From the human T2T-CHM13v2.0 reference genome, Homo sapiens: 64,000 bases of DNA. The DNA lies in contig CP086569.2 of NCBI GenBank assembly GCA_009914755.4, positions 51,040,001 through 51,104,000 on the forward strand, read 5' to 3'. The notes beneath the pieces are model-generated. The model worked only from the letters and a program-made list of their open reading frames with translations, was not told the origin of the DNA and ran no database searches. Positions 1-64,000 of the stretch are shown piece by piece. Positions within the stretch are counted from its first letter, which is position 1. Each line of letters begins with the position of its first letter. Both the position numbers and the translations under genes were made by a program.

Positions 1-3000
1 GTTGAGATAGAATGGAATGGACTCTTTTGGAATGGTCTAGTATGCAATGCAATCGACTGGCAGGGAATCAAAAGGAATGTAATCGAATGGATTAGACAGG
101 AATGCAATGGACTCGAATAGATTGGAAACGGAATGCAAAGGAATGGAATGGAATAGTATGGAATGGAATGGAAAGGAATGGAGTGGAATAGACTAGAGTG
201 GAATGGAATGGACTGGAAAGCAATGGACTGGAATGGAACTTTCTTGAATGGACTGGAATCAAACGGAATGGAATGCAATGCAATCAAATGGCATGGAATA
301 AAATAGAATGAAAGAGAATCAAATGGAATTGAATCGAATGGAATCGAATGGATTGGAAAGGAATAGAATGGAATGGAATGGAATTGACTCAAATGGAATG
401 GACTAGAATGGAATGGATTCGAATGGAAGGCAAAGGAATGGAATCTATTGGAATGGACTGTAATGGAATGGAATGGAAGGGATTGGAATGGACTCGAATG
501 GAATGGACTGCAATAGAAAGGATTCGAATGGAATGAAAAAGAATTGAATGGAATAGAACAGAATGGAATCAAATCGAATGAAATGGAATGGAATAGAAAG
601 GAATGGAATGAAATGGAATGGAAAGGATTCGAATGGAATGCAATCGAATGGAATGGAATCGAACGGAATGGAATAAAATGGAAGAAAACTGGCAAGAAAT
701 GGAATCGAAATGAATGGAGTGTTATGGAACGGACTCAAAAGGAATTGAATGTAATAGAATGGAGTGGAGTGGACTCGAATATAATGGACTGGAATGGAAT
801 GAAATCACATGGAATGGGAACGAATGGAATGGAATGGAAAGGAATGGAATCGAATGGAAAGGAATCGAACGGAAGGGAATGAAATTGAATCAACAGGAAT
901 GGAAGGGAATAGAATAGACGGTAATGGAATGGACTCGAATAGAATGGACACGCATGCTCAAATTGAATGGACTCGAATGGAATGGAAACGAAAGGAATGT
1001 CATCGAATGGAATTGAATCGATTGGAATGAAATCGCATAGAATGGAGTGGAATCAAATGGAATTGAATCGAAAGGAAAGGAAGCGAATGGACTGAAATGA
1101 AATGGAATGGAATTGAATGGAAAGTAATGCAATGGAATAGAATGGAACGAAATTTCACGGAATGGAATCAAACTGAATGGAATCAAATCAATGGAATCAA
1201 ATCAAATGGAATGGAGTAGATTGGATTGGATGGGATTGGAAGGAAATGTACTGGAAAGGACTCGAATTTCATGAAACGGAATGGAATGAATTGGAACGGA
1301 ATGTACTCGAATGGAATGGAATGTCATAGAATGGCATCAAATTGAATGGCATCAAATGCAATGGAATCGAATGCAATGGAATGCTATGGAATGGAATGGC
1401 ATGCATTGGAATGGAATGTCCTCTAATGGAATGGATTCGAGTGGAATGGAATCGAATATAATGGAGTCGAATGAAATGGAATTGAAAGGAATGGGATCGA
1501 ATACAATGGAATATACTGGAATGTAATGTAATGAACTCGAATGTAATTGACTGGAATGGAATGTACATGAATGGAATGTAATCGAATGGAAAGTAATCCA
1601 ATGGAATAGAATCTAATGCAATAAAATCGACTCAGATAGAGTAGAATGTAATGGAATGGAGTGCAGTGCAATGGAATGGAATGCAATGGAATGGAATGGA
1701 ATGGAATGGAATGGAATGGAATGGGATGGAATGGTATGGAATGGATAGTAATGGACTGGAGTGAAATGGACTGGAAAGGAATGGACTCAAATTGAAAGGG
1801 CTCGAAAGGAATGGAGTCAAATGGAATGGTCTGGAATGGAATGAACACGAATGTAATGCAATCCAATAGAATGGAATCGAATGGCATGGAATATAAAGAA
1901 ATGGAATCGAAGAGAATGGAAACAAATGGAATGGAATTGAATGGAATGGAATTGAATGGAATGGGAACGAATGGAGTGAAATTGTATGCAGTAGAAGGGA
2001 ATAGAATGGAATGCAACCGAAAGGAAAGGAATGGATTGGAATGGAATGGAATTCATTGGAATGGAAGGGAATGTAGTGTAATGGACAGGCCTGGAATAAA
2101 GTGGAATGCTACGGTCTCGAATGGAATAAAAGTGTATGGAATGGAATGCAATGAAACGGAATCGAATGTCATAGAATGTAATGGAATGCAAAAAAATGGA
2201 ATCCAAAATCATTGACTGGAAAGGCTGGGTGTCGAAAGGAATTGACTGCAATGGAATGGAATCGAATGGAATGGAAGTGAATAGAATCGAACTAAATCGA
2301 ATGGAATGGAATTGATAGGAACGGAATGGAAAGGAATGCAATGATTTGGCATGGAATGGAATCGAATGGCATCGAATGGAATGGAATGGAATGCAATGGA
2401 ATGGAATGTATTAGAATGTAATGAACATTAGTGGAATGTACTCGAATGGATTCGACTGGAATGGAATGTTCTGGAAGTGAATGGACTCCAATGGAATGGA
2501 TTCGAAAGGAATGGAATCGAACGGAATGGAATCTAATGGAATGGAATTAAATGGAAATGAATCAAATTGAATAGCACGGAATTGAATTGAATGGAATCGA
2601 ATGCAATGGAATCTAATGAAACGGAAAGGAAAGAATGGAATGGAATAGAATGGGCTGGAATGGAAAGGAATCGAAACGAATGGAATGGAATCGAAGTGAA
2701 GAGACTGCAATGGAATGCACTGGAATGGAAGGTTCTCGAAAAAAATGGAATCGAATGGAATGGAATTGAATGGAACGGAATAGAGTCGAATGGAATTGAA
2801 TGGAATGGAATGGACTAGAGTGAAATGGAATCGAACCACAAGGAATGGACAGGAATAGAATGGTCTCGAATTTAATGGAATCGTATGGAATGGCATCAAA
2901 CGGAATGGAATGGACAGCCACGGAATGGAATGCACTCGAATGCAATGGAGTCGAAACTAATGGACTGGAATAGAATGGACTCGACTGGTACGGACTCCAA

Positions 3001-3533
3001 TGGAATGGAATCGAATGGAAGGGAATCGAACGGAAGGGAATCGAACGGAATGGACTCGAAGGGAAAAGACTGCAATGGAAAGGTCTCGAATGGAATGGAA
3101 ATTAATGGAATGGAATGGAATCGAATGAAATGGAGTCAAAAGGAATCGAATCGAATGGCAAGAAATCGAATGTAATGGAATCGCCAGGAATTGATGTGAA
3201 CGGAACGGAATGGAATGGAATCCAAAGGAATGGAATAGAATGGAATGGAATCGAATGGAAAGGACTCGAATGGAAATCACTCGAATAGAATGCAATTTAA
3301 TAAAATAGGATCAAATGTAATGGAATGGAATGGAAAGGAATCGAAACGAAAGGAATGGAGACAGATGGAATGGAATGGAACAGAGAGCAATGGTATAGAA
3401 TGGAATGGAATCATCTGGAATGGAATTGAATGGAATGGAATAATATGAAATGGAATGGAATGGAATGGAATGGAATGCCCTTGAATTAAATGGACTGGAA
3501 AGGAATGGACTCAAACAGAGTGGAATGGAAAGT
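1..3533 (+). repeat. HSat3/DYZ1-type HOR unit 1 (3533 bp; short variant)
   Basis: Runs from the anchor motif at 1 to the next anchor at 3534. It carries a 15-bp direct duplication ggaagggaatcgaac at 3017-3031 and 3032-3046. A 15-bp segment is absent near 2728 relative to other units. Confidence 0.85.
236..248. promoter_or_regulatory. Heat-shock-element (HSE) consensus match GAActTTCttGAA (three perfect alternating nGAAn units); motif match only, function unproven
   Basis: ggaatggAActTTCttGAAtgg was read directly from the sequence. This is the only perfect 3-unit inverted nGAAn array in the unit. Confidence 0.3.
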
Positions 3534-6500
3534 GTGGAGATAGAATGGAATGAACTCCTTTGGAATGGTGTAGTTTGCAATGCAATCGACTCTCAGGGAA
3601 TCAAAAGGAATGTAATCGAATGGATTGGACTGGAATGCAATGGACTCGAATAGATTGGAAACGGAATGCAAAGGAATGGAATGGAATAGTATGGAATGCA
3701 ATGGAAGGGAATGGAGTGGAATAGACTAGAGTGGAATGGAATGGACTGGAAAGCAATGGACTGGAATGGAACTTTCTTGGATGGACTGGAATCAAACGGA
3801 ATGGAATGCAATGCAATCAAATGGCATGGAATAAAATAGAATGAAAGAGAATCAAATGGAATTGAATCGAATGGAATCGAATGGATTGGAAAGGAATAGA
3901 ATGGAATGGAATGGAATTGACTCAAATGGAATGGACTAGAATGGAATGGATTCGAATGGAAGGCAAAGGAATAGAATCTATTGGAATGGACTGTAATGGA
4001 ATGGAATGGAAGGGATTGGAATGGACTCGAATGGAATGGACTGCAATAGAAAGGATTCGAATGGAATGAAAAAGAATTGAATGGAATAGAACAGAATGGA
4101 ATCAAATCGAATGAAATGGAATGGAATAGAAAGGAATGGAATGAAATGGAATGGAAAGGATTCGAATGGAATGCAATCGAATGGAATGGAATCGAACGGA
4201 ATGGAATAAAATGGAAGAAAACTGGCAAGAAATGGAATCGAAATGAATGGAGTGTTATGGAACGGACTCAAAAGGAATTGAATGTAACGGAATGGAGTGG
4301 AGTGGACTCGAATATAATGGACTGGAATGGAATGAAATCACATGGAATGGGAACGAATGGAATGGAAAGGAATGGAATCGAATGGAAAGGAATCGAATGG
4401 AAGGAAATGAAATTGAATCAACAGGAATGGAAGGGAATAGAATAGACTGTAATGGAATGGACTCGAATAGAATGGACACGAATGCTCAAATTAAATGGAC
4501 TCGAATGGAATGGAAACGAAAGGAATGTCATCGAATGGAATTGAATCGATTGGAATGAAATCGCATAGAATGGAGTGGAATCAAATGGAATTGAATCGAA
4601 AGGAAAGGAAGCGAATGGACTGAAATGAAATGGAATGGAATTGAATGGAAAGTAATGCAATGGAATAGAATGGAACGAAATTTCACGGAATGGAATCAAA
4701 CTGAATGGAATCAAATCAATGGAATCAAATCAAATGGAATGGAAAGGAATTGAATGGAGTAGATGGGATTGGATGGGATTGGAATGAAATGTACTGGAAA
4801 GGACTCGAATTTCATGAAACGGAATGGAATGAATTGGAACGGAATGGACTCGAATGGAATGGAATGTCATGGGATGGCATCAAATGTAATGGCATCAAAT
4901 GGAATGGAATCGAATGCAATGGAATGCTATGGAATGGAATGGAATGCATTGGAATGGAATGTCCTCTAATGGAATGGATTCGAGTGGAATGGAATCGAAT
5001 ATAATGGAGTCGAATGAAATGGAATTGAAAGGAATGGGATCGAATACAATGGAATATACTGGAATGTAACGTAATGAACTCCAATGTAATTGACTGGAAT
5101 GGAATGTACATGAATGGAATGTAATCGAATGGAAAGTAATCCAATGGAATAGAATCTAATGCAATAAAATCGACTCAGATAGAGTAGAATGTAATGGAAT
5201 GGAGTGCAGTGCAATGGAATGGAATGGAATGGAATGCAATGGAATGGAATGGTATGGAATGGAATGGAATGGAATGGAATGGAATGGAATGGAATGGGAT
5301 GGAATGGTATGGAATGGATAGTAATGGACTGGAGTGAAATGGACTGGAAAGGAATGGACTCAAATTGAAAGGGCTCGAAAGGAATGGAGTCAAATGGAAT
5401 GGTCTGGAATGGAATGAACACGAATGTAATGCAACCCAATAGAATGGAATCGAATGGCATGGAATATAAAGAAATAGAATCGAAGAGAATGGAAACAAAT
5501 GGAATGGAATTGAATGGAATGGGAACGAATGGAGTGAAATTGTATGCAGTAGAAGAGAATAGAATGGAATGCAAGCGAAAGGAAAGGAATGGATTGGAAT
5601 GGAATGGAATTCATTGGAATGGAAGGGAATGTAGTGTAATGGACAGGCCTGGAATAAAGTGGAATGCTACGGTCTCGAATGGAATAAAAATTTATGGAAT
5701 GGAATGCAATGAAACGGAATCGAATGTCATAGAATGTAATGGAATGCAAAAAAATGGAATCCAAAATCATTGACTGGAAAGTCTGGGTGTCGAAAGGAAT
5801 TGACTCCAATGGAATGGAATCGAATGGAATGGAAGTGAATAGAATCGAACTAAATCGAATGGAATGGAATTGATAGGAACGGAATGGAAAGGAATGCAAT
5901 GATTTGGCATGGAATGGAATCGAATGGCATCGAATGGAATGGAATGGAATGCAATGGAATGGAATGTATTAGAATGTAATGAACTTTAATGGAATGTACT
6001 CGAATGGATTCGACTGGAATGGAATGTTCTGGAAGTGAATGGACTCCAATGGAATGGATTCAAAAGGAATGGAATCGTACGGAATGGAATATAATGGAAT
6101 GGAATTAAATGGAAATGAATCAAATTGAATAGCACGGAATTGAATTGAATGGAATCGAATGCAATGGAATCTAATGAAACGGAAAGGAAAGGAATGCAAT
6201 GGAATGGAATGCAATGGAATGCAAAGGAATCGAAACGAATGGAATGGAATCGAACTGAAGAGACTGGAATGGAATGCACTGGAATGGAAGGGAGTGTAAT
6301 GGAAGGTTCTCGAAAAAAATGGAATCGAATGGAATGGAATTGAATGGAACGGAATAGAGTCGAATGGAATTGAATGGAATGGAATGGACTAGAGTGAAAT
6401 GGAATCGAACCACAAGGAATGGACAGGAATAGAATGGTCTCGAATTGAATGGAATCGTATGGAATGGCATCAAACGGAATGGAATGGACAGCCACGGAAT

Positions 6501-7092
6501 GGAATGCACTCGAATGCAACGGAGTCGAAACTAATGGACTGGAATAGAATGGACTCGACTGGTACGGACTCCAATGGAATGGAATCGAATGGAAGGGAAT
6601 CGAACGGAATGGACTCGAAGGGAAAAGACAGCAATGGAAAGGTCTCGAATGGAATGGAAATTAATGGAATGGAATGGAATCGAATGAAATGGAGTCAAAA
6701 GGAATGGAATCGAATGGCAAGAAATCGAATGTAATGGAATCGCAAGGAATTGATGTGAACGGAACGGAATGGAATGGAATCCAAAGGAATGGAATGGAAT
6801 GGAATGGAATCGAATGGAAAGGACTGGAATGGAAATCACTCGAATAGAATGCAATTTAATAAAATAGGGTCAAATGTAATGGAATGGAATGGAAAGGAAT
6901 CGAAACGAAAGGAATGGAGACAGATGGAATGGAATGGGACAGAGAGCAATGGTATAGAATGGAATGGAATCATCTGGAATGGAATTGAATGGAATGGAAT
7001 AATATGAAATGGAATGGAATGGAATGGAATGGAATGCCCTTGAATTAAAAGGACTGGAATGGAATGGACTCGAACAGAGTGGAATGGAAAGT
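3534..7092 (+). repeat. HSat3/DYZ1-type HOR unit 2 (3559 bp; 'P' subtype)
   Basis: The anchor variant gtggagatagaatgg starts at 3534 and the next anchor is at 7093. The HSE-position variant ttcttggatgg is shared with units 11 and 16. Confidence 0.85.
3769..3781. promoter_or_regulatory. Degenerate HSE match GAActTTCttGGA (third unit GAA>GGA)
   Basis: ggaactttcttggatgg. This variant is shared by units 2, 11 and 16. Confidence 0.25.
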
Positions 7093-10000
7093 GTTGAGAT
7101 AGAATGGAATGGACTCTTTTGGAATGGTCTAGTATGCAATGCAATCGACTGGCAGGGAATCAAAAGGAATGTAATCGAATGGATTAGACTGGAATGCAAT
7201 GGACTCGAATAGATTGGAAACGGAATGCAAAGGAATGGAATGGAATAGTATGGAATGGAATGGAAAGGAATGGAGTGGAATAGACTAGAGTGGAATGGAA
7301 TGGACTGGAAAGCAATGGACTGGAATGGAACTTTCTTGAATGGACTGGAATCAAACGGAATGGAATGCAATGCAATCAAATGGCATGGAATAAAATAGAA
7401 TGAAAGAGAATCAAATGGAATTGAATCGAATGGAATCGAATGGATTGGAAAGGAATAGAATGGAATGGAATGGAATTGACTCAAATGGAATGGACTAGAA
7501 TGGAATGGATTCGAATGGAAGGCAAAGGAATGGAATCTATTGGAATGGACTGTAATGGAATGGAATGGAAGGGATTGGAATGGACTCGAATGGAATGGAC
7601 TGCAATAGAAAGGATTCGAATGGAATGAAAAAGAATTGAATGGAATAGAACAGAATGGAATCAAATCGAATGAAATGGAATGGAATAGAAAGGAATGGAA
7701 TGAAATGGAATGGAAAGGATTCGAATGGAATGCAATCGAATGGAATGGAATCGAACGGAATGGAATAAAATGGAAGAAAACTGGCAAGAAATGGAATCGA
7801 AATGAATGGAGTGTTATGGAACGGACTCAAAAGGAATTGAATGTATATAGAAAGGAGTGGAGTGGACTCGAATATAATGGACTGGAATGGAATGAAATCA
7901 CATGGAATGGGAACGAATGGAATGGAATGGAAAGGAATGGAATCGAATGGAAAGGAATCGAATGGAAGGGAATGAAATTGAATCAACAGGAATGGAAGGG
8001 AATAGAATAGACGGTAATGGAATGGACTCGAATAGAATGGACACGAATGCTCAAATTGAATGGACTCGAATGGAATGGAAACGAAAGGAATGTCATCGAA
8101 TGGAATTGAATCGATTGGAATGAAATCGCATAGAATGGAGTGGAATCAAATGGAATTGAATCGAAAGGAAAGGAAGCGAATGGACTGAAATGAAATGGAA
8201 TGGAATTGAATGGAAAGTAATGCAATGGAATAGAATGGAACGAAATTTCACGGAATGGAATCAAACTGAATGGAATCAAATCAATGCAATCAAATCAAAT
8301 GGAATGGAAAGGAATTGAATGGAGTAGATTGGATTGGATGGGATTGGAATGAAATGTACTGGAAAGGACTCGAATTTCATGAAACGGAATGGAATGAATT
8401 GGAACGGAATGGACTCGAATGGAATGGAATGTCATGGAATGGCATCAAATGGAATGGCATCAAATGGAATGGAATCGAATGCAATGGAATGCTATGGAAT
8501 GGAATGGAATGCATTGGAATGGAATGTCCTCTAATGGAATGGATTCGAGTGGAATGGAATCGAATATAATGGAGTCGAATGAAAAGGAATTGAAAGGAAT
8601 GGGATCGAATACAACGGAATATACTGGAATGTAATGTAATGAACTCGAATGTAATTGACTGGAATGGAATGTACATGAATGGAATGTAATCGAATGGAAA
8701 GTAATCCAATGGAATAGAATCTAATGCAATAAAATCGACTCAGATAGAGTAGAATGTAATGGAATGGAGTGCAGTGCAATGGAATGGAATGGAATGGAAT
8801 GCAATGGAATGGAATGGAATGGAATGGAATGGAATGGAATGGAATGGAATGGGATGGAATGGTATGGAATGGATAGTAATGGACTGGAATGAAATGGACT
8901 GGAAAAGAATGGACTCAAATTGAAAGGGCTCGAAAGGAATGGAGTCAAATGGAATGGTCTGGAATGGAATGAACACGAATGTAATGCAATCCAATAGAAT
9001 GGAATCGAATGGCATGGAATATAAAGAAATGGAATCGAAGAGAATGGAAACAAATGGAATGGAATTGAATGGAATGGAATTGAATGGAATGGGAACGAAT
9101 GGAGTGAAATTTTATGCAGTAGAAGAGAATAGAATGGAATGCAAGCGAAAGGAAAGGAATGGATTGCAATGGAATGGAATTCATTGAAATGGAAGGAAAT
9201 GTAGTGTAATGGACAGGCCTGGAATAAAGTGGAATGCTACGGTCTCGAATGGAATAAAAATGTATGGAATGGAATGCAATGAAACGGAATCGAATGTCAT
9301 AGAATGTAATGGAATGCAAAAAAATGGAATCCAAAATCATTGACTGGAAAGGCTGGGTGTCGAAAGGAATTGACTCCAATGGAATGGAATCGAATGGAAT
9401 GGAAGTGAATAGAATCGAACTAAATCGAATGGAATGGAATTGATAGGAACGGAATGGAAAGGAATGCAATGATTTGGCATGGAATGGAATCGAATGGCAT
9501 CGAATGGAATGGAATGGAATGCAATGGAATGGAATGTATTAGAATGTAATGAACATTAATGGAATGTACTCGAATGGATTCGACTGGAATGGAATGTTCT
9601 GGAAGTGAATGGACTCCAATGGAATGGATTCGAAAGGAATGGAATCGAACGGAATGGAATCTAATGGAATGGAATTAAATGGAAATGAATCAAATTGAAT
9701 AGCACGGAATTGAATTGAATGGAATCGAATGCAATGGAATCTAATGAAACGGAAAGGAAAGGAATGGAATGGAATGGAATGGGCTGGAATGGAAAGGAAT
9801 CGAAACGAATGGAATGGAATCGAACTGAAGAGACTGGAATGGAATGCACTGGAATGGAAGGGATTGTAATGGAAGGTTCTCGAAAATAATGGAAGCAAAT
9901 GGAATGGAATTGAATGGAACGGAATAGAGTCGAATGGAATTGAATGGAATGGAATGGACTAGAGTGAAATGGAATCGAACCACAAGGAATGGACAGGAAT

Positions 10001-10662
10001 AGAATGGTCTCGAATTGAATGGAATCGTATGGAATGGCATCAAACGGAATGGAATGGACAGCCACGGAATGGAATGCACTCGAATGCAATGGAGTCGAAA
10101 CTTATGGACTGGAATAGAATGCGCTCGACTGGTACGGACTCCAAAGGAATGGAATCGAATGGAAGGGATTCGAACGGAATGGACTCGAAGGGAAAAGACT
10201 GCAATGGAAAGGTCTCGAATGGAATGGAAATTAATGGAATGGAATGGAATCGAATGAAATGGAGTCAAAAGGAATGGAATCGAATGGCAAGAAATCGAAT
10301 GTAATGGAATCACAAGGAATTGATGTGAACGGAACGGAATGGAATGGAATCCAAAGGAATGGAATAGAATGGAATGCAATCGAATGGAAAGGACTCGAAT
10401 GGAAATCACTCGAATAGAATGCAATTTAATAAAATAGGATCAAATGTAATGGAATGGAATGAAAAGGAATCGAAACGAAAGGAATGGAGACAGATGGAAT
10501 GGAATGGAACAGAGAGCAATGGTATAGAATGGAATGGAATCATCTGGAATGGAATTGAATGGAATGGAATAATATGAAATGGAATGGAATGGAATGGAAT
10601 GGAATGCCCTTGAATTAAATGGACTGGAATGGAATGGACTCGAACAGAGTGGAATGGAAAGT
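7093..10662 (+). repeat. HSat3/DYZ1-type HOR unit 3 (3570 bp)
   Basis: Anchor gttgagat at 7093 and 10663. Confidence 0.85.
7328..7340. promoter_or_regulatory. HSE consensus match GAActTTCttGAA
   Basis: Sits at the same unit offset (+235) as in unit 1. Verified in the sequence. Confidence 0.3.
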
Positions 10663-13600
10663 GTTGAGATAGAATGGAATGGACTCCTTTGGAATGGTGT
10701 AGTATGCAATGCAATCGACTGGCAGGGAATCAAAAGGAATGTAATGGAATGGATTGGACTGGAATGCAATGGACTCGAATAGATTGGAAACGGAATGCAA
10801 AGGAATGGAATGGAATAGTATGGAATGGAATGGAAAGGAATGGAGTGGAATAGACTAGAGTGGAATGGAATGGACTGGAAAGCAATGGACTGGAATGGAA
10901 CTTTCTTGAATGGACTGGAATCAAACGGAATGGAATGCAATGCAATCAAATGGCATGGAATAAAATAGAATGAAAGAGAATCAAATGGAATTGAATCGAA
11001 TGGAATCGAATGGATTGGAAAGGAATAGAATGGAATGGAATGGAATTGACTCAAATGGAATGGACTAGAATGGAATGGATTCGAATGGAAGGCAAAGGAA
11101 TGGAATCTATTGGAATGGACTGTAATGGAATGGAATGGAAGGGATTGGAATGGACTCGAATGGAATGGACTGCAATAGAAAGGATTCGAATGGAATGAAA
11201 AAGAATTGAATGGAATAGAACAGAATGGAATCAAATCGAATGAAATGGAATGGAATAGAAAGGAATGGAATGAAATGGAATGGAAAGGATTCGAATGGAA
11301 TGCAATCGAATGGAATGGAATCGAACGGAATGGAATAAAATGGAAGAAAACTGGCAAGAAATGGAATCGAAATGAATGGAGTGTTATGGAACGGACTCAA
11401 AAGGAATTGAATGTAATAGAATGGAGTGGAGTGGACTCGAATATAATGGACTGGAATGGAATGAAATCACATGGAATGGGAACGAATGGAATGGAATGGA
11501 AAGGAATGGAATCGAATGGAAAGGAATCGAATGGAAGGGAATGAAATTGAATCAACAGGAATGGAAGGGAATAGAATAGACGGTAATGGAATGGACTCGA
11601 ATAGAATGGACACGAATGCTCAAATTGAATGGACTCGAATGGAATGGAAACGAAAGGAATGTCATCGAATGGAATTGAATCGATTGGAATGAAATCGCAT
11701 AGAATGGAGTGGAATCAAATGGAATTGAATCGAAAGGAAAGGAAGCGAATGGACTGAAATGAAATGGAATGGAATTGAATGGAAAGTAATGCAATGGAAT
11801 AGAATGGAACGAAATTTCACGGAATGGAATCAAACTGAATGGAATCAAATCAATGGAATCTAATCAAATGGAATGGAAAGGAATTGAATGGAGTAGATTG
11901 GATTGGATGGGATTGGAATGAAATGTACTGGAAAGGACTCGAATTTCATGAAACGGAATGGAATGAATTGGAACGGAATGGACTCGAATGGAATGGAATG
12001 TCATGGAATGGCATCAAATGGAATGGCATCAAATGGAATGGAATCGAATGCAATGGAATGCTATGGAATGGAATGCAATGCATTGGAATGGAATGTCCTC
12101 TAATGGAATGGATTCGAGTGGAATGGAATCGAATATAATGGAGTCGAATGAAATGGAATTGAAAGGAATGGGATCGAATACAATGGAATATACTGGAATG
12201 TAATGTAATGAACTCGAATGTAATTGACTGGAATGGAATGTACATGAATGGAATGTAATCGAATGGAAAGTAATCCAATGGAATAGAATCTAATGCAATA
12301 AAATCGACTCAGATAGAGTAGAATGTAATGGAATGGAGTGCAGTGCAATGGAATGGAATGGAATGGAATGCAATTGAATGGAATGGAATGGAATGGAATG
12401 CAATGGAATGGGATGGAATGGTATGGAATGGATAGTAATGGACTGGAGTGAAATGGACTGGAAAGGAATGGACTCAAATTCAAAGGGCTCGAAAGGAATG
12501 GAGTCAAATGGAATGGTCTGGAATGGAATGAACACGAATGTAATGCAATCCAATAGAATGGAATCGAATGGCATGGAATATAAAGAAATGGAATCGAAGA
12601 GAATGGAAACAAATGGAATGGAATTGAATGGAATGGAATTGAATGGAATGGGAACGAATGGAGTGAAATTGTATGCAGTAGAAGGGAATAGAATGGAATG
12701 CAAGCGAAAGGAAAGGAATGGATTGGAATGGAATGGAATTCATTGGAATGGAAGGGAATGTAGTGTAATGGACAGGCCTGGAATAAAGTGGAATGCTACG
12801 GTCTCGAATGGAATAAAAATGTATGGAATGGAATGCAATGAAACGGAATCGAATGTCATAGAATGTAATGGAATGCAAAAAAATGGAATCCAAAATCATT
12901 GACTGGAAAGGCTGGGTGTCGAAAGGAATTGACTCCAATGGAATGGAATCGAATGGAATGGAAGTGAATAGAATCGAACTAAATCGAATGGAATGGAACT
13001 GATAGGAACGGAATGGAAAGGAATGCAATGATTTGGCATGGAATGGAATCGAATGGCATCGAATGGAATGGAATGGAATGCAATGGAATGGAATGTATTA
13101 GAATGTAATGAACTTTAATGGAATGTACTCGAATGGATTCGACTGGAATGGAATGTTCTGGAAGTGAATGGACTCCAATGGAATGGATTCCAAAGGAATG
13201 GAATCGTACGGAATGGAATCTAATGGAATGGAATTAAATGGAAATGAATCAAATTGAATAGCACGGAATTGAATTGAATGGAATGGAATGCAATGGAATC
13301 TAATGAAACGGAAAGGAAAGGAATGGAATGGAATGGAATGGGCTGGAATGGAAAGGAATCGAAACGAATGGAATGGAATCGAACTGAAGAGACTGGAATG
13401 GAATGCACTGGAATGGAAGGGAGTGTAATGGAAGGTTCTCGAAAATAATGGAATCGAATGGAATGGAATTGAATGGAACGGAATAGAGTCGAATGGAATT
13501 GAATGGAATGGAATGGACTAGAGTGAAATGGAATCGAACCACAAGGAATGGACAGGAATAGAATGGTCTCGAATTGAATGGAATCGTATGGAATGGCATC

Positions 13601-14221
13601 AAACGGAATGGAATGGACAGCCACGGAATGGAATGCACTCGAATGCAATGGAGTCGAAACTAATGGACTGGAATAGAATGGACTCGACTGGTACGGACTC
13701 CAATGGAATGGAATCGAATGGAAGGGAATCGAACGGAATGGACTCGAAGGGAAAAGACTGCAATGGGAAGGTCTCGAATGGAATGGAAATTAATGGAATG
13801 GAATGGAATCGAATGAAATGGAGTCAAAAGGAATGGAATCGAATGGCAAGAAATCGAATGTAATGGAATCGCAAGGAATTGATGTGAACGGAACGGAATG
13901 GAATGGAATCCAAAGGAATGGAATGGAATGGAATGGAATCGAATGGAAAGGACTCGAATGGAAATCACTCGAATAGAATGCAATTTAATAAAATAGGATC
14001 AAATGTAATGGAGTGGAATGGAAAGGAATCGAAACGAAAGGAATGGAGACAGATGGAATGGAATGGAACAGAGAGCAATGGTATAGAATGGAATGGAATC
14101 ATCTGGAATGGAATTGAATGGAATGGAATAATATGAAATGGAATGGAATGGAATGGAATGGAATGCCCTTGAATTAAATGGACTGGAATGGAATGGACTC
14201 GAACAGAGTGGAATGGAAAGT
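10663..14221 (+). repeat. HSat3/DYZ1-type HOR unit 4 (3559 bp)
   Basis: Anchors at 10663 and 14222. The ORF-track peptides are nearly identical to those of units 5 and 6. Confidence 0.85.
10898..10910. promoter_or_regulatory. HSE consensus match GAActTTCttGAA
   Basis: Unit offset +235. Verified. Confidence 0.3.
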
Positions 14222-17200
14222 GTTGAGATAGAATGGAATGGACTCCTTTGGAATGGTGTAGTATGCAATGCAATCGACTGGCAGGGAATCAAAAGGAATG
14301 TAATGGAATGGATTGGACTGGAATGCAATGGACTCGAATAGATTGGAAACGGAATGCAAAGGAATGGAATGGAATAGTATGGAATGGAATGGAAAGGAAT
14401 GGAGTGGAATAGACTAGAGTGGAATGGAATGGACTGGAAAGCAATGGACTGGAATGGAACTTTCTTGAATGGACTGGAATCAAACGGAATGGAATGCAAT
14501 GCAATCAAATGGCATGGAATAAAATAGAATGAAAGAGAATCAAATGGAATTGAATCGAATGGAATCGAATGGATTGGAAAGGAATAGAATGGAATGGAAT
14601 GGAATTGACTCAAATGGAATGGACTAGAATGGAATGGATTCGAATGGAAGGCAAAGGAATGGAATCTATTGGAATGGACTGTAATGGAATGCAATGGAAG
14701 GGATTGGAATGGACTCGAATGGAATGGACTGCAATAGAAAGGATTCGAATGGAATGAAAAAGAATTGAATGGAATAGAACAGAATGGAATCAAATCGAAT
14801 GAAATGGAATGGAATAGAAAGGAATGGAATGAAATGGAATGGAAAGGATTCGAATGGAATGCAATCGAATGGAATGGAATCGAACGGAATGGAATAAAAT
14901 GGAAGAAAACTGGCAAGAAATGGAATCGAAATGAATGGAGTGTTATGGAACGGACTCAAAAGGAATTGAATGTAACAGAATGGAGTGGAGTGGACTCGAA
15001 TATAATGGACTGGAATGGAATGAAATCACATGGAATGGGAACGAATGGAATGGAATGGAAAGGAATGGAATCGAATGGAAAGGAATCGAATGGAAGGGAA
15101 TGAAATTGAATCAACAGGAATGGAAGGGAATAGAATAGACGGTAATGGAATGGACTCGAATAGAATGGACACGAATGCTCAAATTGAATGGACTCGAATG
15201 GAATGGAAACGAAAGGAATGTCATCGAATGGAATTGAATCGATTGGAATGAAATCGCATAGAATGGAGTGGAATCAAATGGAATTGAATCGAAAGGAAAG
15301 GAAGCGAATGGACTGAAATGAAATGGAATGGAATTGAATGGAAAGTAATGCAATGGAATAGAATGGAACGAAATTTCACGGAATGGAATCAAACTGAATG
15401 GAATCAAATCAATGGAATCTAATCAAATGGAATGGAAAGGAATTGAATGGAGTAGATTGGATTGGATGGGATTGGAATGAAATGTACTGGAAAGGACTCG
15501 AATTTCATGAAACGGAATGGAATGAATTGGAACGGAATGGACTCGAATGGAATGGAATGTCATGGAATGGCATCAAATGGAATGGCATCAAATGGAATGG
15601 AATCGAATGCAATGGAATGCTATGGAATGGAATGCAATGCATTGGAATGGAATGTCCTCTAATGGAATGGATTCGAGTGGAATGGAATCGAATATAATGG
15701 AGTCGAATGAAATGGAATTGAAAGGAATGGGATCGAATACAATGGAATATACTGGAATGTAATGTAATGAACTCGAATGTAATTGACTGGAATGGAATGT
15801 ACATGAATGGAATGTAATCGAATGGAAAGTAATCCAATGGAATAGAATCTAATGCAATAAAATCGACTCAGATAGAGTAGAATGTAATGGAATGGAGTGC
15901 AGTGCAATGGAATGGAATGGAATGGAATGCAATTGAATGGAATGGAATGGAATGGAATGCAATGGAATGGGATGGAATGGTATGGAATGGATAGTAATGG
16001 ACTGGAGTGAAATGGACTGGAAAGGAATGGACTCAAATTCAAAGGGCTCGAAAGGAATGGAGTCAAATGGAATGGTCTGGAATGGAATGAACACGAATGT
16101 AATGCAATCCAATAGAATGGAATCGAATGGCATGGAATATAAAGAAATGGAATCGAAGAGAATGGAAACAAATGGAATGGAATTGAATGGAATGGAATTG
16201 AATGGAATGGGAACGAATGGAGTGAAATTGTATGCAGTAGAAGGGAATAGAATGGAATGCAAGCGAAAGGAAAGGAATGGATTGGAATGGAATGGAATTC
16301 ATTGGAATGGAAGGGAATGTAGTGTAATGGACAGGCCTGGAATAAAGTGGAATGCTACGGTCTCGAATGGAATAAAAATGTATGGAATGGAATGCAATGA
16401 AACGGAATCGAATGTCATAGAATGTAATGGAATGCAAAAAAATGGAATCCAAAATCATTGACTGGAAAGGCTGGGTGTCGAAAGGAATTGACTCCAATGG
16501 AATGGAATCGAATGGAATGGAAGTGAATAGAATCGAACTAAATCGAATGGAATGGAACTGATAGGAACGGAATGGAAAGGAATGCAATGATTTGGCATGG
16601 AATGGAATCGAATGGCATCGAATGGAATGGAATGGAATGCAATGGAATGGAATGTATTAGAATGTAATGAACTTTAATGGAATGTACTCGAATGGATTCG
16701 ACTGGAATGGAATGTTCTGGAAGTGAATGGACTCCAATGGAATGGATTCCAAAGGAATGGAATCGTACGGAATGGAGTCTAATGGAATGGAATTAAATGG
16801 AAATGAATCAAATTGAATAGCACGGAATTGAATTGAATGGAATCGAATGCAATGGAATCTAATGAAACGGAAAGGAAAGGAATGGAATGGAATGGAATGG
16901 GCTGGAATGGAAAGGAATCGAAACGAATGGAATGGAATCGAACTGAAGAGACTGGAATGGAATGCACTGGAATGGAAGGGAGTGTAATGGAAGGTTCTCG
17001 AAAATAATGGAATCGAATGGAATGGAATTGAATGGAACGGAATAGAGTCGAATGGAATTGAATGGAATGGAATGGACTAGAGTGAAATGGAATCGAACCA
17101 CAAGGAATGGACAGGAATAGAATGGTCTCGAATTGAATGGAATCGTATGGAATGGCATCAAACGGAATGGAATGGACAGCCACGGAATGGAATGCACTCG

Positions 17201-17780
17201 AATGCAATGGAGTCGAAACTAATGGACTGGAATAGAATGGACTCGACTGGTACGGACTCCAATGGAATGGAATCGAATGGAAGGGAATCGAACGGAATGG
17301 ACTCGAAGGGAAAAGACTGCAATGGGAAGGTCTCGAATGGAATGGAAATTAATGGAATGGAATGGAATCGAATGAAATGGAGTCAAAAGGAATGGAATCG
17401 AATGGCAAGAAATCGAATGTAATGGAATCGCAAGGAATTGATGTGAACGGAACGGAATGGAATGGAATCCAAAGGAATGGAATGGAATGGAATGGAATCG
17501 AATGGAAAGGACTCGAATGGAAATCACTCGAATAGAATGCAATTTAATAAAATAGGATCAAATGTAATGGAGTGGAATGGAAAGGAATCGAAACGAAAGG
17601 AATGGAGACAGATGGAATGGAATGGAACAGAGAGCAATGGTATAGAATGGAATGGAATCATCTGGAATGGAATTGAATGGAATGGAATAATATGAAATGG
17701 AATGGAATGGAATGGAATGGAATGCCCTTGAATTAAATGGACTGGAATGGAATGGACTCGAACAGAGTGGAATGGAAAGT
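14222..17780 (+). repeat. HSat3/DYZ1-type HOR unit 5 (3559 bp)
   Basis: Anchors at 14222 and 17781. Near-identical to unit 6: the 305-aa minus-strand artefact ORFs at 13999-14916 and 17558-18475 are the same. Confidence 0.85.
14457..14469. promoter_or_regulatory. HSE consensus match GAActTTCttGAA
   Basis: Unit offset +235. Verified. Confidence 0.3.
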
Positions 17781-20700
17781 GTTGAGATAGAATGGAATGG
17801 ACTCCTTTGGAATGGTGTAGTATGCAATGCAATCGACTGGCAGGGAATCAAAAGGAATGTAATCGAATGGATTGGACTGGAATGCAATGGACTCGAATAG
17901 ATTGGAAACGGAATGCAAAGGAATGGAATGGAATAGTATGGAATGGAATGGAAAGGAATGGAGTGGAATAGACTAGAGTGGAATGGAATGGACTGGAAAG
18001 CAATGGACTGGAATGGAACTTTCTTGAATGGACTGGAATCAAACGGAATGGAATGCAATGCAATCAAATGGCATGGAATAAAATAGAATGAAAGAGAATC
18101 AAATGGAATTGAATCGAATGGAATCGAATGGATTGGAAAGGAATAGAATGGAATGGAATGGAATTGACTCAAATGGAATGGACTAGAATGGAATGGATTC
18201 GAATGGAAGGCAAAGGAATGGAATCTATTGGAATGGACTGTAATGGAATGCAATGGAAGGGATTGGAATGGACTCGAATGGAATGGACTGCAATAGAAAG
18301 GATTCGAATGGAATGAAAAAGAATTGAATGGAATAGAACAGAATGGAATCAAATCGAATGAAATGGAATGGAATAGAAAGGAATGGAATGAAATGGAATG
18401 GAAAGGATTCGAATGGAATGCAATCGAATGGAATGGAATCGAACGGAATGGAATAAAATGGAAGAAAACTGGCAAGAAATGGAATCGAAATGAATGGAGT
18501 GTTATGGAACGGACTCAAAAGGAATTGAATGTAACAGAATGGAGTGGAGTGGACTCGAATATAATGGACTGGAATGGAATGAAATCACATGGAATGGGAA
18601 CGAATGGAATGGAATGGAAAGGAATGGAATCGAATGGAAAGGAATCGAATGGAAGGGAATGAAATTGAATCAACAGGAATGGAAGGGAATAGAATAGACG
18701 GTAATAGAATGGACTCGAATAGAATGGACAGGAATGCTCAAATTGAATGGACTCGAATGGAATGGAAACGAAAGGAATGTCATCGAATGGAATTGAATCG
18801 ATTGGAATGAAATCGCATAGAATGGAGTGGAATCAAATGGAATTGAATCGAAAGGAAAGGAAGCGAATGGACTGAAATGAAATGGAATGGAATTGAATGG
18901 AAAGTAATGCAATGGAATAGAATGGAACGAAATTTCACGGAATGGAATCAAACTGAATGGAATCAAATCAATGGAATCAAATCAAATGGAATGGAAAGGA
19001 ATTGAATGGAGTAGATTGGATTGGATGGGATTGGAATGAAATGTACTGGAAAGGACTCGAATTTCATGAAACGGAATGGAATGAATTGGAACGGAATGGA
19101 CTCGAATGGAATGGAATGTCATGGAATGGCATCAAATGGAATGGCATCAAATGGAATGGAATCGAATGCAATGGAATGCTATGGAATGGAATGGAATGCA
19201 TTGGAATGGAATGTCCTCTAATGGAATGGATTCGAGTGGAATGGAATCGAATATAATGGAGTTGAATGAAATGGAATTGAAAGGAATGGGATCGAATAGA
19301 ATGGAATATACTGGAATGTAATGTAATGAACTCGAATGTAATTGACTGGAATGGAATGTACATGAATGGAATGTAATCGAATGGAAAGTAATCCAATGGA
19401 ATAGAATCTAATGCAATAAAATCGACTCAGATAGAGTAGAATGTAATGGAATGGAGTGCAGTGCAATGGAATGGAATGGAATGGAATGCAATTGAATGGA
19501 ATGGAATGGAATGGAATGCAATGGAATGGGATGGAATGGTATGGAATGGATAGTAATGGACTGGAGTGAAATGGACTGGAAAGGAATGGACTCAAATTCA
19601 AAGGGCTCGAAAGGAATGGAGTCAAATGGAATGGTCTGGAATGGAATGAACACGAATGTAATGCAATCCAATAGAATGGAATCGAATGGCATGGAATATA
19701 AAGAAATGGAATCGAAGAGAATGGAAACAAATGGAATGGAATTGAATGGAATGGAATTGAATGGAATGGGAACGAATGGAGTGAAATTGTATGCAGTAGA
19801 AGGGAATAGAATGGAATGCAAGCGAAAGGAAAGGAATGGATTGGAATGGAATGGAATTCATTGGAATGGAAGGGAATGTAGTGTAATGGACAGGCCTGGA
19901 ATAAAGTGGAATGCTACGGTCTCGAATGGAATAAAAATGTATGGAATGGAATGCAATGAAACGGAATCGAATGTCATAGAATGTAATGGAATGCAAAAAA
20001 ATGGAATCCAAAATCATTGACTGGAAAGGCTGGGTGTCGAAAGGAATTGACTCCAATGGAATGGAATCGAATGGAATGGAAGTGAATAGAATCGAACTAA
20101 ATCGAATGGAATGGAACTGATAGGAACGGAATGGAAAGGAATGCAATGATTTGGCATGGAATGGAATCGAATGGCATCGAATGGAATGGAATGGAATGCA
20201 ATGGAATGGAATGTATTGGAATTTAATGAACTTTAATGGAATGTACTCGAATGGATTCGACTGGAATGGAATGTTCTGGAAGTGAATGGACTCCAATGGA
20301 ATGGATTCCAAAGGAATGGAATCGTACGGAATGGAATCTAATGGAATGGAATTAAATGGAAATGAATCAAATTGAATAGCACGGAATTGAATTGAATGGA
20401 ATGGAATGCAATGGAATCTAATGAAACGGAAAGGAAAGGAATGGAATGGAATGGAATGGGCTGGAATGGAAAGGAATCGAAACGAATGGAATGGAATCGA
20501 ACTGAAGAGACTGGAATGGAATGCACTGGAATGGAAGGGAGTGTAATGGAAGGTTCTCGAAAATAATGGAATCGAATGGAATGGAATTGAATGGAACGGA
20601 ATAGAGTCGAATGGAATTGAATGGAATGGAATGGACTAGAGTGAAATGGAATCGAACCACAAGGAATGGACAGGAATAGAATGGTCTCGAATTGAATGGA

Positions 20701-21339
20701 ATCGTATGGAATGGCATCAAACGGAATGGAATGGACAGCCACGGAATGGAATGCACTCGAATGCAATGGAGTCGAAACTAATGGACTGGAATAGAATGGA
20801 CTCGACTGGTACGGACTCCAATGGAATGGAATCGAATGGAAGGGAAACGAACGGAATGGACTCGAAGGGAAAAGACTGCAATGGGAAGGTCTCGAATGGA
20901 ATGGAAATTAATGGAATGGAATGGAATCGAATGAAATGGAGTCAAAAGGAATGGAATCGAATGGCAAGAAATCGAATGTAATGGAATCGCAAGGAATTGA
21001 TGTGAACGGAACGGAATGGAATGGAATCCAAAGGAATGGAATAGAATGGAATGGAATCGAATGGAAAGGACTCGAATGGAAATCACTCGAATAGAATGCA
21101 ATTTAATAAAATAGGATCAAATGTAATGGAATGGAATGGAAAGGAATCGAAACGAAAGGAATGGAGACAGATGGAATGGAATGGAACAGAGAGCAATGGT
21201 ATAGAATGGAATGGAATCATCTGGAATGGAATTGAATGGAATGGAATAATATGAAATGGAATGGAATGGAATGGAATGGAATGCCCTTGAATTAAATGGA
21301 CTGGAATGGAATGGACTCGAACAGAGTGGAATGGAAAGT
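17781..21339 (+). repeat. HSat3/DYZ1-type HOR unit 6 (3559 bp)
   Basis: Anchors at 17781 and 21340. Confidence 0.85.
18016..18028. promoter_or_regulatory. HSE consensus match GAActTTCttGAA
   Basis: Unit offset +235. Verified. Confidence 0.3.
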
Positions 21340-24300
21340 GTTGAGATAGAATGGAATGGACTCCTTTGGAATGGTGTAGTATGCAATGCAATCGACTGGC
21401 AGGGAATCAAAAGGAATGTAATCGAATGGATTGGACTGGAATGCAATGGACTCGAATAGATTGGAAACGGAATGCAAAGGAATGGAATGGAATAGTATGG
21501 AATGGAATGGAAAGGAATGGAGTGGAATAGACTAGAGTGGAATGGAATGGACTGGAAAGCAATGGACTGGAATGGAACTTTCTTGAATGGACTGGAATCA
21601 AACGGAATGGAATGCAATGCAATCAAATGGCATGGAATAAAATAGAATGAAAGAGAATCAAATGGAATTGAATCGAATGGAATCGAATGGATTGGAAAGG
21701 AATAGAATGGAATGGAATGGAATGGACTCAAATGGAATGGACTAGAATGGAATGGATTCGAATGGAAGGCAAAGGAATGGAATCTATTGGAATGGACTGT
21801 AATGGAATGGAATGGAAGGGATTGGAATGGACTCGAATGGAATGGACTGCAATAGAAAGGATTCGAATGGAATGAAAAAGAATTGAATGGAATAGAACAG
21901 AATGGAATCAAATCGAATGAAATGGAATGGAATAGAAAGGAATGGAATGAAATGGAATGGAAAGGATTCGAATGGAATGCAATCGAATGGAATGGAGTCG
22001 AACGGAATGGAATAAAATGGAAGAAAACTGGCAAGAAATGGAATCGAAATGAATGGAGTGTTATGGAACGGACTCAAAAGGAATTGAATGTAATAGAATG
22101 GAGTGGAGTGGACTCGAATATAATGGACTGGAATGGAATGAAATCACATGGAATGGGAACGAATGGAATGGAATGGAAAGGAATGGAATCGAATGGAAAG
22201 GAATCGAATGGAAGGGAATGAAATTGAATCAACAGGAATGGAAGGGAATAGAATAGACGGTAATGGAATGGACTCGAATAGAATGGACACGAATGCTCAA
22301 ATTGAATGGACTCGAATGGAATGGAAACGAAAGGAATGTCATCGAATGGAATTGAATCGATTGGAATGAAATCGCATAGAATGGAGTGGAATCAAATGGA
22401 ATTGAATCGAAAGGAAAGGTAGCGAATGGACTGAAATGAAATGGAATGGAATTGAATGGAAAGTAATGCAATGGAATAGAATGGAACGAAATTTCACGGA
22501 ATGGAATCAAACTGAATGGAATCAAATCAATGGAATCAAATCAAATGGAATGGAAAGGAATTGAATGGAGTAGATTGGATTGGATGGGATTGGAAGGAAA
22601 TGTACTGGAAAGGACTCGAATTTCATGAAACGGAATGGAATGAATTGGAACGGAATGGACTCGAATGGAATGGAATGTCATGGAATGGCATCAAATGGAA
22701 TGGCATCAAATGGAATGGAATCGAATGCAATGGAATGCTATGGAATGGAATGGAATGCATTGGAATGGAATGTCCTCTAATGGAATGGATTCGAGTGGAA
22801 TGGAATCGAATATAATGGAGTCGAATGAAATGGAATTGAAAGGAATGGGATCGAATACAATGGAATATACTGGAATGTAATGTAATGAACTCGAATGTAA
22901 TTGACTGGAATGGAATGTACATGAATGGAATGTAATCGAATGGAAAGTAATCCAATGGAATAGAATCTAATGCAATAAAATCGACTCAGATAGAGTAGAA
23001 TGTAATGGAATGGAGTGCAGTGCAATGGAATGGAATGGAATGGAATGCAATGGAATGGAATGGAATGGAATGGGATGGAATGGTATGGAATGGACAGTAA
23101 TGGACTGGAGTGAAATGGACTGGAAAGGAATGGACTCAAATTGAAAGGGCTCGAAAGGAATAGAGACAAATGGAATGGTCTAGAATGGAATGAACACGAA
23201 TGTAATGCAATCCAATAGAATGGAGTCGAATGGCATGGAATATAAAGAAATGGAATCGAAGAGAATGGAAACAAATGGAATGGAATTGAATGGAATGGAA
23301 TTGAATGGAATGGGAACGAATGGAGTGAAATTGTATGCAGTAGAAGAGAATAGAATGGAATGCAAGCGAAAGGAAAGGAATGGATTGGAATGGAATGGAA
23401 TTCATTGGAATGGAAGGGAATGTAGTGTAATGGACAGGCCTGGAATAAAGTGGAATGCTACGGTCTCGAATGGAATAAAAATGTATGGAATGGAATGCAA
23501 TGAAACGGAATCGAATGTCATAGAATGTAATGGAATGCAAAAAAATGGAATCCAAAATCATTGACTGGAAAGGCTGGGTGTCGAAAGGAATTGACTCCAA
23601 TGGAATGGAATCGAATGGAATGGAAGTGAATAGAATCGAACTAAATCGAATGGAATGGAATTGATAGGAACGGAATGGAAAGGAATGCAATGATTTGGCA
23701 TGGAATGGAATCGAATGGCATCGAATGGAATGGAATGGAATGCAATGGAATGGAATGTATTAGAATGTAATGAACTTTAATGGAATGTACTCGAATGGAT
23801 TCGACTGGAATGGAATGTTGTGGAAGTGAATGGACTCCAATGGAATGGATTCCAAAGGAATGGAATCGTACGGAATGGAATCTAATGGAATGGAATTAAA
23901 TGGAAATGAATCAAATTGAATAGCACGGAATTGAATTGAATGGAATGGAATGCAATGGAATCTAATGAAACGGAAAGGAAAGGAATGGAATGGAATGGAA
24001 TGGGCTGGAATGGAAAGGAATCGAAACGAATGGAATGGAATCGAACTGAAGAGACTGGAATGGAATGCACTGGAATGGAAGGGAGTGTAATGGAAGGTTC
24101 TCGAAAAAAATGGAATTGAATGGAATGGAATTGAATGGAACGCAATAGAGTCGAATGGAATTGAATGGAATGGAATGGACTAGAGTGAAATGGAATCGAA
24201 CCACAAGGAATGGAGAGGAATAGAATGGTCTCGATTTGAATGGGATCGTATGGAATGGCATCAAACGGAATGGAATGGACAGCCACGGAATGGAATGCAC

Positions 24301-24873
24301 TCGAATGCAATGGAGTCGAAACTAATGGACTGGAATAGAATGGACTCGACTGGTACGGACTCCAATGGAATGGAATCGAATGGAAGGGAATCGAACGGAA
24401 TGGACTCGAAGGGAAAAGACTGCAATGGAAAGGTCTCGAATGGAATGGAAATTAATGGAATGGAATGGAATCGAATGAAATGGAGTCAAAAGGAATGGAA
24501 TCGAATGGCAAGAAATCGAATGTAATGGAATCGCAAGGAATTGATGTGAACGGAACGGAATGGAATGGAATCCAAAGGAATGGAATAGAATGGAATGGAA
24601 TCGAATGGAAAGGACTCGAATGGAAATCACTCGAATAGAATGCAATTTAATAAAATAGGATCAAATGTAATGGAATGGAATGGAAAGGAATCGAAACGAA
24701 AGGAATGGAGACAGATGGAATGGAATGGAACAGAGAGCAATGGTATAGAATGGAATGGAATCATCTGGAATGGAATTGAATGGAATGGAATAATATGAAA
24801 TGGAATGGAATGGAATGGAATGGAATGCCCTTGAATTAAATGGACTGGACTCGAACAGAGTGGAATGGAAAGT
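21340..24873 (+). repeat. HSat3/DYZ1-type HOR unit 7 (3534 bp; short variant)
   Basis: Anchors at 21340 and 24874. It lacks 15 bp in the pure (GGAAT)n tract near 23040-23080 and lacks 10 bp (atggaatgga) between 24849 and 24850. Together these give -25 bp. Confidence 0.85.
21575..21587. promoter_or_regulatory. HSE consensus match GAActTTCttGAA
   Basis: Unit offset +235. Verified. Confidence 0.3.
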
Positions 24874-27800
24874 GTTGAGATAGAATGGAATGGACTCCTT
24901 TGGAATGGTGTAGTATGCAATGCAATCGACTGGCATGGAATCAAAAGGAATGTAATGGAATGGATTGGACTGGAATGCAATGGACTCGAATAGATTGGAA
25001 ACGGAATGCAAAGGAATGGAATGGAATAGTATGGAATTTAATGGAAAGGAATGGAGTGGAATAGACTAGAGTGGAATGGAATGGACTGGAAAGCAATGGA
25101 CTGGAATGGAACTTTCTTGAATGGACTGGAATCAAACGGAATGGAATGCAATGCAATCAAATGGCATGGAATAAAATAGAATGAAAGAGAATCAAATGGA
25201 ATTGAATCGAATGGAATCGAATGGATTGGAAAGGAATAGAATGGAATGGAATGGAATTGACTCAAATGGAATGGACTAGAATGGAATGGATTCGAAAGGA
25301 AGGCAAAGGAATGGAATCTATTGGAATGGACTGAAATGGAATGGAATGGAAGGGATTGGAATGGACTCGAATGGAATGGACTGCAATAGAAAGGATTCGA
25401 ATGGAATGAAAAAGAATTGAATGGAATAGAACAGAATGGAATCAAATCGAATGAAATGGAATGGAATAGAAAGGAATGGAATGAAATGGAATGGAAAGGA
25501 TTCGAATGGAATGCAATCGAATGGAATGGAATCGAACGGAATGGAATAAAATGGAAGAAAACAGGCAAGAAATGGAATCGAAAGGAATGGAGTGTTATGG
25601 AACGGACTCAAAAGGAATTGAATGTAATAGAATGGAGTGGAGTGGACTCAAATATAATGGACTGGAATGGAATGAAATCACATGGAATGGGAACGAATGG
25701 AATGGAATGGAAAGGAATGGAATCGAATGGAAAGGAATCGAATGGAAGGGAATGAAATTGAATCAACAGGAATGGAAGGGAATAGAATAGACGGTAATGG
25801 AATGGACTCGAATAGAATGGACACGAATGCTCAAATTGAATGGACTCGAATGGAATGGAAACGAAAGGAATGTCATCGAATGGAATTGAATCGATTGGAA
25901 TGAAATCGCATAGAATGGAGTGGAATCAAATGGAATTGAATCGAAAGGAAAGGAAGCGAATGGACTGAAATGAAATGGAATGGAATTGAATGGAAAGTAA
26001 TGCAATGGAATAGAATGGAACGAAATTTCACGGAATGGAATCAAACTGAATGGAATCAAATCAATGGAATCCAATCAAATGGAATGGAAAGGAATTGAAT
26101 GGAGTAGATTGGATTGGATGGGATTGGAATGAAATGTACTGGAAAGGACTCGAATTTCATGAAACGGAATGGAATGAATTGAAACGGAATGGACTCGAAT
26201 GGAATGGAATGTCATGGAATGGCATCAAATGGAATGGCATCAAATGGAATGGAATCGAATGCAATGGAATGCTATGGAATGGAATGGAATGCATTGGAAT
26301 GGAATGTCCTCTAATGGAATGGATTCGAGTGGAATGGAATCGAATATAATGGAGTCGAATGAAATGGAATTGAAAGGAATGGGATCGAATACAATGGAAT
26401 ATACTGGCATGTAATGTAATGAACTCGAATGTAATTGACTGGAATGGAATGTACATGAATGGAATGTAATCGAATGGAAAGTAATCCAATGGAATAGAAT
26501 CTAATGCAATAAAATCGACTCAGATAGAGTAGAATGTAATGGAATGGAGTGCAGTGCAATGGAATGGAATGGAATGGAATGCAATGGAATGGAATGGAAT
26601 GGAATGGAATGGAATGGAATGGGATGGAATGGTATGGAATGGATAGTAATGGACTGGAGTGAAATGGACTGGAAAGGAATGGACTCAAATTGAAAGGGCT
26701 CGAAAGGAATGGAGTCAAATGGAATGGTCTGGAATGGAATGAACACGAATGTAATGCAATCCAATAGAATGGAATCGAATGGCATGGAATATAAAGAAAT
26801 GGAATCGAAGAGAATGGAAACAAATGGAATGGAATTGAATGGAATGGAATTGAATGGAATGGGAACGAATGGAGTGAAATTGTATGCAGTAGAAGGGAAT
26901 AGAATGGAATGCAAGCGAAAGGAAAGGAATGGATTGGAATGGAATGGAATTCATTGGAATGGAAGGGAATGTAGTGTAATGGACAGGCCTGGAATAAAGT
27001 GGAATGCTACGGTCTCGAATGGAATAAAAATGTATGGAATGGAATGCAATGAAACGGAATCGAATGTCATAGAATGTAATGGAATGCAAAAAAATGGAAT
27101 CCAAAATCATTGACTGGAAAGGCTGGGTGTCGAAAGGAATTGACTCCAATGGAATGGAATCGAATGGAGTGGAAGTGAATAGAATCGAACTAAATCGAAT
27201 GGAATGGAATTGATAGGAACGGAATGGAAAGGAATGCAATGATTTGGCACGGAATGGAATCGAATGGCATCGAATGGAATGGAATGGAATGCAATGGAAT
27301 GGAACGTATTAGAATGTAATGAACTTTAATGGAATGTACTCGAATGGATTCGACTGGAATGCAATGTTCTGGAAGTGAATGGACTCCAATGGAATGGATT
27401 CAAAAGGAATGGAATCGTACGGAATGGAATCTAATGGAATGGAATTAAATGGAAATGAATCAAATTGAATAGCACGGAATTGAATTGAATGGAATCGAAT
27501 GCAATGGAATCTAATGAAACGGAAAGGAAAGGAATGGAATGGAATGGAATGGGCTGGAATGGAAAGGAATCGAAACGAATGGAATGGAATCGAACTGAAG
27601 AGACTGGAATGGAATGCAGTGGAATGGAAGGGAGTGTAATGGAAGGTTCTCGAAAAAAATGGAATCGAATGGAATGGAATTGAATGGAACGGAATAGAGT
27701 CGAATGGAATTGAATGGAATGGAATGGACTAGAGTGAAATGGAATCGAACCACAAGGAATGGACAGGAATAGAATGGTCTCGAATTGAATGGAATCGTAT

Positions 27801-28432
27801 TGAATGGCATCAAACGGAATGGAATGGACAGCCACGGAATGGAATGCACTCGAATGCAATGGAGTCGAAACTAATGGACTGGAATAGAATGGACTCGACT
27901 GGTACGGACTCCAATGGAATGGAATGGAATGGAAGGGAATCGAACGGAATGGACTCGAAGGGAAAAGACTGCAATGGAAAGGTCTCGAATGGAATGGAAA
28001 TTAATGGAATGGAATGGAATCGAATGAAATGGAGTCAAAAGGAATGGAATCGAATGGCAAGAAATCGAATGTAATGGAATCGCAAGGAATTGATGTGAAC
28101 GGAACGGAATGGAATGGAATCCAAAGGAATGGAATAGAATGGAATGGAATCGAATGGAAAGGACTCGAATGGAAATCACTCGAATAGAATGCAATTTAAT
28201 AAAATAGGATCAAATGTAATGGAATGGAATGGAAAGGAATCGAAACGAAAGGAATGGAGACAGATGGAATGGAATGGAACAGAGAGCAATGGTATAGAAT
28301 GGAATGGAATCATCTGGAATGGAATTGAATGGAATGGAATAATATGAAATGGAATGGAATGGAATGGAATGGAATGCCCTTGAATTAAATGGACTGGAAT
28401 GGAATGGACTCGAACAGAGTGGAATGGAAAGT
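24874..28432 (+). repeat. HSat3/DYZ1-type HOR unit 8 (3559 bp)
   Basis: Anchors at 24874 and 28433. Confidence 0.85.
25109..25121. promoter_or_regulatory. HSE consensus match GAActTTCttGAA
   Basis: Unit offset +235. Verified. Confidence 0.3.
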
Positions 28433-31400
28433 GTTGAGATAGAATGGAAAGGACTCCTTTGGAATGGTGTAGTATGCAATGCAATCGACTGGCAGGGAAT
28501 CAAAAGGAATGTAATCGAATGGATTGGACTGGAATGCAATGGACTCGAATAGATTGGAAACGGAATGCAAAGGAATGGAATGGAATAGTATGGAATGGAA
28601 TGGAAAGGAATGGAGTGGAATAGACTAGAGTGGAATGGAATGGACTGGAAAGCAATGGACTGGAATGGAACTTTCTTGAATGGACTAGAATCAAACGGAA
28701 TGGAATGCAATGCAATCAAATGGCATGGAATAAAATAGAATGAAAGAGAATCAAATGGAATTGAATCGAATGGAATCGAATGGATTGGAAAGGAATAGAA
28801 TGGAATGGAATGGAATTGACTCAAATGGAATGGACTAGAATGGAATGGATTCGAATGGAAGGCAAAGGAATGGAATCTATTGGAATGGACTGTAATGGAA
28901 TGGAATGGAAGGGATTGGAATGGACTCGAATGGAATGGACTGCAATAGAAAGGATTCGAATGGAATGAAAAAGAATTGAATGGAATAGAACAGAATGGAA
29001 TCAAATCGAATGAAATGGAATGGAATAGAAAGGAATGGAATGAAATGGAATGGAAAGGATTCGAATGGAATGCAATCGAATGGAATGGAATCGAACGGAA
29101 TGGAATAAAATGGAAGAAAACTGGCAAGAAATGGAATCGAAATGAATGGAGTGTTATGGAACGGACTCAAAAGGAATTGAATGTAATAGAATGGAGTGGA
29201 GTGGACTCGAATATAATGGACTGGAATGGAATGAAATCACATGGAATGGGAACGAATGGAATGGAATGGAAAGGAATGGAATCGAATGGAAAGGAATCGA
29301 ATGGAAGGGAATGAAATTGAATCAACAGGAATGGAAGGGAATAGAATAGACGGTAATGGAATGGACTCGAATAGAATGGACACGAATGCTCAAATTGAAT
29401 GGACTCGAATGGAATGGAAACGAAAGGAATGTCATCGAATGGAATTGAATCGATTGGAATGAAATCGCATAGAATGGAGTGGAATCAAATGGAATTGAAT
29501 CGAAAGGAAAGGAAGCGAATGGACTGAAATGAAATGGAATGGAATTGAATGGAAAGTAATGCAATGGAATAGAATGGAACGAAATTTCACGGAATGGAAT
29601 CAAACTGAATGGAATCAAATCAATGGAATCAAATCAAATGGAATGGAAAGGAATTGAATGGAGTAGATTGGATTGGATGGGATTGGAATGAAATGTACTG
29701 GAAAGGACTCGAATTTCATGAAACGGAATGGAATGAATTGGAACGGAATGGACTCGAATGGAATGGAATGTCATGGAATGGCATCAAATGGAATGGCATC
29801 AAATGGAATGGAATCGAATGCAATGGAATGCTATGGAATGGAATGGAATGCATTGGAATGGAATGTCCTCTAATGGAATGGATTCGAGTGGAATGGAATC
29901 GAATATAATGGAGTCGAATGAAATGGAATTGAAAGGAATGGGATCGAATAGAATGGAATATACTGGAATGTAATGTAATGAACTCGAATGTAATTGACTG
30001 GAATGGAATGTACATGAATGGAATGTAATCGAATGGAAAGTAATCCAATGGAATAGAATCTAATGCAATAAAATCGACTCAGATAGAGTAGAATGTAATG
30101 GAATGGAGTGCAGTGCAATGGAATGGAATGGAATGGAATGCAATGGAATGGAATGGAATGGAATGGAATGGAATGGAATGGGATGGAATGGGATGGAATG
30201 GTATGGAATGGATAGTAATGGACTGGAGTGAAATGGACTGGAAAGGAATGGACTCAAATTGAAAGGGCTCGAAAGGAATGGAGTCAAATGGAATGGTCTG
30301 GAATGGAATGAACACGAAAGTAATGCAATCGAATAGAATGGAATCGAATGGCATGGAATATAAAGAAATGGAATCGAAGAGAATGGAAACAAATGGAATG
30401 GAATTGAATGGAATGGAATTGAATGGAATGGGAACGAATGGAGTGAAATTGTATGCAGTAGAAGGGAATAGAATGGAATGCAAGCGAAAGGAAAGGAATG
30501 GATTGGAATGGAATGGAATTCATTGGAATGGAAGGGAATGTAGTGTAATGGACAGGCCTGGAATAAAGTGGAATGCTACGGTCTCGAATGGAATAAAAAT
30601 GTATGGAATGGAATGCAATGAAACGGAATCGAATGTCATAGAATGTAATGGAATGCAAAAAAATGGAATCCAAAATCATTGACTGGAAAGGCTGGGTGTC
30701 GAAAGGAATTGACTCCAATGGAATGGAATCGAATGGAGTGGAAGTGAATAGAATCGAACTAAATCGAATGGAATGGAATTGATAGGAACGGAATGGAAAG
30801 GAATGCAATGATTTGGCACGGAATGGAATCGAATGGCATCGAATGGAATGGAATGGAATGCAATGGAATGGAATGTATTAGAATGTAATGAACTTTAATG
30901 GAATGTACTCGAATGGATTCAACTGGAATGGAATGTTCTGGAAGTGAATGGGCTCCAATGGAATGGATTCAAAAGGAATGGAATCGTACGGAATGGAATC
31001 TAATGGAATGGAATTAAATGGAAATGAATCAAATTGAATAGCACGGAATTGAATTGAATGGAATTGAATGCAATAGAATCTAATGAAACGGAAAGGAATG
31101 GAATGGAATGGAATGGAATGGAATGGGCTGGAATGGAAAGGAATCGAAACGAATGGAATGGAATCGAACTGAAGAGACTGGAATGGAATGCACTGGAATG
31201 GAAGGGAGTGTAATGGAAGGTTCTCGAAAGAAATGGAATCGAATGGAATGGAATTGAATGGAACAGAATAGAGTCGAATGGAATTGAATGGAATGGAATG
31301 GACTAGAGTGAAATGGAATCGAACCACAAGGAATGGACAGGAATAGAATGGTCTCGAATTGAATGGAATCATATGCAATGGCATCAAACGGAATGGAATG

Positions 31401-32006
31401 GACAGCCACGTAATGGAATGCACTCGAATGCAATGGAGTCGAAACTAATGGACTGGAATAGAATGGACTCGACTGGTACGGACTCCAATGGAATGGAATC
31501 GAATGGAAGGGAATCGAACGGAATGGACTCGAAGGGAAAAGACTGCAATGGAAAGGTCTCGAATGGAATGGAAATTAATGGAATGGAATTGAATCGAATG
31601 AAATGGAGTCAAAAGGAATGGAATCGAATGGCAAGAAATCGAATGTAATGGAATCGCAAGGAATTGATGTGAACGGAACGGAATGGAATGGAATCCAAAG
31701 GAATGGAATAGAATGGAATGGAATCGAATGGAAAGGACTCCAATGGAAATCACTCGAATAGAATGCAATTTAATAAAATAGGATCAAATGTAATGGAATG
31801 GAATGGAAAGGAATCGAAACGAAAGGAATGGAGACAGATGGAATGGAATGGAACAGAGAGCAATGGTATAGAATGGAATGGAATCATCTGGAATGGAATT
31901 GAATGGAATGGAATAATATGAAATGGAATGGAATGGAATGGAATGGAATGCCCTTGAATTAAATGGACTGGAATGGAATGGACTCGAACAGAGTGGAATG
32001 GAAAGT
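28433..32006 (+). repeat. HSat3/DYZ1-type HOR unit 9 (3574 bp; long variant)
   Basis: Anchors at 28433 and 32007. There is an extra gggatggaat pentamer pair at ~30176-30195 in the pure GGAAT tract. Confidence 0.85.
28668..28680. promoter_or_regulatory. HSE consensus match GAActTTCttGAA
   Basis: Unit offset +235. Verified. Confidence 0.3.
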
Positions 32007-35000
32007 GTTGAGATAGAATGGAATGGACTCCTTTGGAATGGTGTAGTATGCAATGCAATCGACTGGCAGGGAATCAAAAGGAATGTAATGGAATGGATTG
32101 GACTGGAATGCAATGGACTCGAATAGATTGGAAACGGAATGCAAAGGAATGGAATGGAATAGTATGGAATGGAATGGAAAGGAATGGAGTGGAATAGACT
32201 AGAGTGGAATGGAATGGACTGGAAAGCAATGGACTGGAATGGAACTTTCTTGAATGGACTGGAATCAAACGGAATGGAATGCAATGCAATCAAATGGCAT
32301 GGAATAAAATAGAATGAAAGAGAATCAAATGGAATTGAATCGAATGGAATCGAATGGATTGGAAAGGAATAGAATGGAATGGAATGGAATGGACTAGAAT
32401 GGAATGGATTCGAATGGAAGGCAAAGGAATGGAATCTATTGGAATGGACTGTAATGGAATGGAATGGAAGGGATTGGAATGGACTCGAATGGAATGGACT
32501 GCAATAGAAAGGATTCGAATGGAATGAAAAAGAATTGAATGGAATAGAACAGAATGGAATCAAATCGAATGAAATCGAATGGAATAGAAAGGAATGGAAT
32601 GAAATGGAATGGAAAGGATTCGAATGGAATGCAATCGAATGGAATGGAATCGAACGGAATGGAATAAAATGGAAGAAAACTGGCAAGAAATGGAATCGAA
32701 ATGAATGGAGTGTTATGGAACGGACTCAAAAGGAATTGAATGTAATAGAATGGAGTGGAGTGGACTCGAATATAATGGACTGGAATGGAATGAAATCACA
32801 TGGAATGGGAACGAATGGAATGGAATGGAAAGGAATGGAATCGAATGGAAAGGAATCGAATGGAAGGGAATGAAATTGAATCAACAGGAATGGAAGGGAA
32901 TAGAATAGACGGTAATGGAATGGACTCGAATAGAATGGACACGAATGCTCAAATTGAATGGACTCGAATGGAATGGAAACGAAAGGAATGTCATCGAATG
33001 GAATTGAATCGATTGGAATGAAATCGCATAGAATGGAGTGGAATCAAATGGAATTGAATCGAAAGGAAAGGAAGCGAATGGACTGAAATGAAATGGAATG
33101 GAATTGAATGGAAAGTAATGCAATGGAATAGAATGGAACGAAATTTCACGGAATGGAATCAAACTGAATGGAATCAAATCAATGGAATCAAATCAAATGG
33201 AATGGAAAGGAATTGAATGGAGTAGATTGGATTGGATGGGATTGGAATGAAATGTACTGGAAAGGACTCGAATTTCATGAAACGGAATGGAATGAATGGG
33301 AACGGAATGGACTCGAATGGAATGGAATGTCATGGAATGGCATCAAATGGAATGGCATCAAATGGAATGGAATCGAATGCAATGGAATGCTATGGAATGG
33401 AATGGAATGCATTGGAATGGAATGTCCTCTAATGGAATGGATTCGAGTGGAATGGAATCGAATATAATGGAGTCGAATGAAATGGAATTGAAAGGAATGG
33501 GATCGAATACAATGGAATATACTGGAATGTAATGTAATGAACTCGAATGTAATTGACTGGAATGGAATGTACATGAATGGAATGTAATCGAATGGAAAGT
33601 AATCCAATGGAATAGAATCTAATGCAATAAAATCGACTCAGATAGAGTAGAATGTAATGGAATGGAGTGCAGTGCAATGGAATGGAATGGAATGGAATGC
33701 AATGGAATGGAATGGAATGGAATGGAATGGAATGGGATGGAATGGGATGGAATGGTATGGAATGGATAGTAATGGACTGGAGTGAAATGGACTGGAAAGG
33801 AATGGACTCAAATTGAAAGGGCTCGAAAGGAATGGAGTCAAATGGAATGGTCTGGAATGGAATGAACACGAAAGTAATGCAATCGAATAGAATGGAATCG
33901 AATGGCATGGAATATAAAGAAATGGAATCGAAGAGAATGGAAACAAATGGAATGGAATTGAATGGAATGGAATTGAATGGAATGGGAACGAATGGAGTGA
34001 AATTGTATGCAGTAGAAGGGAATAGAATGGAATGCAAGCGAAAGGAAAGGAATGGATTGGAATGGAATGGAATTCATTGGAATGGAAGGGAATGTAGTGT
34101 AATGGACAGGCCTGGAATAAAGTGGAATGCTACGGTCTCGAATGGAATAAAAATGTATGGAATGGAATGCAATGAAACGGAATCGAATGTCATAGAATGT
34201 AATGGAATGCAAAAAAATGGAATCCAAAATCATTGACTGGAAAGGCTGGGTGTCGAAAGGAATTGACTCCAATGGAATGGAATCGAATGGAGTGGAAGTG
34301 AATAGAATCGAACTAAATCGAATGGAATGGAATTGATAGGAACGGAATGGAAAGGAATGCAATGATTTGGCACGGAATGGAATCGAATGGCATCGAATGG
34401 AATGGAATGGAATGCAATGGAATGGAATGTATTAGAATGTAATGAACTTTAATGGAATGTACTCGAATGGATTCAACTGGAATGGAATGTTCTGGAAGTG
34501 AATGGGCTCCAATGGAATGGATTCAAAAGGAATGGAATCGTACGGAATGGAATCTAATGGAATGGAATTAAATGGAAATGAATCAAATTGAATAGCACGG
34601 AATTGAATTGAATGGAATTGAATGCAATAGAATCTAATGAAACGGAAAGGAATGGAATGGAATGGAATGGAATGGAATGGGCTGGAATGGAAAGGAATCG
34701 AAACGAATGGAATGGAATCGAACTGAAGAGACTGGAATGGAATGCACTGGAATGGAAGGGAGTGTAATGGAAGGTTCTCGAAAGAAATGGAATCGAATGG
34801 AATGGAATTGAATGGAACAGAATAGAGTCGAATGGAATTGAATGGAATGGAATGGACTAGAGTGAAATGGAATCGAACCACAAGGAATGGACAGGAATAG
34901 AATGGTCTCGAATTGAATGGAATCGTATGGAATGGCATCAAACGGAATCGAATGGACAGCCACGGAATGGAATGCACTCGAATGCAATGGAGTCGAAACT

Positions 35001-35560
35001 AATGGACTGGAATAGAATGGACTCGACTGGTACGGACTCCAATGGAATGGAATCGAATGGAACGGAATCGAACGGAATGGAATCGAAGGGAAAAGACTGC
35101 AATGGAAAGGTCTCGAATGGAATGGAAATTAATGGAATGGAATGGAATCGAATGAAATGGAGTCAAAAGGAATGGAATCGAATGGCAAGAAATCGAATGT
35201 AATGGAATCGCAAGGAATTGATGTGAACGGAACGGAATGGAATGGAATCCAAAGGAATGGAATAGAATGGAATGGAATCGAATGGAAAGGACTCGAATGG
35301 AAATCACTCGAATAGAATGCAATTTAATAAAATAGGACCAAATGTAATGGAATGGAATGGAAAGGAATCGAAACGAAAGGAATGGAGACAGATGGAATGG
35401 AATGGAACAGAGAGCAATGGTATAGAATGGAATGGAATCATCTGGAATGGAATTGAATGGAATGGAATAATATGAAATGGAATGGAATGGAATGGAATGG
35501 AATGCCCTTGAATTAAATGGACTGGAATGGAATGGACTCGAACAGAGTGGAATGGAAAGT
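32007..35560 (+). repeat. HSat3/DYZ1-type HOR unit 10 (3554 bp)
   Basis: Anchors at 32007 and 35561. A 15-bp deletion near 32385-32400 (ggaattgactcaaat is absent). Confidence 0.85.
32242..32254. promoter_or_regulatory. HSE consensus match GAActTTCttGAA
   Basis: Unit offset +235. Verified. Confidence 0.3.
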
Positions 35561-38500
35561 GTTGAGATAGAATGGAATGGACTCGTTTGGAATGGTCTAG
35601 TATGCAATGCAATCGACTGGCAGGGTATCAAAAGGAATGTAATGGAATGGATTGGACTGGAATGCAATGGACTCGAATAGATTGCAAACGGAATGCAAAG
35701 GAATGGAATGGAATAGTATGGAATGGAATGGAAAGGAATGGAGTGGAATAGACTAGAGTGGAATGGAATGGACTGGAAAGAAATGGACTGGAATGGAACT
35801 TTCTTGGATGGACTGGAATCAAACGGAATGGAATGCAATGCAATCAAATGGCATGGAATAAAATAGAATGAAAGAGAATCAAATGGAATTGAATCGAATG
35901 GAATCGAATGGATTGGAAAGGAATAGAACGGAATGGAATGGAATTGACTCAAATGGAATGGACCAGAATGGAATGGATTCGAATGGAAGGCAAAGGAATG
36001 GAATCTATTGGAATGGACTGTAATGGAATGGAATGGAAGGGATTGGAATGGACTCGAATGGAATGGACTGCAATAGAAAGGATTCGAATGGAATGAAAAA
36101 GAATTGAATGGAATAGAACAGAATGGAATCAAATCGAATGAAATGGAATGGAATAGAAAGGAATGGAATGAAATGGAATGGAAAGGATTCGAATGGAATG
36201 CAATCGAATGGAATGGAATCGAACGGAATGGAATAAAATGGAAGAAAACTGGCAAGAAATGGAATCGAAATGAATGGAGTGTTATAGAACGGACTCAAAA
36301 GGAATTGAATGTAATAGAATGGAGTGGAGTGGACTCGAATATAATGGACTGGAATGGAATGAAATCACATGGAATGGGAACGAATGGAATGGAATGGAAA
36401 GGAATGGAATTGAATGGAAAGGAATCGAATGGAAGGGAATGAAATTGAATCAACAGGAATGGAAGGGAATAGAATAGACGGTAATGGAATGGACTCGAAT
36501 TGAATGGACACGAATGCTCAAATTGAATGGACTCGAATGGAATGGAAACGAAAGGAATGTCATCGAATGGAATTGAATCGATTGGAATGAAATCGCATAG
36601 AATGGAGTGGAATCAAATGGAATTGAATCGAAAGGAAAGGAAGCGAATGGACTGAAATGAAATGGAATGGAATTGAATGGAAAGTAATGCAATGGAATAG
36701 AATGGAACGAAATTTCACGGAATGGAATCAAACTGAATGGAATCAAATCAATGGAATCTAATCAAATGGAATGGAAAGGAATTGAATGGAGTAGATTGGA
36801 TTGGATGGGATTGGAATGAAATGTACTGGAAAGGACTCGAATTTCATGAAACGGAATGGAATGAATTGGAACGGAATGGACTCGAATGGAATGGAATGTC
36901 ATGGAATGGCATCAAATGGAATGGCATCAAATGGAATGGAATCGAATGCAATATAATGCTATGGAATGAAATGGAATGCATTGGAATGGAATGTCCTCTA
37001 ATGGAATGGATTCGAGTGGAATGGAATCGAATATAATGGAGTCGAATGAAATGGAATTGAAAGGAATGGGATCGAATACAATGGAATATACTGGAATGTA
37101 ATGTAATGAACTCGAATGTAATTGACTGGAATGGAATGTACATGAATGGAATGTAATCGAATGGAAAGTAATCCAATGGAATAGAATCTAATGCAATAAA
37201 ATCGAGTCAAATAGAGTAGAATGTAATGGAATGGAGTGCAGTGCAATGGAATGGAATGGAATGGAATGCAATGGAATGGAATGGAATGGAATGGAATGGA
37301 ATTTAATGGAATGGGATGGAATGGTATGGAATGGATAGTAATGGACTGGAGTGAAATGGACTGGAAAGGAATGGACTCAAATTGAAAGGGCTCGAAAGGA
37401 ATGGAGTCAAATGGAATGGTCTGGAATGGAATGAACACGAATGTAATGCAATCCAATAGAATGGTATCGAATGGCATGGAATATAAAGAAATGGAATCGA
37501 AGAGAATGGAAACAAATGGAATGGAATTGAATGGAATGGAATTGAATGGAATGGGAACGAATGGAGTGAAATTGTATGCAGTAGAAGGTAATAGAATGGA
37601 ATGCAAGCGAAAGGAAAGGAATGGATTGGAATGGAATGGAATTCATTGGAATGGAAGGGAATGTAGTGTAATGGACAGGTCTGGAATAAAGTGGAATGCT
37701 ACGGTCTCAATGGAATAAAAATGTATGGAATGGAATGCAATGAAACGGAATCGAATGTCATAGAATGTAATGGAATGCAACAAAATGGAATCCAAAATCA
37801 TTGACTGGAAAGGCTGGGTGTCGAAAGGAATTGACTCCAATGGAATGGAATCGAATGGAATGGAAGTGAATAGAATCGAACTAAATCGAATGGAATGGAA
37901 TTGATAGGAACGGAATGGAAAGGAATGCAATGATTTGGCATGGAATGGAATCGAATGGCATCGAATGGAATGGAATGGAATGCAATGGAATGGAATGTAT
38001 TAGAATGTAATGAACTTTAATGGAATGTACTCGAATGGATTCGACTGGAATGGAATGTTCTGGAAGTGAATGGACTCCAATGGAATGGATTCCAAAGGAA
38101 TGGAATCGTACGGAATGGAATCTAATGGAATGGAATTAAATGGAAATGAATCAAATTGAATAGCACGGAATTGAATTGAATGGAATGGAATGCAATGGAA
38201 TCTAATGAAACGGAAAGGAAAGGAATGGAATGGAATGGAATGGGCTGGAATGGAAAGGAATCGAAACGAATGGAATGGAATCGAACTGAAGAGACTGGAA
38301 TGGAATGCACTGGAATGGAAGGGAGTGTAATGGAAGGTTCTCGAAAAAAATGGAATCGAATGGAATGGAATTGAATGGAACGGAATAGAGTCGAATGGAA
38401 TTGAATGGAATGGAATGGACTAGAGTGAAATGGAATCGAACCACAAGGAATGGAGAGGAATAGAATGGTCTCGAATTGAATGGAATCGTATGGAATGGCA

Positions 38501-39123
38501 TCAAACGGAATGGAATGGACAGCCACGGAATGGAATGCACTCGAATGCAATGGAGTCGAAACTAATGGACTGGAATAGAATGGACTCGACTGGTACGGAC
38601 TCCAATGGAATGGAATCGAATGGAAGGGAATCGAACGGAATGGACTCGAAGGGAAAAGACTGCAATGGAAAGGTCTCGAATGGAATGGAAATTAATGGAA
38701 TGGAATGGAATCGAATGAAATGGAGTCAAAAGGAATGGAATCGAATGGCAACAAATCGAATGTAATGGAATCGCAAGGAATTGATGTGAACGGAACGGAA
38801 TGGAATGGAATCCAAAGGAATGGAATAGAATGGAATGGAATCGAATGGAAAGGACTCGAATGGAAATCACTCGAATAGAATGCAATTTAATAAAATTGGA
38901 TCAAATTTAATGGAATGGAATGGAAAGGAATCGAAACGAAAGGAATGGAGACAGATGGAATGGAATGGAACAGAGAGCAATGGTATAGAATGGAATGGAA
39001 TCATCTGGAATGGAATTGAATGGAATGGAATAATATGAAATGGAATGGAATGGAATGGAATGGAATGCCCTTGAATTAAATGGACTGGAATGGAATGGAC
39101 TCGAACAGAGTGGAATGGAAAGT
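35561..39123 (+). repeat. HSat3/DYZ1-type HOR unit 11 (3563 bp; 'P' subtype)
   Basis: Anchors at 35561 and 39124. It shares the degenerate-HSE variant with unit 16, 22,105 bp downstream. Both have the 418-aa fused artefact ORF. Confidence 0.85.
35796..35808. promoter_or_regulatory. Degenerate HSE match GAActTTCttGGA
   Basis: ggaactttcttggatgg. This is the 'P' subtype variant. Confidence 0.25.
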
Positions 39124-39358
39124 GTTGAGATAGAATGGAATGGACTCCTTTGGAATGGTGTAGTATGCAATGCAATCGACTGGCAGGGAATCAAAAGGAA
39201 TGTAATGTAATGGACTGGACTGGAATGCAATGGACTCGAATAGATTGGAAACGGAATGCAAAGGAATGGAATGGAATAGTATGGAATGGAATGGAAAGGA
39301 ATGGAGTGGAATAGACTAGAGTGGAATGGAATGGACTGGAAAGCAATGGACTGGAATG

Positions 39359-39371
39359 GAACTTTCTTGAA
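39359..39371. promoter_or_regulatory. HSE consensus match GAActTTCttGAA
   Basis: Unit offset +235. Verified. Confidence 0.3.
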
Positions 39372-39763
39372 TGGACTAGAATCAAACGGAATGGAATGCA
39401 ATGCAATCAAATGGCATGGAATAAAATAGAATGAAAGAGAATCAAATGGAATTGAATCGAATGGAATCGAATGGATTGGAAAGGAATAGAATGGAATGGA
39501 ATGGAATTGACTCAAATGGAATGGACTAGAATGGAATGGATTCGAATGGAAGGCAAAGGAATGGAATCTATTGGAATGGACTGTAATGGAATGGAATGGA
39601 AGGGATTGGAATGGACTCGAATGGAATGGACTGCAATAGAAAGGATTCGAATGGAATGAAAAAGAATTGAATGGAATAGAACAGAATGGAATCAAATCGA
39701 ATGAAATGGAATGGAATAGAAAGGAATGGAATGAAATGGAATGGAAAGGATTCGAATGGAATG

Positions 39764-41915
39764 CAATCGAATGGAATGGAATCGAACGGAATGGAATAAA
39801 ATGGAAGAAAACTGGCAAGAAATGGAATCGAAATGAATGGAGTGTTATGGAACGGACTCAAAAGGAATTGAATGTAATAGAATGGAGTGGAGTGGACTCG
39901 AATATAATGGACTGGAATGGAATGAAATCACATGGAATGGGAACGAATGGAATGGAATGGAAAGGAATGGAATCGAATGGAAAGGAATCGAATGGAAGGG
40001 AATGAAATTGAATCAACAGGAATGGAAGGGAATAGAATAGACGGTAATGGAATGGACTCGAATAGAATGGACATGAATGCTCAAATTGAATGGACTCGAA
40101 TGGAATGGAAACGAAAGGAATGTCATCGAATGGAATTGAATCGATTGGAATGAAATCGCATAGAATGGAGTGGAATCAAATGGAATTGAATCGAAAGGAA
40201 AGGAAGCGAATGGACTGAAATGAAATGGAATGGAATTGAATGGAAAGTAATGCAATGGAATAGAATGGAACGAAATTTCACGGAATGGAATCAAACTGAA
40301 TGGAATCAAATCAATGGAAGCCAATCAAATGGAATGGAAAGGAATTGAATGGAGTAGATTGGATTGGATGGGATTGGAATGAAATGTACTGGAAAGGACT
40401 CGAATTTCATGAAACGGAATGGAATGAATTGGAACGGAATGGACTCGAATGCAATGGAATGTCATGGAATGGCATCAAATGGAATGGCATCAAATGGAAT
40501 GGAATCGAATGCAATGGAATGCTATGGAATGGAATGGAATGCATTGGAATGGAATGTCCTCTAATGGAATGGATTCGAGTGGAATGGAATCGAATATAAT
40601 GGAGTCGAATGAAATGGAATTGAAAGGAATGGGATCGAATACAATGGAATATACTGGAATGTAATGTAATGAACTCGAATGTAATTGACTGGAATGGAAT
40701 GTACATGAATGGAATGTAATCGAATGGAAAGTAATCCAATGGAATAGAATCTAATGCAATAAAATCGACTCAGATAGAGTAGAATGTAATGGAATGGAGT
40801 GCAGTGCAATGGAATGGAATGGAATGGAATGCAATGGAATGGAATGGAATGGAATGGAATGGAATTTAATGGAATGGGATGGAATGGTATGGAATGGATA
40901 GTAATGGACTGGAGTGAAATGGACTGGAAAGGAATGGACTCAAATTGAAAGGGCTCGAAAGGAATGGAGTCAAATGGAATGGTCTGGAATGGAATGAACA
41001 CGAATGTAATGCAATCCAATAGAATGGTATCGAATGGCATGGAATATAAAGAAATGGAATCGAAGAGAATGGAAACAAATGGAATGGAATTGAATGGAAT
41101 GGAATTGAATGGAATGGGAACGAATGGAGTGAAATTGTATGCAGTAGAAGGTAATAGAATGGAATGCAAGCGAAAGGAAAGGAATGGATTGGAATGGAAT
41201 GGAATTCATTGGAATGGAAGGGAATGTAGTGTAATGGACAGGTCTGGAATAAAGTGGAATGCTACGGTCTCAATGGAATAAAAATGTATGGAATGGAATG
41301 CAATGAAACGGAATCGAATGTCATAGAATGTAATGGAATGCAACAAAATGGAATCCAAAATCATTGACTGGAAAGGCTGGGTGTCGAAAGGAATTGACTC
41401 CAATGGAATGGAATCGAATGGAATGGAAGTGAATAGAATCGAACTAAATCGAATGGAATGGAATTGATAGGAACGGAATGGAAAGGAATGCAATGATTTG
41501 GCATGGAATGGAATCGAATGGCATCGAATGGAATGGAATGGAATGCAATGGAATGGAATGTATTAGAATGTAATGAACTTTAATGGAATGTACTCGAATG
41601 GATTCGACTGGAATGGAATGTTCTGGAAGTGAATGGACTCCAATGGAATGGATTCCAAAGGAATGGAATCGTACGGAATGGAATCTAATGGAATGGAATT
41701 AAATGGAAATGAATCAAATTGAATAGCACGGAATTGAATTGAATGGAATGGAATGCAATGGAATCTAATGAAACGGAAAGGAAAGGAATGGAATGGAATG
41801 GAATGGGCTGGAATGGAAAGGAATCGAAACGAATGGAATGGAATCGAACTGAAGAGACTGGAATGGAATGCACTGGAATGGAAGGGAGTGTAATGGAAGG
41901 TTCTCGAAAAAAATG
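39764..41915 (+). repeat. Internal tandem duplication in unit 12, copy 1 (2,152 bp)
   Basis: Starts at 'caatcgaatggaatggaatcgaacgg' (39764) and ends at '...ggttctcgaaaaaaatg' (41915). The next 2152 bp repeat it. Confidence 0.8.
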
Positions 41916-44067
41916 CAATCGAATGGAATGGAATCGAACGGAATGGAATAAAATGGAAGAAAACTGGCAAGAAATGGAATCGAAATGAATGGAGTGTTAT
42001 GGAACGGACTCAAAAGGAATTGAATGTAATAGAATGGAGTGGAGTGGACTCGAATATAATGGACTGGAATGGAATGAAATCACATGGAATGGGAACGAAT
42101 GGAATGGAATGGAAAGGAATGGAATCGAATGGAAAGGAATCGAATGGAAGGGAATGAAATTGAATCAACAGGAATGGAAGGGAATAGAATAGACGGTAAT
42201 GGAATGGACTCGAATAGAATGGACATGAATGCTCAAATTGAATGGACTCGAATGGAATGGAAACGAAAGGAATGTCATCGAATGGAATTGAATCGATTGG
42301 AATGAAATCGCATAGAATGGAGTGGAATCAAATGGAATTGAATAGAAAGGAAAGGAAGCGAATGGACTGAAATGAAATGGAATGGAATTGAATGGAAAGT
42401 AATGCAATGGAATAGAATGGAACGAAATTTCACGGAATGGAATCAAACTGAATGGAATCAAATCAATGGAAGCCAATCAAATGGAATGGAAAGGAATTGA
42501 ATGGAGTAGATTGGATTGGATGGGATTGGAATGAAATGTACTGGAAAGGACTCGAATTTCATGAAACGGAATGGAATGAATTGGAACGGAATGGACTCGA
42601 ATGCAATGGAATGTCATGGAATGGCATCAAATGGAATGGCATCAAATGGAATGGAATCGAATGCAATGGAATGCTATGGAATGGAATGGAATGCATTGGA
42701 ATGGAATGTCCTCTAATGGAATGGATTCGAGTGGAATGGAATCGAATATAATGGAGTCGAATGAAATGGAATTGAAAGGAATGGGATCGAATACAATGGA
42801 ATATACTGGAATGTAATGTAATGAACTCGAATGTAATTGACTGGAATGGAATGTACATGAATGGAATGTAATCGAATGGAAAGTAATCCAATGGAATAGA
42901 ATCTAATGCAATAAAATCGACTCAGATAGAGTAGAATGTAATGGAATGGAGTGCAGTGCAATGGAATGGAATGGAATGGAATGCAATGGAATGGAATGGA
43001 ATGGAATGGAATGGAATTTAATGGAATGGGATGGAATGGTATGGAATGGATAGTAATGGACTGGAGTGAAATGGACTGGAAAGGAATGGACTCAAATTGA
43101 AAGGGCTCGAAAGGACTGGAGTCAAATGGAATGGTCTGGAATGGAATGAACACGAATGTAATGCAATCCAATAGAATGGTATCGAATGGCATGGAATATA
43201 AAGAAATGGAATCGAAGAGAATGGAAACAAATGGAATGGAATTGAATGGAATGGAATTGAATGGAATGGGAACGAATGGAGTGAAATTGTATGCAGTAGA
43301 AGGTAATAGAATGGAATGCAAGCGAAAGGAAAGGAATGGATTGGAATGGAATGGAATTCATTGGAATGGAAGGGAATGTAGTGTAATGGACAGGTCTGGA
43401 ATAAAGTGGAATGCTACGGTCTCAATGGAATAAAAATGTATGGAATGGAATGCAATGAAACGGAATCGAATGTCATAGAATGTAATGGAATGCAACAAAA
43501 TGGAATCCAAAATCATTGACTGGAAAGGCTGGGTGTCGAAAGGAATTGACTCCAATGGAATGGAATCGAATGGAATGGAAGTGAATAGAATCGAACTAAA
43601 TCGAATGGAATGGAATTGATAGGAACGGAATGGAAAGGAATGCAATGATTTGGCATGGAATGGAATCGAATGGCATCGAATGGAATGGAATGGAATGCAA
43701 TGGAATGGAATGTATTAGAATGTAATGAACTTTAATGGAATGTACTCGAATGGATTCGACTGGAATGGAATGTTCTGGAAGTGAATGGACTCCAATGGAA
43801 TGGATTCCAAAGGAATGGAATCGTACGGAATGGAATCTAATGGAATGGAATTAAATGGAAATGAATCAAATTGAATAGCACGGAATTGAATTGAATGGAA
43901 TGGAATGCAATGGAATCTAATGAAACGGAAAGGAAAGGAATGGAATGGAATGGAATGGGCTGGAATGGAAAGGAATCGAAACGAATGGAATGGAATCGAA
44001 CTGAAGAGACTGGAATGGAATGCACTGGAATGGAAGGGAGTGTAATGGAAGGTTCTCGAAAAAAATG
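41916..44067 (+). repeat. Internal tandem duplication in unit 12, copy 2 (2,152 bp)
   Basis: The junction at 41907-41940 reads cgaaaaaaatg|caatcgaatggaatggaatcgaacgg. This joins the end-of-segment context to the start-of-segment context. Normal unit order resumes after 44067. Confidence 0.8.
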
Positions 44068-45073
44068 GAATCGAATGGAATGGAATTGAATGGAACGGAA
44101 TAGAGTCGAATGGAATTGAATGGAATGGAATGGACTAGAGTGAAATGGAATCGAACCACAAGGAATGGAGAGGAATAGAATGGTCTCGAATTGAATGGAA
44201 TCGTATGGAATGGCATCAAACGGAATGGAATGGACAGCCACGGAATGGAATGCACTCGAATGCAATGGAGTCGAAACTAATGGACTGGAATAGAATGGAC
44301 TCGACTGGTACGGACTCCAATGGAATGGAATCGAATGGAAGGGAATCGAACGGAATGGACTCGAAGGGAAAAGACTGCAATGGAAAGGTCTCGAATGGAA
44401 TGGAAATTAATGGAATGGAATGGAATCGAATGAAATGGAGTCAAAAGGAATGGAATCGAATGGCAACAAATCGAATGTAATGGAATCGCAAGGAATTGAT
44501 GTGAACGGAACGGAATGGAATGGAATCCAAAGGAATGGAATAGAATGGAATGGAATCGAATGGAAAGGACTCGAATGGAAATCACTCGAATAGAATGCAA
44601 TTTAATAAAATTGGATCAAATGTAATGGAATGGAATGGAAAGGAATCGAAACGAAAGGAATGGAGACAGATGGAATGGAATGGAACAGAGAGCAATGGTA
44701 TAGAATGGAATGGAATCATCTGGAATGGAATTGAATGGAATGGAATAATATGAAATGGAATGGAATGGAATGGAATGGAATGCCCTTGAATTAAATGGAC
44801 TGGAATGGAATGGACTCGAACAGAGTGGAATGGAAAGTGTTGAGATAGAATGGAATGGACTCCTTTGGAATGGTGTAGTATGCAATGCAATCGACTGGCA
44901 GGGAATCAAAAGGAATGTAATGTAATGGACTGGACTGGAATGCAATGGACTCGAATAGATTGGAAACGGAATGCAAAGGAATGGAATGGAATAGTATGGA
45001 ATGGAATGGAAAGGAATGGAGTGGAATAGACTAGAGTGGAATGGAATGGACTGGAAAGCAATGGACTGGAATG

Positions 45074-45086
45074 GAACTTTCTTGAA
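45074..45086. promoter_or_regulatory. HSE consensus match GAActTTCttGAA
   Basis: Unit offset +235. Verified. Confidence 0.3.
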
Positions 45087-45478
45087 TGGACTAGAATCAA
45101 ACGGAATGGAATGCAATGCAATCAAATGGCATGGAATAAAATAGAATGAAAGAGAATCAAATGGAATTGAATCGAATGGAATCGAATGGATTGGAAAGGA
45201 ATAGAATGGAATGGAATGGAATTGACTCAAATGGAATGGACTAGAATGGAATGGATTCGAATGGAAGGCAAAGGAATGGAATCTATTGGAATGGACTGTA
45301 ATGGAATGGAATGGAAGGGATTGGAATGGACTCGAATGGAATGGACTGCAATAGAAAGGATTCGAATGGAATGAAAAAGAATTGAATGGAATAGAACAGA
45401 ATGGAATCAAATCGAATGAAATGGAATGGAATAGAAAGGAATGGAATGAAATGGAATGGAAAGGATTCGAATGGAATG

Positions 45479-47630
45479 CAATCGAATGGAATGGAATCGA
45501 ACGGAATGGAATAAAATGGAAGAAAACTGGCAAGAAATGGAATCGAAATGAATGGAGTGTTATGGAACGGACTCAAAAGGAATTGAATGTAATAGAATGG
45601 AGTGGAGTGGACTCGAATATAATGGACTGGAATGGAATGAAATCACATGGAATGGGAACGAATGGAATGGAATGGAAAGGAATGGAATCGAATGGAAAGG
45701 AATCGAATGGAAGGGAATGAAATTGAATCAACAGGAATGGAAGGGAATAGAATAGACGGTAATGGAATGGACTCGAATAGAATGGACATGAATGCTCAAA
45801 TTGAATGGACTCGAATGGAATGGAAACGAAAGGAATGTCATCGAATGGAATTGAATCGATTGGAATGAAATCGCATAGAATGGAGTGGAATCAAATGGAA
45901 TTGAATCGAAAGGAAAGGAAGCGAATGGACTGAAATGAAATGGAATGGAATTGAATGGAAAGTAATGCAATGGAATAGAATGGAACGAAATTTCACGGAA
46001 TGGAATCAAACTGAATGGAATCAAATCAATGGAAGCCAATCAAATGGAATGGAAAGGAATTGAATGGAGTAGATTGGATTGGATGGGATTGGAATGAAAT
46101 GTACTGGAAAGGACTCGAATTTCATGAAACGGAATGGAATGAATTGGAACGGAATGGACTCGAATGCAATGGAATGTCATGGAATGGCATCAAATGGAAT
46201 GGCATCAAATGGAATGGAATCGAATGCAATGGAATGCTATGGAATGGAATGGAATGCATTGGAATGGAATGTCCTCTAATGGAATGGATTCGAGTGGAAT
46301 GGAATCGAATATAATGGAGTCGAATGAAATGGAATTGAAAGGAATGGGATCGAATACAATGGAATATACTGGAATGTAATGTAATGAACTCGAATGTAAT
46401 TGACTGGAATGGAATGTACATGAATGGAATGTAATCGAATGGAAAGTAATCCAATGGAATAGAATCTAATGCAATAAAATCGACTCAGATAGAGTAGAAT
46501 GTAATGGAATGGAGTGCAGTGCAATGGAATGGAATGGAATGGAATGCAATGGAATGGAATGGAATGGAATGGAATGGAATTTAATGGAATGGGATGGAAT
46601 GGTATGGAATGGATAGTAATGGACTGGAGTGAAATGGACTGGAAAGGAATGGACTCAAATTGAAAGGGCTCGAAAGGAATGGAGTCAAATGGAATGGTCT
46701 GGAATGGAATGAACACGAATGTAATGCAATCCAATAGAATGGTATCGAATGGCATGGAATATAAAGAAATGGAATCGAAGAGAATGGAAACAAATGGAAT
46801 GGAATTGAATGGAATGGAATTGAATGGAATGGGAACGAATGGAGTGAAATTGTATGCAGTAGAAGGTAATAGAATGGAATGCAAGCGAAAGGAAAGGAAT
46901 GGATTGGAATGGAATGGAATTCATTGGAATGGAAGGGAATGTAGTGTAATGGACAGGTCTGGAATAAAGTGGAATGCTACGGTCTCAATGGAATAAAAAT
47001 GTATGGAATGGAATGCAATGAAACGGAATCGAATGTCATAGAATGTAATGGAATGCAACAAAATGGAATCCAAAATCATTGACTGGAAAGGCTGGGTGTC
47101 GAAAGGAATTGACTCCAATGGAATGGAATCGAATGGAATGGAAGTGAATAGAATCGAACTAAATCGAATGGAATGGAATTGATAGGAACGGAATGGAAAG
47201 GAATGCAATGATTTGGCATGGAATGGAATCGAATGGCATCGAATGGAATGGAATGGAATGCAATGGAATGGAATGTATTAGAATGTAATGAACTTTAATG
47301 GAATGTACTCGAATGGATTCGACTGGAATGGAATGTTCTGGAAGTGAATGGACTCCAATGGAATGGATTCCAAAGGAATGGAATCGTACGGAATGGAATC
47401 TAATGGAATGGAATTAAATGGAAATGAATCAAATTGAATAGCACGGAATTGAATTGAATGGAATGGAATGCAATGGAATCTAATGAAACGGAAAGGAAAG
47501 GAATGGAATGGAATGGAATGGGCTGGAATGGAAAGGAATCGAAACGAATGGAATGGAATCGAACTGAAGAGACTGGAATGGAATGCACTGGAATGGAAGG
47601 GAGTGTAATGGAAGGTTCTCGAAAAAAATG
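45479..47630 (+). repeat. Internal tandem duplication in unit 13, copy 1 (2,152 bp)
   Basis: This is the unit-12 coordinates plus 5715. Same boundaries and sequence context. Confidence 0.8.
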
Positions 47631-49782
47631 CAATCGAATGGAATGGAATCGAACGGAATGGAATAAAATGGAAGAAAACTGGCAAGAAATGGAATCGAAA
47701 TGAATGGAGTGTTATGGAACGGACTCAAAAGGAATTGAATGTAATAGAATGGAGTGGAGTGGACTCGAATATAATGGACTGGAATGGAATGAAATCACAT
47801 GGAATGGGAACGAATGGAATGGAATGGAAAGGAATGGAATCGAATGGAAAGGAATAGAATGGAAGGGAATGAAATTGAATCAACAGGAATGGAAGGGAAT
47901 AGAATAGACGGTAATGGAATGGACTCGAATAGAATGGACATGAATGCTCAAATTGAATGGACTCGAATGGAATGGAAACGAAAGGAATGTCATCGAATGG
48001 AATTGAATCGATTGGAATGAAATCGCATAGAATGGAGTGGAATCAAATGGAATTGAATCGAAAGGAAAGGAAGCGAATGGACTGAAATGAAATGGAATGG
48101 AATTGAATGGAAAGTAATGCAATGGAATAGAATGGAACGAAATTTCACGGAATGGAATCAAACTGAATGGAATCAAATCAATGGAAGCCAATCAAATGGA
48201 ATGGAAAGGAATTGAATGGAGTAGATTGGATTGGATGGGATTGGAATGAAATGTACTGGAAAGGACTCGAATTTCATGAAACGGAATGGAATGAATTGGA
48301 ACGGAATGGACTCGAATGCAATGGAATGTCATGGAATGGCATCAAATGGAATGGCATCAAATGGAATGGAATCGAATGCAATGGAATGCTATGGAATGGA
48401 ATGGAATGCATTGGAATGGAATGTCCTCTAATGGAATGGATTCGAGTGGAATGGAATCGAATATAATGGAGTCGAATGAAATGGAATTGAAAGGAATGGG
48501 ATCGAATACAATGGAATATACTGGAATGTAATGTAATGAACTCGAATGTAATTGACTGGAATGGAATGTACATGAATGGAATGTAATCGAATGGAAAGTA
48601 ATCCAATGGAATAGAATCTAATGCAATAAAATCGACTCAGATAGAGTAGAATGTAATGGAATGGAGTGCAGTGCAATGGAATGGAATGGAATGGAATGCA
48701 ATGGAATGGAATGGAATGGAATGGAATGGAATTTAATGGAATGGGATGGAATGGTATGGAATGGATAGTAATGGACTGGAGTGAAATGGACTGGAAAGGA
48801 ATGGACTCAAATTGAAAGGGCTCGAAAGGAATGGAGTCAAATGGAATGGTCTGGAATGGAATGAACACGAATGTAATGCAATCCAATAGAATGGTATCGA
48901 ATGGCATGGAATATAAAGAAATGGAATCGAAGAGAATGGAAACAAATGGAATGGAATTGAATGGAATGGAATTGAATGGAATGGGAACGAATGGAGTGAA
49001 ATTGTATGCAGTAGAAGGTAATAGAATGGAATGCAAGCGAAAGGAAAGGAATGGATTGGAATGGAATGGAATTCATTGGAATGGAAGGGAATGTAGTGTA
49101 ATGGACAGGTCTGGAATAAAGTGGAATGCTACGGTCTCAATGGAATAAAAATGTATGGAATGGAATGCAATGAAACGGAATCGAATGTCATAGAATGTAA
49201 TGGAATGCAACAAAATGGAATCCAAAATCATTGACTGGAAAGGCTGGGTGTCGAAAGGAATTGACTCCAATGGAATGGAATCGAATGGAATGGAAGTGAA
49301 TAGAATCGAACTAAATCGAATGGAATGGAATTGATAGGAACGGAATGGAAAGGAATGCAATGATTTGGCATGGAATGGAATCGAATGGCATCGAATGGAA
49401 TGGAATGGAATGCAATGGAATGGAATGTATTAGAATGTAATGAACTTTAATGGAATGTACTCGAATGGATTCGACTGGAATGGAATGTTCTGGAAGTGAA
49501 TGGACTCCAATGGAATGGATTCCAAAGGAATGGAATCGTACGGAATGGAATCTAATGGAATGGAATTAAATGGAAATGAATCAAATTGAATAGCACGGAA
49601 TTGAATTGAATGGAATGGAATGCAATGGAATCTAATGAAACGGAAAGGAAAGGAATGGAATGGAATGGAATGGGCTGGAATGGAAAGGAATCGAAACGAA
49701 TGGAATGGAATCGAACTGAAGAGACTGGAATGGAATGCACTGGAATGGAAGGGAGTGTAATGGAAGGTTCTCGAAAAAAATG
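47631..49782 (+). repeat. Internal tandem duplication in unit 13, copy 2 (2,152 bp)
   Basis: The junction gaaaaaaatg|caatcgaatgg lies at 47622-47640 and is identical to the unit-12 junction. Confidence 0.8.
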
Positions 49783-50553
49783 GAATCGAATGGAATGGAA
49801 TTGAATGGAACGGAATAGAGTCGAATGGAATTGAATGGAATGGAATGGACTAGAGTGAAATGGAATCGAACCACAAGGAATGGAGAGGAATAGAATGGTC
49901 TCGAATTGAATGGAATCGTATGGAATGGCATCAAACGGAATGGAATGGACAGCCACGGAATGGAATGCACTCGAATGCAATGGAGTCGAAACTAATGGAC
50001 TGGAATAGAATGGACTCGACTGGTACGGACTCCAATGGAATGGAATCGAATGGAAGGGAATCGAACGGAATGGACTCGAAGGGAAAAGACTGCAATGGAA
50101 AGGTCTCGAATGGAATGGAAATTAATGGAATGGAATGGAATCGAATGAAATGGAGTCAAAAGGAATGGAATCGAATGGCAACAAATCGAATGTAATGGAA
50201 TCGCAAGGAATTGATGTGAACGGAACGGAATGGAATGGAATCCAAAGGAATGGAATAGAATGGAATGGAATCGAATGGAAAGGACTCGAATGGAAATCAC
50301 TCGAATAGAATGCAATTTAATAAAATTGGATCAAATTTAATGGAATGGAATGGAAAGGAATCGAAACGAAAGGAATGGAGACAGATGGAATGGAATGGAA
50401 CAGAGAGCAATGGTATAGAATGGAATGGAATCATCTGGAATGGAATTGAATGGAATGGAATAATATGAAATGGAATGGAATGGAATGGAATGGAATGCCC
50501 TTGAATTAAATGGACTGGAATGGAATGGACTCGAACAGAGTGGAATGGAAAGT

Positions 50554-53500
50554 GTTGAGATAGAATGGAATGGACTCCTTTGGAATGGTGTAGTATGCAA
50601 TGCAATCGACTGGCAGGGAATCAAAAGGAATGTAATGTAATGGACTGGACTGGAATGCAATGGACTCGAATAGATTGGAAACGGAATGCAAAGGAATGGA
50701 ATGGAATAGTATGGAATGGAATGGAAAGGAATGGAGTGGAATAGACTAGAGTGGAATGGAATGGACTGGAAAGCAATGGACTGGAATGGAACTTTCTTGA
50801 ATGGACTAGAATCAAACGGAATGGAATGCAATGCAATCAAATGGCATGGAATAAAATAGAATGAAAGAGAATCAAATGGAATTGAATCGAATGGAATCGA
50901 ATGGATTGGAAAGGAATAGAATGGAATGGAATGGAATTGACTCAAATGGAATGGACTAGAATGGAATGGATTCGAATGGAAGGCAAAGGAATGGAATCTA
51001 TTGGAATGGACTGTAATGGAATGGAATGGAAGGGATTGGAATGGACTCGAATGGAATGGACTGCAATAGAAAGGATTCGAATGGAATGAAAAAGAATTGA
51101 ATGGAATAGAACAGAATGGAATCAAATCGAATGAAATGGAATGGAATAGAAAGGAATGGAATGAAATGGAATGGAAAGGATTCGAATGGAATGCAATCGA
51201 ATGGAATGGAATCGAACGGAATGGAATAAAATGGAAGAAAACTGGCAAGAAATGGAATCGAAATGAATGGAGTGTTATGGAACGGACTCAAAAGGAATTG
51301 AATGTAATAGAATGGAGTGGAGTGGACTCGAATATAATGGACTGGAATGGAATGAAATCACATGGAATGGGAACGAATGGAATGGAATGGAAAGGAATGG
51401 AATCGAATGGAAAGGAATCGAATGGAAGGGAATGAAATTGAATCAACAGGAATGGAAGGGAATAGAATAGACGGTAATGGAATGGACTCGAATAGAATGG
51501 ACATGAATGCTCAAATTGAATGGACTCGAATGGAATGGAAACGAAAGGAATGTCATCGAATGGAATTGAATCGATTGGAATGAAATCGCATAGAATGGAG
51601 TGGAATCAAATGGAATTGAATCGAAAGGAAAGGAAGCGAATGGACTGAAATGAAATGGAATGGAATTGAATGGAAAGTAATGCAATGGAATAGAATGGAA
51701 CGAAATTTCACGGAATGGAATCAAACTGAATGGAATCAAATCAATGGAAGCCAATCAAATGGAATGGAAAGGAATTGAATGGAGTAGATTGGATTGGATG
51801 GGATTGGAATGAAATGTACTTGAAAGGACTCGAATTTCATGAAACGGAATGGAATGAATTGGAACGGAATGGACTCGAATGCAATGGAATGTCATGGAAT
51901 GGCATCAAATGGAATGGCATCAAATGGAATGGAATCGAATGCAATGGAATGCTATGGAATGGAATGGAATGCATTGGAATGGAATGTCCTCTAATGGAAT
52001 GGATTCGAGTGGAATGGAATCGAATATAATGGAGTCGAATGAAATGGAATTGAAAGGAATGGGATCGAATACAATGGAATATACTGGAATGTAATGTAAT
52101 GAACTCGAATGTAATTGACTGGAATGGAATGTACATGAATGGAATGTAATCGAATGGAAAGTAATCCAATGGAATAGAATCTAATGCAATAAAATCGACT
52201 CAGATAGAGTAGAATGTAATGGAATGGAGTGCAGTGCAATGGAATGGAATGGAATGGAATGCAATGGAATGGAATGGAATGGAATGGAATGGAATTTAAT
52301 GGAATGGGATGGAATGGTATGGAATGGATAGTAATGGACTGGAGTGAAATGGACTGGAAAGGAATGGACTCAAATTGAAAGGGCTCGAAAGGAATGGAGT
52401 CAAATGGAATGGTCTGGAATGGAATGAACACGAATGTAATGCAATCCAATAGAATGGTATCGAATGGCATGGAATATAAAGAAATGGAATCGAAGAGAAT
52501 GGAAACAAATGGAATGGAATTGAATGGAATGGGAACGAATGGAGTGAAATTGTATGCAGTAGAAGGTAATAGAATGGAATGCAAGCGAAAGGAAAGGAAT
52601 GGATTGGAATGGAATGGAATTCATTGGAATGGAAGGGAATGTAGTGTAATGGACAGGTCTGGAATAAAGTGGAATGCTACGGTCTCAATGGAATAAAAAT
52701 GTATGGAATGGAATGCAATGAAACGGAATCGAATGTCATAGAATGTAATGGAATGCAACAAAATGGAATCCAAAATCATTGACTGGAAAGGCTGGGTGTC
52801 GAAAGGAATTGACTCCAATGGAATGGAATCGAATGGAATGGAAGTGAATAGAATCGAACTAAATCGAATGGAATGGAATTGATAGGAACGGAATGGAAAG
52901 GAATGCAATGATTTGGCATGGAATGGAATCGAATGGCATCGAATGGAATGGAATGGAATGCAATGGAATGGAATGTATTAGAATGTAATGAACTTTAATG
53001 GAATGTACTCGAATGGATTCGACTGGAATGGAATGTTCTGGAAGTGAATGGACTCCAATGGAATGGATTCCAAAGGAATGGAATCGTACGGAATGGAATC
53101 TAATGGAATGGAATTAAATGGAAATGAATCAAATTGAATAGCACGGAATTGAATTGAATGGAATGGAATGCAATGGAATCTAATGAAACGGAAAGGAAAG
53201 GAATGGAATGGAATGGAATGGGCTGGAATGGAAAGGAATCGAAACGAATGGAATGGAATCGAACTGAAGAGACTGGAATGGAATGCACTGGAATGGAAGG
53301 GAGTGTAATGGAAGGTTCTCGAAAAAAATGGAATCGAATGGAATGGAATTGAATGGAACGGAATAGAGTCGAATGGAATTGAATGGAATGGAATGGACTA
53401 GAGTGAAATGGAATCGAACCACAAGGAATGGAGAGGAATAGAATGGTCTCGAATTGAATGGAATCGTATGGAATGGCATCAAACGGAATGGAATGGACAG

Positions 53501-54101
53501 CCACGGAATGGAATGCACTCGAATGCAATGGAGTCGAAACTAATGGACTGGAATAGAATGGACTCGACTGGTACGGACTCCAATGAAATGGAATCGAATG
53601 GAAGGGAATCGAACGGAATGGACTCGAAGGGAAAAGACTGCAATGGAAAGGTCTCGAATGGAATGGAAATTAATGGAATGGAATGGAATCGAATGAAATG
53701 GAGTCAAAAGGAATGGAATCGAATGGCAACAAATCGAATGTAATGGAATCGCAAGGAATTGATGTGAACGGAACGGAATGGAATGGAATCCAAAGGAATG
53801 GAATAGAATGGAATGGAATCGAATGGAAAGGACTCGAATGGAAATCACTCGAATAGAATGCAATTTAATAAAATAGGATCAAATGTAATGGAATGGAATG
53901 GAAAGGAATCGAAACCAAAGGAATGGAGACAGATGGAATGGAATGGAACAGAGAGCAATGGTATAGAATGGAATGGAATCATCTGGAATGGAATTGAATG
54001 GAATGGAATAATATGAAATGGAATGGAATGGAATGGAATGGAATGCCCTTGAATTAAATGGACTGGAATGGAATGGACTCGAACAGAGTGGAATGGAATG
54101 T
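50554..54101 (+). repeat. HSat3/DYZ1-type HOR unit 14 (3548 bp; same B subtype as units 12-13 but without the internal duplication)
   Basis: Anchors at 50554 and 54102. It shares the gcc hypervariable-site allele (MASIDL) with units 12 and 13. Confidence 0.85.
50789..50801. promoter_or_regulatory. HSE consensus match GAActTTCttGAA
   Basis: Unit offset +235. Verified. Confidence 0.3.
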
Positions 54102-57100
54102 GTTGAGATAGAATGGAATGGACTCCTTTGGAATGGTGTAGTATGCAATGCAATCGACTGGCAGGGAATCAAAAGGAATGTAATGGAATGGACTGGACTG
54201 GAATGCAATGGACTCGAATAGATTGCAAACGGAATGCAAAGGAATGGAATGGAATAGTATGGAATGGAATGGAAAGGAATGGAGTGGAATAGACTAGAGT
54301 GGAATGGAATGGACTGGAAAGCAATGGACTGGAATGGAACTTTCTTGAATGGACTAGAATCAAACGGAATGGAATGCAATGCAATCAAATGGCATGGAAT
54401 AAAATAGAATGAAAGAGAATCAAATGGAATTGAATCGAATGGAATCGAATGGATTGGAAAGGAATAGAATGGAATGGAATGGAATTGACTCAAATGGAAT
54501 GGACTAGAATGGAATGGATTCGAATGGAAGGCAAAGGAATGGAATCTATTGGAATGGACTGTAATGGAATGGAATGGAAGGGATTGGAATGGACTCGAAT
54601 GGAATGGACTGCAATAGAAAGGATTCGAATGGAATGAAAAAGAATTGAATGGAATAGAACAGAATGGAATCAAATCGAATGAAATGGAATGGAATAGAAA
54701 GGAATGGAATGAAATGGAATGGAAAGGATTCGAATGGAATGCAATCGAATGGAATGGAATCGAACGGAATGGAATAAAATGGAAGAAAACTGGCAAGAAA
54801 TGGAATCGAAATGAATGGAGTGTTATGGAACGGACTCAAAAGGAATTGAATGTAATAGAATGGAGTGGAGTGGACTCGAATATAATGGACTGGAATGGAA
54901 TGAAATCACATGGAATGGGAACGAATGGAATGGAATGGAAAGGAATGGAATCGAATGGAAAGGAATCGAATGGAAGGGAATGAAATTGAATCAACAGGAA
55001 TGGAAGGGAATAGAATAGACGGTAATGGAATGGACTCGAATAGAATGGACACGAATGCTCAAATTGAATGGACTCGAATGGAATGGAAACGAAAGGAACG
55101 TCATCGAATGGAATTGAATCGATTGGAATGAAATCGCATAGAATGGAGTGGAATCAAATGGAATTGAATCGAAAGGAAAGGAAGCGAATGGACTGAAATG
55201 AAATGGAATGGAATTGAATGGAAAGTAATGCAATGGAATAGAATGGAACGAAATTTCACGGAATGGAATCAAACTGAAAGGAATCAAATCAATGGAATCC
55301 AATCAAATGGAATGGAAAGGAATTGAATGGAGTAGATTGGATTGGATGGGATTGCAATGAAATGTACTGGAAAGGACTCGAATTTCATGAAACGGAATGG
55401 AATGAATTGGAACGGAATGGACTCGAATGCAATGGAATGTCATGGAATGGCATCAAATGGAATGGCATCAAATGGAATGGAATTGAATGCAATGGAATGC
55501 TATGGAATGGAATGGAATGCATTGGAATGGAATGTCCTCTAATGGAATGGATTCGAGTGGAATGGAATCGAATATAATGGAGTCGAATGAAATGGAATTG
55601 AAAGGAATGGGATCGAATACAATGGAATATACTGGAATGTAATGTAATGAACTCGAATGTAATTGACTGGAATGGAATGTACATGAATGGAATGTAATCG
55701 AATGGAAAGTAATCCAATGGAATAGAATCTAATGCAATAAAATCGACTCAGATAGAGTAGAATGTAATAGAATGGAGTGCAGTGCAATGGAATGGAATGG
55801 AATGGAATGCAATGGAATGGAATGGAATGGAATGGAATGGAATGGAATGGGATGGGATGGAATGGTATGGAATGGATAGTAATGGACTGGAGTGAAATGG
55901 ACTGGAAAGGAATGGACTCAAATTGAAAGGGCTCGAAAGGAATGGAGTCAAATGGAATGGTCTGGAATGGAATGAACACGAATGTAATGCAATCCAATAG
56001 AATGGAATCGAATGGCATGGAATATAAAGAAATGGAATCGGAGAGAATGGAAACAAATGGAATGGAATTGAATGGAATGGAATTGAATGGAATGGGAACG
56101 AATGGAGTGAAATTGTATGCAGTAGAAGGGAATAGAATGGAATGCAAGCGAAAGGAAAGGAATGGATTGGAATGGAATGGAATTCATTGGAATGGAAGGG
56201 AATGTAGTGTAATGGACAGGCCTGGAATAAAGTGGAATGCTACGGTCTCGAATGGAATAAAAATGTATGGAATGGAATGCAATGAAATGGAATCGAATGT
56301 CATAGAATGTAATGGAATGCAACAAAATGGAATCCAAAATCATTGACTGGAAAGGCTGGGTGTCGAAAGGAATTGACTCCAATGGAATGGAATCGAATGG
56401 AATGGAAGTGAATAGAATCGAACTAAATCGAATGGAATGGAATTGATAGGAACGGAATGGAAAGGAATGCAATGATTTGGCATGGAATGGAATCGAATGG
56501 CATCGAATGGAATGGAATGGAATGCAATGGAATGGAATGTATTAGAATGTAATGAACTTTAATGGAATGTACTCGAATGGATTCGACTGGAATGGAATGT
56601 TGTGGAAGTGAATGGACTCCAATGGAATGGATTCAAAAGGAATGGAATTGTACGGAATGGAATCTAATGGAATGGAATTAAATGGAAATGAATCAAATTG
56701 AATAGCACGGAATTGAATTGAATGGAATGGAATGCAATGGAATCTAATGAAACGGAAAGGAAAGGAATGGAATGGAATGGAATGGGCTGGAATGGAAAGG
56801 AATCGAAACGAATGGAATGGAATCGAACTGAAGAGACTGGAATGGACTGCACTGGAATGGAAGGGAGTGTAATGGAAGGTTCTCGAAAAAAATGGAATCG
56901 AATGGAATGGAATTGAATGGAACGGAATAGAGTCGAATGGAATTGAATGGAATGGAATGGACTAGAGTGAAATGGAATCGAACCACAAGGAATGGACATG
57001 AATAGAATGGTCTCGAATTGAATGGAATCGTATGGAATGGCATCAAACGGAATGGAATGGACAGCCACGGAATGGAATGCACTCGAATGCAATGGAGTCG

Positions 57101-57665
57101 AAACTAATGGACTGGAATAGAATGGACTCGACTGGTACGGACTCCAATGGAATGGAATGGAATGGAAGGGAATCGAACGGAATGGACTCGAAGGGAAAAG
57201 ACTGCAATGGAAAGGTCTCGAATGGAATGGAAATAAATGGAATGGAATGGAATCGAATGAAATGGAGTCAAAAGGAATGGAATCGAATGGCAAGAAATCG
57301 AATGTAATGGAATCGCAAGGAATTGATGTGAACGGAACGGAATGGAATGGAATCCAAAGGAATGGAATAGAATGGAATGGAATCGAATGGAAAGGACTCG
57401 AATGGAAATCACTCGAATAGAATGCAATTTAATAAAATAGGACCAAATGTAATGGAATGGAGTGGAAAGGAATCGAAACGAAAGGAATGGAGACAGATGG
57501 AATGGAATGGAACAGAGAGCAATGGTATAGAATGGAATGGAATCATCTGGAATGGAATTGAATGGAATGGAATAATATGAAATGGAATGGAATGGAATGG
57601 AATGGAATGCCCTTGAATTAAATGGACTGGAATGGAATGGACTCGAACAGAGTGGAATGGAAAGT
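54102..57665 (+). repeat. HSat3/DYZ1-type HOR unit 15 (3564 bp)
   Basis: Anchors at 54102 and 57666. The length equals the canonical DYZ1 3564-bp unit. Confidence 0.85.
54337..54349. promoter_or_regulatory. HSE consensus match GAActTTCttGAA
   Basis: Unit offset +235. Verified. Confidence 0.3.
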
Positions 57666-60600
57666 GTTGAGATAGAATGGAATGGACTCGTTTGGAATGG
57701 TCTAGTATGCAATGCAATCGACTGGCAGGGTATCAAAAGGAATGTAATGGAATGGATTGGACTGGAATGCAATGGACTCGAATAGATTGCAAACGGAATG
57801 CAAAGGAATGGAATGGAATAGTATGGAATGGAATGGAAAGGAATGGAGTGGAATAGACTAGAGTGGAATGGAATGGACTGGAAAGAAATGGACTGGAATG
57901 GAACTTTCTTGGATGGACTGGAATCAAACGGAATGGAATGCAATGCAATCAAATGGCATGGAATAAAATAGAATGAAAGAGAATCAAATGGAATTGAATC
58001 GAATGGAATCGAATGGATTGGAAAGGAATAGAATGGAATGGAATGGAATTGACTCAAATGGAATGGACCAGAATGGAATGGATTCGAATGGAAGGCAAAG
58101 GAATGGAATCTATTGGAATGGACTGTAATGGAATGGAATGGAAGGGATTGGAATGGACTCGAATGGAATGGACTGCAATAGAAAGGATTCGAATGGAATG
58201 AAAAAGAATTGAATGGAATAGAACAGAATGGAATCAAATCGAATGAAATGGAATGGAATAGAAAGGAATGGAATGAAATGGAATGGAAAGGATTCGAATG
58301 GAATGCAATCGAATGGAATGGAATCGAACGGAATGGAATAAAATGGAAGAAAACTGGCAAGAAATGGAATCGAAATGAATGGAGTGTTATAGAACGGACT
58401 CAAAAGGAATTGAATGTAATAGAATGGAGTGGAGTGGACTCGAATATAATGGACTGGAATGGAATGAAATCACATGGAATGGGAACGAATGGAATGGAAT
58501 GGAAAGGAATGGAATTGAATGGAAAGGAATCGAATGGAAGGGAATGAAATTGAATCAACAGGAATGGAAGGGAATAGAATAGACGGTAATGGAATGGACT
58601 CGAATTGAATGGACACGAATGCTCAAATTGAATGGACTCGAATGGAATGGAAACGAAAGGAATGTCATCGAATGGAATTGAATCGATTGGAATGAAATCG
58701 CATAGAATGGAGTGGAATCAAATGGAATTGAATCGAAAGGAAAGGAAGCGAATGGACTGAAATGAAATGGAATGGAATTGAATGGAAAGTAATGCAATGG
58801 AATAGAATGGAACGAAATTTCACGGAATGGAATCAAACTGAATGGAATCAAATCAATGGAATCTAATCAAATGGAATGGAAAGGAATTGAATGGAGTAGA
58901 TTGGATTGGATGGGATTGGAATGAAATGTACTGGAAAGGACTCGAATTTCATGAAACGGAATGGAATGAATTGGAACGGAATGGACTCGAATGGAATGGA
59001 ATGTCATGGAATGGCATCAAATGGAATGGCATCAAATGGAATGGAATCGAATGCAATGTAATGCTATGGAATGAAATGGAATGCATTGGAATGGAATGTC
59101 CTCTAATGGAATGGATTCGAGTGGAATGGAATCGAATATAATGGAGTCGAATGAAATGGAATTGAAAGGAATGGGATCGAATACAATGGAATATACTGGA
59201 ATGTAATGTAATGAACTCGAATGTAATTGACTGGAATGGAATGTACATGAATGGAATGTAATCGAATGGAAAGTAATCCAATGGAATAGAATCTAATGCA
59301 ATAAAATCGACTCAAATAGAGTAGAATGTAATGGAATGGAGTGCAGTGCAATGGAATGGAATGGAATGGAATGCAATGGAATGGAATGGAATGGAATGGA
59401 ATGGAATTTAATGGAATGGGATGGAATGGTATTGAATGGATAGTAATGGACTGGAGTGAAATGGACTGGAAAGGAATGGACTCAAATTGAAAGGGCTCGA
59501 AAGGAATGGAGTCAAATGGAATGGTCTGGAATGGAATGAACACGAATGTAATGCAATCCAATAGAATGGTATCGAATGGCATGGAATATAAAGAAATGGA
59601 ATCGAAGAGAATGGAAACAAATGGAATGGAATTGAATGGAATGGAATTGAATGGAATGGGAACGAATGGAGTGAAATTGTATGCAGTAGAAGGTAATAGA
59701 ATGGAATGCAAGCGAAAGGAAAGGAATGGATTGGAATGGAATGGAATTCATTGGAATGGAAGGGAATGTAGTGTAATGGACAGGTCTGGAATAAAGTGGA
59801 ATGCTACGGTCTCAATGGAATAAAAATGTATGGAATGGAATGCAATGAAACGGAATCGAATGTCATAGAATGTAATGGAATGCAAAAAAATGGAATCCAA
59901 AATCATTGACTGGAAAGGCTGGGTGTCGAAAGGAATTGACTCCAATGGAATGGAATCGAATGGAATGGAAGTGAATAGAATCGAACTAAATCGAATGGAA
60001 TGGAATTGATAGGAACGGAATGGAAAGGAATGCAATGATTTGGCATGGAATGGAATCGAATGGCATCGAATGGAATGGAATGGAATGCAATGGAATGGAA
60101 TGTATTAGAATGTAATGAACTTTAATGGAATGTACTCGAATGGATTCGACTGGAATGGAATGTTCTGGAAGTGAATGGACTCCAATGGAATGGATTCCAA
60201 AGGAATGGAATCGTACGGAATGGAATCTAATGGAATGGAATTAAATGGAAATGAATCAAATTGAATAGCACGGAATTGAATTGAATGGAATGGAATGCAA
60301 TGGAATCTAATGAAACGGAAAGGAAAGGAATGGAATGGAATGGAATGGGCTGGAATGGAAAGGAATCGAAACGAATGGAATGGAATCGAACTGAAGAGAC
60401 TGGAATGGAATGCACTGGAATGGAAGGGAGTGTAATGGAAGGTTCTCGAAAAAAATCGAATCGAATGGAATGGAATTGAATGGAACGGAATAGAGTCGAA
60501 TGGAATTGAATGGAATGGAATGGACTAGAGTGAAATGGAATCGAACCACAAGGAATGGAGAGGAATAGAATGGTCTCGAATTGAATGGAATCATATGGAA

Positions 60601-61228
60601 TGGCATCAAACGGAATGGAATGGACAGCCACGGAATGGAATGCACTCGAATGCAATGGAGTCGAAACTAATGGACTGGAATAGAATGGACTCGACTGGTA
60701 CGGACTCCAATGGAATGGAATCGAATGGAAGGGAATCGAACGGAATGGACTCGAAGGGAAAAGACTGCAATGGGAAGGTCTCGAATGGAATGGAAATTAA
60801 TGGAATGGAATGGAATCGAATGAAATGGAGTCAAAAGGAATGGAATCGAATGGCAAGAAATCGAATGTAATGGAATCGCAAGGAATTGATGTGAACGGAA
60901 CGGAATGGAATGGAATCCAAAGGAATGGAATAGAATGGAATGGAATCGAATGGAAAGGACTCGAATGGAAATCACTCGAATAGAATGCAATTTAATAAAA
61001 TAGGATCAAATGTAATGGAATGGAATGGAAAGGAATCGAAACGAAAGGAATGGAGACAGATGGAATGGAATGGAACAGAGAGCAATGGTATAGAATGGAA
61101 TGGAATCATCTGGAATGGAATTGAATGGAATGGAATAATATGAAATGGAATGGAATGGAATGGAATGGAATGCCCTTGAATTAAATGGACTGGAATGGAA
61201 TGGACTCGAACAGAGTGGAATGGAAAGT
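57666..61228 (+). repeat. HSat3/DYZ1-type HOR unit 16 (3563 bp; 'P' subtype)
   Basis: Anchors at 57666 and 61229. Same subtype markers as unit 11. Confidence 0.85.
57901..57913. promoter_or_regulatory. Degenerate HSE match GAActTTCttGGA
   Basis: gaactttcttggatgg. This is the 'P' subtype variant. Confidence 0.25.
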
Positions 61229-64000
61229 GTTGAGATAGAATGGAATGGACTCCTTTGGAATGGTGTAGTATGCAATGCAATCGACTGGCAGGGAATCAAA
61301 AGGAATGTAATGGAATGGACTGGACTGGAATGCAATGGACTCGAATAGATTGGAAACGGAATGCAAAGGAATGGAATGGAATAGTATGGAATGGAATGGA
61401 AAGGAATGGAGTGGAATAGACTAGAGTGGAATGGAATGGACTGGAAAGCAATGGACTGGAATGGAACTTTCTTGAATGGACTAGAATCAAACGGAATGGA
61501 ATGCAATGCAATCAAATGGCATGGAATAAAATAGAATGAAAGAGAATCAAATGGAATTGAATCGAATGGAATCGAATGGATTGGAAAGGAATAGAATGGA
61601 ATGGAATGGAATTGACTCAAATGGAATGGACTAGAATGGAATGGATTCGAATGGAAGGCAAAGGAATGGAATCTATTGGAATGGACTGTAATGGAATGGA
61701 ATGGAAGGGATTGGAATGGACTCGAATGGAATGGACTGCAATAGAAAGGATTCGAATGGAATGAAAAAGAATTGAATGGAATAGAACAGAATGGAATCAA
61801 ATCGAATGAAATGGAATGGAATAGAAAGGAATGGAATGAAATGGAATGGAAAGGATTCGAATGGAATGCAATCGAATGGAATGGAATCGAACGGAATGGA
61901 ATAAAATGGAAGAAAACTGGCAAGAAATGGAATCGAAATGAATGGAGTGTTATGGAACGGACTCAAAAGGAATTGAATGTAATAGAATGGAGTGGAGTGG
62001 ACTCGAATATAATGGACTGGAATGGAATGAAATCACATGGAATGGGAACGAATGGAATGGAATGGAAAGGAATGGAATCGAATGGAAAGGAATCGAATGG
62101 AAGGGAATGAAATTGAATCAACAGGAATGGAAGGGAATAGAATAGACGGTAATGGAATGGACTCGAATAGAATGGACACGAATGCTCAAATTGAATGGAC
62201 TCGAATGGAATGGAAACGAAAGGAACGTCATCGAATGGAATTGAATCGATTGGAATGAAATCGCATAGAATGGAGTGGAATCAAATGGAATTGAATCGAA
62301 AGGAAAGGAAGCGAATGGACTGAAATGAAATGGAATGGAATTGAATGGAAAGTAATGCAATGGAATAGAATGGAACGAAATTTCACGGAATGGAATCAAA
62401 CTGAATGGAATCAAATCAATGGAATCCAATCAAATGGAATGGAAAGGAATTGAATGGAGTAGATTGGATTGGATGGGATTGGAATGAAATGTACTGGAAA
62501 GGACTCGAATTTCATGAAACGGAATGGAATGAATTGGAACGGAATGGACTCGAATGCAATGGAATGTCATGGAATGGCATCAAATGGAATGGCATCAAAT
62601 GGAATGGAATCGAATGCAATGGAATGCTATGGAATGGAATGGAATGCATTGGAATGGAATGTCCTCTAATGGAATGGATTCGAGTGGAATGGAATCGAAT
62701 ATAATGGAGTCGAATGAAATGGAATTGAAAGGAATGGGATCGAATACAATGGAATATACTGGAATGTAATGTAATGAACTCGAATGTAATTGACTGGAAT
62801 GGAATGTACATGAATGGAATGTAATCGAATGGAAAGTAATCCAATGGAATAGAATCTAATGCAATAAAATCGACTCAGATAGAGTAGAATGTAATGGAAT
62901 GGAGTGCAGTGCAATGGAATGGAATGGAATGGAATGCAATGGAATGGAATGGAATGGAATGGAATGGAATGGAATGGAATGGGATGGGATGGAATGGTAT
63001 GGAATGGATAGTAATGGACTGGAGTGAAATGGACTGGAAAGGAATGGACTCAAATTGAAAGGGCTCGAAAGGAATGGAGTCAAATGGAATGGTCTGGAAT
63101 GGAATGAACACGAATGTAATGCAATCCAATAGAATGGAATCGAATGGCATGGAATATAAAGAAATGGAATCGGAGAGAATGGAAACAAATGGAATGGAAT
63201 TGAATGGAATGGAATTGAATGGAATGGGAACGAATGGAGTGAAATTGTATGCAGTAGAAGGGAATAGAATGGAATGCAAGCGAAAGGAAAGGAATGGATT
63301 GGAATGGAATGGAATTCATTGGAATGGAAGGGAATGTAGTGTAATGGACAGGCCTGGAATAAAGTGGAATGCTACGGTCTCGAATGGAATAAAAATGTAT
63401 GGAATGGAATGCAATGAAATGGAATCGAATGTCATAGAATGTAATGGAATGCAACAAAATGGAATCCAAAATCATTGACTGGAAAGGCTGGGTGTCGAAA
63501 GGAATTGACTCCAATGGAATGGAATCGAATGGAATGGAAGTGAATAGAATCGAACTAAATCGAATGGAATGGAATTGATAGGAACGGAATGGAAAGGAAT
63601 GCAATGATTTGGCATGGAATGGAATCGAATGGCATCGAATGGAATGGAATGGAATGCAATGGAATGGAATGTATTAGAATGTAATGAACTTTAATGGAAT
63701 GTACTCGAATGGATTCGACTGGAATGGAATGTTGTGGAAGTGAATGGACTCCAATGGAATGGATTCAAAAGGAATGGAATTGTACGGAATGGAATCTAAT
63801 GGAATGGAATTAAATGGAAATGAATCAAATTGAATAGCACGGAATTGAATTGAATGGAATGGAATGCAATGGAATCTAATGAAACGGAAAGGAAAGGAAT
63901 GGAATGGAATGGAATGGGCTGGAATGGAAAGGAATCGAAACGAATGGAATGGAATCGAACTGAAGAGACTGGAATGGACTGCACTGGAATGGAAGGGAGT
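61229..64000 (+). repeat. HSat3/DYZ1-type HOR unit 17 (partial, 2772 bp; truncated by the window end)
   Basis: Anchor at 61229. Content is colinear with units 8 and 15. Confidence 0.8.
61464..61476. promoter_or_regulatory. HSE consensus match GAActTTCttGAA
   Basis: Unit offset +235. Verified. Confidence 0.3.

What the first reader, a model, noticed from the sequence alone, without database searches (positions are those of the whole stretch)
236..61476. One canonical three-unit heat-shock element (GAActTTCttGAA) per HOR unit at a fixed offset, degenerate in the same 3 subtype units
Against the monotonous direct-repeat GGAAT background, each unit has one spot at offset +235..+247 where the sequence flips to a perfect inverted nGAAn-nTTCn-nGAAn array, the textbook HSF1 binding site. 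It is perfect in 14 of 17 units (236, 7328, 10898, 14457, 18016, 21575, 25109, 28668, 32242, 39359, 45074, 50789, 54337, 61464). In units 2, 11 and 16 (3769, 35796, 57901) it reads GAActTTCttGGA. HSF1 is known to bind and drive transcription of HSat3 (nuclear stress bodies, chiefly 9q12, with secondary pericentromeric sites). Which sequences within the arrays HSF1 recognises is not settled. A phased, once-per-3.56-kb perfect HSE is a concrete candidate site. On this reasoning the three GGA units would be weaker binders.
Basis: partly seen in the sequence, partly recalled or inferred. Interest (0 to 1): 0.55.

Follow-up and report, generated by a model that had tools for sequence, protein, structure and literature searches.

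The report
Heat-shock elements in Y satellite DYZ1
The window is the human Y-chromosome satellite DYZ1, and the reported heat-shock-factor binding motif is real but is one of three such motifs per repeat unit, whose presence in DYZ1 and link to HSF1 binding at Yq12 were already published in 2021.

Summary
The coordinates are exact. GAACTTTCTTGAA occurs 14 times and GAACTTTCTTGGA 3 times, once per repeat unit. The central claim, one canonical heat-shock element (HSE) per unit, is wrong. A generic scan for GAANNTTCNNGAA finds 47 perfect sites. These fall into three recurring sites per 3564-bp unit, at consensus offsets 0, +2258 and +2538, and about eight more sites per unit match 8 of 9 core bases. 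The window is DYZ1 (HSat3A6, Yq12): it is 98-98.75% identical to a published DYZ1 clone fragment. Penin et al. 2021 (PMC7889540) already reported "four perfect HSEs" in the 3564-bp DYZ1 unit and showed that Yq12 is a primary HSF1 target in male cells. Because GGAAT is itself nGAAn, any in-phase nTTCn pentamer creates an HSE automatically, and TTC is no commoner there than its one-step neighbours. Only units 11 and 16 form a true subtype; unit 2 shares only the A>G change. Verdict: a real motif and a plausible HSF1 site, but already known and not unique.

The parts
1..64000 (+). DYZ1 / HSat3A6 tandem array with the GGAAT-rich strand as +. Consensus unit is 3564 bp; the window holds about 18 units.
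   Evidence: Units are 98.1-99.9% identical and the consensus is 3564 bp. The window is 98-98.75% identical to the DYZ1 clone fragment of Penin et al. Fig. S4, which matches 19 times. GGCC (HaeIII) occurs once per unit in 12 units.
236..248 (.). HSE site 1, perfect (GAACTTTCTTGAA), unit 1
3769..3781 (.). HSE site 1, degenerate third unit (GGA), unit 2
7328..7340 (.). HSE site 1, perfect, unit 3
10898..10910 (.). HSE site 1, perfect, unit 4
14457..14469 (.). HSE site 1, perfect, unit 5
18016..18028 (.). HSE site 1, perfect, unit 6
21575..21587 (.). HSE site 1, perfect, unit 7
25109..25121 (.). HSE site 1, perfect, unit 8
28668..28680 (.). HSE site 1, perfect, unit 9
32242..32254 (.). HSE site 1, perfect, unit 10
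35796..35808 (.). HSE site 1, degenerate (GGA), unit 11
39359..39371 (.). HSE site 1, perfect, unit 12 (5715-bp unit)
45074..45086 (.). HSE site 1, perfect, unit 13 (5715-bp unit)
50789..50801 (.). HSE site 1, perfect, unit 14
54337..54349 (.). HSE site 1, perfect, unit 15
57901..57913 (.). HSE site 1, degenerate (GGA), unit 16
61464..61476 (.). HSE site 1, perfect, unit 17
2464..2476 (.). HSE site 2, perfect (GAATGTTCTGGAA). This is the last motif of the DYZ1 sequence in Penin et al. Fig. S4, whose legend says the putative HSF1 site is framed. Further perfect copies start at 6022, 9592, 13151, 16710, 20269, 30931, 34485, 38053, 41616, 43768, 47331, 49483, 53031 and 60158.
23813..23825 (.). 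HSE site 2, broken (TTC>TTG), unit 7. The same change is at 56595-56607 (unit 15) and 63727-63739 (unit 17).
27362..27374 (.). HSE site 2, broken (first GAA>CAA), unit 8
2728..2740 (.). HSE site 3, perfect (GAAGGTTCTCGAA; a CpG lies in the spacer). Further perfect copies start at 6302, 9872, 13431, 16990, 20549, 24093, 27642, 31216, 34770, 38333, 41896, 44048, 47611, 49763, 53311, 56875 and 60438. It is intact in every complete unit.
39760..44063 (+). 2152-bp tandem duplication inside unit 12 (39760-41911 = 41912-44063, 3 mismatches). It doubles sites 2 and 3.
45475..49778 (+). The same 2152-bp tandem duplication inside unit 13 (45475-47626 = 47627-49778)

Best explanation
The window is the human Yq12 satellite DYZ1 (HSat3A6). 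Its base pentamer GGAAT is itself an nGAAn half-site repeated in phase every 5 bp. Any single pentamer that drifts to nTTCn while staying in phase is therefore flanked by nGAAn on both sides and forms a canonical three-unit heat-shock element. The 3564-bp DYZ1 unit contains exactly three such in-phase nTTCn pentamers: TTTCT at offset 0, and GTTCT at +2258 and +2538. The GTTCT pentamers are one substitution away from GGTCT, a variant pentamer that recurs in the unit. Amplification of the unit copied all three HSEs across the array, giving about 0.73 perfect HSEs per kb here. With more than 20 Mb of DYZ1 in T2T-Y, that extrapolates to something in the order of 10^4 sites. Inferred step: on heat shock, HSF1 trimers bind these canonical HSEs, possibly helped by the surrounding in-phase nGAAn pentamers. 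This would nucleate the HSF1 focus and the GGAAU-strand SATIII transcription that have been shown experimentally at Yq12. It is not a unique phased site, and it shows no sign of special constraint.
For: Shown here. There are three recurring perfect HSEs per unit plus eight sites matching 8 of 9 core bases. All 47 perfect sites have the GAA-TTC-GAA orientation on the GGAAT strand. The window matches the DYZ1 clone fragment at 98-98.75% identity. The consensus unit is 3564 bp, equal to the length of clone X06228.1 quoted. There are 100 CpG per unit, about 1 per 35 bp as reported for DYZ1. HaeIII sites recur with the unit period. All three sites recur in independent DYZ1-bearing contigs from 43 metagenome stretches: site 1 in 46 of 47, site 2 in 22 of 24, site 3 in 20 of 24. 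For the neutral origin: among positions flanked in phase by GAA, TTC (2.6 per unit) is as frequent as GTC (2.6) and TAC (3.2). Site 1 is intact in 13 of 16 complete units, which places it in the lower 15.6% of all 13-mer windows. From the literature: HSF1 foci form on Yq12 in male cells, the Yq12 block is required for them, 'four perfect HSEs' were found in the 3564-bp DYZ1 unit, and HSF1 ChIP-qPCR is enriched at a 154-bp amplicon 241 bp upstream of a putative HSE (PMC7889540). HSF1 ChIP-seq signal tracks HSF1 motif density within HSat3 arrays (bioRxiv 10.1101/2024.10.22.616524).
Against: ChIP-qPCR fragments cannot separate site 2 from its neighbours or from non-canonical binding to GGAAT runs. 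The chromosome 9 clone pHuR98 binds HSF1 in EMSA although, according to its authors, its nGAAn elements are not organised as in a canonical HSE (PMC2173303). Canonical HSEs may therefore not be needed. All three in-phase nTTCn pentamers have intact nGAAn on both sides (P about 0.05 in the phase-preserving shuffle). This is a weak hint against pure neutrality. No real JASPAR matrix was available, so the ranking of the sites rests on the core consensus and on flank preferences recalled from the literature.
Confidence: 0.6

Rival explanations
1. One reading: a single perfect HSE, phased once per 3.56 kb, is the HSF1 recognition site of the Y array, and units with the GGA variant bind more weakly.
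For: The 13-mer is real and occurs once per unit at a fixed offset. The GGA variant breaks one of the nine core positions.
Against: Two more perfect HSEs recur in every unit. All three GGA units keep them. The published ChIP amplicon and putative HSF1 site lie at site 2, about 2.2 kb away. Site 1 is less conserved than most of the unit.
Confidence: 0.04
2. HSF1 is recruited to Yq12 mainly by low-affinity, multivalent, non-canonical binding to the thousands of direct in-phase nGAAn pentamers, or to unusual DNA structures they form, as proposed for the 9q12 repeats. On this view the rare canonical HSEs are dispensable.
For: The chromosome 9 clone pHuR98 shifts with recombinant HSF1, though it needs more protein than a consensus HSE. 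Its authors note that the organisation of its nGAAn elements is non-canonical and consider recognition of secondary structure (PMC2173303). The window holds 7997 GAA, and 53% of them have another GAA 10 bp downstream.
Against: HSF1 ChIP-seq is enriched in HSat3 subregions of high HSF1 motif density and is not uniform, unlike TEAD. Penin et al. report preferential HSF1 binding to Yq12 over 9q12 in HT1080 cells and suggest a higher HSE content at Yq12 as one possible explanation. From my own recollection of the literature, human HSF1 binds direct or step-type arrangements poorly.
Confidence: 0.17
3. Site 1 specifically is a neutral by-product that is not occupied in vivo. Binding, if it depends on HSEs, uses the site 2/site 3 pair (280 bp apart) or other positions.
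For: There is no excess conservation at site 1. TTC is no commoner in phase than its mutational neighbours. Site 1 has T rather than a purine 5' of its third GAA, whereas site 2 has a purine at all three (sequence). Sites 2 and 3 form a cluster, and clustered HSEs favour cooperative binding (established knowledge about HSF1).
Against: Site 1 matches the core consensus 9 of 9. It is in the GAA form in 46 of 47 independent DYZ1 copies, but those contigs were selected by this very motif, so the figure says only that the GGA variant is rare. No occupancy data distinguish the sites.
Confidence: 0.2

Closest known systems
Canonical HSEs of DYZ1 reported by Penin et al. 2021 (Chromosoma 130:53; PMC7889540)
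   Same: Same satellite and same unit length (3564 bp), and the same idea that perfect HSEs interspersed in Y-specific SATIII are the HSF1 binding sites at Yq12. The 400-nt sequence transcribed from their Fig. S4 matches the window 19 times at 98-98.75% identity and ends in my site 2.
   Different: They counted four perfect HSEs in clone X06228.1. This window and 43 independent contigs show three recurring ones, so the fourth is probably a clone-specific change at one of the eight sites matching 8 of 9 core bases (inference). They did not describe per-unit variants or the 5715-bp units.
HSF1 binding to 9q12 satellite III (pHuR98/D9Z3; Jolly et al. 2002, PMC2173303) and nuclear stress bodies
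   Same: A GGAAT-based HSat3 array that recruits DNA-binding-competent trimeric HSF1 on heat shock and is transcribed into GGAAU-rich SATIII RNA.
   Different: The authors describe the nGAAn elements of the 9q12 clone as non-canonically organised, and it needed more HSF1 in EMSA than a consensus HSE. DYZ1 carries true inverted three-unit HSEs.
HSF1 motif scan of T2T HSat3 arrays (bioRxiv 10.1101/2024.10.22.616524)
   Same: A JASPAR-type motif scan over the HSat3 arrays of chm13v2.0, with a result reported for the Y-specific subfamily HSat3A6. HSF1 ChIP-seq is enriched where HSF1 motifs are dense.
   Different: Its ChIP data come from female MCF7 cells, so the Y array was not tested. The passages I read do not give a within-unit positional analysis.
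Perfect-type HSE of HSP gene promoters (for example the HSPA1A proximal HSE CTGGAATATTCCCGA)
   Same: Three contiguous inverted nGAAn units with all nine core positions matched.
   Different: The DYZ1 sites have exactly three units with no fourth or fifth inverted unit. They lie in constitutive heterochromatin with no nearby TATA box; the only TATAAAG in the unit is 572 bp upstream of site 2.

Membership tests
Canonical (perfect-type) heat-shock element | At least three contiguous nGAAn pentamers in alternating orientation, with all nine core bases matched | tested here: met
   Site 1 is perfect in 14 of 17 copies, site 2 in 15 of 19 and site 3 in 18 of 18.
Canonical (perfect-type) heat-shock element | Preferred purine 5' of each GAA core (AGAA or GGAA). 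This preference is recalled from Kroeger & Morimoto 1994 and the JASPAR logo, and was not re-derived here. | tested here: inconclusive
   Site 1 reads GGAA, AGAA, TGAA (2 of 3). Site 2 reads GGAA, AGAA, GGAA (3 of 3). Site 3 reads GGAA, AGAA, CGAA (2 of 3). No real position weight matrix was available offline.
Canonical (perfect-type) heat-shock element | Bound by trimeric HSF1 in vitro or in vivo | not testable with these tools
   Only indirect evidence exists: published HSF1 ChIP-qPCR 241 bp upstream of a putative HSE, whose figure sequence ends in my site 2, and HSF1 foci on Yq12.
Canonical (perfect-type) heat-shock element | Unique site in the unit, as the finding claims | tested here: not met
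   Three perfect sites and eight sites matching 8 of 9 core bases per 3564-bp consensus unit.
DYZ1 / HSat3A6 (human Yq12) | Nested tandem repeat of about 3.56 kb built from diverged GGAAT/CATTC pentamers | tested here: met
   The modal spacing is 3559 bp and the consensus is 3564 bp. GGAAT is by far the commonest in-phase pentamer.
DYZ1 / HSat3A6 (human Yq12) | Sequence identity to a published DYZ1 clone | tested here: met
   The 400-nt DYZ1 sequence from Penin et al. Fig. S4 matches 19 times at 98-98.75% identity.
DYZ1 / HSat3A6 (human Yq12) | One HaeIII (GGCC) site per unit, giving the classical 3.56-kb HaeIII fragment | tested here: met
   There are 12 GGCC sites, one per unit in units 1-10, 15 and 17. 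The site is lost in units 11-14 and 16.
DYZ1 / HSat3A6 (human Yq12) | Units more than 98% identical, with about 1 CpG per 35 bp | tested here: met
   Pairwise identity is 98.1-99.9%. There are 100 CpG per 3564 bp.
DYZ1 / HSat3A6 (human Yq12) | Physical location on Yq12 | not testable with these tools
   No human reference genome is available in the tool set. Location is inferred from sequence identity to the Y-specific clone.

The most novel reading that the evidence does not exclude
HSF1 occupancy on Yq12 is phased at three fixed positions per DYZ1 unit (consensus offsets 0, +2258 and +2538). Block-specific point variants, such as GAA>GGA at site 1 and TTC>TTG or GAA>CAA at site 2, together with the 5715-bp units that carry five HSEs, then create a measurable mosaic of binding strength along the array. 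The density of canonical HSEs (about 0.7 per kb) would also explain why HSF1 prefers Yq12 over 9q12 in some male cells.
Probability: 0.3. Interest if true: 0.35.

Novelty: already known. Interest (0 to 1): 0.12.

Why it matters
The underlying biology is of real interest: how HSF1 finds megabase-sized satellite arrays and nucleates nuclear stress bodies, and why Yq12 can outcompete 9q12. However, the presence of perfect HSEs in the DYZ1 unit and HSF1 binding at Yq12 were published in 2021. What this check adds is modest. It gives the exact positions of three recurring HSEs per unit and shows that they follow automatically from the nGAAn nature of GGAAT. It also lists natural single-base variants (GGA, TTG, CAA) that could serve as internal allele-specific controls when HSF1 ChIP data from male cells are remapped to a complete Y.

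Tried and rejected
1. A full-text search for the DYZ1 PCR primer TCCACTTTATTCCAGGCCTGTCC, recalled from memory, found no paper. Its reverse complement is present in 12 units and the recalled partner primer in 19 copies. I used the Penin Fig. S4 sequence as the documented identity test instead.

2. A BLAST of the 5715-bp units against the consensus returned no rows after my identity filter. I replaced it with a lag-2152 identity scan.

3. I did not run a true JASPAR HSF1 matrix scan, because no matrix is available offline. I chose not to invent weights, and used the 9-base core consensus plus flank inspection.

4. I looked for a fourth perfect HSE, as reported for clone X06228.1. None recurs in the window or in the 43 contigs; there are only two singletons, GGAATGTTCTCGAAG and GGAATCTTCCGGAAT.

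5. I looked for a TATA box downstream of the HSEs, as in HSP promoters. There is only one TATAAAG per unit and it is far from any HSE.

6. I considered other factors for site 1, namely a STAT GAS element (TTCNNNGAA) and an ISRE. The spacing is wrong for GAS and there is only one GAAA half-site, so I rejected both by inspection.

7. I tested whether the HSEs are under constraint. They are not detectably so: sites 1 and 2 are less conserved than the typical 13-mer.

Full report
**Observation.** The 13-mer GAACTTTCTTGAA occurs on the + strand at exactly the 14 coordinates given. The variant GAACTTTCTTGGA occurs at 3769, 35796 and 57901. Neither appears in dinucleotide-preserving shuffles. The spacing between successive copies is mostly 3559 bp (range 3533-3574), but two intervals are 5715 bp (39359 to 45074 to 50789).

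**Identity of the window.**
- The + strand is a diverged GGAAT array.
- Sixteen complete units align at 98.1-99.9% pairwise identity, with a 3564-bp consensus.
- A 400-nt DYZ1 clone sequence printed in Fig. S4 of Penin et al. 2021 (PMC7889540) matches the window 19 times at 98-98.75% identity.
- The consensus length equals the 3564 bp quoted for DYZ1 clone X06228.1.
- CpG density is 100 per unit, about 1 per 35 bp, as reported for DYZ1.
- GGCC (HaeIII) occurs once per unit in 12 units.

The window is therefore DYZ1, also called HSat3A6, the Y-specific HSat3 of Yq12. T2T-Y contains more than 20 Mb of it, in units of about 3.6 kb that are more than 98% identical.

**The claim of one HSE per unit fails.**
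- The generic core GAANNTTCNNGAA has 47 perfect matches, against 1.12 expected from shuffles. The opposite register, TTCNNGAANNTTC, has none on the + strand.
- The 47 matches fall into three recurring sites. Site 2 is GGAATGTTCTGGAAG, 2258 bp downstream in the consensus. Site 3 is GGAAGGTTCTCGAAA, a further 280 bp downstream and 1026 bp before the next site 1.
- Site 2 is broken in units 7, 15 and 17 (TTC>TTG) and in unit 8 (GAA>CAA). Site 3 is intact in all 18 copies.
- The units that lose site 1 (2, 11, 16) differ from those that lose site 2, so every complete unit keeps at least two perfect HSEs.
- The two 5715-bp units carry sites 2 and 3 twice.
- By flank preference (purine 5' of GAA, from my knowledge of HSF1 selection studies), site 2 scores 3 of 3 and sites 1 and 3 score 2 of 3. 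Site 1 is therefore not the best match.

**Chance and constraint.**
- The 17 copies are one event multiplied by unit amplification, so there are really three independent motif origins.
- GGAAT is itself nGAAn repeated in phase. About 238 positions per unit are flanked by GAA at -5 and +5. At those positions the middle triplet is GAA 132 times per unit, GAC 12.7, TAC 3.2, TTC 2.6 and GTC 2.6. TTC is thus no commoner than its one-substitution neighbours.
- GTTCT (sites 2 and 3) is a single G>T change from the recurrent variant pentamer GGTCT. For example, GGAAAGGTCTCGAAT lies at consensus position 3073.
- Of 69 TTC with GAA at -5, 47 also have GAA at +5, against 37 expected.
- A shuffle of the consensus unit that keeps pentamer phase gives 1.1 perfect HSEs on average, with P(>=3) = 0.046. 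This is marginal.
- Site 1 is identical to the consensus in 13 of 16 complete units. That places it in the lower 15.6% of all 13-mer windows. Site 2 is the same, and site 3 is 16 of 16.

**The 'same 3 subtype units' claim.** Units 11 and 16 share 20 non-consensus alleles and are 99.7% identical, so they form a true subtype. Unit 2 shares only the A>G change at the HSE with them. In unit 2 the change is therefore a recurrent mutation or a short conversion tract.

**Independent copies.** An exact-pattern scan of metagenome assemblies, allowing either A or G at the variant base, returned 43 DYZ1-bearing stretches, which I take to be human male contamination.
- Site 1 is in the GAA form in 46 of 47 copies, and the GGA variant is never seen.
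- Site 2 is intact in 22 of 24 copies that cover it, and one further copy has an alternative perfect form.
- Site 3 is intact in 20 of 24, and the rest show single-base deletions that may be read errors.
- The contigs were selected by site 1, so only the GAA:GGA ratio and the state of sites 2 and 3 are informative.

The three-HSE layout is a general property of DYZ1, and the GGA variant is local to this stretch.

**What is already known.**
- Penin et al. 2021 showed that HSF1 foci and SATIII RNA foci form on Yq12 in heat-shocked male cells: HT1080, H460, amniocytes and primary fibroblasts. They showed that the Yq12 block is required for this in hybrid cells.
- They searched DYZ1 clone X06228.1 for HSEs and found 'four perfect HSEs' in its 3564 bp.
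- HSF1 ChIP-qPCR was enriched after heat shock at a Y-specific 154-bp amplicon 241 bp upstream of a putative HSE. Their figure sequence ends in ...GGAATGGAATGTTCTGGAAG, which is my site 2.
- A 2024/25 preprint scanned JASPAR motifs over the HSat3 arrays of chm13v2.0 and reports results for the Y-specific subfamily HSat3A6. HSF1 motifs are concentrated in subregions, and HSF1 ChIP-seq from heat-shocked MCF7 cells (female) is enriched there.
- Jolly et al. 2002 showed direct but weaker EMSA binding of HSF1 to the 9q12 clone pHuR98, whose nGAAn elements they describe as non-canonically organised.

**Mechanism.**
- Shown: DYZ1 carries three canonical three-unit HSEs per unit, and published work shows that Yq12 DYZ1 recruits HSF1 on heat shock.
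- Inferred: these HSEs arose neutrally from in-phase pentamer variants and were spread by unit amplification.
- Inferred: they are the higher-affinity entry points for HSF1 trimers, with the surrounding in-phase nGAAn pentamers possibly adding cooperative low-affinity contacts.
- Inferred: their density, about 0.73 per kb here, contributes to the preference for Yq12 over 9q12. Penin et al. themselves suggested a higher HSE content at Yq12 as one possible explanation.
- The main rival is that HSF1 is recruited chiefly through non-canonical multivalent binding to the direct repeats, as discussed for 9q12.
- A second rival is that site 1 specifically is unoccupied and the closely spaced pair of sites 2 and 3 does the work.

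Folding male-cell HSF1 ChIP-exo or CUT&RUN reads onto the DYZ1 consensus would decide between these. So would comparing ChIP/input ratios of the natural GGA, TTG and CAA variant k-mers.

**Verdict.** The motif is real and the coordinates are exact. It is a plausible HSF1 site. It is one of three equivalent sites per unit, it is not specially conserved, and its existence and proposed role in DYZ1 are already in the literature. Interest is low and the novelty class is 'already known'.

Noticed in passing
window 39159-50588 (units 12 and 13); duplicated segments 39760-41911 = 41912-44063 and 45475-47626 = 47627-49778: Two adjacent 5715-bp variant DYZ1 units were created by a 2152-bp internal tandem duplication with 2-3 mismatches between copies. 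The junction lies in a 23-bp microhomology, AATG[G/C]AATCGAATGGAATGGAAT, immediately 3' of HSE site 3, which suggests unequal exchange between two similar pentamer runs within the unit. The variant unit was then itself duplicated.
   Followed up: partly
window GGCC sites at 2088, 5646, 9216, 12775, 16334, 19893, 23437, 26986, 30555, 34109, 56219 and 63351: The diagnostic HaeIII site of DYZ1 is present once per unit in units 1-10, 15 and 17 and lost in units 11-14 and 16. These are also the units in which the exact 23-mer GGACAGGCCTGGAATAAAGTGGA spanning the site is absent. HaeIII would cut this stretch into one fragment of about 22.1 kb and one of about 7.1 kb instead of 3.56-kb fragments.
   Followed up: partly
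window units 11 (35596-39158) and 16 (57701-61263); units 12-14: Units 11 and 16 are 99.7% identical and share 20 private alleles. Units 12, 13 and 14 are 99.8-99.9% identical to each other. This hints at a higher-order, multi-unit duplication pattern within the DYZ1 block.
   Followed up: no
loci L001-L043 (metagenome contigs, e.g. BNJT01001888.1, BNJU01001848.1, human gut metagenome assemblies): Forty-three stretches of public metagenome assemblies carry DYZ1 sequence, which I take to be human male DNA contamination. Many contigs are about 3.6 kb long, close to the length of one unit.
   Followed up: partly
window-wide; consensus unit position 1886 (e.g. window ~1894): The + strand has 2918 GGAATG (TEAD core) matches and the - strand has none. 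There is only one TATA-like TATAAAG per unit, 572 bp upstream of site 2 and not adjacent to any HSE.
   Followed up: no
HSE site 3, e.g. window 2728-2740: Site 3 contains a CpG in the spacer before its third GAA (TTCTCGAA). Sites 1 and 2 have no CpG. DNA methylation could therefore affect site 3 differently from the other two.
   Followed up: no
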